Below are positions 1 to 64,000 of a stretch of 64,000 bases of DNA, piece after piece (the stretch's first letter is position 1; every line of letters begins with the position of its first letter). The notes beneath the pieces were generated by a model, which was given only the letters and a program-made list of their open reading frames with translations, had not been told where the DNA came from and made no database searches. The stretch is taken from positions 62,001 to 126,000 of the forward strand of contig NIVC01000247.1 of the NCBI GenBank assembly GCA_002269645.1, in the 5' to 3' direction. Source of the DNA: Macrostomum lignano (Eukaryota). Both the position numbers and the translations under genes were made by a program.

Positions 1-417
1 CTTTTAACCACATCTAGCAGGAGCTATTTATACTCAATTTTTAAGCCAACGAAAAGCTGAATATTGTAGAATAGCTACTGACATATCTCGGAGATGTAGC
101 TCTCTTTTAATACATTCTCTCCCGGATTTGTCAAAGAGATGCTGCATTCAAAGAGATATGCGTTCGAATGAAGGATATGAAAACCGCTGCTTATAGATCT
201 ATATAGCTCTATAGCTCTATAGCTACCACACAAGCCTGCTGTTTACTTCATTGTCTGAAGCAATTCTATTTATGAGAGCAGTTCTATTTTATGAAAACTT
301 GCGCTGCAATTATACTGTGTAGGGTGAAACTCAAATGTAGAGTTGAGCGGTCAGGTCACAGTCTAAAATAAAAGCTCTCATTTCTAGCATAATGCATTGC
401 AGTCCGTCTGTCCAACT

Positions 418-995
<578 letters not shown>

Positions 996-1288
996 CTGAA
1001 GCCGACTGTAAAGACCTAGCTGCTTTGATGTGCGCTTTTTATCGTTCGCATTGCTTTAGCCTCACATGTACAAGCGTGTACAAATAGTTTTATTGAGTTG
1101 CCGAGCTGACTTCCTGTTAGCCAAGGTCTAAAAAGTAACTGCGAGCTATTGGCATTCAACTCAAAGGCAAATGCAGTACAAACGCTTTGCTTGGCTGAAG
1201 CATGCGGGCAGAAAGTAAGGATACAGCGTTTCGTGGATACGTTAGACTTACTCCGCAGTGATAATGAATTCAGAAGCAATTATTATCA

Positions 1289-2975
1289 ACCGTCGTTGTA
1301 AATGTGTTTGATTGCAACTGAGACCTGCTGTAAATGTGTTTGATTGCAACTGAGACCTGCTGTAAATGTGTTTGATTGCAACTGAGACCTGCTGTAAATG
1401 TGTTTAATTGCAACTGAGACCTGCTGTAAATGTGTTTAATTGCAACTGAGACCTGCTGTAAATGTGTTTAATTGCAACTGAGACCTGCTGTAAATGTGTT
1501 TAATTGCAACTGAGACCTGCTGTAAATGTGTTTAATTGCAACTAAAACTCAGTTGTAAATGTGTGTTTGATTGCAACTGAGACCTGCTGTAAATGTGTTT
1601 AATTGCAACTGAGACCTGCTGTAAATGTGTGTTTAATTGCAACTGAGACCTGCTGTAAATGAGTGTTTAATTGCAACTGAGACCTGCTGTAAATGTGTGT
1701 TTGATTGCAACTGAGACCTGCTGTAAATGTGTTTAATTGCAACTAAAACTCAGTTGTAAATGTGTGTTTGATTGCAACTGAGACCTGCTGTAAATGTGTT
1801 TAATTGCAACTGAGACCTGCTGTAAATGTGTGTTTAATTGCAACTGAGACCTGCTGTAAATGTGTGTTTAATTGCAACTGAGACCTGCTGTAAATGTGTT
1901 TAATTGCAACTGAGACCTGCTGTAAATGTGTGTTTAATTGCAACTGAGACCTGCTGTAAATGTGTGTTTGATTGCAACTGAGACCTGCTGTAAATGTGTG
2001 TTTAATTGCAACTGAGACCTGCTGTAAATGTGTGTTTGATTGCAACTGAGACCTGCTGTAAATGTGTGTTTGATTGCAACTGAGACCTGCTGTAAATGTG
2101 TGTTTAATTGCAACTGAGACCTGCTGTAAATGTGTGTTTGATTGCAACTGAGACCTGCTGTAAATGTGTTTAATTGCAACTGAGACCTGCTGTAAATGTG
2201 TTTAATTGCAACTAAAACTCAGTTGTAAATGTGTGTTTGATTGCAACTGAGACCTGCTGTAAATGTGTTTAATTGCAACTGAGACCTGCTGTAAATGTGT
2301 GTTTGATTGCAACTGAGACCTGCTGTAAATGTGTGTTTAATTGCAACTGAGACCTGCTGTAAATGTGTGTTTAATTGCAACTGAGACCTGCTGTAAATGT
2401 GTGTTTGATTGCAACTGAGACCTGCTGTAAATGTGTTTAATTGCAACTGAGACCTGCTGTAAATGTGTGTTTAATTGCAACTGAGACCTGCTGTAAATGT
2501 GTTTAATTGCAACTGAGACCTGCTGTAAATGTGTGTTTAATTGCAACTGAGACCTGCTGTAAATGTGTGTTTAATTGCAACTGAGACCTGCTGTAAATGT
2601 GTGTTTGATTGCAACTGAGACCTGCTGTAAATGTGTGTTTAATTGCAACTGAGACCTGCTGTAAATGTGTTTAATTGCAACTGAGACCTGCTGTAAATGT
2701 GTTTAATTGCAACTGAGACCTGCTGTAAATGTGTTTAATTGCAACTGAGACCTGCTGTAAATGTGTTTAATTGCAACTGAGACCTGCTGTAAATGTGTTT
2801 AATTGCAACTAAAACTCAGTTGTAAATGTGTTTAATTGCAACTAAAACTCAGTTGTAAATGTGTGTTTAATTGCAGCTGAGACCAGTTGTAAATGTGTTT
2901 AATTGCAACTGAGACCAGTTGTAAATGTGTTTAATTGCAACTGAGGCCAGTTGTAAATGTGTTTAGTTACAAATG
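1289..2975. repeat. 32/34-bp minisatellite (GTAAATGTG[TG]TTTAATTGCAACTGAGACCTGCT)
   Basis: About 50 tandem units, with variants differing by a TG dinucleotide and a recurrent variant AACTAAAACTCAGTT. Confidence 0.97.
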
Positions 2976-3476
2976 TGTCCAGCCAAACTTCAATGCTTGC
3001 GGCCTTTCAATGACTCAATCACTACTACTCGCCTTCCACAGCTTCCCCATGCTTCAAGGCATTACGGATTGAAATGATTGAACTGAAAGAAAAACGTGTG
3101 AAAATAAAAAAATTATGGTAACAGTCAATGCTGCAGTTCATTAGTTTGCTATTGAACAAGCAAAAATGTGAATTGCGAAAAGTGCAGACTGGGGCGGCAC
3201 AGAGAGAGAATACTTCCTATCTCCGTAGTGTATTCTGAAAATTTTTCTGAAAAACTGTCTTCTCAAATTTTCCAAGAAACGAGGTTTCCTGCCCTTCTAC
3301 TTGAGTAGCCCCTGGGTTAAAATTTGAAGGAGTAAATAGGCACACATTTTAACTGCGATGCGCGTAGAGTTAAATGAAAGGTTATAAAACACAATGTTAG
3401 ACAAAACTCAGCTGAAACTCAGAGACATCACTCAATTGTCAGTTTTGTGAATTCATGGTGAGCAGGTTCGTCTTTA

Positions 3477-6400
3477 TTAATCGCATGCTCTGCTTGGATC
3501 GAGGGAGATCTTGCGAGTTGGGTGTCCAGTAATTTCACCCACCACATGAAAATATTGGTCGCCATCCCAGTAAGGTTTCTTCACCATGCGCTTGTTAACT
3601 CGAACCATGATGCTCATCAAGTCTTCTGTCTGGTAGTACTTGTCAATTAGTTGACACACTGTTTGAATGAAGCATGATCCGTTTTGTTCATCTCTAAACG
3701 CAACCTGACCGCGGGGGATGGCGTAAAAAATCAGAAAGTCACTGTTAGAAGGATAGACAACTGAAGTTCCCTCGAATCGACCACCTGCATTGTCGATTGT
3801 TTCCCTTGTCATCAACAATTCGTCTTTTTCGAGGCCACGGCAGGCCTGGATAAAGAAAATTTTTGGCTTGCCAGCCAGACTGCTGCATAATTTCGGCTGA
3901 AACAGGTTTTTGCAAATGGTACAGCGTTGCAATGAGTTCTTTTCAGTGTTTAAATCAAATTTTTAAAAAATCTGATTTGTTCCTCATTACCAGTCCTTAA
4001 CTGTAATCAAGGAACAATCACTTCTAGCTCTGTAGCTAGGCAACGCAGTAAGTCAACTGAAGGTATTTAATTACCTTTAATCCGGAGGTGTAGATCACTT
4101 CTTTGAGTCCTTGTAGATCTCGTCACAGATCTGTCGATCAGGCCTTTTGTCCGACTTGGCTTTGTAGTCCTGGTCCGAGTTTCTTCTTTGTCTTGTGCCG
4201 GCCGGCGTCTGTAGTTTGGACCAATGGGAAGCTTCCAATTACAATGGGGATCCCTGCGCCAAACTGCGGTATAATATAAGCCTACTCCTTCTAGCAGTGC
4301 CTCTTTGCACTCTAGGAATAGCTCCGGAGACCACTGATAGTCTTCTAAGATCTATCAGGGGCAGTCCTTCTGGAGACTGCAACCAGTGGAGTCTAAACAG
4401 ACTCAAGAGTCTCAACAGACTCAGCTAGACTCAAGTCACACTAGACTTGAGCGAGACGTCTCAACCAACAGGCGCAAATGAGTAAGGCTTACCGTAAGAA
4501 CTCGACCGAGTCTCGAGTTGCTTCAAAAGTCTGCTGCAGCTTCCTCTTCGGAGCTTTCTCTCTCAGAGAAGTGTTGGCTCCGGGTCCGTTCCGGAACACT
4601 TGCATTTATAGGCAAACGAACCTCTCTCGAGGTCGTCCATCACTTTTTTTGTAAATTTCAAAGGGTCACGATTCGGTGGCTGTCAAGCATAACAGGTTAG
4701 AAAGTAGCGCAACTAGTCTACTGTAAACGCGAATGATTGGTTACCGTATCTGGTGTTTTTTTGTCGCATTTGATTGGTTCATCCGGTGCAGACCGGGTGC
4801 AAGCCAGATGATGAATCGCAGACAGGGTTTGTTTTGACAAAAGTAGGTCACACGTGACCAATGATGAATGGCAGATGGGGTTTAACTTGACAATTGTAGG
4901 TCACGCATGATTGATGGGTTGCCAAGAATAACATGTTCGACTTTCCTCTCTTCTGATTGGTTGACTAAAATTACGCATGTGATTCAGTACTTATTTTTAT
5001 ACTTGTTACTTGCTATACTACTGAATAAAACTAATAAGTAGTACGTTAACAATTTGTATGACTTTTCTTGGGAGGTATAGCACTCTACAAATAACCTGAA
5101 ACTTTCTCGTGAGATAGATAATATTGCAGGGCTTTCCATCGCTACCGACGATGCAGTCTTCGCGACCGTGAGTCATGAGGAAGCAGACAAGAGTGCCATG
5201 GCGTTCCAGTTCTTTCTAATTTCTTACACAATCTAAGAAGTTTTCGATCTCATCTGCAGTCAGGTCCTCGGGTACGTCAATGATGAATCCCAGTTTGCCG
5301 AAGAGCTCACTGACTCGTTCCACGTCAAATTGGGAGCCTTTACGCTCCCCCTCGCTGCTGGATTCGAACTTGCTGATGTTAATGATAACGCAGAATCCTT
5401 GAGGATTTCTCACCGGATAAAATTCATCGCTGCGACTGCAATACAATTGAAATTAAGGGCTCAGGTAGATAGCTTAGAAAACCTGTAAAAAGCAGTGCGA
5501 CAATTTGTGCAGATTTGTCAAATATTTTCACTTATAAAACCGTCTCATTGCTTGGCATTTTAATAATTTCGGTAGGTAAGTTTTGAAAAAAAAAATTGCA
5601 GTGTTTTATAAAAGCTTTCGAAATTGTAGATATTCAGGCACAAACCTCGAATTTGAGCTGCAATCACTCTCGACAGCAGAGTGTTGATCAACTGCTTGAA
5701 GCGACTGTGGGGTGCACTGAGAAGCTTGGCGCATGTAGGCGGCAGGCGGACTTCTATATTCGTAGCTGTAGCTGGCACCAGATTCACCACTCCCAGTCTG
5801 ATACTGTGGTCTGGTAGTCCAGGCATCGTTTTCACGAAAGCTGAAATTTAGGGACAAGAGACGTATTAACCTGAAATACCATTAATGGACGACCTAATGT
5901 TGAATTATGACCGGGAAGTTTCATTTTCACTTATTGACTTGGTGTTTTGAAATTGCAAAAAAATGACATGGAATAAATTCTGATATACTTTTTTCGGTCT
6001 GTTAATCGTCTAATCGCTATTCTTCAGAAGTAATTTAAAAGTCACATAAAATATTTCAGATTATGATTATCGAGGGATATTGCAGTACATTTTTACGTTT
6101 TCTGCAAAAGGTATTGAAACTAAACATTACGGGACGAACCTCTCAGTAGATAAACTGTCTGTAGTACCGACTTGACCTCTTCTTGTCTGGTACGGTAATT
6201 CAGTCCACCAGTCCTCATCATGATATCTAAAAAATTTAAGAAAGCAGTAAAATTTCAGATAGCTAATTAAAAGAATTTATATATCTGATAATTTATCAAT
6301 AGTTAACAAAATAATTTGGTATAATTTGAAGCTCACCCACACAGAAGCTCAGCCATCTTGTGGCTTCGTTGCTCAGTTGCTAAATCTATAGCGCAGTTTT

Positions 6401-6484
6401 GCCTTTCCGGTTCTTCAGGCTCCAATTGGAACCTGCGTAAAGCAGAATCCAGCAAACTGATGCTGCGGCATGCTGCTGGGTACA
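3477..6484 (-). pseudogene. 5'-truncated ankyrin-caspase paralog with a nonsense codon in the p20 exon
   Basis: Exons homologous to 14347-16230: p10 exon 3477-3896 (KPKIFFIQACRG), p20 exon 5096-~5436 (RKGSQFD, MTHG), linker exons, and a partial ankyrin exon at 6337-6484. TGG>TAG at 5216-5218 (Trp in the paralog) lies upstream of the catalytic His. Homology stops at ~6484 and the ankyrin 5' part is absent. Confidence 0.88.
3960..5085. mobile_element. Unclassified LTR/promoter-like insertion in the p20-p10 intron of the caspase paralog
   Basis: The intron is 1199 nt here (3897-5095) versus 77 nt in the paralog (14767-14843). The extra DNA has a minus-strand TATAAA (~4607), several CCAAT boxes (4730-4970) and splice-like sites. 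No clear TSD was found. Confidence 0.4.
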
Positions 6485-6608
6485 AAACGGCGCCAACCCT
6501 TCGTTCATAGCGACGCGTCGGCCGTTCAGGGATTAGCGGAATGGGCGCTCGCGAATTCCCGCTGTGTCCCCCCGGTACAGCCCTGCAGCTAAGTCAAGTA
6601 AGTCAAGG
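6485..6608 (+). mobile_element. Probable 3' tail of a 5'-truncated non-LTR retrotransposon
   Basis: A short reading frame (...AVQGLAEWALANSRCVPPVQPCS*) ends in TAA followed directly by an AAGTC/AAGT repeat tail. It abuts the break in the caspase paralog, and the same 31 nt recur at 18478-18508. Confidence 0.5.
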
Positions 6609-6760
6609 TTACATTGATCTGTTTAGAAAACACAATCGCAAAAAAATATACGTTTTGTCTCTTGCAGTGACTTCTGTTTTTTTTCTGTACGGGATTAAAT
6701 TCATCTGAGAAACAATAGGTCCCGACCTATCGCTTGAGACGTTCCACCAGCGTATTAGTT

Positions 6761-6840
6761 GATAGGTCGGCAAACTCTGGCCACATGCGGCCAATGAAGC
6801 CTCTCTATCTGGCCTCGGGTCCTTTGAAAACATTAAGCAA
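6761..6840 (+). mobile_element. hAT-type MITE terminal fragment
   Basis: GGTCGGCAAACTCTGGCCACATGCGGCC end motif; related ends at 13170-13239, 20900-20977 and 61386-61470. Confidence 0.55.
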
Positions 6841-7924
6841 TCCGGTCTGCTCAACGTTTGAGTCTTTTCTCAGCTCCCTTCCCTTACGAAAGTATGTGCT
6901 TCATTCGAGGTGCATTCGCAATTTTATCGAGCTATTGTTCACGAAAGGCCATCACAGATCGGTAATTAAACAAAGTTACAACAAAATTTCAGCTGTTCCT
7001 GTCTCTATAGTACATTTTCTAGGCAGATTTTTATCGAGCGAATTTCTCCATGTCGAAGCCCCATTCAGCTGTGTGCAAAAAAGCTAATCTTTGCAAAATC
7101 CCCGTTTCAAAAAACAACAGTATTTTCTGTGTTGCTGCTCTTCAATTAAATGCTTCTTACATTTTTAAATCATTATTTTGCATTTAATTTGCAGTAAATG
7201 CATTTAATCATTATTTTACTCACTTCTAAATATGTTCATTGCAAAAACTGATCGTACTCTTAACTGTATATAAACTTGGTATCTAAAAAGTTTCGTCCCG
7301 TTTTATCTTACTGTCTGCTTTGCAAAGTACCCTGGAACATAGAAATAGACTTCATTTCCAATACGCAGCATCCTTCTTGCATTTCGGACATGGGAAAATG
7401 TGGAGGTTAATAGCTAGTAAGACCAGAAAATCCCGAAGATGCACTGGAAGGTAATTACAAATAGGCTCATCATCAAAATTAAACGGAACGAATAAAGCTT
7501 CCTAAAATTTAAAAAATAAAGTCTAAGTACGTCGAGTCAATTGACTATGGCAACTGCGATTCAAGAGTCTCTGAGACAAGCACCGGGATTCGGTCAGTCT
7601 CGCATCTGTCGTCACCGTGGCTTCAAGATGAAGCGAGCCTTAAACCTGTCGGTGATATGCCAGAGTATAGACATCTGAGGCCGGTCTCTGTACAGCTAAG
7701 CAAAACTCACCGTCACGGGCGCAAAGTCAAGGTGTTGAGACAATCACGAGTCCAAAAAGCAAAGTACAAGTATCAGGTCGTAGGTGGGATGCCTTGTAGT
7801 GTACCAAACTTTAATTATACCTGCCCTTCAGCTGAGAGTCAGGCTTTACTTAAGTTTACGGTGCTGTGATATGCATGGATTGCACAACAGAATTCCGCAC
7901 GTATGAAGGTAGCCATGCACATTA

Positions 7925-8810
7925 TTAGAAGCGTCATGTAAACAATCATAGAAGCGTCATGAAAAAATCATGGAAGCGTCATGAAAAAATCATAGAAGTG
8001 TCATGAAACAATCATAGAAGCGTCATGTAAACAATCATAGAAACGTCATGTCAACAATCAAAGAAGTGTCATGTAAACAATCATAGAAGCGTCATGTAAA
8101 CAATCATAGAAACGTCATGTCAACAATCAAAGAAGTGTCATGTAAACAATCATAGAAGCGTCATGTAAAAATCATACAAGTGTCATGTAAAAATCATAGA
8201 AGTGTCATGTAAAAATCATAGAAACGTCATGTAAAGAATCATAGAAACGTCATGTAAAATATCATAGAAGCGTCATGTAAAAATGATAGAAGCGCCATGT
8301 AAACAATCGTAGAAGTGTTATGTAAACATGTCATACAAACAATCATAGAAGCCTTATAAAAAATTATAGAAGCGTCATGTAAACAATCATAGAAGCGTCA
8401 TACAAACAATAATAGAAGCGTAAAGTAAAAATCATGGAAGCGTCATGTAAAGATTCATAGAAGCGTCATGTAAAGAATCATAGAAGCGTCATGTAAAATA
8501 TCATAAAAGTGTCATGTAAAATATCATAGAAGCGTCATGTAAAAATCATAGAAGTGTCAAGTAAGAATCATAGAAGTGTAAAGTAAAAATCATAGAAGTG
8601 TAATGTAAACAATCATAGAAGCATCATGTAAAGAATCAGAAGCCTCACGTAAAAATCATAGATGTCTCATGTAAAGAATCTTAGAAGCGTCATGAAAAAA
8701 TTGTAGAGGCGTCATGGAATAATAAAAAAGCGTCATGTCAGACATGAAAGAAGTGTCGTGTAAAAATCAAAAGAAGCGTCATGTCAAAAATAAAAGAAGC
8801 ATCATGTAAA
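7925..8810. repeat. ~23-bp satellite (AAACAATCATAGAAGCGTCATGT), degenerate
   Basis: Tandem units of the same family as 28960-30370. Confidence 0.93.
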
Positions 8811-9572
8811 ACTGTGCTGTGACCCTTGAGGAGAATTTACTCTGATATCAAGGCTCACGGAGAATAACTGAGATGTAAAGGATTATGGGGGGATTTCTGA
8901 GATGTCAATTCAAAAGCCAGAAGCTACATGTAGTTTACTCAAACTTTTTATTACATTCTTTGTTGGCTCGACACGGGGGGCGCTGATAGAAGAAGCATCA
9001 TGTAAAAAAGAGGGGAATAGCTGAGATGTCAAGACTTGCGAGGAGAATAGCTGAGATGTCAAGACTTGTGAGGGGAATAGCCGAGATGTCAAGACTCACA
9101 AGGGATTGCTGAGGTTATTGCAAAGAGAAACTGTAGTTTAAACATTTAGTTTATTCAAAAGTAGAATAAAGCCTTGACAAAAAAAGCGTAATGTCAGACA
9201 TAAAAGAAGTGTCATTTAAAAAACGTCACATGAAACTGTGTGCTATGACTCTTGAGGAGAATTACTATTGATGTCAAAGCTTACGGGGAAATAGTTGCGA
9301 TGTCAAGGCTTATGGGGGAATACCTGAGATGTTAAGGCTAAAGTCAGAAGCTACATGTAGTTTATTCAAAACTTTTATTACATTATTTGTTGGCTCCTCA
9401 CGGGGGGGGTACGTCGCTAATAGAAAAAGCGTCATGTAAAAATAAAAGAAGCTTCATGTCTAAGTTAAGAGATTCATTTGGGAATCCCTACAATATCGAG
9501 GCTTGCAGGGAATCGCTATAATGCTGTAGTGCTATAATAACTCTTGGGGAGAATTACTGAACTGTCAATGCA

Positions 9573-9606
9573 TTAGGGTTAGGGTTAGGGCTAGCGTTAG
9601 GGTTAG
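9573..9606 (+). repeat. Interstitial telomere-like (TTAGGG)n tract
   Basis: TTAGGG TTAGGG TTAGGG CTAGCG TTAGGG TTAG inside the Helitron-like tail. Confidence 0.8.
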
Positions 9607-10044
9607 AAGGTTAACAGATTTTTTAAGATTTCAAGGCTTATGGGGGGAATTGCTGAGATGTCAAGGCTTACAAGGGACTGCTGAGGTATTGCAAAGAGAT
9701 GCTACATGTAGTTTATAAAAAAACTTGTACTGCATTTTTTGGCTCCCCAACGGGGGGGCGCTGATTGCTAGTCTATATGCTAAAGCTTAAAGTTTGATCG
9801 CGCTGTACTGGTATTGTAGGCGGCATGTTGCTTACCGCCTGTTGCAACCATAAAGGTCGGTTTGGCTATCAGTTGAAGTTTCGTATTCTTTGCTCAGCTA
9901 AGAGCTCTCTTAAATAGAAGAGTCATTCTTATTGCTATGACACGACAACGTCAGACAAACTTTGCCTGCATTTGTTTTCATAAGGGTTCGTTAACTTTTC
10001 AGTTAGTTATAAAAGCAATATAATGCTCTGTGTTTGAAGTTTGA

Positions 10045-10262
10045 AGATTGATGAGAGTAGCTACCTGTCGGGTGTTCAGAAGTTCGAAAGTTGATGAGAG
10101 TAGCTACCTGTCGGGTGTTCAGAAATTCGAAAGTTGATGAGAGTAGCTACCTGTCGGGTGTTCAGAAATTCGAAAGTTGATGAGAGTAGCTACCTGTCGG
10201 GTGTTCAGAAATTCGAAAGTTGATGAGAGTAGCTACCTGTCGGGTGTTTTGAAGTTCAAAGG
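10045..10262. repeat. 43-bp minisatellite, ~5 units
   Basis: Unit GTTGATGAGAGTAGCTACCTGTCGGGTGTTCAGAAATTCGAAA, period 43; reverse-complement homolog of the array at 39188-39836. Confidence 0.92.
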
Positions 10263-11143
10263 TTGATGAAGATTTATCTGTTGAATACTGTTTCAGGCTC
10301 GGAATTTGGTATTCAGTGATTAAATTGGAAGTGCTTGTGACAGAGCAAGTTCTCACAGATGCTATTCACGCTTTAGTGTCGGTTTCTTAATGTGAAATTT
10401 TGTATTCAATATGTATATACAGTTTTTTGGGTCGCTGAGCTGACTTAATTTAGGGCGAGGTCAAATAAGCAAATATTTACATGCGATTCAAAGGCGATTG
10501 CAGAAGGAAAGCTTCAATGCATGGCAGAAGTACGAGTATGAATGCAGAAATTAAATAGCCAGCCACCGTTTTATGGATACGCAAAACTTAATTCCCATGG
10601 ATGATGAAGTCAGAAGCAATTAATGACAGCCGCCGTTGTAAATGTGTTTAATTTCCATTGTGCCCAGTTTAAAATATGTTTAATTTCTACTTTTTGCAGT
10701 TGTAAATGTTTTTACCTGCAACGGTGTTTACAGAGAAGAGGGAACAAACAATAGGATAGTTGTGTGAGCAGTCGGGGATGCACAAGGGAAAAAGCGTGTG
10801 CACACTCTATTCAACAGTAGAAATAGAAAATAATAGCAATGAGAACGGTGGAGTGAGAAAGAGCTGAATTGGGCCATTCGGAGTACTTTGGAGGAAAGCA
10901 GATAAAAGAAGCTGGAAAGCTTGTACTCGGTCTGCGAACAACAATAAAGAAAATAAAAGAAAGAGGCTAGTAGATGTATTCTCAAATATTCTTGGCTTTT
11001 TATAGATCGTTTATGTGAGTTTGTTTAATTGGGTTATTTTTCCAAGAAATTCAACCCATTATATTTAAACATCCAATTTGTTTTAGTGCTCGTTTGGCGT
11101 GCGGCAGCCTTGGAAACAGATCAATCAGTCTGTATGCAACGTA

Positions 11144-11400
11144 GAGGTTTGTAGCCTAGTGGTTGGAGCGTCGGACTCACGACTTGAAGGTCGAGGGTTC
11201 GATTCCCAATTCCACTGGAACAATTTGTGTCCTTGAGCAAGACGCACTCTGCATTGCTTCAGTTCAAACAGCGTAAAATGGGTGCCAGCATTAGCTGGGG
11301 TGCGGCAACCCCCCTTCCAGTCCTTGGACTGAACAGCCGTACGCAGCCTTCAGATGCGCCGCGCAATAGCTGCTGTTGAGCTGTCGGTTGCACATCTGCC
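11144..11400 (+). mobile_element. tRNA-derived SINE
   Basis: A box TAGCCTAGTGG (~11152) and B box GGTTCGATTCC (~11196), followed by GTGTCCTTGAGCAAGAC...AAAATGGGTGCCAG, a typical SINE central-domain sequence. No intact tRNA acceptor stem. Confidence 0.75.
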
Positions 11401-11495
11401 CATTAGGTCAGGTGTACATGTAATCAATTATTTGTTTTTTAAATTATTAATAAAATGCAACTTAGTCAAAACTTATAACATATTTGTTGTATCTT

Positions 11496-11823
11496 TGTGA
11501 AAGCACGAACAGAGATCTCGGGTTATGGTTGATAATTCAGGCCGACAAAATGCTCGGCAGCGAGAAGTGTGTGTATTTGTAGCAGTAAGCAATTAGAACG
11601 CGAAGCAAAGAGAGCGAGTAAGAGAGAGGTCTCGGTTTTGGTACGGGGGTGTTTGTGTTTCTATTTATAGCCTTGGGGACGTGCGAGAGAAATTTCTAGA
11701 ATGCATTTTTTAGTATAGCTAAGGGGGAGGGCGCAGAAGTTTCCAGAAGAAGCTACATTAGTAAACAATATTTTATGCTAACTTTATACTGTACTGGAAA
11801 CATATTCGTGTAGCGTCACGACA
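11496..11823 (-). mobile_element. Putative solo LTR
   Basis: TGT...ACA termini, a TATAAA box on the minus strand (~11663), and near-identical 5-bp flanks ATCTT / ATATT consistent with a mutated TSD. Confidence 0.5.
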
Positions 11824-13169
11824 ATATTATCATAGATAACCAGAATATACTACTACTATAGTACTGTATTCCTACCACCTTCGCCGAGTAAATACGTACA
11901 TGCATACCAAGGACCACTAGCATATAAGTAGTCCTTGCCTGGCAGTCAGCTGAGGCCTCGCACAGCAGCAAACCTCGGCGTCGGTTCGAGCAGCTTCGTG
12001 CATACATGCATACCGGACTCGATTCAGCAAGAATTTATCTGTATGAGAACAACTGCAGATTATAAGCCGTTATTCGCATGGAGTCAGAACTAGCTGATTT
12101 TTATCAAACGTAAGATATAAATATTTGTTAAAATACTAGTCTCTGCCTGTCACTTGATCGAAATTACATGTGGCAATTAAATAAATATTGGTTGGATATT
12201 GAATATAAGCTATGTATATACACAGATAGCTCGTATAGCAAGTATAAATCACAACTTGATGTATAAAAAATATAATGTGCGTCACACTACGTTTATCAAA
12301 TGATGCAAAACCTTGAGTGCAATCGGTTTTCCATAGATCTTATATTCCCTATAAGATCTATGCGGTTTCCGCATAATTTTTACCTTTAAAAATTTTATTC
12401 CCTTGGACTTCCTGTGAGTGTATGACTGGTCTTGTGGCGGTTTAAACGCTTAAACTAAAAGCCACAAGACTATTTAGGCTATTTTGGTATACATACAGAT
12501 GCACTGAAGTTTTAGTACCTTATATTTCCTTTAGTACCTTGGCAGAACAAAACCGAACACAACAGAATACGCAAGTAAGTATAGTCCTAGAAACGATATA
12601 TTTAGCTTGCTGAGTTGGTCAAGTTTTATTTATTTCTTTTGAGTAGCGACGAAAAACGATCAGTCAAAAAAATAATAGATCAAAACGATAGATGATCCAG
12701 CGAATTGTGATTGGCTGAGAGTTACGATGGGCGCTGGGCAAAATTATCTATTTGTTAAAAACTCATCACTAACAGACATATAAAAGCCGATGCAATGAAT
12801 GTATAACAAAATTCATACAAAATATGATACACTTACGTAGTAGTCTACTGACAATAAAAATGATCTAGTAAAAACAATAACATTTCTACTAAGTCCCTCG
12901 CCGCCGTTTTTTGTTTTTCCGTTTTTTTCTTTGTTTTCCATGATGCCTGTTCTAAATTTAATCAAAAGCTAGGATTCGTTATTCTATAGTTGAGTTGAGT
13001 ACGCGCACACTATTAAACTATTTTAAGCCATTAGCTAAGTGTCAGTTTGAGCAGGCGATTTAATTAATATAAGATCTTATAAACATAAATTGACGCTTAC
13101 TTTCGTCTACTTTCGACTCTTGCTCTACTGAAAAGAGACACAAACCTTGAGCGGGCCGGACTGCTATTG

Positions 13170-13239
13170 TGAATTTCGAAGGGCCCCGCGGGTTTCGCAG
13201 GCTAGAGAGGTTTCACGGGCCGAAGTTTGCCGACCCCCG
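13170..13239 (-). mobile_element. hAT-type MITE terminal fragment
   Basis: ...GGGCCGAAGTTTGCCGACCCCC end motif. Confidence 0.5.
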
Positions 13240-14346
13240 ATCTATGAATAATTCTTTCTCCTTTAAGAACATTTAAAGCCGCGGCTTGCTACTTCTGTTA
13301 TGCTAATTCTAAAAAGAGAAGTTCACTCGCACTAGAGAATTGTAGATAATAAATTTTACTCTGTTTGCGGCAGACAGTATTATTTTTCTTGCTACTAAAT
13401 ATAGCCATTACCATATAGTTCAACTAGAATTGTTTCTTAGAAACGCTTAGTTGCTAAATGTGACATTGGAGTGGGAGCAAATCTATATAATTTGTACGTG
13501 CGTACGTAATTAGTGGAGATTTGAAAAACAAATAATTTTCAATTTGAATAAACAATCGCAGAAAAAAACTTGAGCAATCCGTACAGTACATAAAGATAAA
13601 CCGAACGACAGGAACTCGAGGCTCCTAGTAATTGAAATTGTAGGTACTTTGAAAGGCATGCAGAAATGGGAGGTTTCGAGAGCAAAAATAGGGGTAAACA
13701 TATAAAAAGGAGGGCTAGCTAAATATCCAAATAGCTTCAAGTCGTAGGCTTAGTAGGCTTTCAAGTCAATGAGCATCTATGCGTGCGGCTCGCGATAATA
13801 TATGTATATGTGGCTTTGTTTGCCCTCAAAAATAGCAAACTGAGAGATAGGTATTTTCTAACCGTAATATGTGGTAAATTTGAAAGATATATGTCCTTGA
13901 TTTATTGATTTTGTCACTCTTGTCAAAAGCCTCTAGACTCTCTAGATCGTATTGCCCTACAGTTAGACCAGTGTGTTTGATGAAACTCCTCAAAGCTCAA
14001 ACCCCCGCATCATTTGCCCTCGCATCCTCTCTAGCAGCAGCGGGAAAGGTCTATAGTAAAAAGCCCACTAATAATATATAAGTCTGTCACTGGCTGCAGT
14101 AGCTAAATAAAAGGGTTAATTTTTTAGGAGTAAATAGGCACCGCTTTTCAGCTACGATTCTCGTAGAGGTATATGGATAGTTAGTTATACGTATAGTCAT
14201 AGTTACCGTAAAACACGATGTTAGACGCTAGCATGCCTTAGAAACTCTTTGGGTAAAGCTGGAAAAAGAACAATAATCAGCTGAAACTCAGAGACATCAC
14301 TCAATTGTTATAGTTTACGTGTTTATGGTGAGCAGGTTCGTCTTTA

Positions 14347-17300
14347 TTAATCGCATGCTCTGCTTGGATCGAGGGAGATCTTGCGAGTTGGGTGCCCAGT
14401 AATTTCACCCACCACAAGAACATACTGGTCGCCATCCCTGTAAGGTTTCTTCGCCATGCGCTTGTTAACTCGAACCATGATGCTCATCAAGTCTTCTATC
14501 TTGTAGTACTTTTCAATTAGTTCGCACACTGTTTGAATGAAGTATGAGCCGGTGTTTTCATCTCTAAACGCAACCTGACCGCGGGGAGTGGCGTAAAAAA
14601 TCAGAAAGTCACTGTTAGAAGGATATAGAACCGAAGTTCCCTCGAATCGACCACCTGCATTGTCGATTGTTTCTCTTTTCACCAACAATTCGTCTTTTTC
14701 GAGGCCACGGCAGGCCTGGACAAAGAAAATTTTTGGCTTGCCAGCCAGACTGCTGCACAATTTCGGCTGAAACAGGTTTTTGCAAATGATACAGCGTTGC
14801 AACGAGTTCTTTAGAGTGTTTGGATCAAGTGCAAATAAATCACCTGAAACTTTTTTGTGAGATCGAAAATCTTGCAGGGCTTCCCATCGCTACCGACGAT
14901 GCAGTCTTCGCGACCGTGAGTCATGAGGAAGCAGACAAAAGCGCCATGGCGTTCCAGTTCTTTCCAATTTCTTACACAATCTAAGTAGTTTTCGATCTCA
15001 TCAGCAGTCAGATCCTTCTTGCATACGTCAATGATAAATCCCAGTTTGCTGAAGAGCTCACTGACTCGTTCCACGTCAAACTGCGAGCCTTTACGCTCCC
15101 CCTCGCTGCTGGATTCGAACTTGCTGATGTTAATGATAACGCAGAATCCTTGAGGATTTCTCACCGGATAAAATTCATCGCTGCGACTGCAATACAATTG
15201 AAATTAAGGGCTCAGGTAGATAGCTTAGAAAACCTGTAAAAAGCAGTGCGACAATTTGTGCAGATTTGTCAAATATTTTCACTTATAAAACCGTCTCATT
15301 GCTTGGCATTTTAATAATTTCGGTAGGTAAGTTTTGAAAAAAAAATTGCAGTGTTTTATAAAAGCTTTCGAAATTGTAGATATTCAGGCACAAACCTCGA
15401 ATTTGAGCTGCAATCACTCTCGACAGCAGAGTGTTGATCAACTGCTTGAAGCGACTGTGGGGTGCACTGAGAAGCTTGGCGCATGTAGGCGGCAGGCGGA
15501 CTTCTATATTCGTAGCTGTAGCTGGCACCAGATTCACCACTCCCAGTCTGATACTGTGGTCTGGTAGTCCAGGCATCGTTTTCACGAAAGCTGGAATTTA
15601 GGGACAAGAGACGTATTAACCTGAAATACCATTAATGGACGACCTAATGTTGAATTATGACCGGGAAGTTTCATTTTCACTTATTGACTTGGTGTTTTGA
15701 AATTGCAAAAAAATGACATGGAATAAATTCTGATATACTTTTTTCGGTCTGTTAATCGTCTAATCGCTATTCTTCAGAAGTAATTTAAAAGTCACATAAA
15801 ATATTTCAGATTATGATTATCGAGGGATATTGCAGTGCATTTTTACGTTTTCTGCAAAAGGTATTGAAACTAAACATTACGGGACGAACCTCTCGGTAGA
15901 TAAACTGTCTGTAGTACCGACTTGACCTCTTCTTGTCTGGTACGGTAATTCAGTCCACCAGTCCATATCATGAAATCTAAAAAATTCAAGAAAATAGTAA
16001 AATTTCAAATAGCTAATTAAAAGAATTTATATATCTGATAATTTATCGATAGTTAAAAAATAAATTGGTACAACATGAAACTCACCTACGCAGAAGCTCA
16101 GCCATCTTGTGGCTTCCTTGCTCAGTTGCTAAATCTAGCGCAGTTTTGCCTTCCCGGTTCTTCAGGCTCCAATCGGAACCTGCGTAAAGCAGAATCCAGC
16201 AAACTAATGCTGCGGCATCTTCCTGGGTGCAACAAGCTGCTTGCATAAGGGGAGTCCATTCAAAGCTCATGCAGACATTAGCCTTGGCTCCAGCGGTCAG
16301 CAGTGCGGCGGCTGCCGCAGAATTGCCCTTGTAGGCTGCAATATGCAAAACACTCATCCCGTGTGTATTTGCACACGTGGGATCACACACTTGCAGAAGC
16401 TTCTTCAGAAACGTTTCTTGATTCAGATTCGTAGTATCTGGATTGCTGCGCTGCTGAGGCTGAGCTACATGCATAAACATCAGCGAGAATGTGTTACCCT
16501 GGCTGTTAGGCAAGTCACAGTTAAAGCGGTTCACCTTCTGAACCAACGCTGAGTAGTTTTCATCCTCAAGCAGCTTTTTCATATCCTTTAGCCAGCTTTC
16601 CTGAAAAGACAAATACATTTTTTGGCATCATTGTACACCGCGAACGAATAGGGCACACAGATGACTCACTCACCACAAAATCCGGACCAGTGATGGAGCC
16701 ATTGCAATCGAAAACCAGCCGCATTTCTCTGTGACCGCGAATATAAAAAGGTGGCCTACTATACAATTACGTTAATTAGAAGAAGAACATATTTTTTTAA
16801 CATCTTAGCTAACACGAGCCGTAGATGTACACACAGAGTTACCCCGAAATAAATATTGTACGAAAAAACAAATTGACTGATGATAAGTACAAATGCTCAC
16901 GTACAGCTCAATGTAGCTGGCCAGTCCTGAATGGTCGTTGAGTCTGGCCAGGTCCGATGCTGTCCGACCGCGGTGGTCCTTCAGTCCGAGTAGCCGCGAC
17001 CTCTTCGAGTTTCCGTACGTTGAGCACTCGTTAAACCTGAGCTGCCTCAGCAGATGCAGCAGGTGCTTCGTGCATTTCCAGCTGCCAGCCCGTGCGGCTT
17101 CCATCAGCGGAGTGGCGCCATTCTCATTTTGCAGCCACTTCGCTTCAAATGGAATCAGCGCAAGCACTCGCAGGTTGTCTCGCCGGGCTGCCAAGTGTGC
17201 GGCCGTGTTGCCCGACCGGTCAGTGTCTTTAGGATCTGCGCCCAGCTTATATAAGAGCCAGATGCACTTTTCAGTCTGCACTGAAGTCTCATGAGCGTCG

Positions 17301-17705
17301 GCCACCAGCATGAGGACGGTCCGTTCGGCTGCATCGGTCTTGGTCATGAGCTCTGTAGTTGCCTCGAGCAGTAACTGGCTGAAGTCAGCTTTGATTACCA
17401 GCTGGGAGAGTGCCTTTACAGCATATGTAGACTCCCTGAACCGGCGGAAGAAGAAGAGCTTCTCAGCAACCCCAAAAGATAATAGGCCAGTGAGTCTCCA
17501 TAGCTGAAATTTTAGCATTGCTATCTCGCATTATCACAAAATCATGTCACGTTTCATAAGTATTACAATAAAAAGGGTCGCAAATAAAGTTCTCACAATG
17601 AGATTCGAACTTTATTCGATCTTTAAAAGATTATTACTCGTAGTAACTCACCTCACTGTCGGGGAAGGTTGGGATCGGAGCTGGTTTGGAGAACCAACTG
17701 CCCAT
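14347..17705 (-). CDS. Predicted N-myristoylated ankyrin-repeat caspase (~740-765 aa, 7-8 coding exons)
   Basis: Frame-consistent GT-AG exons: 17705-17652 (MGSWFSKPAPIPTFPDSE), 17503-16905/16901 (ankyrin), optional 16755-16674, 16600-16086 (ankyrin), 15976-15890, 15590-15396 (S/Q-rich linker), 15186-14844 (p20: RKGSQFD, FLMTHG) and 14766-14347 (KPKIFFVQACRG, AFRDENTGSYFIQ). The spliced junction gives the canonical F-x4-C-x2-L-x-GKPK. Confidence 0.88.
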
Positions 17706-18281
17706 TTAGTAGCCACAAGGCTCACTGAAAGCAGACGTACACAGCAGGTAGCAGTGAATTGGTAGGACAGAATGCAACTGTGACAGCCTGAGCCCAATTT
17801 TTTACAAGACTTTCCAGATTTTATAGAGACAAACAATAGCTTAGGTAGGTCTTCGGTGTGATTCAAGTGGCTAAAAATAGCTGACAGTAACAGAAAGTAC
17901 GGAAAGAGTCTGCAGTCAATATATGTTGACTGAGCTACTATTAGTACCCATTTGTGCCTACCAAAGAAACACCTTCATGGAGCGAATGGTAGCCCCTGCC
18001 GACGTAGGCAAACTGCTGACATCACTTAAAGCTCCGTCGCTTGTTCGACAGCGCCTTGGTAGAAGGACTAAATCTGAATAAATTAGTCAGACAAAAGTAT
18101 AAAATTAATTTTCAAGCATTGCAGCGTGCTGGGATGGAATCACAATAATTTTCATACGTTGAGCTATCTTGTGCTCATATAGAACGCCTATATGACTGGA
18201 GTTTACGAAGCCACGTGGTATGTATGTAGAAGCCACGAGCCAATGTTCTATGTAGAATCTAACTTCTAATGGAGCATGATA

Positions 18282-18770
18282 CGAAGGCAACTGCAGCTCG
18301 GTTTGCTCCGGAAACCCGATGCAGAAATTTGGCGGCACATTCCGCAACTCCATATTCTTCCTGAGCTACCCAGGTACCCAGGACACCCAAAATACCTACT
18401 GGCGAGTGAAGCAGTCCAGCCCTCCCGTGACATCCGGTACCCCTTCCGTCTGGCCGGTTGTTGCAAAGTCGGCAGTTCAGCCCTGCAGCTAAGTCAAGTA
18501 AGTCAAGGACTCTGTTCGTGCGTGGCTGAGCTCGAGCGTTTCGGTGACCGACTGGCTCAGTTGATGAGCTGAGCATGGACTCAAGCAAACTGAATTATGA
18601 CCTGTCTTAAAACGCTATCCAAACAGCCACATCCATCTGAAGCAAATAAAAGTTCGGAACAGAGAAGCCTCTTCCTGGCATAACTAACCTTGAGTAATCT
18701 TGTTTATTATTGTTATCCAGACCCTGGCAACGAAGCATTCGTCTGTCAATATTTTAGATTAACGGTAAGC
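18282..18770 (+). pseudogene. 5'-truncated, intron-less WSC-PAN paralog fragment with an internal deletion
   Basis: EGNCSSVCSGNPMQKFGGTFRNSIFFLSYP runs in frame into NTYWRVKQSSPPVTSG. Most of the PAN domain is replaced by a 31-nt filler; the 3' flank is homologous to that of the full copies. Confidence 0.82.
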
Positions 18771-20775
18771 CGACGGATGTCCCGAATACGGGACAAGCAG
18801 CCACTTCTGCTTCAGCCGAAAACTTAGAACTAAGTTCTATGGTCAAAACTGCAGCTGCGCTGCACTGCCGTTGCCGACGGCTGTGTCCCAAAAACGGGAC
18901 ACACTGCTTTACTTTAATTTAAAATAAGTGAAAGTGCTAACAGAACAGAAACAGGATTAGAACAGATAATTTTTTATTGACACCATAGCAACGGAAAGCT
19001 CCTTGTAAGGGTACATTTACTTAAATTTTATTCAAGGGTGGGGACTAAAAGGGGAGCGCGTTAGGAATGGAGAGAGCAAAGTCAACCGGGGGTGTGGAAG
19101 AAAAAACATGAAGACGAGGTCTGTAACAGTCAGTACGGTTGGCTGTGCCAGTTTCTGAAGCACTGGCCTATACAAAGTGCTGGTACTCCCGGACAATCAG
19201 GGCATATGTACACTCTTCTTCGCGATTCGGTTCTCGCTGCACACGCGGCATTGATTGCGCGGCCGAACATGGGCAGCGTTCAATGGAGCTTTGGTCGGCA
19301 AATGCTGTACTGCAGGGCCATCACCTGCCGGTCCGACCGCTGCAGGACGGCCTGCCCTGACAGCGAAATGGCGCCTGCCCCTGCCAGTCTCCACCAAGAT
19401 GCTGACTGCTTTGCGCAGAAACGCCACGAAAGTCTTGGTACCTCCGTTCTGGCGGTAGACGATCCACGAGTTCCGAACCAGAAGCAGCAGCAGGTAAAAC
19501 GCGAGTTTCTGAAACCAGCGCAGCGTTTTCCGGCTGGCCAGGTAGGGGTTCGCTGCCGAATCCATACGGTCCACGCTGCCCATACTCTTCGAGTAGGTGA
19601 CCACTGTCACTGGCTTCGCGATCACCTGCTGCTCGCCTCCCCGACGGACTCGTGGCACGGTCACACAGGCAGCCTGGCCAGCAGTGTCCAGGAGATACAC
19701 GGTCTTTGTTCCGCTGCTCTTCCTGTCCGCTGGATCTTGGCCAAGGGCCCTTCCTGGACATCCGTGCAGTCGTAGAAACGAAGGCAGGAAAGCAGCTGCT
19801 TGAACCTATCTCTCGAGAGGGCATTGGGCATGGACAGAGAGGAGCAATGGAAAACAGGGTCCTGGCTCCAGTAGCTGCTGATCTCCGGCTTTTTGTCCAG
19901 GCCCATCAACAGAACAGCTTCCTCACCTCATCATCTGTACAATCTCTCCAGTTCTTTACCAGCTTCGGCAACTGCTCTTCGTCAGCGCACTCCTCGAATA
20001 TCTTCCACGCCCTACGATTCGTCCAGGTTTTCACGCTTGCAATAATTCCATCAGTGAGGTACAAACTCAGAAACTCCTCTTCGTTTCCATCAGCTGAGCT
20101 TGAGGCCTCCAATCTGGGTGAACCCCTAATGTTCCCAGAAACTCGGCTTCATTCGGCACAGCATCCATTCCAGTCTGAACAAAGTGCCACTCTGGTACAT
20201 CACCAACTTCCTCTGTCTGCATGCCTTCTTCTTCTTCTTCTTCTGCTTCTTCGCCTTCTTCCTCCATAATCTCGTCCTCGATTCTATCTAGCGACTCCAG
20301 CGAGTCGTCATCAGTGAAAATGGCTGCGTATTCGTTTTCAGATTCCATGGCAATAACAACGCGAGTAAGCGCAGCAGCCAGTGAGACAGTAAATATATAG
20401 CTGGAGTGAAAGTGCAGGATAAATAAGAGAGGCTATTTAATTGTAATTGGACAGGGCCCTAAACGAATATATTTAAAAGACATTAAACTAGGGGGGGGGG
20501 AGTGAAGATAACAAAAAAGGGGATGGAACTCGCGACTAAAAGAGGCGAGGTTGAAGAGCCAATCAGAAGGCAGCGAGGGAAACAGATAAAAATAACAAGA
20601 CTGAACTGGACAAAGAAGGGAAAAAACAGTAAACAGAGAGAAGTGCAGATGAAATTAAGAAATGACAGACAGTCGCGACAGAGAGAAACCGGCGGGAAAG
20701 GGGGTGCTGCAGCAGCAACTTTAGCGACTGTCCAATAGTCTATGTCCCGATTTCGGGACAGCCGTCGGCAACAGG
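18769..20775 (-). mobile_element. Internally deleted, frameshifted piggyBac DNA transposon
   Basis: Acidic N-terminus, LMGLDKKP-x-YWS and LSRDRFKQLLSCLRF, then a direct jump to KPVTVVTYSKSMGSVDRMD and a C-terminal Cys-rich domain (CRVC...CPDCPGVPALCIGQCFRNWH, frameshifted). TIR-like GCCGACGG-TGTCCCG-CGGGACA at ~18769-18795, 18877-18901 and inverted at ~20741-20775. TTAA TSDs are not preserved. Confidence 0.9.
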
Positions 20776-20899
20776 GGTGATGCTAAAAGGGGTGATGCAG
20801 AGGAGAGCAGGGGGGAGGAGAGAGGAGAGGGGAGAGTGCAGAGAAGGGCCCTGAGAAGAGATATAAACATTAAGGGGCCAGGTTTCTATTATTGTGAAG

Positions 20900-20977
20900 T
20901 TTAAAATGACCTGAGGGCCGGATAGAGAGGCTTTGCAGGCCGCATGTGGCCCGTGGGCTGGAGTCTGCCGAGCCCTG
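20900..20977 (-). mobile_element. hAT-type MITE terminal fragment
   Basis: GGCCGCATGTGGCCCGTGGGCTGGAGTCTGCCGAGCCCTG end motif. Confidence 0.55.
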
Positions 20978-21384
20978 CCTTACACAGATTTTGTCAAAAC
21001 TGTGCACTGCAGCTTTGCCAACTGGCTTCAATGCCTTACAAAGTGCAGCATTCCGACTGACGACTTTAAAAAATGATTCAGCAAGGATGAATCTAGTAGA
21101 AGATAATTTTGTGTGCTCATTTTTGCAGTTTTTTAGCGTTGGCAATGAAAGAAATATTGAATGTAGAAATATTTTGCTACTATATTTCCGGTATCCCACC
21201 AGCTGGACTGAAGCCTTGATCGCAAGTTTATCAAGCTATGATTCAGGGATAGGTAAGCAAGCAAAATAGTATCAAATTTTTAGCTGCCCCTGTCTTTAAT
21301 GTGCATTCAGATATTTCAATGTCTGAATTTAATTTTGTCGGAACTTCATTAGGTTTAAATTTGATTAGGTCAAAGTTTCACTTG

Positions 21385-21660
21385 GTTTAAACTTCATTAT
21401 GTCGAAGCTTCATTATGTCGAAACTTCATTATGTCGAAGCTTCATTATGTCGAAACTTCATTATGTCGAAGCTTCATTATGTCGAAACTTCATTATGCCG
21501 AAACTTCATTATGTCGAAACTTCATTACGTCAAAATTTCATTATGTCGAAACTTCATTATTTCGAAAATTCATTATGTCGAACCCGCATTATGTGGAGAC
21601 TATATTCGTAGGTCGAAAAGTCATCAGGTGGAAATTTCATTATGACGAAAATTCATTGAT
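21385..21660. repeat. 16-bp tandem repeat (CTTCATTATGTCGAAA)
   Basis: About 12 good units decaying at both ends; probably the subterminal array of a DNA transposon (inference). Confidence 0.88.
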
Positions 21661-22510
21661 AAAAAAATCATTAGGTCCAAAATTCTTTATGTTGGACTTT
21701 TACTAGATCGAAACTTTACTAGTGTTATTAAAATTTTACAATTTCTGGAAGTAGTGGTCAGTGGTTTCTATTAGTTGCTTTTTTAACTGCTCCCTCAGAG
21801 TTTGAGTTATTTCTGGCGGTTTATCGCTCCAAATTAATTTTTTAAAGCGTGTGAAACTGAGCACACAGTTACAGCACACGTTTACTTAGACACACTTTGG
21901 CGTGAATAAGACGTACGCTCGTATACCGGAATCTCATGTCGTAATAGCCCTGACTTTCCTATCTTTAACTCTCTCTGTAGCTGAATCGTCCGCCGTGGTC
22001 ACTGGTATCTTGAATCTCAACAACAAGCTGTAAAAAACTTTCTTTACTTGACCCGTAGATCATTGCAGTGGTCCCGCAAATAAATCCAGTCAATCTAAGA
22101 ACTTGCTACTTACCTCATTGTACTGAGGTTTTTTCGAGGATTACAAAAATTATTGTCCTTCCTACTTAATTTCTGCTATACCATGGAGAATGATGTACTT
22201 GGCGATGATGCTATAGGCGAATCCATTTATACTTGTAATAAATTTTGAAAACAAAACGGAGGAAACATTTCTTCAACTCTGAAACATTTGATCAGATTAG
22301 AATTTTGAGTAAAGACAACTTCTGAGTCGACCTACTGTAGAGGCCTGTACGAGCTACTCTAGATCGCTGCTCAATAACTCCTCTGATTGGTTGATAGAGC
22401 GATGCCACTAGAATCTGTTTAATCCTATATACTAAAAACCAGATGCGGAACTGCAGAAGCCGTGATTTCAGAAAACCTCATCTGCTTCAAGCTTCTCTCC
22501 GAGCAGCGAA

Positions 22511-23242
22511 ATACTCAGCCCAGCAGCGGCTCTGTCCGTTCTGTTCTGCGCTGCCCTCCTGCTCACTTGCGTGACCGGCAGGTTTGTCCGCTTCTCCTAC
22601 CTGGGCTGCTACAAAGACTATGGATCACCCAGAGACTTAAATGGGCTCAGTGGAGTCAGCAAGATCGGCGGGTTCAGAGTTGGTGGCAATGGGCGAGTCA
22701 GAAGCACGAAAATGTCACACGAACTGTGCAGCGGAATCTGCTCAATAGGCAGCTTCCTCTACTTCGGTGTGCAGTACGGCAAAGAGTGCTACTGCGGCAA
22801 CTCGTACGGATCCCAAGGCTTGGTGAGCGAAGACAACTGCGGCTCTTCTTGCTATGGAAACCGAAAGCAGAAATGTGGCGACACGTACTGGAACTCTGTG
22901 TTCTCTCTGAGCTACCCAGGTACTTTTTGTCTTTTGCTGTACTGGGCCGTCAGTAAATATGGAAGCATTTTACCAATTTTGTACTTTCGTTCAACTTCAG
23001 TTTCCAACAGCAACACCTACACGGTAGTGAAGCAGTCCAGCCCTCCCGTGACATCCGGTGCCACTTCCGTCTGGCCTGTCGCTGCCCAGTCCGTCGAGGA
23101 CTGCCTGCTCCGGTGCAGCGCCAGAGCCGACTGCCGGGCCGCCGTTTTCTCCGGACAGGAGCTCGCCTGCCACCTGCTGGAGTTCGTGTACCCGCCTGGC
23201 CACCTGAGCGGGCCCGAGTGGACTCTGTTCGTGCGTGGCTGA
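22511..23242 (+). CDS. Secreted WSC + PAN/Apple domain protein, copy 1 (start codon appears mutated to ATA)
   Basis: Signal peptide, then WSC (YLGCY...MSHELCSGIC...YFGVQYGKECYCGN...C...C.GN..QKCG), intron 22920-23000, and a PAN-like exon (SVEDCLLRCSARADCRAAVF...CHL). The position of the paralog ATG reads ATA at 22511-22513, with no upstream in-frame ATG before the TGA at 22463. Confidence 0.8.
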   Translation: MLSPAAALSVLFCAALLLTCVTGRFVRFSYLGCYKDYGSPRDLNGLSGVSKIGGFRVGGNGRVRSTKMSHELCSGICSIGSFLYFGVQYGKECYCGNSYGSQGLVSEDNCGSSCYGNRKQKCGDTYWNSVFSLSYPGTFCLLLYWAVSKYGSILPILYFRSTSVSNSNTYTVVKQSSPPVTSGATSVWPVAAQSVEDCLLRCSARADCRAAVFSGQELACHLLEFVYPPGHLSGPEWTLFVRG

Positions 23243-23932
23243 GCTCGAGCGGTGCGGTGACCGACTGGCTCAGTTGATCGGCTGAGCATGGACTCAAGCA
23301 AACTGAATTAAGACCTGTCATGAAGCGCTATTCACACAGCCACATCCACTTAAGGCAAAATAAAAGTTCAAACAGAAAAGCCTCTCCCTAGCACAACTAA
23401 CTTTGAGTAATCTTCTTATTTATCCTTGTTCTCCAGACCGTGGCAAAGAATAATTTGTCGGCCAATATTTTAGGATGACATTGTAAATCTTTATCAGCGA
23501 AACTGAAAGTCGCAAAGCAAATAATCAGGCTCCTATTCCACAGCTGCGTCAGTTCAGGCACCGTGTGTCGAACTTTTTGATTGTAAAGCGGATGTTTGCA
23601 TTCGGCTTTATTTCGTTTGAATTAAGACAGACATACATTAAAATGCATAACAGGCAGGATGGGTGTCGTGTTTGACAGAAGCATACAATTGAATAAATAC
23701 TATAGAGACTTGGATGACGGCCTCCACATTTTTCTAAGCTTTGGGGTGACTGTCTCCTGTATTTCAGCAAGTTAGCCAGACAAAGCGGGCTTTATTTCTA
23801 ACCTGATTTCATATTTGAATGTGTGCTCATGTTGGGCGTCGCTACTCGTTTCTTTACTCACCCAGGCCCTTGGATGCAGAGGCAAATCTTGCAAAAACCG
23901 TTCCATGTCGTAAAGATTTCTTGTTTTTGTTA

Positions 23933-24910
23933 CCAAACTGTATCCGCCCCTCCCAAACTGGATCCGCCTCTCCCAAACTGGATCCGCCTCTTCCAAACTG
24001 GATCCGCCTCTTCCAAACTGGATCCGCCTCTCCCAAACTGGATCCGCCTCTCCCAAACTGGATCCGCCCCTCCCAAACTGGATCCGCCTCTCCCAAACTG
24101 GATCCGCCTCTCCCAAACTGGATCCGCCCCTCCCAAACTGGATCCGCCTCTCCCAAACTGGATCCGCCTCTTCCAAACTGGATCCGCCTCTTCCAAACTG
24201 GATCCGCCTCTCCCAAACTGGATCCGCCTCTCCCAAACTGGATCCGCCCCTCCCAAACTGGATCCGCCTCTCCCAAACTGGATCCGCCTCTCCCAAACTG
24301 GATCCGCCTCTCCCAAACTGGATCCGCCTCTCCCAAACTGGATCCGCCTCTTCCAAACTGGATCCGCCTCTTCCAAACTGGATCCGCCTCTCCCAAACTG
24401 GATCCGCCTCTCCCAAACTGGATCCGCCTCTTCCAAACTGGATCCGCCTCTCCCAAACTGGATCCGCCTCTCCCAAACTGGATCCGCCTCTCCCAAACTG
24501 GATCCGCCTCTCCCAAACTGGATCCGCCTCTCCCAAACTGGATCCGCCTCTCCCAAACTGGATCCGCCTCTCCCAAACTGGATCCGCCTCTCCCAAACTG
24601 GATCCGCCTCTTCCAAACTGGATCCGCCTCTCCCAAACTGGATCCGCCTCTCCCAAACTGGATCCGCCTCTTCCAAACTGGATCCGCCTCTTCCAAACTG
24701 GATCCGCCTCTCCCAAACTGGATCCGCCTCTCCCAAACTGGATCCGCCTCTCCCAAACTGGATCCGCCTCTCCCAAACTGGATCCGCCTCTCCCAAACTG
24801 GATCCGCCTCTCCCAAACTGGATCCGCCTCTCCCAAACTGGATCCGCCTCTTCCAAACTGGATCCGCCTCTCCCAAACTGGATCCGCCTCTCCCAAACTG
24901 GATCCGCCCC
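23933..24910. repeat. 20-bp minisatellite (TGGATCCGCCTCTCCCAAAC)
   Basis: About 48 highly homogeneous units; the long ORFs over it are artefacts. Confidence 0.98.
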
Positions 24911-25964
24911 CAAGCAAGTACAAAAAAATACTTGCCTTTGCTACCTCAGTCCCGCTATACAATGAAAACTGTGTTTCAAGCGCCTCACTTTGTATTGTAG
25001 TTATTCTTAACCACCAAGAAAAAAACGGTGGAAACATTTTGTCCAGTCTTAACTATTTGATCAGAAATTTTCAGAATTTATTAGGTGTCTTTTGTCTTTT
25101 GACAGAAGTGAAGACAAATTCTGATTCGTCCTGCTGTAGAGGCCTGTACTCTGGAACGTTGCTCAAGAACTCATCTGATTGGTCCATAGAGAAATGCCCC
25201 TTAAATCACATAAATCTAAAAAATTAGATGCAGAATGTGAGCCATTGTTTTGCTATAGAGCGCCCACCCCATTTTTCCGGCTCCGTACGTCAGCCGGCTT
25301 TCTCTCTCTAACTCTCGCCCCCTTATCTGTACTCGTAGTAAGCAAAGTGTACATTTACGACCACCACCCCACGCAATGCATTCCTATATACTAAAAATGA
25401 AATGTCTGTGTGTATGTGTGAGATAGATTTCAGAAAAAACGGCTCAACCGATTTTCTTCAAACTTGCACCATTCGATCAGAAATTTTCCTGGGACGGTAC
25501 ATGCATCTTGGCTAAGAAATTGCTCAATGTTAAAGGCATTAAATATTCGAAAAACATGCTTTTTTTACAAAGGTCAAGCAGAACTTCGACCTGAAATGCA
25601 TTGTAAGAATGCTAGAGAAAAAACTGACTGGCTGAATTTCAATTCTGATAAAGATTGCATCACAACAAGTTGAAAACAGTGTCAAAGAAATGCACACCCG
25701 ACTTGATTGAAATTGCGTAACCATATTGCTAACTTAAATTGGGACTGATACTGGCTGACTGAGAAATTGATTATGTCATAACTTTTTACTCTAACCGATT
25801 TGCTATAAGAATTGAATTATAAGGGACACAATTCACGATCTCCAATTAAAAAGAAATAGCCCAGATGCGAACAGACTGGAATGCTAATGTAGCGACCTGG
25901 GTTCGAATCTTAGTAGTGCAAAAAAATTTTTTATTAAGACACTTTAAAAACACACAAAACTGCT

Positions 25965-28070
25965 AAACATAAAAGAAGCGCATGTCAAACATAGAAGAGC
26001 AACCATGTCGAACATTAAAGATCCACCATGTCTAACATTAAAGAGCCACCATGTCTAACATTAAAGAGCCACCATGTCGAACATTAAAGATCCACAATGT
26101 CAAACATTAAAGAGCCACCATGTCTAACATTAAAGAGCCACCATGTCTAACATTAAAGAGCCACCATGTCGAATATTAAAGAGCCACCATGTCCAACATA
26201 TCTGTGACTTCATGTCAAACATTGAAGAGCCATCATGTCGAACATAAAAGAGCCACCATGTCAAACATAAAAGGACCACCATGTCAAACATTAAAGAGGC
26301 ACCATGTCAAAAATTCACAGCCACCATGTCTAACATTAAAGAGCCACCATGTCGAACATTAAAGAGCCACCATGTCGAACATTAAAGAGCCACCATGTCG
26401 AACATTAAAGAGCCACCATGTCGAACATTAAAGAGCCACCATGTCGAACATAGAAGAGCCACCATTCCAAACATTAAAGAGCCACCATGTCAAACAAAGA
26501 AGAGCCACCACGTCAAACATTAAAGAGCTACCATGTCAAACATAGAAGAGCTACCATGTCAAACATTAAAGAGCCACTTTTTTAAACAAAAAAGAGACAC
26601 CATTTCAAACATAAAAGAGCCACCATGTCAAACATTAAAGAGCCACCATGTCAAAAATAAAAGAGCCACCATGTCAAACATAGAAGAGAGCCACCATGTC
26701 AGACATTGAAAAGCCACCGTATCAAACATAAAATAGTTACCATTTAGAACAAAAAGAGCCACAATGTCGAACATAAAAGAGCCACCATGAAGAACATTAA
26801 AGAAACACCATGTCAAACATTTAAGAGCCACCATGTCAAACATATATGTGACTTTATGTAAAACATATATGTGACTTTATGTCAAACATTAAAGAGCCAC
26901 CATGTCCAACATAAAAGAGCCACCATGTCAAACATAAAATAGACACCATTAAGAAAATTAAAGAGCCACCATGTAAACATAAAACAGACACCATTAAGAA
27001 CATTAAAGAGCCACCATGTCAAACATAAAACAGACACCATTAAGAACATTAAAGAGCCACCATGTCGAACATTAAAGAGCCACCATATCGAACATTAAAG
27101 AGCCACCATGTCGAACATTAAAGAGCCACCATATTAAACATAAAAGAGTTACCATGTCAAACATTAAAGAGCCACCATGTCGAACATTAAAGAGCCACCA
27201 TGTCAAACATAAAAGAGTCACCATGTCAAACATTAAAGAGCCACCATGTCGAACATAAAAGAGCCACCATGTTAAACATAAAAGAGTCACCATGTCGAAC
27301 ATTAAAAAGCCACCATGTCGAACATTAAAGAGCCACCATGTCAAACATAAAACAGACACCATTAAGAACATTAAAGAGCCACCATGTCGAACATTAAAGA
27401 GCTACCATGTCAAACATAAAACAGCCACCATGTCGAACATTAAAGAGCCACCATATTAAACATAAAAGAGTCACCATGTCAAATATTAAAGAGCCACCAT
27501 GTCGAACATTAAAGAGCCACCATTTCAAACATAAAAGAGTCACCATGTCAAACATTAAAGAGCCACCATGTCGAACATTAAAGAGCCACCATGTCAAACA
27601 TAAAACAGCCACTATGTCGAACATTAAAGAGCCACCATATCAAACATTAAAGAGCCACCATGTCGAACATTAAAGAACCACCATGTCAAACATAAAATAG
27701 CCACCATGTGAAACATATACGTGACTCCATGTAAAACATTAAAGAGCTACCATATCAGACATATACATGATTCCATGTCAAACATATACGTGACTCCATG
27801 TCAAACATTGAAGAGACCCCATGTCAAACATTAAAGAGCCACCATGTCGAACATAAAAGAGCCACCATGTAAAACATATACGTAACTCCATGTCAAACAT
27901 TGAAGCGACACCATGTCGAACATAAAAGAGCCACCATGTTAAACAAAGAAGAGCCCCCATGTCAAACATAGAAGAGCCACCATGTCAGGCATTGAAAAGC
28001 CACCGTATCAAACATAAAAGAGTTACCATGTACGAGCGTAGAACAAAAAAGAGCCACCCTGTTAAACATA
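25965..28070. repeat. 23-bp satellite (GAGCCACCATGTCGAACATTAAA) inside H1
   Basis: About 90 degenerate tandem units. Confidence 0.95.
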
Positions 28071-28163
28071 AAAGATACACAATTTCAAACGTAAAAGTAA
28101 GCGAATTTTAAAGGAGCCGCTATAATGCTAAGGAAATTGTCGCACTAGCTGTTTATTGTCTGG

Positions 28164-28320
28164 TGGATGCTTGCTATCTGGGGGATGCTTGCTATCTGGG
28201 GGATGCTTGCTATCTGGGGGATACTTGCTATCTGGGGGATGCTTGCTATCTGGGGGATGCTTGCTATCTGGGGGATGCTTGCTATCTTGGGGATGCTTGC
28301 TATCTGGGGGATGCTTGCGG
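28164..28320. repeat. 18-bp minisatellite (GATGCTTGCTATCTGGGG)
   Basis: About 8.5 units near the H1 3' end. Confidence 0.93.
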
Positions 28321-28959
28321 TCTTGGGATGATTTCTTTTTGCAATGCACTTCATTTGAGCAGTTTGTCTGTTGTCTTTGTGAAGGATTTTTTGGCTGTCT
28401 TTTTGTTACTTGTAGAGAACAGAGATTCTATCCAGATGTCCCCCATCGGGGGGCGAAGATTGCTAGTCCTATATACTAAAAATGAAAATCTTGCTTGCTT
28501 GCTTGCTTGCTTGTAATCGATTAGAGAAAAAATGGCTTAACCGATTTTAATGAGACTTGCACTGTTCGATCAGAAATTTTCCCGTGACGGTACATGTGTC
28601 TTGGCTAAGAAATTGCTCGATGCTAAAGGCATTAAATACTCGAAAAACATGCTTTTATGCAAAGGTCAAGCAAACTTTTCGACTTGAAATGCATTGTAAG
28701 AATGCTAGAGAAAAAATTGACTGGTTGAATTCTGATTCTGAAATAGATTGCAGCATAACTTGCGTCACAGTATTGAAAATGCAGTGTGGAAGCGTAGCAC
28801 CAGACTTGATTTAGATTGCGTAACCATATTGTCAACTTTATTTGAGACTGATACTGACTTGCCTGGGAAATTGATTATGTCATAACTGCTTCGTGAGTGA
28901 GTGTTGAATTATATAAAAACTACACACTTTTATATAATTCAACACACTACACAAAAATC

Positions 28960-30370
28960 GTAAAAGCGTCATGTAAACAATCATAGAAGCGTCATGTAAA
29001 CAATCATAGAAGCGTCATGAAAAATCATAGAAGCGTCATGTAAACAATCATAGAAGCGTCATGTAAAAAATCATAGAAGCGTCATGAAAAAATCATAGAA
29101 GCGTCATGTAAACAATCATAGAAGCGTCATGAAAAAATCATAGAAGCGTCATGAAAAAATCATAGAAGCGTCATGTAATGAATCATAGAAGCGTCATGTA
29201 AACAATCATAGAAGCGTCATGTAAACAATCATAGAAGCGTCATTTAAAAAATCATAGAAGCGTCATGTAAAAATCATAGAAGCGTCATGTAAAAAATCAT
29301 AGAAGCGTCATCTAAAAATCATAGAAGCGTCATGTAATGAATCATAGAAGCGTCATGTAAAAAATCATAAAAGCGTCATGTAAAAAAATCGTAGAAGCGT
29401 CATATAAAAATCATAGAAGCGTCATGTAAACAATCATAGAAGCGTCATGTGAAAATCATAAAAGCGTCATGTAAACAATCATAGAAGCGTCATTTAAAAA
29501 ATCATAGAAGCGTCATATAAACAATCATAGAAGCGTCATGTAAAAAATCATAGAAGCGTCATGTAAAAATCATAAAAGCGTCATGTAAAAAATCATAGAA
29601 GCGTCATCTAAAAATCATAGAAGCGTCATGTAATGAATCATAGAAGCGTCATGTAAAAAATCATAAAAGCGTCATGTAAAAAAATCGTAGAAGCGTCATA
29701 TAAAAATCATAGAAGCGTCATGTAAACAATCATAGAAGCGTCATGTAAAAATCATAGAAGCGTCATGTAAACAATCATAGAAGCGTCATGTAAAAAATCA
29801 TAGAAGCGTCATATAAAAATCATAGAAGCGTCGTGTAAACAATCATAGAAGCGTCATTTAAAAAATCATAGAAGCGTCATGTAAAAAATCATAAAAGCGT
29901 CATGTAACAAATCGTAGAAGCGTCATGTAAAAAATCATAGAAGCGTCATGTAAACAATCATAGAAGCGTCATGTAAACAATCATAGAAGCGTCATGTAAA
30001 AAATCATAGAAGCGTCATGTAAAAAATCATAGAAGCGTCATGTAAAAAATCATAAAAGCGTCATGTAAAAAAATCGTAGTAGCGTCATATAAAAATCATA
30101 GAAGCGTCATGTAAACAATCATAGAAGCGTCATGTAAAAATCATAAAAGCGTCATGTAAACAATCATAGAAGCGTCATGTAAAAAATCATAGAAGCGTCA
30201 TTTAAAAAATCATAGAAGCGTCATGTAAACAATCATAGAAGCGTCATGTAAAAAATCGTAGAAGCGTCATATAAAAATCATAGAAGCGTCATGTAAAAAA
30301 TCATAGAAGCGTCATGTTAAAATCATAGAAGCGTCATGAAAAAATCATAGAAGCGTCATTTGAAAACTAA
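28960..30370. repeat. 22-24-bp satellite (AAACAATCATAGAAGCGTCATGT) inside H2
   Basis: About 60 tandem units. Confidence 0.96.
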
Positions 30371-31264
30371 TGAAAGTGTCATTTAAAAAATTAAGAAGCA
30401 TCATGGTAGAAAAAAAGAAGCGTCATGTCAGACATGAAGGGTGTCATGGAAAAATTAAATGCAGCTATAATGCTGTGCTGGGGAGAAAAACTGAGACGTC
30501 AAGGCTCTCAGAGAATAACTGGGATTACGGGGGTGGTTTTTCTGAGATGTCAAAGCAAAAGTCAGAAGCTACTTCAAAGTTCATGTACTTTACTCAATTT
30601 TTTTATTGCATTCTTTGTTGGCTCGCCACGGGGGGGGGCGCTGATAGAAGAAGAGTCATGTAAAAAATAAAAGTAGCACTATGTATACATAAAAGAAAAG
30701 TCATGTCGAAGTTAAAAGATTCATTTGGGAATTGCTACGATGTCAAAGCTTGGTGGAAATCGTTATAGTGCTGTGATTCTTAAAGAAGGAATCACTAAAA
30801 TGTCAAGGCTTAGGGGAGAAGAATTGCTGAGATTTCAAGGCTTTATGTTGGGTTAAAGTTAGGTTTAGGTCAGGTGTGGGTTGAGGGTTACATTTTATCA
30901 GGTTTTAAGGTTAGCAGGGGATTTTTCAGATTTCAAGGTTTATGGGCGCCATCGCTGACATGTCAAGGCTTACGGGGGGAATAGCTGAGATGTCAAGGCT
31001 CACGGGGGTATAAATGAGATTTCAAGGCTAAAGTCAGAAGCTACATGTAGTTTATTGAAAACTTTTTATTACATTATTTGATGCCTCCTCAGGGGAGGGA
31101 TCGCTTATAAAAAAAGCGTAATGTAAAAAAATAAAAGAAGCTTCATGTCGAAGTTAAGAGATTCATTTGGGAATCCCTACGATGTCGAGGCTTGCAGGGA
31201 ATCGCTATAATGCTGTAGTAGTGCTATAATGACTCTTAGAGAGAATTACTGAAATTTCAATGCT

Positions 31265-31309
31265 TTAGGGTTATGTTAGGGTTAGGGTTAGGGTTAGGGT
31301 TAGGGTTAG
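31265..31309 (+). repeat. Interstitial telomere-like (TTAGGG)n tract
   Basis: About 7 units within the H2 tail, at the homologous position to 9573-9606. Confidence 0.85.
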
Positions 31310-31693
31310 AAGGTTGACAGATATTTTTAGATTTCCAAGGCTTATTGGGGGCATTGCTGAGATGTCAAGGGGGGAAGTTGATATGTTAAAGCTTGTGGGG
31401 GGGGAATTACTGACATGTCAAGGGTTACAAGGTTTGACAGGAGATTTTTTAAGATTTCAAGGATACATGTAGCTTATTAAAAAAATATGTATTGCATTTC
31501 TTTGGCTCCCCAACGGGGGGCGTAGATTGCTAGTAGCCGACTAAATATTAAATAAATAACATCGTCTCGCCCACTGTGGCTTTCGTCCTTCTTCGTGCAA
31601 CTGCCAAATCATGCATTAAACTCTTACACAGAACTCCTGAAGACTTGATTTTATGAAACCTCAGCTTATCGAGGCTTCACTTTGAGCAGTAAA

Positions 31694-32429
31694 ATGTTCC
31701 GCCCAGCAGCGGCTCTGTCCGATCTGTTCTGTGCTGCCCTCCTGCTCACTTGCGTCACCGGCAGGTTTGTCCACTTCGAATACCTGGGCTGCTATAATGA
31801 CCCCGGGTCACCTAGAGACTTGAACGGACTCACTGGAGTCAGAAAGTTCGGCGGGTTCAGGTTTGATTGTTACGGGGCAGTCAGAAGCACGGAGATGTCG
31901 CACGAGCTGTGCAGCAGCATCTGCTCGGCGGGCGAATTCGCCTACTTCGGTGTGCAGTACGGCAGGGAGTGCTACTGCGGCAACTCGAACGGATCCCATG
32001 GCTTGGTGAGCGAAGGCATCTGCGGCGCGGCTTGTTCCGGAAACCGGATGCAGAAATGTGGCGGCATATACCGCAACTCTGTGTTCTCATTGAGCTACTC
32101 AGGTACGAGCGTACTTTTGTAACTTCATTGCTCAGTAGCGGCAGTCATTACGGAATTATGAGACCACGCACTTTCGTTCAACTTCAGTTTCCGACAGCAA
32201 CACCTACACGGTAGTGAAGCAGTCCAGCCCTCCCGTGACATCCGGTGCCACTTCCGTCTGGCCTGTCGCTGCCCAGTCCGTCGAGGACTGCCTGCTCCGG
32301 TGCAGCGCCAGAGCCGACTGCCGGGCCGCCGTTTTCTCCGGACAGGAGCTCGCCTGCCACCTGCTGGAGTTCGTGTACCCGCCTGGCCACCTGAGCGGGC
32401 CCGAGTGGACTCTGTTCGTGCGTGGCTGA
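31694..32429 (+). CDS. Secreted WSC + PAN/Apple domain protein, copy 2 (intact)
   Basis: ATG at 31694 (MFRPAAALSDLFCAALLLTCVTG signal peptide); WSC exon to 32102, phase-1 intron 32103-32187, PAN exon 32188-32429. Confidence 0.9.
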
Positions 32430-33124
32430 GCTCGAGCGGTGCGGTGACCGACTGGCTCAGCTGATGAGCTGAGCATGCACTCAATCGAACTGTAATGTTC
32501 TGGTTTCAAACGCAATCCACACAGTCCCGAGCAAATATAAATTAAAACAGAAAAACCTCTCCCTGGCATATCTAACCTTGATTATTCTTCGTGTTTATCA
32601 TTGTTCTCCAGACCCTGGCAAAGAGGCATTTGTTGAGAAGTATTTTAAGTCGACACGGTAAATCTTTGTCAGCAAAGCTGAAAGTCGCAAAGCAAATAAT
32701 CAGGCTCCTATTTCACAGCTGCAACAGTTGCAGCACCGTGTGCCGAACTCATTGATTTAAAAGCAAATGTTTTTCAAGCTAGTTTAAATTATGGCCAGAC
32801 AAAATGCATAAACAACAGGATGGGGGGGGGTGAGTGGTTGACAGAAACATACACTTGGATAGATATGAGAGACTTTCCCTTAATGGCGGCCTCCACTTGT
32901 TCTCAGCTTTGGGGTGGCTGTCATCTGTTAGTTTAACACGCCAGTAGCCAGACAAGCAGGTTTCTTCTCTACCCTCATTTTTATATTTTAACGTGTGCTC
33001 ATGCAGGGCGTCGCTACTCGTTTCTTTACTCACCCAAGCAATTGGATGGACAGGCAAATTTTGCAAAAACTGATTCATGTCGTCAAGATTTCTTGATTTT
33101 TTGTCACCAACAGAATCCGCCAAA

Positions 33125-34620
33125 CAGGATCCCCCGAAATTGGATCTATCGAAACTGGGTATCCCGAAACTGGATCTATCGAAACTGGATCCCGCTAAAC
33201 TGGATCCCTCCAAACTGGATCCCCCCGAAACTTCCCCAAACTGGATCCCACCGAAACTGGATCCCCCCGAAACTGGATCCCCTCAAACTGGATCTCCTCA
33301 AACTGGATCCCCTCAAACTGGATCTCCTCAAACTGGATCCCCTCAAACTGGATCTCCTCAAACTGGATCTCCTCAAACTGGATCTCCTCAAACTGGATCC
33401 CCTCAAATCGATCCCCTCAAACTGGATCCCCTCAAATGGATCCCCTCAAACTGGATCTCCTCAAACTGGATCCCGTTAAACTGGATCCCCTCAAACTGGA
33501 TCGTCTCAAACTGGATCTCCTCAAACTGGATCCCCTCAAATGGATCCCTCAAACTGGATCTCCTCAAACTGGATCCCGCTAAACTGGATCCCCTCAAACT
33601 GGATCGTCTCAAACTGGATCTCCTCAAACTGGATCCTCTCAAACTGGATCTCCTCAAACTGGATCCTCTCAAACTGGATCTCCCCAAACTGGATCCTCTC
33701 AAACTGGATCTCCTCAAACTGGATCCTCTCAAACTGGATCTCCTCAAACTGGATCCTCTCAAACTGGATCTCCTCAAACTGGATCCTCTCAAACTGGATC
33801 TCCTCAAACTGGATCCTCTCAAATGGATCCCCTCAAACTGGATCCCCTCAAACTGGATCTCCTCAAACTGGATCCCCTCAAACTGGATCTCCTCAAACTG
33901 GATCTCCTCAAACTGGATCTCCTCAAACTGGATCCCCTCAAATCGATCCCCTCAAACTGGATCCCCTCAAATGGATCCCCTCAAACTGGATCTCCTCAAA
34001 CTGGATCCCGTTAAACTGGATCCCCTCAAACTGGATCGTCTCAAACTGGATCTCCTCAAACTGGATCCCCTCAAATGGATCCCCTCAAACTGGATCTCCT
34101 CAAACTGGATCCCGCTAAACTGGATCCCCTCAAACTGGATCGTCTCAAACTGGATCTCCTCAAACTGGATCCTCTCAAACTGGATCTCCTCAAACTGGAT
34201 CCTCTCAAACTGGATCTCCCCAAACTGGATCCTCTCAAACTGGATCTCCTCAAACTGGATCCTCTCAAACTGGATCTCCTCAAACTGGATCCTCTCAAAC
34301 TGGATCTCCTCAAACTGGATCCTCTCAAACTGGATCTCCTCAAACTGGATCCTCTCAAATGGATCCCCTCAAACTGGATCCCCTCAAACTGGATCTCCTC
34401 AAACTGGATCCCCCCGAAACTGGATCCCCCGAAACTGTATCCGCCCTTCCTAAACTGGTTCAGCCCCAGAAAAACAATCCCGCCCCTCACAAACTGGATC
34501 CGCCCCAAAACTTTATCCGCCACCCCTAGCTGGATCCGCCATTCCCCCCAAAACTGGATCCACTCTCAAACTGGAGGGTCCGCCCTCAAACCAAGCTGGT
34601 TCCACCCCATTCCCCTCCAA
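33125..34620. repeat. 14/15-bp minisatellite (TGGATCCCCTCAAAC / TGGATCTCCTCAAAC)
   Basis: About 95 units with higher-order duplicated blocks; shares the AAACTGGATCC core with the 20-bp array. Confidence 0.97.
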
Positions 34621-34839
34621 ACTCCGCTCCGTCCCACATCTGGATAGGTGAATCATCAATCAGCAGTTTATGACGATAGAGACCAATTTTTTTGTTTGGT
34701 AGAATTTATTGCATATTTTGCCTAATCCGTAATGTCAAAGTCAGTGCCAAAAATGGAAGCGGCTGATTTTTCAAGTTTATTATAAATAATCGTCCTTTAA
34801 CGGTTCTCAGATGTTTCTACTTATCCAAGTGCGCAAAAA

Positions 34840-37755
34840 TCAGTAAGATTTTGCGTCCGCCATCAGCCGCACGAACTTCTCCTTGACTTCGGCAATCACG
34901 TCGTCATAGCCGCTGCTCAAAGCCACCAGCTGCTTGTGGACGAACTCCAAATGGCGAGGATCGCTGCTGAATTCAGCCAGAGCCTTCAGCTCCACCAAGT
35001 CTGCGCCCTGTTGCAGTTCCAGGAACCAGTCCTCGGCGCTGACCTCGTCGCTGGGGAGCAGCTCAAAGCAGAGACTCTTGAAGGCTGCATCAAAGTTAAT
35101 GTAGAAAAACTCAATATGATTTTCTGTTCCGGGAGGAAAAATCTTCTGAGTGAGATTCGGTAGATACGGCAGCTGAAGTCCTTCATCTATGCGGAAAAAG
35201 AATCGCCAAGCTGAGTCGCTGTTCAACAGTTGATGAAGCACCGATGACTTCTCGAACTGAATGCTGCGATTCACTTTTAGCGACTGGGACTTCTGTCTTA
35301 GCAAAGTTGTTCGAGCGGCTTCGAGGTCACCGGCCTTGAGTTGGAGCATGGCTCGGAGGCACTCTCGTGCTGTGCGGGCGCAGTCTGGCAGGCTGTCAAG
35401 AAGCCTCCAGTTGCACTCGTCAGAATCAGCTTCATCGTCAGGCCTCAGCCTGAGTAAAAGCTGAGCAACGCAGTCGTAAAGCTGGTGGTACTCGCCAGCA
35501 AACTGCTCCACAGTGCGCCTGCGTGTCACCCTCTGCAGCGGTATCAGGTTGAACGGATCGAAATTAAAGTCCGCAGTGTCCAGTGTTTTTAATTGGGACT
35601 GAAAGTTGAGCAGATGGTCAGGCAGGCTTTGCGTCACGGTTTTCAGGCAACTTAGCACTTCTTCTTTCGGAGAGGAGTTCTTCTTGAAATACAGCGGAGC
35701 ATCCGGGTAGAAGAAGTGTCTCATGCAGACCCGAGGATCGGATTCCTGGCTGAGGCAGCTTATCAGCAAGTTCAGCGCTTGCTGCACCAGCTCAGTAAAC
35801 TTCTCAGGCTGCCACATGTCGATTGGAGTTCGATGAACCATCAAGAAAATCAGAGTTTTTGCATGGTAAGACTTCAAGCCCTTCACCTGCTTGCTAACGA
35901 CATTCTTTAAAAGATGCTTCACAGTGACGAACAACTGGCCCTCTACTGTGGTGAGACTTCTCATAAACAGGCGCTCGAGGAAAGTCGTGCTGATGCGCAT
36001 CTCGAGCCCGGATTTTCCTGGGCTGGCTGCTCGGATGAGGTGGCACGGATTGCCGGCGCGAAGCTCGTTCAATAAGCTCTCAACCAGGCTCTGCGGCAGG
36101 TGACCTTGACAGCCTGGCTGCAGAACTGGCACATCAGGGTAGCAGCAGCACTGGACCGCAAATACGTAGTCAGTTGCCGGTCTCCGCCGTGACGGCAAGC
36201 AGGTTTCTGCGGTCACAGATGCTGGAATTCGAACAGCAGGAATGATTTGTTGTGGTTCCATGTTACTACTAACTGACTGAGCAACCAAATAGATCCAAGA
36301 ACTTACACGATACGCTGCAAGTCACGTGACCATTGACGAATTCTCCCACCATTTTGTCCGCGACTGACTCCGGAGGGCACTGGCAGAAGCCAGCGATGTG
36401 GCAGCAGTCGGGAGTGATGCGGGTAAAGTCTAAGTCAGAGTCGAAGCCTGTTCGCCCGTTCAAAACTGCGAGATTGTTTCCCCAGCCGTCGCCATAGCTA
36501 CCGGTGAGATGGTGGGGAAGACCGAGGCATTTGGTGCAGATGTCCTCCAATGCGCAAGCGATCTCAGCTTGAAACCGCGCTCTCGGGGCTGTGAACCCTG
36601 CAGCCGTGAGACGATGGCTGAGCTGGTCGCAGTCTCGGGACTGAAGCTCGACTGTAGATTCTTCCGACTCTCCGCGAAGAAGCGATCGAATTCTGAGCAC
36701 AGTCGGATGGTCTCGATAAGAACTCAGACGCTTTAAGCAGGAAGTCATAATTTCAGATCGCTGTGCAGAGTGGACTGACATAGCGCTGAGCAGCAGCCAG
36801 ACTACCTGCTCATTCAGGTACGAGCAGGCGAGTAGCAGCGCTGTTTCTCGGCTGTCATTCACAGCAAAGAGGTCGGCCTTGGCCTCAATAAGCAGCCGAA
36901 CAACCTGGATGTGGCCGTTCTTGGCAGCTGCGTGCAGCGCTCGAGACCCTGCGGCGCATGCCAGATTGACATCCGCATTGGCGTCAATGAGAGCCGAAGC
37001 AACCCCAGCAAAGCCGCACTTCGAGGCTACGTAGAGCGGCGTCTCCCCGGCAGTGTTCGGGACGTTTGGATCGGCGTTGGCGCGAAGCAGGCGCTTCAGA
37101 ACCTCGACGTGATTCTTCAAGGCGGCGTGGCACAGCGGCGTAAAGCCCCTTTTGTTTGGGATGGCCAGGTCAGCGCTGGCACCAATCAGCAGCTCGATGG
37201 AGCCAATCTGGCCCGTATAGGTGGCCGTATTGAGTGGCGTGAGCCCGCTGAACCACATCACGTGATCAACATTGCCGCCGGCCCGCATCAGCGTCTTGAC
37301 AACGTCGGTGAAGCCGGTCTCGGCAGCGATGAACAGCGGAACCGCTCCTAGCGCGTCTTCCGCATCGACTTCGGCACCTGCCCGAAGCAGCCGCTGGACT
37401 ATCGGCAGGTGTCCGTACTCCGATGCCATGTACAGAGCGGTGGCTCCTGTGCTGTCTCTGAGCTCCACAGCGGCTTGAAATTCAAGCAGGAGTTCAACAG
37501 CCTCCACGTGACCGTTCCAGCTGGCTTTCATCAGCGGAGTGACTCCCGCAGAGTTGCCGAGGTCCAGACTGGCTCCAGCTCCGGCTAGCAGCCTCACGAT
37601 GGAGCTAAGACCGCGCTCGGCAGCTAGGTAGAGCGGCGAGCTGCCATCGCCTGTGCGAGAGTCCAGTGGGACGAGGGAGGCCACGAGAGAGCGGACAGCA
37701 GCTCGTTGCCTTCGCAAACTGCTGAGTGCAGCTGCGAGCCTTCTGATGCTTCCAT
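34840..37755 (-). CDS. Ankyrin-repeat (x10) cGAS/Mab-21-like nucleotidyltransferase (cGLR) with a long helical C-terminal extension, ~960 aa; 1-nt frameshift at ~37702
   Basis: ATG at 37755 (MEASEGSQLHSAVCEGN) followed by ten ankyrin repeats. NTase core GSYGDGW...DSDLDF with a third acidic residue in TDYVFAV; Mab-21 C-lobe MRISTTFLERLF, LKSYHAKT, MRHFF. A 34-nt GT-AG intron (36273-36306) joins the two ORFs in frame. Confidence 0.87.
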
Positions 37756-38137
37756 GATGATGGCTTGCTAAGATTCCAGCCACTCTGAGTGAGCCCAATA
37801 GAATTCAGAGTGGTACCGCATTATTGTACTCAGTTCCATCCAAGTAGTGTACTCCATTGGACAGTACAGTCTTGTACGGCAGCACTGCACCCGTACAGTG
37901 GATGCTATTAATAGAAAAAAGAAATGGCTGTCTATTCAGTAGCAATGGCGAGGATAATTCCAGTCGATTTTTAGTTTATAGCTGACATCCGCATGGTTTA
38001 GCTTTATATACGCTAGTATTTTTTTCTAAATTGTGTCAATCCCGACCTATTCCCCAGTTGGTATTTTTGGCCTTTCAGGCAGAGCTGAAGTGTAAATTTT
38101 TTATATAAAAGCTGTGCGCTAAAAATTGAAAATTAAA

Positions 38138-38675
<538 letters not shown>

Positions 38676-39187
38676 AGAATCTCTCAATAAGCAATACTTT
38701 TTACTACGTTGCATGATAATAATTATAATAATAATAATAGATTACACCTGAACTAATCGGCAAATGTGCAACCGACAGCTCAGCCGCAGCTATTACGGTC
38801 TATAAAACCCTAAAATAAACTAGATCCCGATAAAGTATTAGTATATGGATTTGAGAATACGTCTTACTTGCCTCTTTCTTCTATTTTCTTTATTGTTGTA
38901 CGCACAGCGAGTACACGCTTTCCAGCTTCTTTTCCCTGCCTTACTCTAAAATACTCCAAATGGCCCAACTCCTCTTTCTCACTCTCTCACTCCGCCTCTC
39001 TGGCACCGTTCTCTCTGCTATTTTTTTTACTGTTCAATAGTGTGCAGACACTCACTCCCTTTTCCGCTGTGCATCCCCCACTGCTCACGCAACTCTCCTG
39101 TATTGTTTGTTCTCTCTTCTCTGTACACGTATTTGCAATATGACACATTAACAACGACGGTTGATATTAATTATTTACTATATTAAT

Positions 39188-39836
39188 ATTAGGTAGCTAC
39201 TCTCATCAGCCTTCAAACTTCTGAGCTCCTGACAGGTAGCTACTCTCATCAGCCTTCAAACTTCTGAGCTCCTGACAGGTAGCTACTCTCATCAGCCTTC
39301 AAACTTCTGAGCTCCTGACAGGTAGCTACTCTCATCAGCCTTCAAACTTCTCAGCTCCTGACAGGTAGCTATTCTCATCAACCTTCAAACTTCTCAGCTC
39401 CTGACAGGTAGCTACTCTCATCAGCCTTCAAACTTCTCAACTCCTGACAGGTAGCTACTCTCATCAGCCTTCAAACTTCTGAGCTCCTGACAGGTAGCTA
39501 CTCTCATCAGCCTTCAAACTTCTGAGCTCCTGACAGGTAGCTACTCTCATCAGCCTTCAAACTTCTGAGCTCCTGACAGGTAGCTACTCTCATCAGCCTT
39601 CAAACTTCTCAACTCCTGACAGGTAGCTACTCTCATCAGCCTTCAAACTTCTGAGCTCCTGACAGGTAGCTACTCTCATCAGCCTTCAAACTTCTGAGCT
39701 CCTGACAGGTAGCTACTCTCATCAGCCTTCAAACTTCTCAACTCCTGACAGGTAGCTACTCTCATCAGCCTTCAAACTTCTCAACTCCTGACAGGTAGCT
39801 ACTCTCATCAGCCTTCAAACTTCTGAGCTCCTGACA
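39188..39836. repeat. 43-bp minisatellite, ~15 units
   Basis: Unit CAGGTAGCTACTCTCATCAGCCTTCAAACTTCTGAGCTCCTGA, period 43. Confidence 0.97.
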
Positions 39837-40534
39837 GAAAGCAGAGAAATTCAGCGATTCCCCAAGATCGGTAAAACCCTCAGAGACTGTAGAAATCCAG
39901 ACAAGTTATTATGAAGAGTCAAGCACAGACACTGCAGTAAAACACAGAGCATTATATTGCTTTTTAGAACCAACTGAATAGTTGACAAACCATTATGAAA
40001 ACAAATGGAGGCAAAGTTTGTCTAAAGGTACGACTATTGAAAGTCAGTCTAAGAAGACCTTGTCGACTTTTTTTAAAATCTACAGCTGTCGCCGAGTTCG
40101 TAGCTGCTTCTGGCATAACAGACGGTCGATCCTATAGTTCAAGAAAAATGAGTATTTACTATGGTAGAATCTTTTGAATGAGTGCTCCATCTATTCTGAA
40201 GGAGCAGAGAGATTTTAGAAAGTTGTGTGAAGCTCGCAATAAGAAAACAAAAAAATGCAAACGCGAGAGAAGAGTTTCCTACTTTTTTATTGTACGTAGC
40301 AAATGGTCTATTCTTGGCATGCGCTGCTTCGTTTTAATGCTCTCTAACTAGGTTGACACAAAGCTATAATTTAACTCGATGAGCATGAAAACAGTAAGTT
40401 CAATTTTTCGGGCCATCCTGCAAGTTTTCACGGATGTAAGATGCGGATTTCACAAGCTTATAAAGTCTGCTTTGTTTGTCATGAGAGCAGACTAGAAACA
40501 CGTCTCATTCGAGTCTCACTGCTAAAGCTAGACG

Positions 40535-41848
40535 ATGCAAACCTTTACGCTACTCTTCAGCATCAGCGCTCTGCTTCTAGCCACCTCACAGCAGGTGGAC
40601 TGCGTGTTCTGTCCGCCAGGATGGCTGTTGACAGCCTCGCGCGGACTGTGCATCGGGACTCCGTCGTTCCAAGCCACTGAAGGCATTCCGGCAGCTGCGG
40701 CCGCTGATTTCTGCGGCAGAGCCGTCAGGCAGGCTGGTCTGGCGAGCACAGCAGCCGACCCGGATGTGCTTCGGTTGGGGCAGAAGCTGGCGAAGGGACG
40801 GCGACTGTGGGTTTCCGGCTGTTCGAAGGCTTCAATCAAACGGAATGTGTAAGTCTGCTGTCTGTCTGGTGGTGTTGTAGATAATAGTCTCGAGCTGCCC
40901 GGGCTCGATTCCAAGTGCAGTCATTAATTTGGGGCTAAATTGGAATCTCGACTTGAGTCTGCTCGTGCATGAAATTAATGGCCTTTCTTTAGCGCCAACC
41001 ATCAAGGCACAGTGAAGTATATACATGTCTAACGATAATATATTCAGGGTCCCTGTACACCTCTGTGAAAGTGTGCCTGTTCTTATGACTGCTAGCTTTG
41101 TGTGCTTGCTCAGGGGAGTCGTTGGAATGAGCAGTAATGAATCTCGCCAGTTGTGTGACAATGTCTCTTAATTAAAGGGTGCACACAGTCCCTGTCTCTA
41201 GCTGAAAGGCTGCTGCCTATTGCTGGGTTTCCCAGTTGAGGCTCATTAGCTTAGGTCTCCACGTGCACGAAAATGGGCCGGGAGCAAATGGGCCGACCCA
41301 CAAGGGTTAATTTCTGCCTAATTTTGCCTGAGTGTAGTGCCTGCATGTAATTTTGACGAACCTTAATTGCCTTTTGGCAGTGCCGAAAGGAGTCAGAGAC
41401 TCGATTAAAAATAACACTGTACAACAGACGAATATATAAACCGTATAACTTTTCTGAATGTTGCAGCGAAAGTCGCCAGTGCTGCGCAGTCAATTTTGAT
41501 GATGGAAGCATCATGCGGACAGCTTGTTCAGAGCTGCTCCTTCCTTTGTGCTCGGCGTCACCCTTGCTGGGTCGGCAGAAGCGCTTCTACTACGATTTCA
41601 GCTACACCAACGACTACTCAATATACTCTACAACAGTGCTTCCATTGACAAGCAGTCCTGATGCAGCAACGATTGTCATTGTGATTTTTGTCACTATATT
41701 ACCGATAGTCCTTTTTGCGCTGCTTGTCTGGTGCTGCATGCGCTGCTGCTGCAAGAGTAAGACGGTTGTAAAGCCAGCGCCACCGCCAGAGCCTGAACCT
41801 GAAGTTGAGGTGATCGGCATTGTGACTGTTCACACTGTGCGATATTAA
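40535..41848 (+). CDS. C-type-lectin-like type-I membrane protein, copy A
   Basis: Exon 1 40535-40848 (signal peptide, CPPGW, LC, AADFC, LAS, LWVSGC). Phase-2 intron. Exon 2 41467-41848 (QCCAVNFDDGSIMRTACSELLLPLC, RQKR, Y/S/T stub, TM helix, WCCMRCCCK, Pro-rich tail). Confidence 0.82.
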
Positions 41849-42748
41849 CGACTGCTGGCTGCTGTACATGTACGAGTCGTACGTACTTCTATTTTTCGGT
41901 ATACACTAGTATTCAGTGGATGTCTTTGCAACAAATAATCTTTAGCGACACTGCAATTGCGAGCTTAAAGGACTTAATTAATCACATTGCGCGTTTTTTT
42001 CTATGTAAGATACGTTCAAGAATATTAGATTTATGTAAATATCTTTAATCAGCGTTACTTTCATACTCTAACAAGTTTTATTCAAATTTACTTTGTTACA
42101 GCTTTTTGAAGGAACAAATGCTTTTTTAACAAAAATTCCAACAATATACAGCTCGTACAAGGTAAACGTGTTGTTTAGTATTTTAGTTCGATATTATTTA
42201 CTCATGTTCACGAGTAGAGCAACAGACATGCATTTTGCAAGCATGCAGGCGATTAAATTTAAAATATACTCGTAATATTATTATTTTAACGAATGCACCT
42301 CTATTCTGTTTTCCAAAGAAATATTTGTAAGCATGCACATTATAGCTCGCACTAAAAAGACATAAAAGTTGCAAATGCGGGAGAAAAGTGTTTTAATTTT
42401 TTAGCTCGTATTGTACGTAGCAAGTGGTCTATTCATGGCATGCGCTGCTTCATTTGAATGCTCTCTAAGCTGACTCAAAGCTCCCATTTCATTCAATGAG
42501 CACGAAAACCGTCGATTCAATTTTTGGCCATCCTGCAAGTATCACGGATATATGATGCGGATTTCAGTCGCTTATAAAGTTTGCTTTGTCTGTGAGCACG
42601 AAGAAAATCAATTCAATTTTCGGGGGATCCTGCAAGTTTTCACGGATTTAAGATGCGGATTTCACAAGCTTATAAAGTCTACTTTGTTTTCATGAAAGCC
42701 AACAAAAAACACGTCTCGCTCGAGTCTCACTGCTAAAGCTAGTAGACG

Positions 42749-43661
42749 ATGCAAACCTTTACGCTACTCTTCAGCATCAGCGTTTTGCTTCTAGCCACCT
42801 CACAGCAGGTGGACTGCGTGTTCTGTCCGCCAGGATGGCTGTTGACAGCCTCGCGCGGACTGTGCATCGGGACTCCGTCGTTCCAAGCCACTGAAGGCAT
42901 TCCGGCAGCTGCGGCCGCTGATTCCTGAGGCAGAGCCGTCAGGCAGGCTGGTCTGGCGAGCTCAGCAGCCGACCCGGATGTGCTTCAGTTGGGGCAGAAG
43001 CTGGCGAAGGGACGGCGACTGGGGGTTTCCGGCTGTTCGAATGCTTTGATCGAATGGAATGAGTAAGGCTGCTCTGTATAATGCTGTTATTGAGAGTTCA
43101 GCATTTAGCATGACTGCAGACTCTCACGACTATCAGGGGTTTGATTCCCGTGTGAGCGCTAGCTGGCTCATAGGTTTAAGTCTCGTTGCACGAAAATGGG
43201 ACCCCCGGGGCTTGTCATACTATCAATGGCCATGAGGGCCAACCAACCCAGGCACAGAGCGGGTCAGGGTTTCTGTGGAACGCTTCTGAGGGTCACAAGA
43301 GTGAACCTTATGCGTACCTTTATTGATTAAGTAAACGAGTTTAAGCCGTATAACTTCTGTGAAATGTTGAATTGTTGCATGCAGAGAAAGTCGTCAGTGC
43401 TGTGCAGTCAATCCCGCTGATGGAAACATCGTGCCAACAGCTTGTTCAGAGATGCTTCTTCCTTTGTGCTTCGCCCCTCCCTTGCTAAGTCGGCAGAAGC
43501 GCCAACAGTCAGGCAGTTCTTTTGTAGGAACGGTTATGGGTGGGATTTTCGGAGTTATTGCAACGATAATTGTTTTTGCACTTCTGATCTGGTGCTGCTG
43601 CAAAGTCTGCACAAGTAATATCGTTATTCCAGAGCCTCAGTCTGACATTGAGGACTTCTAG
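42749..43661 (+). pseudogene. C-type-lectin-like membrane protein, copy B (nonsense in exon 1)
   Basis: TGC>TGA at 42926-42928 destroys the conserved AADFC cysteine. Exon 2 (~43385-43661) keeps RQKR, the TM helix and WCCC, but the Tyr stub is deleted. Confidence 0.85.
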
Positions 43662-46341
43662 CTAGACTGTACATGTATACGTGTATTGATGCACTCAAAC
43701 TTTATAGATATCCGTAAAACAAAACCCTTTGGCGCCACTACAAAGTGATAGGACGCGCACTGTGTGCACATACTAGTAATTACCTTTTTTTGCATATACG
43801 TGTAAATTAGATTTTGTAAATCTATCAACTATTATAATAGTGAATTTTGAACTCTGTACAAGGACAACTAAAGCAGCCTATATTATACAGGAAGCGACAC
43901 TCGCGTTTCATGGGGAGAAAGTTTTGAAGGCCACTTTAGATAAATATTTAGCTGGATACTACAGCTTTGCAATTAACATTTATTTATACTGTTTACAGAT
44001 TCTACACGGCTAATCGAACCCTTAAAAGAGCTAGAAATGGAGTTGGCACGTAATTAATTTTAGATAGTAAGGCTTACCTTGTTGAAAAAATGGGTGGCGT
44101 TAAGAAAAGTGAAATAAAAAAAATAAGTTAAGCCAGAGCCGCGAATGCTTTTTTCTTAAATGAGAATAAGTTTCGACGTTCTCTGCGAATAAAAGATATT
44201 TCCACGTGCATCCTGTAATTGCCTCGCAATATTATTATCAAATCGGTTCTAAAATAAGCGAGTGAGTTATATTATAAATAAACATCTTGTTTCGCATGAG
44301 TCAAATGCGTCGTATTATTCACTTGTACGCGTTAAACCTCAAATATATCGCTAACCTGGCCAGTTTGGGCCCCGCGATTTGATTTTCTCGGCTTCTCGCT
44401 CAGCTTAACCCGCGGCCTTCAGACTTTACACATCCATTCAAAAGTGACATTGTTTGGAAAAGTGCATGGCCTTCAAAGCATTTTCCATAGATTTCAAGTT
44501 TTGCGTCCTTCTATTTTAGTAGTCCTTGAATCTGTAACGAATTTAATTCAAATTTCTCCTATTACTCGTACAGTTTTTGAAAGTTCCGATTAGTAAACTT
44601 CAACGCGTCTGCTTTTGAACAAACTGTATCTTAGTGCTTAAACAACTTTATTGTGCGTTGGTTTGCCCTTTTTATTCATTTTTCAGAGCAAAAAGTATAT
44701 TATTTTTGAAATACTGCAAATTACTAGCCTCGTATCATGAAACAAAAGTATAAACGCTTCTACATATGTATTTTGTCACCAAGGAAAATTGATGAAAATT
44801 CACACTCGATGCAGTGTAAATGTTTTGAAACTGCACCTCGAGCCGGTTTCGGATTTTGTAAATGAATGGAGAGCGGCTGATGAGAGAGGAAGTATGAAGC
44901 GAGCAATTTTGGCGTTTACGAAACAATTAGTTCTGTGCTCTGTAGAGGTTTTAAAATTTACGGCTATTAATGTGAAAATAATGAACGTACACTGTACATA
45001 TTACTTACTAATGACTGTAGCGCAAGCGCGCCGATTAGGCCGCGACGCCCAAGGTAATGAGGAAGCCACGCAAGTATTCATGCAAATACTTAGCCCCCGA
45101 GAAGGTGTTTTTAGTCGTGCCTTTTTAAATCAAGGCCAGAATTAGGTGACGTGATCCTCCGCGGTCTGATCCTCTCCTACATACATGTACATGTATGCCG
45201 CAGGGAAAGACAGATGGGAGGGATCAAACCACTGCACTTTGCGACAAGAAGATGTCTCTGGAAGAATCTAATGCCAGTTTAGACCCAACAAGGACTAAAT
45301 ACGAGCGTATATAGTGGCCGGGTCTTTGTTTTGGACCTTTTATATCTCCCTAGCTAAGGTCGCGGTTCTGTTACATGTAAAGTGAGATCAGATACATGTA
45401 TTCGAGACTTTCCTGTTCAGCTAGGTTTGGGCATTGTAGAACGGGTCTGCCTGACCTACATATACATCTACTGCCCAGCGATACTTGGCGAGAGAGTCCG
45501 CGAGATCATTGCCAACTAAGCTAGGATAATACATGACAGGTACATGTACATGTAGATATCATACATGTATACTGTACAGACCGTGTCCAGACGATTCTAA
45601 TTGTGTTAAGGACTGAAATACACTCAACTCAATACATTGATATTAGTAGGCGCTGTGATACAGTTGCAGCGGGATTTTTTCATTGGTTAAGGCCAATAGA
45701 TAAGTGACTCGGCTATATATCAGAGTAATTAAATTCCTGATTTTCGCTTGGGGCAGCTGGCCGAATACGTGTACTATAATACTGTACTAAGAGCACGCTA
45801 CTGCACAATTTCGCAAACTTCGCGGTTTGGAAAACCGAGATGTTCTCGACGAGTTGCACAAATTCTTGAAAGAGCATTATACCCTTCACAGTGACAGTTC
45901 TTGACAGTGACAGTGACAGTGAAGTGACAGTGACAGCCGTCACAGCGAAGCAGCTACAGTGTATGGATGCCTTATTGCTAGCTGCACCGGACGAAAGAAG
46001 GAAATTGAAAGGAAGAAAGAAAATAAATGGAACGAAGGAATTAGAACGAAAGGAAAGAAATGAATTTGAAAGGGACAATGTTTTGTTATTATAGTCAATC
46101 AACACACCAGCTTCTTATATATATTGTACTTGAACACAAACGATAAAAATTATCGTAAAGTAAAATCACATTAGATACTCGTAAAAAATGTTAATTAATC
46201 AGCCTGGCACTCGAAAAGAGGATTGTCTTCTTATCATCTGCAAGAATATATCACAAGATTAAAACCACACTTAAAATTCGACAGAAGTCTCGAATTTGGA
46301 TTTAAGGATTTAAATTTTTTCGGTTTTAGCTAAAGGGCTAA

Positions 46342-46460
46342 TTCCGCCCCCGGAATCCGCCCCTAGAATCCACCCTCAGAATCCGCCCCGGAATCCGCCT
46401 CCGGAATCCGCCCCCGGAATCGGCTCCCCGGAATCCGCCCCCAAAATCTGCTCCCAAACC
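46342..46460. repeat. Degenerate ~13-bp GC-rich repeat (CCGGAATCCGCCC)
   Basis: About 8 imperfect units. Confidence 0.75.
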
Positions 46461-47081
46461 GTAAGTTTACAAAATAATATCGTCTGTTAATGAAAAATTT
46501 TTATCCGTGATTCAGAGTGATAAAAATATTATTTTAAACTTCATTCACTTACACGAGAATTCAAGAGATTCTTTTTCTTGACGCTTGGCGAAAGCTTCCA
46601 GTCCAGAGCAGTGAAGGGGTTGCAGGTTTTGTCAGACGAACGAACTGTGAGCTATGGGTTTAATAACTCATGGGTGGCTTTGCAGTGTCTGCGAGCCTTG
46701 TCTAATATTCCTTCGGTGTATCCTAACCCTTGCAATCTAATGGCGGAATCTTTTGAATGCGTGCTCCATCTATTCGTGGAAATAAATGAAGCTTGCACTA
46801 AAGTCATAAAATTTGCATATTCGTTGCGATGTGGTTCTATCGTAAGCAAACGAGCAGGCGCTGCTTCGGTTGAATGCTCACTGGACTATTCAAAGCTCTC
46901 ATTTAATTCAATGCGCACAAAAACAGTCAATTCAATTCTCCTGCCAGCCAAGTTTTCGCGGATATAGAGTATATAATAAGATGCGAAAATCTCACAAACT
47001 CATAAGGTTTGCTTTGTGAGTCATAAAAAACAGACAAATTTCCACGTCTCATTCGAGTCTCACTGCTAAAGCTAGTAGACG

Positions 47082-48026
47082 ATGCAAACTTTTACGCTGG
47101 TCTTCGGCATCAGCGCTTTGCTTCTAGCCGCCTCACAGCAGGTGGACTGCGTATTCTGTCCGCCAGGATGGCTGTTAACAACCTCACGCGGACTGTGCAT
47201 CGGGACTCCGTCATTTCAAGCCGCTGCAGGCATCCGGGCAGCTGCGGCCGCTGATTCCTGCGGCAGAGCCGTCAGGCAGGCTGGTCTGGCGAGCACAGCA
47301 GCCGACCCGGATGTGCTTCGGTTGGGGCAGAAACTGGCGAAGGGACGGCGGCTGTGGGTTTCCGGCTGTGCGAAGGCTTCGATCGAACGGAATGAGTAAG
47401 GCTGCTGTCTAGTTCTGTTTTCGGGGATTCAGCATTTAGCACGGGCCAACCACCCCAGGCACAGCGGGTCAGGGTCCCGCTGACGAAAGCTCCCTAGAAA
47501 CTGGATTAAGATTGCTATATAGTTTATCCATCGGTTTCTACAGGAAGCTTCGACAATAAACTCTCAAGAGAGTGAACCTTATTTACATGTAACTTTATTG
47601 ATCGAATATACGAATCTAAACCGTACAACTTCTCCACAATGTCGCAATTGTTGCAGTGAAAGTCGTCAGTGCTGTGCAGTCAATCCCGTTGATGGAAAAA
47701 TCACGCCAACAGCTTGTTCAAAGCTGCTCCCTCCTCTGTGCTCCGCGCCTCCCTTGCTGAGTCGGCAGAAGCGCCAATACTCTTACTACTACTACTACTT
47801 ATACTCCACAACAGTGCCTTCATCATACTACTCAAGCAGTTCTTATGTAGGAACGGTTCTAGGTGTGATTTTTGGAGTTATAGTACCGATAGTGATTGTT
47901 GTGCTTGTGATCTGGTGCTGCTGCAATTGCTGCAAAAGCAAGACGGTTGTCGTAAATCCAGTGCCTCAGCCCCAGCCTATGGGTATGGGGGTGAACATTG
48001 TGAATGTTCAGAATATGCAGCATTGA
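47082..48026 (+). CDS. C-type-lectin-like type-I membrane protein, copy C
   Basis: Exon 1 47082-47395 and exon 2 47657-48026; RQKR-QYSYYYYYLYSTT...-TM-WCCCNCCK. Confidence 0.85.
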
Positions 48027-50631
48027 GGACTGCTATAGCTGCACTCAAACTCTATATGGATGTCTCTACAACAAAAAACATTTAGCACCACTGCAAAGTG
48101 AGAGAACCTAGCTACTGTACATGTAACTACCGTATTTCATTTTATTCCATATACATGTAAGTCATATAGCTTTGATAAATATATATCATGCTTTATTTCA
48201 AACTCTGTAACGAATTTTATACGAATTTCTTATATTACAGTTTTTAAAAGTTCCAACTAGTAAACTGCAACGTGTCTGTTTTTTAAATAACTGTATTTTA
48301 GTGCTTAAACAACTTTATTTTGCGTTAGTTCGCCATTTTTACTCATGTTTTAGAGCAAAAAATAGATTGCATACTGCATTATCATGAAATAAAAAAAATA
48401 AACGCTTCTTTTTTTTACCAAAGAAAAATTGGTAGAATTTCACACTCGATACAGTGTAAATGTTTTGAAGCCACCGCCGGTAAGTGAATGTAGCGGTTGA
48501 TCCGTGAAAGTATGAAGTGCGCAATTTTGGCGTTCACGAAACAAAGTTCTGTGCTCTGTAGAACTTTTAAAACTTACTGCTTTAAATGTGAAATAATGGA
48601 CTTTACATACTACTTTACTATAATGACAGTAGCGCAAGCTCCGCGATTAGGCCGCAATCAGGCCCCGCGCAACCGTAAGGCAAAAAAGAAGCCTACATGC
48701 AAAGATTAACCTTAGGGGCGCGCCCCGCCCCCACCATGCAGTAGTCAACAGGAATTCGCTGAGGAGACACCGGCGGCCGGTATCTCGAAAGAAAGTGCGA
48801 AGCTCACGGCCGTTGTCCGGGTTGGTTAGCTCGTCCATCCGCTGGTTAATGTGGCCGAGGTGTTTTGAGCCGTGCCTTTTTGAATCAAGGACAGAAGGTC
48901 CGCGGTCTTCTCTCTCCTATGCCACAGGGAAAGACAGGTGGGAGAGGGATCAAACCGCTTTGCAACAAAATATCTTTGGAAGGAAGATGGCAATTAAGAC
49001 CCAATGACCACTAGAAGTTACTGGTAACTTCTAAATGTATATATGTATAGTGTTTCTTGTTAGGACCTTGCAAATCTGCCTGAGATCGGTTCTGTTACAT
49101 GTATGTGAGAACAACAGATATTCAGAGACTTTCCTGTTCAGGTATGGGCATCGCAGAGCGGGTCTGCATGCTTGGCCTTAGCTGTATTCGGTGCAACACT
49201 GGCCTGTTCCACTGGAGCTGCATGGTGTTGCTGGTGGTGCCACCTGTAGCTGCTGATATGCGGTTGTTTGCAACCTAGGCATGGGTAGCCTCATCAGACT
49301 CATGGTTGACTCAAATGGTTGACTCAAAAAGCCGCATATGGGTTGCTGCCCGGCAGCTCCTTGGCGAGAGAATCCGCGAGATCGCTGTCCAAGGATATAT
49401 TACTACTGTGACGTCATGGTGTCCTAATCCCGTTAAGGACTGAAAGAGATTCGTACACACTCAATACATCGCATGGTAGCATTGAGATACAGTTGCAGTG
49501 GAAATCTTCGTTGGTTAAGACCTTGATAGCGGCTTGAATATCAGTGTAAAAATGAATATTGAAATTCATTATGTTCGCCCAGCTGGAAAGCAGGTGCTGG
49601 AGCACACTGCTTAATGGCGCGAATTTCGGCTTGGAAAACCGGGGGTGTTAATTCTTACCGAGTTTCAGAATTTCTTGAAAGAGCATCATGCCCTCGTGGA
49701 ATATGACGATACCCGTTCCAGCGTTGCCGTAGCACCAACAGCCGTCGTCAGTTTGAAGCAGTGGATACCCTGGCTGTGCTAATTCACACCAAAGAAAGGG
49801 AGGAAAGAAAGAAAGAAAGCAATAAAGAGAACGAAGGAAGAAAGAAAGGAATGCGAAAGGGGCAATGTTTTGTTTTAACCAATCACACCCCAACAGCGAA
49901 AGAGACGAACAGCAGGCAGGCAAAGGCTTATGGCCCGAAGCAGCGCGAGAGGTGGGGAAAGCGACCCCGTAGTAACGATAAGTTTATTTTGCAAGCAAAC
50001 GAGATTAAAAGAAAAAGAATGTGCTTAAAAAAAATTTGAGCTGCAAAGCCAAAGCGAGCGACGGGGCACAGAGGGCGGCGTGCAAATAAATAAGCGGGTG
50101 AGCAAACCCCCCCCCACCCCACGGGGGTAGAGAGGACGGAGCACAAAGGCGGCACAATGCACAGCGCGAGGGGTGGATGGCTAACACCCATTTCACTCCA
50201 GGCTCACAAAAGAGCCTAAGAGAAATGGAGGCATTAACCAATCACACCCCAACAGCGAAAGAGACGAACAGCAGGCAGGCAAAGGCTTATGGCCCGAAGC
50301 AGCGCGAGAGGTGGGGAAAGCGACTCCAACCCCGAAAAAAGGAGGAGAAAAGGAGAGAACAGGAAGATAAAAACAAGGAGGCAGCAAAAGTAAGCGAAGC
50401 CAGGCCACGAACGCCAAGGTAAAACGCCAAAGGGTCAATAAAACGAGCGAGTAAGCAGTCAAGAGGCCAGGCAGGCAGCGACCTGCCGAGCTGCTGCCCG
50501 ACGGCGGGCAAACGACGCCTCATCAGAGAAATACCGAAAGACGCAGTCTGAACGCCAGTCGCCCATGCAACGGATGTCGGCGATTGAGAGGCCTGACTGA
50601 AAGGCAGCGCTGGCCCCGCCTCTACGCAGAC

Positions 50632-51667
50632 CACAGAACATAGACAGAATGCCCGATCGGCTGTCGCGGGATGTTTAGAAATTAATATGCAAACAAACTA
50701 CTTTTGTGGTGAAGCGGAGCAGTAGTTATGAAAATTCGATATGCATATATATATATTTATAATATATGTAGACTCTGCGTATGATTCTATAAACTTATAT
50801 ATTGCTTCAGAATTTAAAATTAACAGGTTTGGCAGTGCCCAAATAGGAATAAAACCGTAGACGTTGTCCCCAATCATTTATTTGAAACAAAAAACATATT
50901 TGAAACATTTTCCATCAAAACACTGCACATCGTCCTCAGTGCGACCTTCTCTCGGCCTTCTCTCCTTCGCAAGTGGAGAAACTCTTACTCTCGGACGCGA
51001 GCGTCGGTAAGGTTCTGCTATTTCTTTGTACAGCTGGAGCATCGGGTAAGCCGTGGGCATCAGTCTGACCCCAGGCTCATGTCTCTGGTCAGGACACACG
51101 TACATGCTGTCGGGAAAATGGTGGCTGCACACGACAGCGTTCTTCCACCTCGCTTCGTTTTTCTTGCCCAAGAGGTCTGCTCGGAAGATGCGCCGAGCCC
51201 AATCTTCACACCTACAGTAGTTAGGTTTCAGTGAATGACTATGGGGCAATAGCAGGAAAGTCACGCATGTACATGAACATACCTTTCTCGGTTTGCTGGG
51301 AATCGATGAAATCTCGTTTGTGCAGGACATTTGTTTGCGTAATTCTGGCAGCCATAAGCAGCGCATTGCCTTCTTGATGCTGTCATGTTACAGTTGTCTC
51401 TGTTTAATGCCTTCGTTGCTACCAATCACTGCCTTATTCATGTCAGTAGCAGCAGCCGCTGCCACAGAATATACTGTATATTCTGTGGCAGCGGCTGCTG
51501 CTACTCGCAGTCTCAGTCGTCTATGGCAGAACCTTTCCAAGCCGCATACGCGTAAGTATAAGTGGCTACTATCTTTCTTCACCACAAAAGTAGCTAAATA
51601 TGCAAATACTTTTTGTAACAGATTTTTCTGCGAGAGGGCTGATCGGCCATTCTGTCTATATTCTGTG
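50632..51667 (-). mobile_element. 1036-bp non-autonomous P-element-like transposon
   Basis: ~29-bp TIRs (CACAGAACATAGACAGAATGCCCGATCGG / CACAGAATATAGACAGAATGGCCGATCAG) and a perfect 8-bp TSD ACGCAGAC (50624-50631, 51668-51675). It encodes a THAP domain. Confidence 0.88.
50878..51386 (-). CDS. THAP zinc-finger-only protein (truncated transposase N-terminus)
   Basis: Exon 51386-51283, 71-nt intron, exon 51211-50878: MTASRRQCAAYGC...RFHRFP...CEDW...VCSHHF...LMPTAYP, a complete C2CH THAP signature. Confidence 0.85.
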
Positions 51668-52434
51668 ACGCAGACTGTGACCCGAGAAGCCGCACTCGCC
51701 AAAGCCGCACATAGACATGCCCCGCTTTAGGAGCCGGATGAACATAACGGCAGACAAGAGAGTCCGGCCGCGGCTGCCTAGGACAGAAAACAGGGGCTGC
51801 TGCGGTCCGTAGATTTGATTCTCGCGCAGATGAGTTGCTAGTGCGGAAGCGGGACAGATAAGCAGGCATTCAGAGGCCTGCGGCAGAAATAATTCCAGTT
51901 GCCGCTCCTTGAATTGGTTTGTCTTTGACCTGTTGAGCACCAGCCGCAGACCACCGGGGCACGCTGATAGGCAGCTCCGGGGAAGAGCGTCCGCAGCGGT
52001 GGATGGTAAGAGCTCGCCGAGCCTAAGGACTCCCCACCAGGCCACCAGCAATGCTGCCTGGAAGGCGGCCAGCAGACGGGGCGGCAGCGAATGACGTAGC
52101 TCGGTGGAGCTGCAAAGCAGGCGGAGGTGGCTGGGCTTCAGCGGCGTCGCACGCCGAGGCTGCCGGCTCAGAAGACGCCGAGCCCCGCGACACACGAGAG
52201 CCAGGCGAGCGCTGCCCTTGGTCGGGTCTGGTGACGCGGAAGCCCTATGTAGGTAAGACACCGCGCTGAGGCTTGACTGCACACTGGAGTAGGACGCCGG
52301 TCCACGTTGTAACAGGAACGAGACAAATTGGCAGACATCAGACTCGGAGGCGGCGGTCGCGGGAACTCGACGCTGCCGGCAGAATTCGTTCCAGACTTGT
52401 AAGCGGCTCGCATAGGACTTCCTGGAACTAGGCG

Positions 52435-54102
52435 CTAGTGACAGGCGGCACAGAGCGGACACAGACACGGTGGAGCGGAGCGGAGCGCGGCTGCGACCTG
52501 CGAATGAAGAGCGGTGCGAGACACGGCAGAAATGGTGTGGGAAGCAAATTCGAAAGGACAAATGCATAAAGAGCCGTAAAGACGGCAGCAAAAATTAATG
52601 AGCTCTCTGCTCGAGCCCCCCATTCTAGAAGCGGAGTCGCTCAGCAGCTGCATCTGGCCAGGAAGGTGGAACGCCTAGAGCTGAATTCCCGACGTGAGGC
52701 ACACGAGAGCAACGGTCTGATAGATGCGAATGAGCAGAGGATGCCGACAGGACAGCTTATTGACCATGCCGACGGCAGCAGTGCTGTCCGAGTAAATCAC
52801 CACGCGGCTGTTCCTAAGCTGCTCGCGGAAGCGCAGGATGGTAAGCAGCGGAGCCAGCGCCTCCTTGAGGTTGATGTGAAGGTCGCAGAACTTGCTCTCA
52901 AAGTCCTTCTCCCAGCTGAAGTACGTCCAGTCATTGAATTCGCTGCCAAAGACGATGCCAGCAGCACCCTCGCAACTGCTATCAGATTCGATGGCCACAA
53001 GTTGACGAAAACGGGGGCGAATGACCGTCGGCGGCAGAGAACTCACGACGCGCAGCCACCAGAGGAAGAGGTTGCGAAGCTCAGATGGCAGCCGGGTGTC
53101 CATTCTGCAGCTGAGGATGTCGAAGAGCGGGCGCAGGAAAGGACGCAAAAGCCTGTTGATCTGGCTGAGCCAGCACAACTTTCCGGCCAGTTTTTCGAGC
53201 TGCTTCAGTTTAACAACGTCACGTGACAGGCAATCGTTCAGCAGTTTCCGAATGTCGTCTTTCTTGTTGCTTGGAAGTGACAGGGTGCCGTTCACAGTGT
53301 CAACCAGCACGTCGAGAAACACAACGTGTTGAGCTGGAGCCACGGTCTTCTGCCTGTTGATGTCGAAGCCTAAGTTCTGCAGCAGATCAACCAGATAATT
53401 GAAGGCCTCCTGAGCCGCTTCTTCAGTATCAGCGGCTACTGCCCAGTCGTCCAAGTAGTTGACGGTAGCTGTGAAGCCAATGCTGAACATGTGGCGCTTG
53501 ATGCAGGCCGATAAGCGATGGAAAATCTCACATGACGCTCGAGCACCAAAGGGCAACCGAGTGTCAACGAGCACCGAGTCATCGCTGTCGGCAGAGAACC
53601 GCCAGCTGAGGCCCGTGAGCACCTGGTCGTCAGGGTGAATACCGACGGAACGATAGGCCTGCTTGAGGTCCATTTTGCCGATAAACGAGTTTGGGCGAAG
53701 ATAGCGGGTCAGGTCTTGGACAGAGGCGAAGCGCAGCCCCTTTTCCTGCTCATAGCTGTCGTTGACGGAGGACCCCGAAGGTCTAGAAAGGTCATGAATG
53801 ACCCGGACACTGCCGTCAGATTTTGGAATCGCCCCGATGGCGTTCACCATGACAGGGCCATTGGCGAGCTGCAAGCGGCCGAGACGGAGCTCCTCGGCGA
53901 GCTGTTCACCAACCTGCTTGGCTTGGTCCAAGGCCGATCGGTAGTTGGCGGAGCGGGCAAGAAAAGGCGGCGATCTATTGATGAGCCGAAAGCCGTAGCT
54001 AAGGCCGCTGCGAAGAAAATCTTCGTCTTGGTCACCCAGAAGCAGCGGCTCCCAGACGACAGAGCGCGGCGCGGTGGAGAGAGCAGGGTGCGAGCAGGGC
54101 AA
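52435..54102 (-). CDS. Ngaro reverse transcriptase / RNase H ORF with an in-frame TAG at 52675-52677
   Basis: RVIHDLS, KMDLKQAYRSV, RLPFGARAS, YLDD. RNase H motifs IESDSS, HINLKEA, YSDST. The reading frame resumes after the stop as AFHLPGQMQLLSDSASR. Confidence 0.9.
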
Positions 54103-54172
54103 TGAGCAGATGGAGGCAAGATAAAAGGTGACGGCGAACGGGGGTTAAAAGCAGGGCGGCTATAAAAAAGAT

Positions 54173-55231
54173 CTAGTTTTTTGCTTCCTCCACAGCGTCG
54201 CCGCCGACGCTGGCCGGACGGTGCTGGTGTGCGGGGTGCAGCCGGCCGCAGTCGCGCAGCTTGCAGACGTGACGGTATCTACAGGAGGACCGCTGGCAGC
54301 CGGCAGGGGAGTTGTAGCTTAGGCAGATGGGAGCTTGCGACTGGTTGGATGCTGGTCTGCTTAGGGTGACTTTTAAGTTTCTTGGTGCGTTAAGGTGTCG
54401 GTGGTACAGCTGTGGAGGCTCGCAGCCCCATCGATGCGAATCCGAGTCGGCGATCAACTTTCTGTAATCCTCATCGAATTCCCACACGACACTTGGGCTG
54501 TAGTTAGCGTCTAAGAGCTCGCCGATCTTCTGTGAGTACTCCAGATAGCCTTTTAGTTCGTCAACATTGACAGATCTATCCTCATTAATGTGAATCAGCG
54601 ACCCATCATCAACTAGTCGAAGCAAAATCTTAGAGTTCCCTGCAATCCACTGGCCGACAGAGATTTTCCCCAAGCTGGGTGGCTGCTTCTTAAAGACCAG
54701 GTTCCCGTTCTCCATGCAGGCTGTGAGGCTCTCATTAGGTTGATTTGAACTGGGCTTGACAAAATCGCGAATCAGATAAGCCCTGCTAGGCTTTTTGTCA
54801 CACTGGCTTCTGCCGGGATCTGTAAGAGCGCCGCCTAACAAAAACGCCTCATGCAAGCCAGCATTTTCTCCCCGCTCACCTTGTTGTGGAGGTTCCTGAG
54901 ACCGGTGGTTCTGCGACTGATTGAGCTCGCTTTGCAGTTGTGCGCGGCGCCGAGTCAGAGCTTCAATCTCCAGCTGCTCGACCTCCTTCCTCAGAGCCGC
55001 CAGGTCGCTCGCCGCGCTCCCTGAAGCTCCGTGTCCACCCGTCGAATGTCCAGCGTCGATGGTGTCTGAGTTGAGGCTTGCGTCGTGACTTTTTGCTGCA
55101 GCTGGATACTCAGACATAGCACGCAGGTGTCTGTGTAGACGCTCATAGAGTTGTTGTTTACGACCAGCTTGTGAGAGGCCTCGCTGAGCTAGCTCTTGTT
55201 TGAGCTGTTTAGTTGTGCGTGCACTTTCCAT
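54173..55231 (-). CDS. Ngaro gag-like ORF1 with N-terminal SAP-like motif and C-terminal CCCH zinc finger (352 aa)
   Basis: TTKQLKQELAQRGLSQAGRKQQLYERL; a coiled-coil; CLSYNSPAGCQRSSCRYRHVC...CGRLHPAHQH. Confidence 0.82.
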   Translation of the reverse strand: MESARTTKQLKQELAQRGLSQAGRKQQLYERLHRHLRAMSEYPAAAKSHDASLNSDTIDAGHSTGGHGASGSAASDLAALRKEVEQLEIEALTRRRAQLQSELNQSQNHRSQEPPQQGERGENAGLHEAFLLGGALTDPGRSQCDKKPSRAYLIRDFVKPSSNQPNESLTACMENGNLVFKKQPPSLGKISVGQWIAGNSKILLRLVDDGSLIHINEDRSVNVDELKGYLEYSQKIGELLDANYSPSVVWEFDEDYRKLIADSDSHRWGCEPPQLYHRHLNAPRNLKVTLSRPASNQSQAPICLSYNSPAGCQRSSCRYRHVCKLRDCGRLHPAHQHRPASVGGDAVEEAKN

Positions 55232-55878
55232 AATGGTAAAATTTTGAGCTGCAAAGCCAAAGCGAGCGACGGGGCACAGAGGGCGGCGTGCAAATAAATA
55301 AGCGGGTGAGCAAACCCCCCACCCCACGGGGGGTAGAGAGGACGGAGCACAAAGGCGGCACAATGCACAGCGCGAGGGGTGGATGGCTAACACCCATTTC
55401 ACTCCAGGCTCACAAAAGAGCCTAAGAGAAATGGAGGCATTCATAGTTAAACAACAGACCAGATTACAGAATATTACCAGATGTGGACCAGATTGTGGAC
55501 CAGATTGACATAAACCAAAGCAATTTAAAAGAATAATCGTAAAAATAAAATCACATATCATACCAGTAAAAAGGTTTTAATTAATCAGCCTCTATCTCAA
55601 AAAGCCGACTGCCTTCTTATTAACTGGGTAACTGCAAGAGATTACACAAAACCAGACATAAAACTCAAGAGGTCTCAAATTCAAGAATGTAACAATCTCG
55701 GTTTTTACCCAAAAACCTAGTTTAAACAATAATAAGAAACATTTTGAAGGGTTTGTAAAAAATATTCATTAGAAGTGTAAATTACCTTTAATATTGTTTT
55801 AAAGTTTATTCATCTTTATTTAATTGTTATCATTACTTGGTAGGTTAGCTACTTTTTGAATCATTTTTCATGACACTT

Positions 55879-56062
55879 TATGTGGAGGGCTGGACTGCTT
55901 CACTACCGTGTAGGTGTTGCTGTCCGAAACTGATATTGAAAAAAAATTTGCCTTAACTCATTAGTAAAAATACTTTCATAATGACCACCGATAATAAGCA
56001 GTGAAAGTCACAAAAGTATCTGAGTAGCTCAGAGAGAACACAGAGTTGCGGTGTATGCCTCA
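55879..56062 (-). pseudogene. WSC-PAN paralog fragment
   Basis: End of the WSC exon (YRNSVFSLSYS), a mutated donor (GT>AT), the intron and the start of the PAN exon; truncated at both ends. Confidence 0.75.
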
Positions 56063-56094
56063 GAGGATCGAGGGTCACGAGGGTCAGAGAGCAC

Positions 56095-56540
56095 TGGCTA
56101 AAAAACTCTGCTATTAACGAACACCTGCTAACCTGCAATTCTTGTTGTGAGGCTGAACCACACGAAATGATTAAGGCTATTGATTTTTGTAATAGAGATC
56201 ACATGCTCTGCCTATTAGAAGCCCTGTACATTAAGACCAAACAGCCCACGTTAAATAACCAACTTGCGATGGGTGGGGCTAGCCGTCAACTCAGAATTTT
56301 TTAGCTGATTTGTCAATGACCGGACTGGCTTGAAACTGATATGCACTTTACCCAACCAATACTGTATCAAAAATTGATTACTATGTACAAGTTTTAAACC
56401 ATCAATTAAAAACTCAATTCAACTACTCTTGTTACTCTCAACTATCTATATATACTGAATATTCGTTCAAATTGTTTCTCAATAAAAAGACCCTGACGAT
56501 GTCCTAATGCAAATGGACGAAATGCATCGGCAACTCAAAT
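56095..56540 (+). mobile_element. 3' end of a Penelope-like element (GIY-YIG C-terminus + pseudo-LTR)
   Basis: KNSAINEHLLTC...LLEALYIKTKQPTLNNQL...LRIF* (stop at 56302-56304), typical of PLE endonuclease C-termini, followed by a hammerhead motif. Confidence 0.82.
56489..56531 (+). ncRNA. Minimal type-I hammerhead ribozyme motif
   Basis: CC-CUGACGA-U-GUCC(loop)GGAC-GAA-AUGCAU-C-GG: core boxes, a 4-bp stem II, palindromic stem III, an AUC cleavage triplet and a 2-bp stem I. Confidence 0.72.
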
Positions 56541-57124
56541 AATACTTCATGTTGATATTTACCTTTATTTATCTACTCTTCATCAAGCGAGCCACTTTAC
56601 CTGAAAAGTATTGTTACTTTTCACTATATCTCTCATTCTACTGATCCAAACATAATTTTGCACAGATTTATAGCGGCAACTCTCTTCTTCATATTAACTT
56701 TAACATCATTTTAAAAATAGACAATGGTTGGTTATTCGTAAGTGAGACTTTAGGATAATAGTCCGGCTCATGAGTGCGCGCACGAATAACCGCATTGTCG
56801 AATTTCAGTGGGGCCATAGACAAAAAGGGCATCGAAAGGAGAGAGGGGTTACCGAGGAGAGAGAGACATAAAGACTGAGGTGGTTTACTGGAGTTTGGGC
56901 CATAGACAACGAAGTTGCAAACAGGCTGGGGGTTAAGAGGGTGGAAAGGAAGGAGATGTGGAGAGAAAGAGGGAATAAAACGTAAATAGCTACATTCGCT
57001 TGGCCATGGAGAACCAGACGTCATATCCGATCAACTGGGGCAATTGGATCTCAAGACTTTCCACATCTCAGAAGGACATGAAGGATAACGAAGACTTTTT
57101 GAACTTCTTGCACTTTCTTGAGAC

Positions 57125-57430
57125 CTGGAATCGGCTGGGCATTCGATGAGCGAGATCATGGCTATCACGGGTCAAAAGTCCGAGAGCACGGTCCGGCGCT
57201 ACCTGGCAGTTAAACGGGACAAGTCCTTGCAACAATGCAGCGATGCAGTGTCGCGTGCGTTGAACATGGGACAAAGCGCCGCGACCCACGGTCAAGTAAC
57301 AATGCCTGCTGACATCAGCATCCAAAGTTCCATCGTGCAAGAAGCAGTGAGCGTGTCTGATGGTCGTCAGATGAACGGTCGGAATATCTTTATTATGAAC
57401 AACTGCACTTTCAACAATTGCAACCTGTAA
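57125..57430 (+). pseudogene. Crypton-like tyrosine recombinase C-terminal fragment
   Basis: AGHSMSEIMAITGQKSESTVRRYL resembles the IMxxTGHKSxxSxxxY motif of Crypton/DUF3504 recombinases; the N-terminal part is missing. Confidence 0.5.
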
Positions 57431-58612
57431 TGGTCTTCGGCACTATGACAATTGCGCCATATTGATACTGCACAATTAACTTTCCATAGCGCTAATCTTT
57501 TGTTGTTGGTGTTTGCTGTTTTGTTCTAAAAATAGGTGTCCATTATTCCGAGTTTGAAATCATTATCCTGAAGTTTAAGTGAAAAAAAAAATAAATGTGC
57601 TCATGGTTTAACCATAGACGATTGCATTATCCTAAAGGCTGATTTTTGACAATGGAAAAAAGTTATGAACTAAAATGTAGCAGGACCTCAAACATAGACT
57701 TACAGTAATTTGACAAGCTAGCGGAAAGTAGCAAAAATACTTTTGATTGAATGAACTCAGACTTCTTTGTTAGGCTGCTGTGACAAAGAGATATCTATAG
57801 AAAAACTTGGAGAAGCATATAGCTTTTAAAGCAACAGAATATTTCAAACTAGGCTTCAGCTTTATTGCTTTTTGTTCCCTCCTTCTGCTGCTGGAAAGCC
57901 ATGCAAATTATGAAGAGGGCTGCGATTAAAATATTAAAAGCGTCACTTCGGTAACAGAGAAGCAGTTCTGTAGATAAAGATGAAAGAAAGGCCGGAAATC
58001 CGCGCTAGACCCAGGGCCTGCTGTCACGGAAACCCAGCCAAAACAGGAGCCGCTGGCGCCCAGAAAATAAAGAACGATGCCCGCAACGTGGCTTACAAAT
58101 CTAAATTTAAGTTAGGACAATAAGCTTTTTTTTAAATACGCTCGTAGATTTCCCAGAATTTCTTTAGTCAGACAGCTACATGCATATACGACTTTTTAAA
58201 ATGCACCAAACGCTTCTCTTGAGCAAATACGTTTAGGGAATAAAATCAGAGATATTCATTCCGCCTCTATTCTGCTTCTCTGCACATACGGAATCGAATT
58301 TTTTAAGTTTTACCAATGTGAAGAGTTGCAGTTTTTGCTTTAAAAAGCTGAACGATTCCAAGCCGTCTAGTGAAACATCGAGCGGAAGTGTCACTATAGT
58401 TTTGAATGCATGTGGCACAAAAGAACAATGTAAAGCAACGGATGCTTGAGTCAAATATGTTGCTTTTGCAGTAGAATAATGAATACTTCAAGGTCTTAAA
58501 TTTTATTTGTCTCAAAACGAGGCATTGACGCGCTAAAACCAGGTCGTTAAAATTCGCTTCAGTCCATGCTCAGCTCACCAAATGAGCCAGTCGGTCACCG
58601 CACCGCTCGAGC

Positions 58613-59348
58613 TCAGCCACGCACGAACAGAGTCCACTCGGGCCCGCTCAGGTGGCCAGGCGGGTACACGAACTCCAGCAGGTGGCAGGCGAGCTCCTGT
58701 CGAGAGAAAACGGCGGCCCGGCAGTCGGCTCTGGCGCTGCACCGGAGCAGGCAGTCCTCGACGGACTGGGCAGCGACAGGCCAGACGGAAGTGGTACCGG
58801 ATGTCACGGGAGGGCTGGACGGCTTCACTACCGTGTAGGTGTTGCGGTCCGAAACTGAAATTGAATGAAAGTGCATAGTCTCATACTTCCATAATGACAG
58901 CCGCTACTGAGCAGTAACAGAAAATTACAAAAGTACCTGAGTAGCTCAGTGAGAACACAGAATTGCAATAGTAACCGCCACATTTTTGCTGTTGGTTTCC
59001 GGAGCAAGCATTGCTGCAGTTGCCTTCGCCTACCAAGCCATGGGATCCGTACGAGTTGCCGCAGTAGCACTCTTTGCCGTGCTGCACACCGAAGTAGGCG
59101 AATTTGCCCGCCGAGCAGATGCCGCTGCACATCTCATGCGACATCTCAGTGCTTAGTGATACTCGAACTTCATTAGCGACATCGAATCCGCCGAGTTTGG
59201 TGAGCCCTCTGAGTCCCTTTAAGTCCCTGAGTGACCCACGGTCTTTATAGCAGCCCAGGTAGGAGAAGCGGGCGAGTCTGCAGGTGACGCAAGTCAGCAG
59301 GAGGGCAGCGCAGAGCAGAACGGGCAGAGCCGCTGCTGGACGGAACAT
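58613..59348 (-). CDS. Secreted WSC + PAN/Apple domain protein, copy 3 (intact)
   Basis: ATG at 59348; WSC exon to 58937, intron 58936-58855, PAN exon 58854-58613. Confidence 0.9.
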
Positions 59349-61385
59349 TTCGCTGCTCGGTGAGAGGCTTGGGGTAAAGGGTAGTTTCTGCAACGCTCCA
59401 GGTTTTAAAAGTGTCGAAACGTTACCGATTTAGATGGCAACGCTGTTTGAGCAATCAGCGCTGTTTTGGAGAAGCGTGTCGCCCTCCATTGGGCAGTTGG
59501 GGATTTCTGATTTCCTACTCAAATAGGTCGTACTTTAAGGGCATTTCAAGCTATCCAAAAAGACAATTAACAGAAATACACAGGGCCTAATTTTCCCAGG
59601 TCCCGCAAACAACGGTGTGGCGAACTATCCGTGCAGGATGAGTCTGGTTTGGCCTCTTACCTTAGCCAGGGATGCTCTCACTGCCTCTATTCGATCAGTG
59701 GGATGATAGTTCAAGCGACCTTGTCTCCTATTTTGCACATTGCAAGGTGCCCTTTGGAAGGTACTCGTGCCGTGGGTGTTAAGGCAGGCCTCCTGGGTCT
59801 TGTCGAGCTGATTCCTTGGCGTAGGAGGTCCTTGTGAGACCATAAACTCGCCTCTAAGGTCCCAGTGTAACTCCGTGCCAATGGAAGCTTTACCAGAGAG
59901 CAGTCTGGTAGCATTCCCCATGGGCCCTTGAATCCTACGGTATTTTTTCTTTGAGGATGCAGCTTGTGGCTCTGTGCATGTGTTCTTCAAGAAGTCACAC
60001 CTTCATTGTCACTTTAATCCAATGGCTTCTATTCGAAGGATGAAGTGGATGACACAGTGCCTCAGGCTTCGGACACAGACTCAAACCAGGTGTCGTGATG
60101 CCAGTGTTGGTCGGTCCGACCCTTATATACATTTAGATTATAATTTAGATATTTCCTCGTCAGGAACGGTGACCCAAAAGCCCGTGGTCCGGAACTCGTG
60201 CCTATCATATCAAGCTGTAGCAGATTGAGACATTTGAGGAACTTCCTATCCTAAGACCTGAATCCCAATACTGAATGTTAAGTAAAGTAAAATATAGTTG
60301 GAATTGCATCACGTGTCCTTTAATTAGAAGTTTTCTGTTACGAGCGTGCTTAGGCAAAAAAACACAGAACAACCCCTGCAGGTTAACTGACTATTTACTG
60401 GCTGCTACAATTTTCTCAAAAGCGGATTTCTCAAAATTGTGATTGTTCGTACGAGCGTATGCTCAAGAAGCCACATTGTCTTATAGTAGTTGAAGTGCTC
60501 GCCAACTGAAATGGCCGATGCTGCTCATTCCAGTGAGTTTTTTCAAAGGTCTCTACCTCCTTTGCCCACAAAGAGGTTTGCCGGCAGCGTAAGCAATCAG
60601 CACAAAAAGTAGTTTATGGGATTGAATAATAGTGTAGTTTGCCACAGACCGTTTTTTGGATGTATTTTGCGCATCATGCGCTCGGTGTAGTGCCTATTAG
60701 TAGCATTTCTAGCATTCAAAAGCAGTGTTTAACTTTCTTTGTAAAAAAATATTAAAACATTTGACTAGCAGACGAGCCTAACAAAAGTATAAATGCTTAA
60801 CAGACAAGATTTTATTTGTAGGGGCCGCAACTACAAAGTGACGTCAGTGTAAGCGATAAATTCAATTTAGACTACTGAGAAATGTAGACAAATAAAAATT
60901 TGAATCGTAAAATGTCTTTTTAAACACAGTGTGGTCCGAAAACATTATAGCCATAAAAGAAACGTTTGGCAATGGCTGAGCGATAAAGGCAAAACACTCC
61001 GTCTGACTTAGCGAGGTTATCCCCCCCTCCAAATTTTAGTGTATCACAGTTGATATCAGCGTTCAAAACTCAGCCTTCAGCGGAGAACGACGTGGTTGCA
61101 GCCGCCACCAGATAAGTCCGCAGGAACCCACACGACCTTCGCACAGGGCGAAGGCCTGCATATCAATCACTCAAAGAGCTGCGCAACCAAGCTGTGAGGC
61201 CCACCAAGACATCAGAGCGACGGATCAAGACTACGAGTCGCTCCCCCCCCCCGGAGCCGTAAATATACCAAAAATATCGTCTGTTATAGAATTAGGCAAT
61301 TGCTGCAGAGTTAGGTTTTTCATTAAATCCAGTTTTAACCAGTCACCGAGTTGTTTTACTCTTTCAATTCTATCCACCTATAAAC

Positions 61386-61470
61386 CAGGGGTCGGAAAAC
61401 TCCGGCACGAGCCTCTCTATCCGGCCCTCCGGTCCGCTGAAACTTCACTATGGCAATCCGGCCCTCTCAA
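61386..61470 (+). mobile_element. hAT-type MITE terminal fragment
   Basis: CAGGGGTCGGAAAACTCCGGC...CCGGCCCTC end motif. Confidence 0.55.
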
Positions 61471-61692
61471 TTCTTTTTAAAGGGTAAACCCGCTTGGCGA
61501 AAACTTCCAGTCTATAGAGCACAAAACTCACAAAGCTGCAGTTTTTGTCAGACAAAAGAACTGAAAAGAACTGTGAGCTATGGGTTTAATAACTCATGGT
61601 GGCTGTGCAGTATCTGCGAGCCTTGTCTCATATCCGTCGGTGTATCCTAACCCTAAGCTATGGCGGAGTCTTTTGAATGCGTGCTCCATCTA

Positions 61693-61955
61693 TTCCGATG
61701 GAGAAGAGAGCCTGCAACTCTTCTCTCCGATGGAGAAGAAGGATGGATTCTCTTCTCTCTCTCTGCAACTCTCCGATGGAGAAGAGAGCCTGCAACTCTT
61801 CTCTCCGATGGAGAAGAAGGATGGATTCTCTTCTCTCTCTCTGCAACTCTCCGATGGAGAAGAGAGCCTGCAACTCTTCTCTCCGATGGAGAAGAAGGAT
61901 GGATTCTCTTCTCTCTCTCTCTGCAACTCTCCGATGGAGAAGAGAGCCTGCAACT
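61693..61955. repeat. 78-bp tandem repeat x3.4 upstream of lectin copy D
   Basis: Unit starts at 61695, 61773, 61851 and 61931; absent from the paralogous promoters of copies A and C. Confidence 0.93.
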
Positions 61956-62246
61956 AAAAAGGTCGCACTAAAAGCCATAAAAAATTGCATATTCTATCGT
62001 AAGCAAACGATCCTATTCATGAACAGGCGCTGCTTCGGTTGAATGCTCTCTATAACTAAGTTGACTATTCAAAGCTCTCATTTAATTCAATGCGCACGAA
62101 AACAGTGAATTCAATTGTCTGCCAGCCAAGTTTGCGCGGATACATAGATGCAATATCTCTCAAGCTTATAAATTAGGATTGCTTCGTGTGCCATGAAAGA
62201 CACAAATTTCCACGTCTCGTTTGAGTCTCACTGCTAAAGCTAGACG

Positions 62247-63303
62247 ATGCAAACTTTTACGTTGGTCTTCGGCATCAGCGCTTTGCTTCTAGCCACCTCA
62301 CAGCAGGTGGACTGCGTATTCTGTCCGCCAGGATGGCTGTTGACAACCTCGCGCGGACTGTGCATCGGGACTCCGTCATTTCAAGCCGCTGCAGGCATCC
62401 GGGCAGCTACGGCCGCTGATTTCTGCGGCAGAGCCGTCAGGCAGGCTGGTCTGGCGAGCTCAGCAGCCGACCCGGATGTGCTTCGGTTGGGGCAGAAGCT
62501 GGCGAAGGGACGGCGACTGTGGGTTTCCGGCTGTTCGAAAGCTTCGATCGAACGGAATGAGTAAGGCTGCTGTCTAGTTCTGTTTTTCGGGGGTTCAGCA
62601 TTTAGCACGACTGCCGACTCTCACGGCTCATCAGGGGTTCGATTCCCTTGTAAGCGCTAGCCGGCCTCATAAGTTAAGGTCTCCTGCAATAAAATGCGAT
62701 CCCGGGGCTTGTCATGCAATCAATGACCATGAGGGCCAACCATCCAGGCACAGAGCGGGTCAGGGTTGCTGCACACAGTGCCGAAAGTCCCCCTAGACAC
62801 TTGATTACTATATATTTTGTCCATCGGTTTCTGTGGAAAGCTTCCGAGGGTCACCTTTATTGATCAATTAAACGAATCCAAACCGTATAACCTCTCCGAA
62901 ATGTCGCAATTGTTGCAGTGAAAGTCATCAGTGCTGCGCAATCAATCCCGTTGATGGAAAAATCACGCCAACAGCTTGTTCGGAGCTGCTCCCTCCTCTG
63001 TGCTCCGCGCCTCCCTTGCTAAGCCGGCAGAAGCGCCAATACTCTTACTACTACTACTTATACTCCACCACAACGCGTTCACCTTACTACGACTCGTACT
63101 ATTACTCAAGCGGCGCTTATGTAGGATTGGTTATCGGTGTGATTTTGGCAATTTTAATACCAATAGTGATTGTTGTGCTTGTGATCTGGTGCTGCTGCAA
63201 GTGCTGCAAAAGCAAGACGGTTGTCGTAAATCCAGTGCGTCAGCCTCAGCCTATGGGTATGGGAGTGAACATTGTGAATGTTCAGAATATGCAGCACCAC
63301 TGA
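62247..63303 (+). CDS. C-type-lectin-like type-I membrane protein, copy D
   Basis: Exon 1 62247-62560 and exon 2 62919-63303; RQKR-QYSYYYYLYSTTTRSPYYDSYYYSSG-TM-WCCCKCCK. Confidence 0.85.
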
Positions 63304-64000
63304 TTGAGGACTGCTAGCTAGACTGTTACTTTTGTAGCAATTGATACACTCGAACTTTATGAATGTCCGTATAATTCAACAAAAAACCTAGCTTTTAGCG
63401 CCACTGCAAAGTGACAGGACCTTAGTGTACCATGTACTTACTGCATGTTCACATTTAGATTTGGTATTTGGTAAATATATTAATAATTGTTTATTTTTAA
63501 CTGTCTGTAACGATTTTTATTCAAAGTTCTTATATTACAGCGCTTTTGAAAGTTTCAATTTATAAACCAAACGCTGACTATATTGTAGTTCACCATTTTT
63601 ACTCATTGCAGTTTTACTCGTAGAGCAAAAAATAGCGTCTTTGAAATAATGCTGCAGTATCATGAGATATAAAATATAAACACTTCTATTTTGTTTTTTT
63701 TCACCAAGGAAAACTTGGTAATTCATATTCGATACAGTGTAAATCTTTTGAAAGCACCTCCGGTTTCGGGTTTTGTAAGTGAATGGAGAGCGGCGATCAG
63801 TGAAAGTACGTTAATTAATTGTGCACAAAATTTTGGCGTTCACAAAACAAAGTTCTGTGCTCTAAGATTTTTTAAAATTTACGGCTAATATAAAATGTGA
63901 AAAATAATTCGTACACACTGTGCATAAAACTTACTAATGACAGTAGCGCAAGCGCCGCGATTAAGCCGCGCGGCCCCGCGCAACCCCTTTGTAATTAATT

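Follow-up and report, generated by a model that had tools for sequence, protein, structure and literature searches.

The question raised by this locus is whether two neighbouring genes of Macrostomum lignano, each of which joins an ankyrin (ANK) array to an enzyme, form a dedicated pair that works together. The window, by which we mean the whole stretch of 64,000 nucleotides analysed here, contains an ANK-cGLR gene and a catalytically intact ANK-caspase gene on the same strand and about 17 kb apart. A preliminary description, made from the sequence alone, had reported this arrangement, and the gene models, Pfam and motifs agree with it. The same description had further suggested that the pair may be a STING-independent sensor-to-protease pathway, in which the ankyrin arrays sense a ligand or scaffold the two enzymes. 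Its interpretation holds in part: it identified the genes correctly, and the idea that the pair works together is without support in the window data.

The ANK-cGLR gene appears in the list of open reading frames as two minus-strand frames, 36269-37798 and 34840-36288. These are joined by an 85-nt phase-1 intron (36306-36222) with a canonical donor (TCGT/GTAAGT) and acceptor (TTCCAG/CA), and the joined frame is free of stops. The resulting model of 957 codons occupies 34840..37798 on the minus strand, with exons at 37798-36307, whose 5' limit is tentative, and at 36221-34840, and with its stop codon at 34842-34840. In homolog genes of M. lignano the tblastn alignments split at this intron site, as is expected if the intron position is common to the family. 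About 60 nt past the stop codon the sequence reads AATAAA, a polyadenylation signal (34774..34779, minus strand). Having its own stop codon and its own signal, the cGLR gene ends by itself, unfused to the caspase.

The encoded protein consists of some ten ankyrin repeats, followed by a cGAS/Mab21-like nucleotidyltransferase (NTase) core and, at the C-terminus, by a domain of about 270 amino acids that is specific to the family; Pfam recovers Ank_2 (E 1.7e-73) and then Mab-21_C (33.8 bits; cut-off 24.1). Its identity to M. lignano ANK-Mab21 proteins is 35-38%. The N-lobe motifs (36425..36502, minus strand) are GSYGDGWG at 36502-36479 and DSDLDF at 36442-36425, the latter with the [D]h[D] metal-binding pair, and they are invariant in the family alignment. 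According to the same alignment, the third catalytic Asp of the triad lies in ATDYVFAV (36154..36177, minus strand), so that the GS, DxD and D motifs are all retained. The C-terminal domain is an alpha/beta extension of 272 amino acids, encoded 3' of the Mab21 C-lobe (34843..35658, minus strand) and conserved across the M. lignano family. AlphaFold2 predicts a confident fold for it (pLDDT 87.0, pTM 0.84), for which Foldseek returned no solved-structure counterpart in the PDB (best E 0.78) and Pfam no match. The pI is 7.2 for the NTase core and 6.0 for the core together with the C-terminal domain, as compared with values above 8.5 for cGLRs that sense nucleic acids (Li et al. 2023, 10.1101/2023.02.22.529553). 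Such near-neutral to acidic values would therefore speak against a nucleic-acid ligand.

The ANK-caspase gene (14347..17518, minus strand) encodes 706 amino acids in five exons, 17518-16901, 16600-16086, 15620-15396, 15186-14844 and 14766-14347; all of its junctions are GT-AG, and the model is stop-free. Pfam assigns Ank_2 to the two 5' exons (1-2) and also detects Peptidase_C14 (E 8e-44); it recognises no nucleotide-sensor domain. In the region of the active site and linker (14659..14924, minus strand), alignment to caspase-3 places the catalytic His in MTHGRE (14924-14907) and the Cys in QACRG (14718-14704), with ETID/N (14673-14659, minus strand) as a candidate autoprocessing site. With P0183 and P0184, ANK-caspases of M. 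lignano (722 and 788 amino acids), the protein shares 44-45% identity, and its nearest solved structures are caspase-3/7 (E 5e-33). Its sequence is thus that of a protease of the caspase-3/7 type, in which the His/Cys dyad is intact and a long ankyrin array forms the prodomain. A partial duplicate, now a pseudogene, lies at 3401..6485 on the minus strand and retains the exons for p10 and p20 together with a part of ANK exon 2. This copy is 92-96% identical to 14270-16232 by blastn, lacks most of the ankyrin exons, has acquired a 1.1-kb intron insertion and contains an in-frame stop, a W to stop change seen by tblastn in VRN(stop)KELERHG.

Both genes are on the minus strand of a single window, and 17.3 kb separate the cGLR stop (34840) from the caspase start (17518). 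This interval is occupied by two WSC-PAN genes on the opposite strand and one WSC-PAN pseudogene, together with satellites and the remnant of a piggyBac element. WSC-PAN copy A (22508..23239, plus strand; Pfam WSC E 2.9e-15 and PAN_1 E 1.5e-6, and tblastn) is followed by an array of 49 repeats of 20 nt (23933-24908), and copy B (31682..32426, plus strand; WSC E 1.8e-14) by one of 85 repeats of 15 nt (33182-34442), both arrays being found by Tandem Repeats Finder. The amino acids of the PAN exons of the two copies are 100% identical by tblastn. The WSC-PAN pseudogene, a decayed fragment interrupted by an in-frame stop, is at 18265..18486 (plus strand; tblastn), and the piggyBac-type transposase remnant at 19197..19700 (minus strand) preserves the C-terminal part only (Pfam DDE_Tnp_1_7, E 6e-6). 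Tandem Repeats Finder also reports, at 25981..30428, two 23-nt satellites (25981-28031, about 89 copies; 28953-30428, about 65 copies) along with a short 18-nt array; the second satellite reappears at 7926-8811 by blastn.

A third intact WSC-PAN gene is located at 59357-58616 on the minus strand (Pfam and tblastn). Of the WSC-PAN and lectin-like arrays that had been described around the pair, the WSC-PAN part thus holds, with three intact copies and one decayed, and the C-type lectin part does not. The four genes at issue, at 40.3, 42.6, 46.9 and 62.0 kb, form a family of small Cys-rich single-pass membrane proteins in which Pfam Lectin_C is absent even at E<=1, for single exons and for a joined exon pair; they also fall outside the segment in which lectin-like genes had been placed. 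The accompanying suggestion of birth-and-death turnover is borne out by the partial caspase pseudogene and the decayed WSC-PAN fragment.

The best relatives of both genes are M. lignano proteins (35-45% identity). The ANK-cGLR family is widely expanded in this species, with 79 representative clusters at E<=1e-30, and all ten of the top cGLR matches that were looked up are M. lignano proteins. Linkage between the two families elsewhere in M. lignano, the check that had been proposed for a functional pair, was not found: across eight sampled loci, with flanks of 10 kb, less than the 17 kb between the window genes, there is no caspase near ANK-Mab21 genes (0/6 loci, 7 genes) and no Mab21 near ANK-caspase genes (0/2 loci, 3 genes).

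Two diverged M. lignano paralogs, P0042 and P0057 (PAA93319.1), do however unite ANK-Mab21 and ANK-caspase in a single polypeptide, and these fusions raise the possibility that the window pair represents, in split form, a death or immune module of flatworms leading from cGLR to caspase, in which the caspase is activated by physical recruitment and oligomerisation or by a nucleotide product, independently of STING. The fusion amounts to an end-to-end concatenation of the window's gene types, ANK-Mab21 and then ANK-caspase, and its domain order matches the strand and order of the window genes, with the cGLR upstream and the caspase downstream. In P0042 one exon of 680 codons contains the junction between Mab21 and ANK; P0057 aligns colinearly with P0042 along 1162 columns at 33.6% identity, so that the fused architecture is old and was maintained; and P0119, a UniRef entry that shares 89% identity with P0042, likewise unites the parts. 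Outputs of cGLRs that are independent of STING have also been raised as a possibility (Li et al. 2023, 10.1101/2023.02.22.529553). Yet we consider the split-module reading unlikely. The window caspase shares 27-28% identity with the caspase parts of the fusions, as against 45% with stand-alone ANK-caspases, and for the window cGLR core the figures are 28-31% with the Mab21 domains of the fusions and 37-39% with stand-alone ones; by this sequence comparison, the window genes belong to subfamilies other than the fused ones. The stand-alone counterparts, as noted, are unlinked within 10 kb, and the window pair is itself separated by unrelated genes and repeats. The fusions cannot sustain a second-messenger mechanism, for their NTase sites are degenerate, reading DxN and lacking the third Asp, so that of three catalytic acidic residues two are lost. 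The window caspase is without a nucleotide-sensor domain.

The window cGLR might, alternatively, be a non-functional or non-signalling gene. Three-frame translation of its 5' end (37600..37806, minus strand) shows an in-frame TGA at about 37806 and, ahead of residue 91, not a single ATG in frame. The ATG at 37755, which the preliminary description had taken as the limit of its finding, is in the +1 frame relative to the 957-codon ORF; its frame reads MEASEGSQLHSAVCEGNELLSALS, which is ankyrin N-cap-like, and stops after 43 codons. None of the GT..AG introns enumerated here restores the frame with plausible splice signals, and the break must therefore reflect either a one-nucleotide indel, whether from misassembly or from a recent frameshift, or the absence of an exon that lies upstream or is added by trans-splicing. 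With this 5' end the gene is probably, rather than certainly, intact. Spliced-leader trans-splicing occurs in flatworms. That the copy was newly disabled by a frameshift near codon 25-35, cutting ATG 37755 off from the rest of the ORF, would fit the regional turnover attested by the caspase and WSC-PAN pseudogenes, but it is quite improbable: the rest of the 957 codons is open, all family-invariant residues are retained, the splice sites are canonical and share their alignment break with homologs, and the 5' end would also be accounted for by a one-base assembly error where the sequence runs rich in C, by an exon further upstream or by spliced-leader trans-splicing. It is more doubtful still that the protein has a structural or developmental role like that of MAB21L1, with vestigial acidic residues. 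In keeping with such a role, the Mab-21_C lobe is the sole NTase part that Pfam recognises, profile comparison with human cGAS aligns the C-lobe only, and the active enzymes named in the main text of Li et al. (2023, 10.1101/2023.02.22.529553) include no M. lignano one. Against it, the full GS, DxD and D triad is invariant in most of a large and fast-diverging family, with the third Asp present in P0001, P0003, P0005, P0023, P0027 and P0030 and substituted in P0004, P0042 and P0057. Since some paralogs can dispense with the triad, its retention elsewhere implies selection for catalysis. Furthermore, the AlphaFold2 model of the homolog P0003 (pLDDT 89.8, pTM 0.90) ranks cGAS (E 1.8e-7) and Sp-cGLR1 first in Foldseek, a family profile search of PDB sequences matches cGAS at E 4e-5, and family members have been treated as cGLRs in the literature, as detailed below.

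We therefore return to the reading we prefer, in which the window would hold one member each of two lineage-specific families, within a repeat-rich region of gene birth and death. The pair is not operon-like; its members are transcribed separately and duplicate independently, the caspase having been duplicated locally without the cGLR. The ankyrin arrays of the two proteins match at about 35 bits, a generic repeat similarity no greater than that with unrelated ANK proteins. The ANK-cGLR may be a ligand-gated enzyme that produces a nucleotide second messenger, with its ankyrin array and C-terminal domain serving as putative ligand- or partner-recognition and regulatory modules. The ANK-caspase is presumably of the initiator type: its ankyrin prodomain would serve for recruitment, induced proximity would activate it, and it would process itself at ETID/N. 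What survives of the proposed sensor-to-protease module is a link at the level of the families, as opposed to a dedicated pair in the window. The fusions show that members of both families have stood side by side and been expressed together on at least one occasion, and so the neighbourhood in the window may be non-accidental; their degenerate NTase speaks for direct physical coupling rather than for a second messenger. A cGLR-family sensor could thus recruit an ANK-caspase physically, as in the single-chain fusions, and a diffusible nucleotide passing between the families is less likely. On balance, we judge it reasonably probable that these are separate genes forming no dedicated two-gene module, and that any link between their families is physical.

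The preliminary description knew of no account of such a linked pair; each of the two architectures has already been published. Ankyrin-fused cGLRs, those of M. lignano included, were catalogued by Li et al. (2023, 10.1101/2023.02.22.529553), who list PAA86972.1 among the enzymes cloned for their cGLR biochemical screen and the family members PAA58690.1 and PAA68676.1 in their cGLR domain table; the window cGLR is 36% identical to PAA86972.1 (E 2e-74). Platyhelminth caspases with an ankyrin prodomain were described by Horkan et al. (2024, PMC11463336). Thus, neither the ANK-cGLR nor the ANK-caspase architecture is new, and both are known from flatworms.

Gene models, Pfam domains and catalytic motifs all bear out the core observation of the preliminary description, namely that the window holds an intact ANK-cGLR, i.e. 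a cGAS-like nucleotidyltransferase (NTase) of the Mab21 family with ankyrin repeats (ANK), and an intact ANK-caspase on the same strand. The preliminary description went further, and proposed that the two genes form a clustered, STING-independent sensor-to-protease pathway. The reading we consider most likely, and on balance probable, is a plainer one: two genes that are independent of each other and probably functional, each from a family known to be expanded in flatworms, situated in a dynamic region. The window is eukaryotic DNA: its introns are short and of the GT-AG type, and it contains microsatellites, satellites and remnants of transposons. The best database relatives of both genes are found in free-living M. 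lignano and share just 35-45% identity with them; the window-encoded proteins themselves are absent from the protein collection we searched.

The ANK-cGLR gene (34840-37798, minus strand) consists of two ORFs that overlap at 36269-36288 and are joined by a single phase 1 intron of 85 nt, with a GTAAGT donor and a TTCCAG acceptor; the joined frame comprises 957 codons and is free of stops. Six M. lignano homolog genes have in common a break point within the NTase core in their tblastn alignments, as would be expected with a shared intron position. The predicted protein carries an ankyrin array of about ten repeats (Pfam Ank_2, E 1.7e-73), and its C-lobe matches Pfam PF20266, Mab-21_C, at 33.2-33.8 bits (cut-off 24.1). 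The N-lobe has diverged beyond the reach of Pfam, but the signature motifs of the NTase are present as GSYGDGWG ... DSDLDF ... ATDYVFAV. That is, the active-site pattern (GS, [DE]h[DE] and a downstream [DE]) is represented by G433-S434, D455-L-D457 and D515 in ATDYVFAV, and most members of the family alignment keep the Gly-Ser, the D-x-D and the third Asp.

The family is predicted to adopt the bilobal cGAS/Mab21 fold. We modelled P0003, an M. lignano homolog 35% identical to the window cGLR, with AlphaFold2 from a 41-sequence alignment (pLDDT 89.8, pTM 0.90); when this model was compared with the PDB by Foldseek, cGAS ranked first (E 1.8e-7) and the coral enzyme Sp-cGLR1 was also among the top matches. 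A PDB sequence search with the family profile likewise retrieved cGAS chains, at E 4e-5. A profile comparison with human cGAS aligned the C-lobe alone, with 35% probability, so that the N-lobe is assigned on the strength of its motifs and of the fold search. The last 272 residues of the protein (34843-35658, minus strand) form an additional alpha/beta domain that is conserved across the family; its predicted fold is confident (pLDDT 87), and it has no significant match in the PDB by Foldseek (best E 0.78) and no match in Pfam. For the core we calculated a pI of 7.2, and for the core together with the C-terminal domain one of 6.0. Since a pI above 8.5 goes with nucleic-acid-sensing cGLRs (Li et al. 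2023, 10.1101/2023.02.22.529553), we infer for the ANK-cGLR a ligand other than nucleic acid. Homologs were sought with window exon fragments and with M. lignano homologs as queries. An exhaustive profile search with the ANK-cGLR family returned 79 representative clusters at E<=1e-30, and all ten of the top matches whose source was looked up come from M. lignano; the ANK-Mab21 family is a large lineage-specific expansion.

The 5' end of this gene is irregular. The ATG at 37755, at which the preliminary description had placed the start, lies in the +1 frame relative to the 957-codon ORF; its own frame resembles an ankyrin N-cap and meets a stop after 43 codons. Just upstream, the long ORF meets an in-frame TGA, and its first ATG does not occur before residue 91. 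A small intron that would rescue the ATG at 37755 was sought by enumerating all GT..AG introns of 25-260 nt, and was rejected: none of the 36 frame-open candidates has a credible donor or acceptor, and most would remove core ankyrin residues. The frame break may possibly be due to a one-base assembly error, to a young frameshift, or to a missing upstream or trans-spliced exon. Pseudogenisation of this copy is a minor alternative and a rather unlikely one: the break at the start speaks for it, and against it stand the stop-free frame that follows and the complete set of catalytic residues.

The ANK-caspase gene (14347-17518, minus strand) is described by a five-exon model of 706 aa with canonical, phase-consistent junctions, and all four of its acceptors read TTTCAG or TTGCAG. 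Exons 1 and 2 encode ankyrin repeats, exon 3 a low-complexity linker of 75 aa, and exons 4 and 5 the caspase domain, so that a single predicted gene appears to unite an ankyrin prodomain with a caspase domain. The latter matches Pfam Peptidase_C14 with 150 bits (E 8.3e-44), and its closest solved structures are those of caspase-3/7 (E 5e-33). The catalytic dyad is in place, as THG (His) and QACRG (Cys) align to the SHG and QACRG of caspase-3. The motif ETID|N, located in the inter-subunit linker 11 residues past QACRG, is a plausible candidate for a self-processing site. The nearest relatives of the window caspase, in a comparison set that holds no ANK-caspase sequences from parasitic flatworms, are the M. 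lignano proteins P0183 (722 aa) and P0184 (788 aa), whose caspase domains are 44-45% identical to it.

A partial duplicate of the ANK-caspase gene lies at 3401-6485 on the minus strand, with 92-96% DNA identity. It carries an in-frame stop and, in the p20/p10 intron, an insertion of 1.1 kb, and most of its ankyrin exons are missing; this second copy is thus a pseudogene.

The interval between the two genes is occupied by other material. Two intact WSC-PAN genes are located there on the plus strand (22508-23239 and 31682-32426), together with a decayed WSC-PAN fragment containing a stop codon (18265-18486, plus strand), the C-terminal part of a piggyBac-type (DDE_Tnp_1_7) transposase (19197-19700, minus strand), and about 4.5 kb of satellite DNA. 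The satellite includes arrays of two different 23-nt units (25981-28031 and 28953-30428), which together amount to about 3.5 kb and one of which recurs at 7926-8811. Long (CAGA)n/(CTGT)n microsatellites flank the region at 392-1087 and 38139-38678. Each of the two intact WSC-PAN genes is directly followed by a minisatellite, with a 20-nt unit at 23933-24908 downstream of the former and a 15-nt unit at 33182-34442 downstream of the latter; these arrays are open in several frames and might either encode a repetitive stalk or be non-coding. A third WSC-PAN gene lies at 59357-58616 on the minus strand. When the three genes are compared with one another, amino-acid identity is 96-100% in the PAN exon but just 72-75% in the WSC exon, a pattern that suggests either that the PAN exon has undergone gene conversion or that the WSC exon is under diversifying selection. 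One M. lignano gene model, P0029 (2381 aa), combines WSC, ANK, Mab-21_C and a RING finger, which hints that a WSC gene may adjoin an ANK-Mab21 gene in M. lignano as well.

Beyond the interval covered by the preliminary description, four copies of a Cys-rich family with a CPPGW motif occur on the plus strand (40288-40863, 42593-43110, 46854-47410 and 61990-62575), with second exons near 41513, 47598 and 63016. The earlier identification of these genes as C-type-lectin-like is not upheld by Pfam, in which three of the four first exons have no match at E<=0.1 and one joined two-exon product has none at E<=1; the resemblance is confined to motifs of the CPPGW type. The best description of the four genes, spread over 40-63 kb, is a family of small single-pass membrane proteins rich in Cys. 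Between them lies a DIRS-like retroelement on the minus strand (about 51.6-55.6 kb, or 50878-55561 if its THAP neighbour is included), whose ORFs encode a tyrosine-recombinase SAM-like domain (51656-52591), a reverse transcriptase (52675-54102) and a SAP domain (54173-55561); the adjoining THAP-domain ORF occupies 50878-51366. Scans of the window against Rfam and for tRNAs gave no match.

The question, then, is whether the ANK-cGLR and the ANK-caspase are coupled. The preliminary description drew a parallel with CBASS operons. Adjacency and co-transcription, which a module of the CBASS type would call for, are contradicted by the arrangement of the genes: they are 17.3 kb apart, separated by the two opposite-strand and unrelated WSC-PAN genes, the pseudogene, the transposase remnant and the satellite, and they are separately terminated, the cGLR ending in a TGA stop of its own followed by an AATAAA signal about 60 nt on. 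A fused or read-through transcript in the window is likewise rejected, as the stop codon is reached without a preceding donor site. Nor does the caspase resemble a CBASS effector with a nucleotide-sensing domain, since Pfam detects ankyrin repeats and Peptidase_C14 alone in a scan of exons 1, 2, 4 and 5. The two ankyrin arrays match each other at about 35 bits and 24-31% identity, no closer than either matches unrelated ankyrin proteins, and a specific kinship between them is rejected in favour of generic repeat similarity. The caspase, moreover, has been duplicated without the cGLR. A coupled module is also disfavoured by M. lignano loci in which linkage, judged by tblastn and by called genes in flanks of 10 kb, less than the 17 kb that separate the window genes, is not repeated: a caspase occurs within 10 kb at none of six ANK-Mab21 loci (seven genes), and a Mab21 gene at neither of two ANK-caspase loci (three genes).

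What these eight loci do not offer is supplied in another form by two diverged M. lignano paralogs that are true fusions, and it is because of them that the coupled module, unlikely as we judge it to be, retains some weight. They surfaced when unusually long family members were scanned. In P0057 (NCBI PAA93319.1, 2111 aa) a Mab21 domain stands between two blocks of ankyrin repeats, and a caspase domain follows, while P0042 (1099 aa as modelled) combines Mab21, ankyrin and caspase; the fusion loci are L010:8089-13651 (NIVC01002235.1), which holds P0042, and L009:10001-18307 (NIVC01000031.1). At the P0042 locus one unbroken exon of 680 codons leads from the Mab21 core by way of the C-terminal domain across the junction to the ankyrin repeats, which excludes a merged gene model. 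An ankyrin-encoding ORF lies just upstream of this exon, and in P0119, a UniRef protein 89% identical to P0042, the upstream ankyrin block is joined to the start of Mab21 and the Mab21 C-terminus is likewise joined to the downstream ankyrin block. Since P0042 and P0057 are colinear, junction included, and yet diverged (33.6% identity over 1162 columns), the fused architecture is old and has been maintained. A search with the ANK-caspase half of P0042 was dominated by ankyrin proteins. We found no published description of cGLR-caspase fusions in the literature, and the portion of the domain table of Li et al. available to us lists no caspase domain.

A fused protein of this kind is an end-to-end concatenation of both window gene types in the same order, and constitutes classical gene-fusion evidence for a functional relation between the two families. 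The window genes, however, belong to other subfamilies than the fused ones, being 27-31% identical to the fused domains and 37-45% identical to stand-alone M. lignano genes. In addition, the Mab21 domains of P0042 and P0057 have D-x-N in place of D-x-D and lack the third Asp; judged by these residues they are pseudo-enzymes, incapable of nucleotide signalling, and any link between the families would then more likely involve physical recruitment than a diffusible messenger. That the window Mab21 protein is itself non-signalling is a further minor alternative, and a very unlikely one: the window cGLR retains both the intact DxD and the third Asp that its fused relatives have lost. A broader proposal can be framed for macrostomids, in which Mab21 platforms would sense a ligand and would recruit and activate ANK caspases, independently of STING, with P0042 and P0057 as the single-chain, catalytically dead form of the pathway and the window pair as its split, catalytically competent form. 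We regard this proposal as quite improbable. Two independent genes remain, in our judgement, the preferred reading of the locus.

Read in this way, the window brings one further member to each of two flatworm gene families already on record, and the fusion genes of M. lignano are a more useful outcome than the window locus. If the families truly cooperate, they would provide an animal counterpart of the bacterial pairing of an NTase with a caspase-like protease, and a route by which cGLR output would avoid STING. Because M. lignano is kept in the laboratory and lends itself to gene knock-down and transgenesis, the link at the level of the families is testable there.

Both architectures, ANK-cGLR and ANK-caspase, are already described. 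Ankyrin-repeat fusions are among the cGLR domain architectures reported by Li et al. (2023), who also raised STING-independent cGLR output as a possibility; M. lignano proteins appear in the domain table of that study and among the 140 cloned enzymes, its main text names no M. lignano enzyme among the active ones, and the portion of its species table available to us does not include M. lignano. One of the screened proteins, enzyme 89 (PAA86972.1), is 36% identical to the window cGLR over 403 columns (E 2e-74). This protein and PAA45980.1, both ankyrin-fused cGLRs of M. lignano, resemble the window cGLR in having an N-terminal ankyrin array, a GS / DxD / D NTase and a C-terminal extension; many such paralogs are 35-39% identical to it, and none exceeds 39%. 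With cGAS and Sp-cGLR1 (4k97, 6ct9, 8gjy) the window family has in common the bilobal Mab21 fold (Foldseek E 1.8e-7 to 4.7e-6, target-normalised TM-score about 0.5, for the family model), the catalytic triad and the C-lobe motif R-x-S-[FT]-[ST]-x-x-E. It differs from them in sequence (10-16% identity) and in a longer loop between GS and DxD, while the window cGLR itself has an extra ankyrin array, a C-terminal domain of about 270 aa that has no PDB counterpart, and a core pI of about 7 instead of a basic one.

Ankyrin-prodomain caspases were first identified in Schistosoma, and were described as a platyhelminth-specific clade restricted to parasitic flatworms (Horkan et al. 2024, PMC11463336). 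Like the window caspase, they have an ankyrin prodomain instead of a CARD or DED, together with a catalytically intact caspase domain. Whereas Horkan et al. place them in parasites only, P0183 and P0184, which are likened to them by architecture, come from M. lignano, and ankyrin-prodomain caspases are thereby extended to free-living flatworms. The M. lignano ANK caspases are located at L004:1-12848 (in tandem) and L005:10001-12797.

In bacterial CBASS operons and in type III CRISPR SAVED-CHAT systems, a caspase-like protease receives its signal from a CD-NTase or cyclase encoded next to it on a shared transcript, and senses nucleotides through a SAVED domain. The logic is that of the preliminary description, an NTase sensor with a caspase-fold effector, but in the window the genes are far apart and separately terminated, and the caspase has an ankyrin prodomain only. 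The M. lignano fusions comprise both gene types of the window, likewise in that order and on a single strand, in one ORF rather than as separate genes 17 kb apart.

Follow-up and report, generated by a model that had tools for sequence, protein, structure and literature searches.

A Macrostomum lignano gene for a predicted caspase with an ankyrin-repeat prodomain and a predicted N-myristoylation signal

On balance, the reading favoured here is that the window, meaning the whole 64,000-nucleotide stretch of DNA analysed, carries an intact and probably expressed Macrostomum lignano gene for an Asp-specific caspase, catalytically competent and with a long ankyrin prodomain free of death folds, which would be activated by the mechanism proposed below. 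The gene lies on the minus strand at positions 17705–14347 and comprises eight exons encoding 755 amino acids, in the order M-G-S-x-x-S start, about 40 disordered residues, two-lobed ankyrin solenoid, disordered linker and p20/p10 caspase. All of the sequence features named in the original prediction were found where it had placed them, and its central claim, that a single gene combines a start of myristoylation type and an ankyrin prodomain with a caspase whose catalytic residues are complete, agrees with the paralogue transcripts, which join these parts. Ankyrin caspases as such have already been published; the Macrostomum lineage and the lipid signal are new.

The exon structure was revised in part. 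A 55-nt exon had been overlooked; once it is included, exon 2 ends at 16905 (donor GTACGT) and not at 16901. In the corrected eight-exon model all splice sites are GT-AG and the frame is uninterrupted through 755 codons. Exon 1 (17652–17705, 54 nt, phase 0; MGSWFSKPAPIPTFPDSE) carries the predicted N-myristoylation signal and ends at the donor GTGAGT. Exon 2 (16905–17503, 599 nt) encodes the first ankyrin lobe and, ahead of it, the disordered N-terminal tail; the exon's start, LWRLT, aligns with LQELT of distant paralogues, and a second in-frame acceptor is possible (acceptors 17504 or 17459), with which the exon would begin at 17458. Exon 3, the one previously overlooked (16674–16728, 55 nt; EMRLVFDCNGSITGPDFV), encodes a beta-hairpin connector joining both ankyrin lobes, with strands at residues 222–231 in the AlphaFold model, and is kept in every paralogue as EMRLVxD..G.I.GL. 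The second ankyrin lobe is encoded by exon 4 (16086–16600, 515 nt). Exon 5 (15890–15976, 87 nt, phase 2 at both ends) encodes the first part of the disordered linker and can be skipped with the frame kept; it is missing in the database isoforms P0001 and P0004 and retained in P0002. Exon 6 (15396–15590, 195 nt, phase 2 at both ends) encodes a Ser/Thr/Gln-rich disordered part of the linker with the candidate cleavage site VESD496, and exons 5 and 6 are skipped together in P0003. Exon 7 (14844–15186, 343 nt) contributes the SRSD505 junction and the bulk of the large (p20) subunit, and exon 8 (14347–14766, 420 nt) contributes QACRG, the inter-subunit loop with LEKD641 and ETID651, the small (p10) subunit and the stop codon (14349–14347), which overlaps an AATAAA polyadenylation signal seen in the sequence at 14343–14348.

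A bacterial-type set of open reading frames was rejected as a reading of the locus, the frames listed being exon-sized pieces only. Separate, adjoining ankyrin and caspase genes were also considered and rejected: between the two parts there is neither a stop nor a start codon, the exon phases match, and RNA-based paralogue models join both. The GenBank models of assembly Mlig_3_7 were built from RNA-seq and transcriptome assemblies (PMC5730564), and those of the 93–95% identical homeologue and of the 38–47% identical paralogues have the same parts in one product; P0002, P0006 and P0008 each run from the MGS exon through the ankyrin exons into those for the caspase. The locus is a real, intact gene and is probably expressed.

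The small first exon encoding MGSWFSK (17705–17652), proposed originally, was recovered with its ATG (17705–17703), a TAA in frame directly upstream, its donor and a match to the PROSITE pattern PS00008, G-{EDRKHPFYW}-x(2)-[STAGCN]-{P}, in which Ser stands at position 6 and no Pro at position 7 (Gly2, 17702–17700; Ser6, 17690–17688; Lys7, 17687–17685). The combination of ATG, motif, open frame and in-phase consensus donor arose by chance in about 0.1% of Markov-simulated 500-nt upstream stretches. The small first exons of caspase paralogues begin with MGSAASSLNNT (L002), MGSGSSVNSQ (L003) and MGSAASK (L002:14699), so that an M-G-S-x-x-S start is common to three caspase paralogue lineages that are 38–47% identical overall and whose remaining exon 1 sequence is unalignable, whereas in kinase-bearing paralogues the homologous exon is present and starts with MA. 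Because M-G-S-x-x-S is kept in diverged caspase lineages as opposed to MA in their kinase relatives, the comparison supports the prediction that Gly2 is N-myristoylated. In the homeologue L001, exon 1 carries an in-frame insertion of 12 nt and keeps the ATG and the donor, but comparison of the homeologue with the window gene tells little about this exon because the copies are too young, introns being 94–98% and exons 93–100% conserved.

Whether the MGS exon is used bears on an alternative that we regard as unlikely but of some weight, namely that the ankyrin caspase is real but cytosolic, either with Gly2 not serving as a substrate of N-myristoyltransferase or with the exon left untranslated through a transcription start in intron 1 or a spliced leader at the exon 2 acceptor. 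Aromatic residues such as W4 and F5 are unusual beside a myristoylated Gly, which favours this alternative, as does an ATG at 17518 in frame with exon 2 (giving MLKFQLWRL...), although the latter is not kept in the paralogue L002. Trans-splicing is also common in M. lignano, in which about 39% of genes are spliced-leader trans-spliced (PMC5730564); were exon 2 the acceptor of such splicing, the MGS start would be lost. Against a cytosolic product, a TATAAAA box (17819–17825, minus strand) precedes the MGS ATG by about 120 nt, this ATG is the sole one from the box to exon 1 and has a strong context (A at −3, G at +4), and the small M-G-S-x-x-S first exon occurs in RNA-based models of the three paralogue lineages. 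TATA-like boxes were also seen by eye 80–100 nt 5′ of the MGS ATGs of paralogues in L002 and L003.

Even with Gly2 myristoylated, as we prefer to read exon 1, membrane residence would be a further step, since myristate by itself gives weak, reversible membrane binding. A second membrane signal was sought in the protein and was not found: residues 1–10 contain no Cys that could be palmitoylated, there is no polybasic patch (net charge −1 over residues 1–18), no transmembrane segment was detected (maximum Kyte–Doolittle 19-residue mean 1.27), and a hydropathy and hydrophobic-moment scan gave low moments and no strong amphipathic helix. The absence of a second signal fits the cytosolic alternative as well and leaves stable membrane anchoring, like location of the protein at a membrane and activation there, conjectural. 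Literature searches for a naturally myristoylated caspase gave nothing relevant.

The prodomain contains no recognizable death fold, as the original prediction had held. Pfam at E ≤ 0.1 found neither CARD nor DED and returned only Ank, in two blocks, and Peptidase_C14. In the AlphaFold model (mean pLDDT 78.8, above 90 in both folded parts) the prodomain consists of an ankyrin solenoid of about 370 residues in two lobes (residues ~42–415) and of disordered segments at residues 1–41 and 420–503. The latter segment, a linker of about 85 residues, had been described as Ser/Gln-rich; it is rich in both residues, but Thr had been left out (S 18%, T 9%, Q 9%).

This architecture can also be read, though we think it improbable, as that of an autoinhibited enzyme, in which the ankyrin module would mainly mask the caspase within the molecule instead of recruiting it and another protease would activate the enzyme by removing the prodomain. 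Designed ankyrin proteins do mask caspases in trans, a long flexible linker would let the module fold back onto the caspase, and Asp sites are present at the prodomain junction. Ankyrin-repeat proteins able to bind and inhibit caspases are also cited in PMC11463336. However, the family's ankyrin module also occurs in fusions with STE/ASK1-like kinases, with kinase plus caspase and with SH3, an arrangement that speaks more for a common upstream binding role than for masking of the caspase in particular, and it is as a recruiting domain that we treat the module below.

The caspase domain scored 147.7 bits with Peptidase_C14 (PF00656; cut-off 21.4, E = 5.8e-43). The motifs RKGSQFD, THG, QACRG and AFRD, listed in the original prediction as catalytic and pocket residues, align residue by residue with caspase-3, at its S1-pocket Arg, catalytic His, Gln/Cys and second Arg, respectively. 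The aligned catalytic dyad is His592 (in MTHG; 14918–14916) and Cys635 (in QACRG; 14712–14710), and the aligned S1 pocket consists of Arg533 (15095–15093), Gln633 and Arg684 (14565–14563). The top sequence matches in the PDB were caspase-3/7 (E = 5e-33), and Foldseek gave TM scores of 0.85–0.90 to caspase-3, -7 and -8; pLDDT is about 90 over residues 504–755, apart from a low-confidence loop at 640–666. Candidate Asp cleavage sites are LEKD641 and ETID651 in the inter-subunit loop and VESD496 and SRSD505 at the prodomain junction, and an Asp just ahead of FYPV is retained in most paralogues. As judged from its sequence, the product is a caspase (MEROPS C14A) with a complete dyad and S1 pocket, predicted to be catalytically competent and Asp-specific.

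The gene is a member of a Macrostomum-only, tandemly duplicating family in a genome with large recent duplications (PMC5730564), and the family shows birth-and-death evolution. A 5′-truncated pseudogene, frameshifted and carrying a TGG→TAG change, lies 8 kb away at 3477–6485, the ancestral exon 2 acceptor of the homeologue L001 now leads to a stop codon, the paralogue P0005 has QAGRG instead of QACRG, and dN/dS over the linker is near 1. It could accordingly be argued that the window copy is itself a redundant, decaying duplicate with no function of its own: the duplications, the truncated neighbour and the loss of the ancestral exon 2 start in the homeologue speak for it, and between the window copy and its homeologue exons are no more conserved than introns, with an overall dN/dS of 0.46. 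We hold this to be very improbable, given that the frame is open in eight of eight exons with all splice sites intact, that the catalytic and pocket residues are all present, that the promoter and poly(A) signals are intact, and that dN/dS against the homeologue is 0.28 over the caspase part (0.42 over the ankyrin part). An intact gene remains the preferred reading.

The original prediction had assumed that long-prodomain animal caspases use CARD or DED, a view that is outdated. Ankyrin-prodomain caspases are in the literature for flatworms and, in a single case, for an annelid (PMC11463336), and the "ANK caspases" of the parasitic flatworms Schistosoma, Trichobilharzia and Taenia were described by Horkan et al. 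(2024; PMC11463336), who cite Lee et al. (2014) for an earlier description; the combination also occurs in database proteins of lobster and gastropods. Like the window protein, the parasite ANK caspases are flatworm proteins with ankyrin repeats N-terminal to p20/p10 and no CARD or DED, and both are proposed to be initiators whose activator is unknown. Their catalytic domains, however, are 30% identical to that of the window gene, their N-termini (MQNN..., MPQT...) lack Gly2, and the 415-residue window prodomain matched that of S. mansoni P0214 by BLASTP at a best E of 0.06, through generic repeat motifs only. With the caspase domain as the sole query, a word-indexed homology search returned just 14 matches, none of them a flatworm ANK caspase; these were recovered with M. 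lignano P0176 as query. In a neighbour-joining distance tree of only 27 taxa with 100 bootstraps, the parasite ANK caspases and P0176 fell within the caspase-8/9/10 group (100% bootstrap), whereas the window gene fell outside that group in a separate, Macrostomum-only clade (91%). On these sequence data, the window gene is outside the parasite ANK caspase clade and belongs to a separate Macrostomum-only expansion.

Closer at hand, M. lignano P0050 (PAA47029.1) combines Ank, protein kinase and caspase; its ankyrin module is related and its caspase belongs to the Macrostomum clade of the window gene, but a kinase domain is inserted between the two and the protein starts with MPDP..., without a myristoylation motif. 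PMC11463336 probably refers to this protein with its "protein kinase-like pro-domain" caspase. Caspases-3/7, which rank first among sequence matches to the catalytic domain and near the top among structure matches, share with the window protein an identical dyad, QACRG, the S1 arginines and an ETID-type site in the inter-subunit loop, but their prodomain is short (about 25 residues), compared with about 500 residues plus a lipidation motif here. Concentration of a zymogen at a membrane, with activation by induced proximity, is the principle of caspase-8 at the death-inducing signalling complex and of engineered caspases that are myristoylated and dimeriser-inducible; caspase-8 is recruited via DED/FADD and the engineered enzymes are artificial, whereas the window protein would have a natural anchor and ankyrin repeats for recruitment. 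The Trypanosoma brucei metacaspase MCA4 is also lipidated, membrane-associated and of the caspase-like clan, but it is a protist metacaspase and pseudopeptidase of an Arg/Lys-specific kind, without ankyrin repeats. In zebrafish, an ankyrin-repeat module is tied to caspase activation in Caiap, an ankyrin plus CARD adaptor of inflammatory caspases (PMC5662874), but there the module sits on a separate adaptor and acts via CARD, whereas the window protein carries ankyrin repeats and caspase on one polypeptide and lacks a CARD.

The mechanism that we propose is as follows. Gly2 would be myristoylated during translation, giving weak or switchable attachment to a membrane or a partner, and the ankyrin module would bind a partner or ligand and so concentrate the zymogen. 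Proximity would lead to dimerisation and self-cleavage at LEKD641, ETID651, VESD496 and SRSD505, and cleavage would detach the active protease from its anchored prodomain. Such a protein may thus act as an apical, sensor-linked caspase despite its executioner-like catalytic domain. More speculatively, and with low confidence, Macrostomum may possess a death-fold-free form of signalling in which one lineage-specific ankyrin sensor/adaptor is connected to a caspase, to an ASK1-like MAP3K or to kinase plus caspase, with only the caspase versions N-myristoylated, activated by proximity at the membrane and then cut loose. If this holds, Macrostomum would provide the first animal caspase with a natural lipid anchor, and a counterpart in function of the death-receptor complex made from different parts.

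Caspase activation is usually explained via death-fold platforms. According to PMC11463336, flatworms have lost extrinsic pathway components, the way in which their ankyrin caspases become active is unknown, and ANK caspases are restricted to parasitic flatworms and linked to parasitism. This restriction is corrected here: the free-living M. lignano has both P0176, a likely orthologue, and a separate, expanded ankyrin-caspase family. The locus offers a concrete clue to activation, a myristoylation signal that, in a family with an ankyrin module also found in stress-kinase-like proteins, is confined to the members with a caspase, and as M. lignano is open to transgenesis and RNAi, these predictions are directly testable.

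The ankyrin-prodomain caspase gene on the minus strand (17705-14347) is eukaryotic and intron-containing, and its coding sequence was rebuilt from exon-sized ORF frames and splice signals, which gave an initial model of seven exons. Comparison showed an additional stretch, EMRLVFDCNGSITGPDFV, separating the two ankyrin blocks in all of the database relatives compared, and in the window gene a segment of this type is encoded by a 55-nt exon (16728-16674). With this exon included, the donor of exon 2 lies at 16905 (GTACGT), not at 16901, and the reading frame is preserved. The corrected gene contains eight exons, all GT-AG, and 755 codons, the minus-strand exons being 17705-17652 (exon 1), 17503-16905 (exon 2), 16728-16674 (exon 3), 16600-16086 (exon 4), 15976-15890 (exon 5), 15590-15396 (exon 6), 15186-14844 (exon 7), and 14766-14347 (exon 8). 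The gene reported in the original prediction is real and was carefully read: every feature listed was found, and one exon (16728-16674), common to all relatives, was missed. No other ATG lies between a TATAAAA box (17825-17819, minus strand) and the MGS ATG, which follows an in-frame TAA and has A at -3 and G at +4. At the 3' end of the gene, the stop codon and an AATAAA signal overlap. The linker exons 5 and 6 have phase 2 at both ends, and some database isoforms lack them, so that splicing probably varies the length of the linker.

The Pfam search showed that the predicted product contains Peptidase_C14 (E=5.8e-43) and two blocks of ankyrin repeats. No other family was detected at E<=0.1, indicating that the product has no CARD, DED or DD, in agreement with the proposed ankyrin caspase without a death-fold prodomain. 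The best matches in a PDB sequence search were caspase-3/7 (E=5e-33), and in these alignments the motifs singled out earlier fall on functional residues: Arg533 (RKGSQFD), His592 (THG), Gln633/Cys635 (QACRG), and Arg684 (AFRD). The AlphaFold model (mean pLDDT 78.8; 39 aligned relatives) showed a confident helical-repeat solenoid at residues ~42-415, with a small beta-hairpin encoded by exon 3, and a confident caspase fold at residues 504-755, in which the loop at 640-666 is floppy. Disorder is predicted for residues 1-41 and 420-503, and the second of these segments, the linker, separates the long ankyrin prodomain from the protease. Among the 50 Foldseek matches listed, caspase-3, -7, -8 and CED-3 gave target-normalised TM values of 0.78-0.90, the best matches reaching 0.85-0.90. 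Candidate Asp sites are LEKD641 and ETID651 in the inter-subunit loop and VESD496 and SRSD505 at the prodomain junction, and an Asp lies 1-2 residues ahead of the conserved FYPV in four of five lineages. At the level of sequence, these results show an intact zymogen with a complete predicted active site.

The first exon encodes MGSWFSK, which had been read as an N-myristoylation-type start and does match the PROSITE N-myristoylation pattern. In Markov simulations, ~0.1% of 500-nt upstream regions held an ATG with such a motif together with an open frame and a consensus donor in phase. In the Mlig_3_7 GenBank annotation, which derives from RNA-seq and transcriptome assemblies and not from ab initio prediction (PMC5730564), three Ank-caspase lineages have a tiny phase-0 first coding exon, a 150-520 nt intron, and a large ankyrin exon. 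The first exons are MGSWFSKPAPIPTFQPTFLDRE in P0002 at the homeologous locus L001 (donor gtaagt), MGSAASSLNNT in P0008 at the paralogue locus L002 (donor gtgagc), and MGSGSSVNSQ in P0006 at the paralogue locus L003 (donor gtaaga). An unannotated first exon, MGSAASK..., with an in-phase donor, was also found at L002:14699, ~270 nt upstream of a fourth copy. Outside M-G-S-x-x-S these first exons are unalignable, as would be expected under selection on the lipidation signal itself. In the kinase-bearing paralogues the first exon is visibly homologous (MAERGPIPIPYDK, MAEQVPTSFPGEK and MAQRGKSPFPDER, compared with ...KPAPIPTFPDSE in the window gene) and begins Met-Ala, not Met-Gly. Comparison of N-termini showed that Gly2 is also absent from the ankyrin-prodomain (ANK) caspases of parasitic flatworms, from the M. 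lignano Ank-caspase P0176, and from the Ank-kinase-caspase P0050.

Exon 2 has two possible in-frame acceptors, 17503 (ttcag|CTATGG) and 17458 (gagaag|CTCTTC). Because LWRLT aligns with LQELT at the exon 2 start of distant paralogues, 17503 looks ancestral as judged from the alignment. In L001 the equivalent acceptor now yields TGA, and the transcript-based model uses the downstream acceptor. Between the two acceptors, the opening 45 nt of exon 2 (17459-17503) are unusually diverged, with ~77% identity to L001 against ~97% in the neighbouring intron; in L001 the counterpart includes a stop codon and is removed by splicing. This divergence could reflect relaxed or positive selection or a gene-conversion boundary.

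The closest proteins to the window product all come from M. lignano, a free-living flatworm; identity is 83-92%, or 91-97% when splice differences are ignored, and their database names are hypothetical or 'ANK_REP_REGION/CASPASE_P20 domain-containing'. L001 shows 93-95% DNA identity in exons and introns alike, and P0005-P0008 are more distant paralogues (36-47% identical) with the same layout. The ~370-residue ankyrin module recurs at ~45-55% identity on other effectors, namely a protein kinase (P0009, P0011, P0012, P0014 and others), kinase plus caspase (P0050, PAA47029.1), and SH3 (P0032). The joined kinase domain is STE/ASK1-like, its nearest relatives being MAP3K5/ASK1, MAP3K2, and PAK. 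Every checked protein with this family-specific module came from M. lignano. Tandem arrays occur, with at least four gene copies within 18.7 kb of L002. The window holds a second, dead Ank-caspase copy (3477-6485, minus strand; 92-96% identical), which is 5'-truncated and begins mid exon 4. What is left of exon 4 in this copy contains a 2-bp insertion, exon 7 has a TGG->TAG change, and the last intron holds an insertion of ~1.1 kb. In P0005, QAGRG replaces QACRG and the catalytic Cys is lost. The dN/dS values were 0.28 for the caspase part, 0.42 for the ankyrin part, and ~1 for the linker. Taken together, the pseudogenes, the dead-Cys paralogue and these values imply that the family turns over fast.

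The view that long-prodomain animal caspases use CARD or DED is out of date, and the prodomain class is not new, since Horkan et al. (2024; PMC11463336) describe ANK caspases, which they treat as monophyletic, as the sister group of DED caspases and as confined to parasitic flatworms, with one further case from an annelid. That paper credits the first ANK caspases, in Schistosoma, to Lee et al. (2014). Database proteins from one lobster and two gastropods likewise combine Ank repeats with a caspase domain. The parasite proteins were retrieved via P0176 (PAA94436.1), an Ank plus caspase protein named 'Caspase-8' in databases, and a small, distance-based neighbour-joining tree of 27 catalytic domains (100 bootstraps) was constructed. 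ANK caspases of Schistosoma, Trichobilharzia and Taenia clustered with P0176 (69%), and this cluster fell inside the caspase-8/9/10 group (100%); the window gene fell in a separate Macrostomum-only clade (91%) with other Ank-caspases, P0050, the Ras/Roc-caspase P0064, and the prodomain-less caspase P0052. The Schistosoma mansoni protein P0214 is 30% identical to the window gene in the catalytic domain, and direct comparison revealed no specific similarity to the window prodomain. These results indicate that ankyrin caspases exist in a free-living flatworm, which contradicts their published confinement to parasites, and that, as far as a distance tree of 27 domains can tell, the window gene lies outside the published clade and represents a second, probably independent ankyrin-caspase lineage. 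P0176 and its homeologues are caspase-8-like Ank proteins grouping with the Schistosoma/Taenia ANK caspases, which conflicts with PMC11463336.

Other features were also observed in the window. Two abutting long ORFs at 34840-37798 (minus strand) encode ~10 ankyrin repeats (Ank_2, E=2e-73) followed by a Mab-21 C-terminal domain (PF20266, E=4e-8), and may be one ankyrin plus Mab21/cGAS-like nucleotidyltransferase gene, another ankyrin-plus-effector architecture. A DIRS-like retroelement at 51656-55561 (minus strand) has three ORFs, with a SAP domain (gag-like), a reverse transcriptase (RVT_1), and a tyrosine-recombinase SAM-like domain. A 250-480-nt segment is present in four copies (18282-18762, 23026-23473, 32213-32647, and 58553-58829); one is directly upstream of the caspase promoter, and two of the other three adjoin WSC/PAN-domain ORFs (22571-23242, plus strand; 58881-59393, minus strand). 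Long simple or tandem repeat arrays (392-1087, 38119-38716, 23772-25037, and 33077-34647), comprising (GTCT)n-type microsatellites and minisatellites with ~50-60 nt units, yield spurious long ORFs in several frames.

Membrane-based activation of the window caspase is a testable hypothesis. Gly2 would be myristoylated, and the lipid and the ankyrin module would jointly raise the local concentration of the zymogen, either at a membrane or on a partner; dimerisation and self-cleavage would then follow from proximity, and cleavage at the prodomain junction would free the protease. No second membrane signal was found in the sequence, implying that anchoring would be weak or switch-like. Full-text literature searches found no natural myristoylated caspase, and myristoylation is not mentioned in PMC11463336. 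What is new is a separate Macrostomum ankyrin-caspase lineage, a contradiction of the 'parasites only' statement on ANK caspases, an ankyrin module common to Ank-caspases and ASK1-like kinases, and a conserved putative Gly2 lipidation motif specific to the caspase members of the family.

Follow-up and report, generated by a model that had tools for sequence, protein, structure and literature searches.

A 64,000-nucleotide stretch of the Macrostomum lignano scaffold NIVC01000247.1 (hereafter the window) carries an array of four paralogous copies of one two-exon gene, all on the + strand and one of them broken. The gene family is real, lineage-restricted and uncharacterised. Its products begin with a signal peptide and a Cys-rich ectodomain of some 120 residues, followed by RQKR, a variable stub, a transmembrane (TM) helix, a Cys cluster next to the membrane and a short tail. 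We tentatively favour, with slightly less than an even chance of being right, the view that they are small type I pro-proteins of about 230 residues, forming a tandem family so far confined to M. lignano, whose ectodomain is released by a convertase and whose stub and TM segment act as an anchor.

Exon 1 is 314 nt long in every copy, and the introns (618, 322, 261 and 358 nt in copies 1–4) are phase 2 with the donor GTAAG and the acceptor CAG. After splicing, copies 1, 3 and 4 are open and encode proteins of 231, 227 and 232 residues. No further copy was found in the remainder of the window or within 9.3 kb downstream. The surroundings are rich in satellites and retroelements, and Pfam readily finds WSC, PAN, caspase and Mab-21 domains in the neighbouring genes. 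The array consists of the following features.

40335..40534, + strand: copy 1 conserved upstream block including the 5' UTR; TATA-like box CTTATAAA some 75 nt ahead of the ATG (from aligning all four upstream regions)
42549-42748, 46882-47081 and 62047-62246, + strand: matching upstream blocks of copies 2, 3 and 4 (same alignment)
40535..40848, + strand: copy 1 exon 1, signal peptide and the N-terminal 84 mature ectodomain residues, ending 2 nt into codon 105 (phase 2)
40849..41466, + strand: copy 1 intron, 618 nt, GTAAGT...TTGCAG
41467..41848, + strand: copy 1 exon 2, remainder of the ectodomain, RQKR (41573-41584), stub FYYDFSYTNDYSIYSTT..., TM, CCMRCCC, Pro/Glu-rich tail, stop
42749..43062, + strand: copy 2 exon 1, pseudogenised, TGA 42926-42928 at the conserved Cys60 codon and W92>G (L003 homeologue intact)
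43385..43661, + strand: copy 2 exon 2, acceptor GCATGCAG/A, C-terminus of the ectodomain, RQKR (43491-43502), stub QQSGSSF, TM, CCCKVC, short tail
47082..47395, + strand: copy 3 exon 1
47657..48026, + strand: copy 3 exon 2, RQKR (47763-47774), Tyr-rich stub, TM, CCCNCC, tail
62247..62560, + strand: copy 4 exon 1 (BOX15_Mlig010311g1)
62919..63303, + strand: copy 4 exon 2, RQKR (63025-63036), stub QYSYYYYLYSTTTRSPYYDSYYYSSGAY, TM, CCCKCC, tail, stop (splice product PAA87122.1)

The upstream regions of the four copies align with a mean column identity of 75%, and the leader CACGTCTC..GAGTCTCACTGCTAAAGCTAG is near-invariant among them; judged from this alignment, the blocks appear promoter-like and conserved. 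An initial sequence-only reading had taken the two ORFs of each copy as exons of one gene and proposed RNA-seq as the check. The joining of the exons is supported by copy 4, whose spliced product is identical to GenBank PAA87122.1 (our P0002) and UniProt A0A1I8JDN0. The GenBank annotation of M. lignano was built on StringTie/TACO and de novo transcriptome data (PMC5730564), and the splice is supported because the PAA87122.1 model derives from RNA-seq. Three loci have transcript-based models, and the same protein emerges from two independent annotations. The genes are two-exon genes and are transcribed in spliced form. Copies 1 and 3 are absent from the GenBank core gene set, which flags them as unannotated or mis-modelled in public records, and copy 3 exon 2 contains an in-frame internal alternative acceptor (AG 47839-47840) that is taken by the UniProt model A0A1I8GL48. 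Logan and ENA hold no transcript-derived copies on record, and a search for an expression pattern did not find the gene IDs in the full text or supplements of the M. lignano papers examined. A chimeric gene joining copies 3 and 4 at the homeologous locus L003 was rejected, as the copy 4-type gene by itself encodes P0247 exactly; the long gene range there probably reflects a multi-gene transcriptional unit.

The spliced products of copies 1, 3 and 4 have the layout first proposed for them, from signal peptide through RQKR, Tyr/Ser/Thr stub, TM helix and Cys cluster to a Pro-containing tail. Their N-terminus is hydrophobic and signal-like, and the mature ectodomain has nine Cys. The stub is rich in Tyr, Ser and Thr (5/29, 10/24 and 12/28 Tyr, respectively), ranges from 7 to 29 residues across the family, and there is no extracellular Cys beyond RQKR. 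The TM segment reaches a KD19 hydropathy maximum of 3.4–3.6 and is followed by the Cys cluster, with the pattern W-CC(C)xCC, then by basic residues and a short P/Q-rich tail. AF2 predicted a confident helix at residues 170–200 only. The proteins examined contain no N-glycosylation sequons, and no recognisable signalling motif and no PPxY or LPxY was found in the tail of any copy. These features support a small type I membrane protein in which a dibasic site separates the conserved Cys-rich ectodomain from a variable anchor.

The expectation of one protein from each copy stands for the open copies 1, 3 and 4, but not for copy 2, which is a pseudogene within the window. It has an in-frame TGA (42926-42928) where the other copies encode Cys (TGC>TGA), a W>G substitution within LWVSG, and a seven-residue stub, QQSGSSF, without Tyr. 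The copy 2-type homeologue in L003 is intact, and its stub likewise has seven residues and is tyrosine-free. We rejected a selenocysteine reading of the TGA (Cys>Sec) because the homeologue has TGC and the stop is accompanied by the W>G change and an excess of non-synonymous change; an Rfam scan of the window also gave no matches at the gathering threshold.

RQKR occupies residues 141-144, sits in a linker that contains Pro, 11 residues past the final Cys of the ectodomain and about 30 residues ahead of the TM helix, and is present in 7/7 gene copies examined, as its supposed invariance predicted. It conforms to the R-X-K/R-R pattern of furin/proprotein-convertase substrates and would presumably be accessible. 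The motif alone is just mildly beyond chance, because 5–6.5% of shuffled proteins of equal composition contain R-x-K/R-R somewhere, and, since the copies spell RQKR with nearly the same codons, its conservation is inseparable from recent common ancestry or gene conversion. Copies 1 and 4 are identical at 102/120 residues before RQKR and at 6/31 directly after it (a drop from 85% to about 20%). This drop fits a processed two-module precursor in which the ectodomain would be the constrained part.

In the mechanism that we propose, the precursor would enter the secretory pathway and the ectodomain would fold with four disulfides and one spare Cys. Furin-like convertases may be presumed in M. lignano from what is generally known of flatworms, and a furin/kexin-type enzyme is predicted to cut after RQKR144 in the Pro-containing linker. 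With no extracellular Cys in the stub, the cut would set the ectodomain (about 13.5 kDa) free or leave it attached by non-covalent contacts only. The freed ectodomain might be the specific, selected module, acting as a soluble binding protein, possibly with a stripped-down C-type-lectin-like fold incapable of Ca2+ sugar binding. The Tyr/Ser/Thr stub, the TM helix and the probably S-acylated Cys cluster could constitute a generic, fast-evolving anchor or sorting device rather than a signalling tethered ligand.

It is rather unlikely, though well worth weighing, that the product stays uncleaved on the membrane as a type I lectin-like surface receptor comparable to CD302, layilin or chondrolectin, with the stub as an O-glycosylated stalk and RQKR incidental or buried. 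The simplest type I receptors with a C-type-lectin-like domain (CTLD) resemble the family in overall layout and size, which favours such a receptor, as does the chance rate of about 5% for an RQKR-type motif. Six Cys are colinear with C0, C0' and C1–C4 of the CTLD in a 110-column hhalign alignment that is itself not significant (probability 0.3%, P = 0.22), and the C2–C3 and C3–C4 spacings are 14 and 8 residues, versus 13 and 8 in DC-SIGN. Our CTLD profiles were based on authentic sequences of CD209, MBP, REG, CD69 and layilin. Against our own CTLD profile, the C-terminal third scores P ~0.01–0.02 and the N-terminal half P ~0.1. The receptor reading is opposed by the sharp conservation break exactly at RQKR, by a type 2 paralogue whose "stalk" would have just seven residues, by tails devoid of recognisable signalling or PY motifs, and by Pfam, which detects the domains of neighbouring genes but gives no Lectin_C (PF00059) match even at E ≤ 10 with full proteins or ectodomain fragments.

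The wider search for the CTLD proposed in the sequence-only reading also failed to recover it. A phmmer search of the PDB gave no match at E ≤ 10. The family ranked 91–259 of 1003 against shuffles with the CD209 HMM and scored P ~0.035–0.046 with a broad 46-sequence CTLD HMM; taken together, the targeted CTLD comparisons were marginal or non-significant. AF2 runs on alignments of 3–4 sequences returned a mean pLDDT of 40.3 for the full-length protein and 38.5 for the ectodomain; the values below 41 in both runs are explained by alignments holding near-identical paralogues only. The predicted order, beta-beta-alpha-alpha-beta-beta(-beta), is CTLD-compatible at low confidence, and Foldseek searches of these low-pLDDT models against the PDB gave no match at E ≤ 0.001, and the weaker matches included no CTLD. 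The stretch from WIGL to C2 is about 20 residues short of a CTLD, so the long-loop region is missing. EPN/QPD and WND, the Ca2+/carbohydrate-site motifs, are absent from all copies, in agreement with the original claim. PROSITE PS00615, C-[LIVMFYATG]-x(5,12)-[WL]-x-[DNSR]-{C}-{LI}-C-x(5,6)-[FYWLIVSTA]-[LIVMSTA]-C, was not matched when compared by hand, with Ile at [WL], Pro at [DNSR] in copies 3 and 4, and Pro at the penultimate hydrophobic position. The CTLD label is an interpretation without statistical or structural backing, in which Cys spacing and motifs align by eye only. We regard as improbable the specific proposal of a compact animal CTLD of a kind not seen before (the core and a beta0 hairpin, having lost the long-loop region) that is convertase-released from a palmitoylated Tyr-rich anchor.

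A still more doubtful view inverts the roles of the modules: the stub would be the functional part, and the Cys-rich domain a pro-domain or chaperone removed by the convertase, leaving an exposed Tyr-rich peptide to be cross-linked (dityrosine/DOPA) or O-glycosylated. The extreme Tyr content right after RQKR in types 3 and 4 (10/24, 12/28) would suit this role, and Tyr-rich proteins have roles in flatworm tanning and adhesion. However, no segment is less conserved than the stub, which has no Tyr in type 2, a type intact in L003, while the strongest constraint falls on the supposed pro-domain.

The sequence-only reading had also invoked tethered-ligand logic and a Shisa/CYYR1-like adaptor. That cleavage of a self-activating receptor or such an adaptor unmasks a pyroglutamate N-terminus signalling in cis is very improbable. 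A dibasic site adjoining the membrane and Gln at P1' in copy types 2, 3 and 4 are compatible with a tethered ligand, and the layout of a small single-pass protein, rich in Cys and containing Pro, loosely resembles such adaptors. The proteins have, however, a single TM helix and no 7TM or other receptor body, and the N-terminus to be unmasked begins the least conserved segment (QYSYYYY, FYYDFSY or QQSGSSF); the conservation drop at RQKR argues against a conserved tethered agonist. The likeness to Shisa and CYYR1 was not upheld either: neither they nor BRI3 gave a Pfam match at E ≤ 10, no tail contains PPxY or LPxY, and the Cys cluster lies on the cytoplasmic, not the extracellular, side.

The gene family was found at three homeologous loci, and L003 keeps the array with types 2, 3 and 4 all intact. 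Ectodomain dN/dS is 0.27–0.42 between copies 1, 3 and 4, and divergence from the L001 homeologue is 1.6% in the CDS and 5.2% in the intron; the family is under moderate purifying selection. We consider least credible of all the notion of decaying, non-functional duplicated ORFs or an annotation artefact, to which the broken copy 2, the two copies missing from the GenBank core set, the repeat-filled region and the empty Logan and ENA records would lend themselves, given the concordant transcript-based models, the dN/dS below 1 with a CDS more conserved than the intron, the promoter-like conserved upstream blocks and the intact type 2 copy.

No relatives outside M. lignano emerged when 1.84 billion protein representatives were searched exhaustively by profile, and we judged three non-family profile matches spurious (a bacterial Ig-repeat autotransporter, a 2C_adapt-kinase protein and a TM-repeat protein). 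With no Pfam match and no homologue beyond M. lignano, the searches support the view that no described family would claim these proteins. The combination of features thought to be undescribed matched no described family in these searches, but the proteins themselves were already in GenBank and UniProt as hypothetical proteins. The automatic UniProt name "Brain protein I3" (A0A1I8JDN0, A0A1I8GMK5, A0A1I8GKU9) appears solely as a UniRef label; we rejected a BRI3 identity, for which Pfam gave no match at E ≤ 10, and this misleading name is hereby corrected. Membership of TMEM52 was likewise rejected (best score 20.3 bits against a cut-off of 26.4, covering the copy 1 TM helix and Cys cluster only). 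The TMEM52, Prominin and plant CR-domain matches, all below gathering scores, reflect TM and Cys composition.

Should the favoured model be true, the family would be a compact case of lineage-restricted family assembly, combining a constrained disulfide domain, a convertase site and a freely evolving anchor, then amplified in tandem and over the homeologous chromosomes of a neopolyploid flatworm. If structure confirmed the fold, the ectodomain would be a very divergent, sugar-site-less addition to CTLD-like folds. The compact-CTLD reading, if true, would define a class of shed lectin-like ligands or surface-patterning molecules that is new and specific to Macrostomum, with separate functions of head and anchor. 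The significance is modest, since flatworm genomes commonly contain orphan families of secreted and membrane proteins, and there is no evident tie to a long-standing open question.

Among known systems, CD302/DCL-1, layilin and chondrolectin share with the family a signal peptide, a small disulfide-rich N-terminal domain, a short spacer, a single TM helix, a short tail and a size of about 230 residues. By eye and in hhalign, the Cys of CPPGW...C, A..C, C..DG...C and ....C follow the CTLD order, and G-LAS and LWVSG stand at the places of G.LASI and WIGL. The family differs in that no CTLD profile or structure resembles it significantly, in lacking the long-loop region, EPN/QPD, WND and PS00615, and in its extra Cys (nine in total). 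To our knowledge, CD302, layilin and chondrolectin have no dibasic site, Tyr-rich stub or cytoplasmic Cys cluster, unlike the M. lignano family. Shisa-like proteins, CYYR1 and TMEM52 are also small single-pass proteins with Cys clusters and Tyr-rich or Pro-rich low-complexity segments. The Cys-rich domain of Shisa-like proteins is extracellular, whereas the family has its Cys cluster inside the cell, after the TM helix, and no PY motifs. The N-terminal family hairpin C-P-P-G-W-x7-G-x-C-I-x-x-P is 34–40% identical to the C-[DEP]-PGW...SG.CIK..GP repeats of P0005, which carries 2C_adapt hairpins of giant-virus-like proteins (library E = 2.8e-4, pairwise E = 7e-5, scores inflated by the repeats). 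This likeness is limited to a short disulfide hairpin in a wholly different context, with no 2C_adapt Pfam match in the family, and indicates that the CxPGW...C hairpin is not diagnostic for CTLDs. Convertase-processed precursors (Notch S1-type, shed pro-ligands) differ from the family, which has no homology to such substrates, no disulfide or known interface to hold its halves together and a cleavage that is predicted; they share with it an R-X-K-R motif in the extracellular linker between folded domain and anchor, with the conservation boundary at that very place.

Four paralogous units were identified on the + strand from the ORF list and a repeat scan, starting at 40535, 42749, 47082, and 62247 (copies 1–4), and tblastn revealed no further family copies in the window. 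Exon 1 is 314 nt long in every unit and ends two bases into codon 105, confirming the phase 2 splicing proposed in the sequence-only reading; an intron of 618, 322, 261, or 358 nt (copies 1–4, respectively) with a GTAAG donor and a CAG end precedes the second exon. The same reading had joined two ORFs into one protein in each copy. This holds for copies 1, 3, and 4, in which the spliced ORFs are open (231, 227, and 232 aa), but not for copy 2, which is stopped by a TGA (42926–42928) at the position of a Cys codon in the other copies. Copy 2 also carries a W>G replacement within the otherwise invariant LWVSG, and its exon 1 has a non-synonymous excess relative to copy 1 (dN/dS ~3). Copy 2 is a pseudogene in the window. 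Its exon 1 (42749–43062) is near-identical to that of copy 1 (40535–40848) at synonymous sites (dS 0.015), and the ectodomain part of its exon 2 (43385–43502) is closer to copy 3 (47657–47774; dS 0.15) than to copy 1 (dS 0.39). As judged from these divergences, the mosaic ancestry indicates putative gene conversion or unequal crossing-over within the array.

The copy 4 product is identical at every residue to PAA87122.1 (BOX15_Mlig010311g1) and UniProt A0A1I8JDN0, and the window matches scaffold NIVC01000247.1 (assembly GCA_002269645.1) at 100% identity. Transcriptome assemblies, both genome-guided and de novo, underlie the GenBank annotation, which did not come from ab initio prediction (PMC5730564). 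Because the annotation is transcriptome-derived and the match is exact, the exon 1–exon 2 junction of copy 4 is supported by RNA, bearing out the proposed splice into one protein. A second independent gene set yields the identical copy 4 protein. When used as a query, the spliced copy 3 protein retrieved Macrostomum lignano proteins only. An alternative model of copy 3 (UniProt A0A1I8GL48, "Secreted protein") uses an in-frame internal acceptor in exon 2, AAGCAG|T (47839–47841), and lacks RQKR, the Tyr stub, and the final third of the ectodomain; the model is an artefact of prediction or else a genuine isoform in which the cleavage site would be bypassed.

Two homeologous loci were found in M. 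lignano, L001 with a c4-type gene, and L003, where c2-, c3-, and c4-type genes keep the order seen in the window. L003 has an intact c2-type gene, and its c3-type protein does not differ from that of copy 3. Copy 4 differs from its L001 homeologue by 1.6% in the CDS and 5.2% in the intron, the ectodomain dN/dS is 0.27–0.42 among copies 1, 3, and 4, and ~200 nt upstream of each ATG are conserved, including a TATA-like box. The family genes are real and constrained. At L003 (10001–19626), BOX15_Mlig000673g3 covers 9.6 kb, starting at the c3-type copy and extending through the c4-type copy, yet the latter on its own encodes the protein; such a long range suggests that several genes are transcribed as one unit, as has been described for M. 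lignano. Copies 3 and 4 are 8.5 kb apart in L003 versus 15.2 kb in the window because of the insertion of a DIRS-like retroelement, which L003 lacks. The other elements in the window are as follows.

Other elements in the window
50030–55561, −: DIRS-like retroelement between copies 3 and 4 (Pfam domains and repeated ends)
50030–50235 and 55238–55441: its repeated ends
51656–52591, −: its tyrosine-recombinase-like ORF (Phage_int_SAM_1)
52675–54102, −: its reverse transcriptase ORF (RVT_1)
54173–55561, −: its SAP-domain ORF
50878–51366, −: THAP-domain ORF adjoining or inside the retroelement (Pfam THAP, E=1.4e-5)
22571–23242 (+), 31682–32122 (+), 58881–59393 (−): secreted WSC-domain protein genes, a second repeated family
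3477–3932 and 14347–15197, −: two caspase (Peptidase_C14) gene copies, split ORFs
36269–37798, −: ankyrin ORF, at least six repeats
34840–36288, −: Mab-21 C-terminal (HhH/H2TH-like) domain ORF adjoining the ankyrin ORF
392–1087, 23772–25037, 33042–34647, 38032–38716, 39062–39963, 61694–61927: satellite arrays
392–1087 and 38032–38716: among these, 8-nt microsatellites of the CTGTCTGT type

The ankyrin and Mab-21 ORFs (34840–37798, −) may constitute one ankyrin-Mab21 gene. The WSC copies lie inside ~0.8-kb repeats that are 84–86% identical and also found in L001–L003; the copy at 22571–23242 carries a PAN domain too, and the one near copy 4 is absent from the GenBank gene set. Among the satellite arrays, one consists of ~20 tandem units of 43 nt, two are long and produce repetitive ORFs in every frame, and one, directly upstream of copy 4, is a 78-nt repeat (x3).

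The family protein starts with a hydrophobic signal (residues 1–20), followed by a domain with nine cysteines and no N-glycosylation sequon (residues 21–140). RQKR, claimed to be invariant, indeed occupies residues 141–144 in 7/7 gene copies examined. The Tyr/Ser/Thr-rich stub is found in types 1, 3, and 4 (Y 5/29, 10/24, and 12/28), but that of type 2 is just QQSGSSF or QESGSSF. A 22-residue hydrophobic helix (KD19 maximum 3.4–3.6), the W-CC(C)xCC(C)-KSK cluster, and a 20–30-residue tail with P/Q or P/E runs follow in turn. Paralogues 1 and 4, which diverge most, share 102/120 ectodomain residues and 4/4 of RQKR, compared with 6/31 stub residues, 7/22 helix residues, and 16/39 residues of the Cys cluster and tail, placing the drop in conservation exactly at the dibasic site. 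Composition suggests possible S-acylation of the Cys cluster and possible O-glycosylation or cross-linking of the stub.

The proposed identity of the ectodomain as a C-type lectin-like domain (CTLD) was not borne out. With Pfam, neither whole proteins nor fragments matched Lectin_C at E<=10, whereas ORFs nearby in the same genome yielded WSC, PAN, caspase, THAP, ankyrin, and Mab-21 domains; phmmer found no match among all PDB sequences at E<=10, and a manual check did not find the PROSITE CTLD signature. Profiles were built from retrieved real CTLD sequences (CD209, then MBP, REG, CD69, and layilin). With the CD209 profile, the ectodomain ranked 91–259 of 1003 against its own shuffles. The broader profile of 46 sequences gave P ~0.035–0.046, a signal entirely from the C-terminal C..DG...C....C part (P ~0.01–0.02; N-terminal half, P ~0.1). 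An hhalign comparison was colinear over 110 columns with all six canonical cysteines coinciding, at a probability of 0.3% and P=0.22. Two AlphaFold2 runs reached pLDDT of 40 and 38.5, low because the alignment contains near-identical paralogues only; the helix alone was predicted with any confidence, and Foldseek with these models returned only noise. The CTLD-like hairpin C-P-P-G-W-x7-G-x-C-I-x-x-P-S (residues 23–50, e.g., 62313–62396) also resembles the repeated 2-cysteine-adaptor (2C_adapt) units of an unrelated giant-virus-like kinase protein (34–40% identity), the sole non-family match with any sequence logic, and is therefore not diagnostic of a CTLD; this likeness is probably convergent. 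A compact CTLD-like ectodomain with the long loop deleted is a reasonable if somewhat doubtful lead, short of a finding.

The product is best read as a type I membrane pro-protein with putative processing at RQKR by a furin/kexin-type convertase. RQKR lies within a Pro-containing linker, 11 residues past the last cysteine, and cleavage should free the ectodomain because the extracellular part contains no cysteine beyond the site. By itself, an R-x-K/R-R-type motif would arise by chance at a rate of ~5%, and its conservation is not independent evidence for cleavage because the copies share almost the same RQKR codons. The constrained head and an anchor whose sequence and stub length drift between paralogues fit a model in which the head would be the functional ligand or binder and the anchor would act as a sorting or presentation device, retaining just its generic features (hydrophobic helix, W-CC cluster, basic residues). 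The tethered-ligand logic proposed earlier fits badly with this drift, because the sequence of a tethered agonist should be conserved.

The family profile, scored against 1.84 billion cluster representatives, gave two matches at E<=1e-10, both from the family itself, and three weak, unrelated matches at E<=0.001; cluster look-ups added two further M. lignano members. Within the databases searched, which contain no other Macrostomum genomes or transcriptomes, the family occurs only in M. lignano. The combination had not been recognised as a described family: its proteins are uncharacterised and no relative outside M. lignano was found, but public databases already list them as hypothetical proteins. 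The name "Brain protein I3" in UniProt is apparently a mistake of automatic labelling. Membership in the CTLD, Shisa/CYYR1 (whose adaptors the sequence-only reading had evoked), TMEM52, or BRI3 families is unsupported. We rate the family as a small type I membrane protein with predicted processing and an orphan head domain, closest by layout to the minimal type I CTLD receptors CD302, layilin, and chondrolectin, and also close to convertase-processed single-pass precursors.
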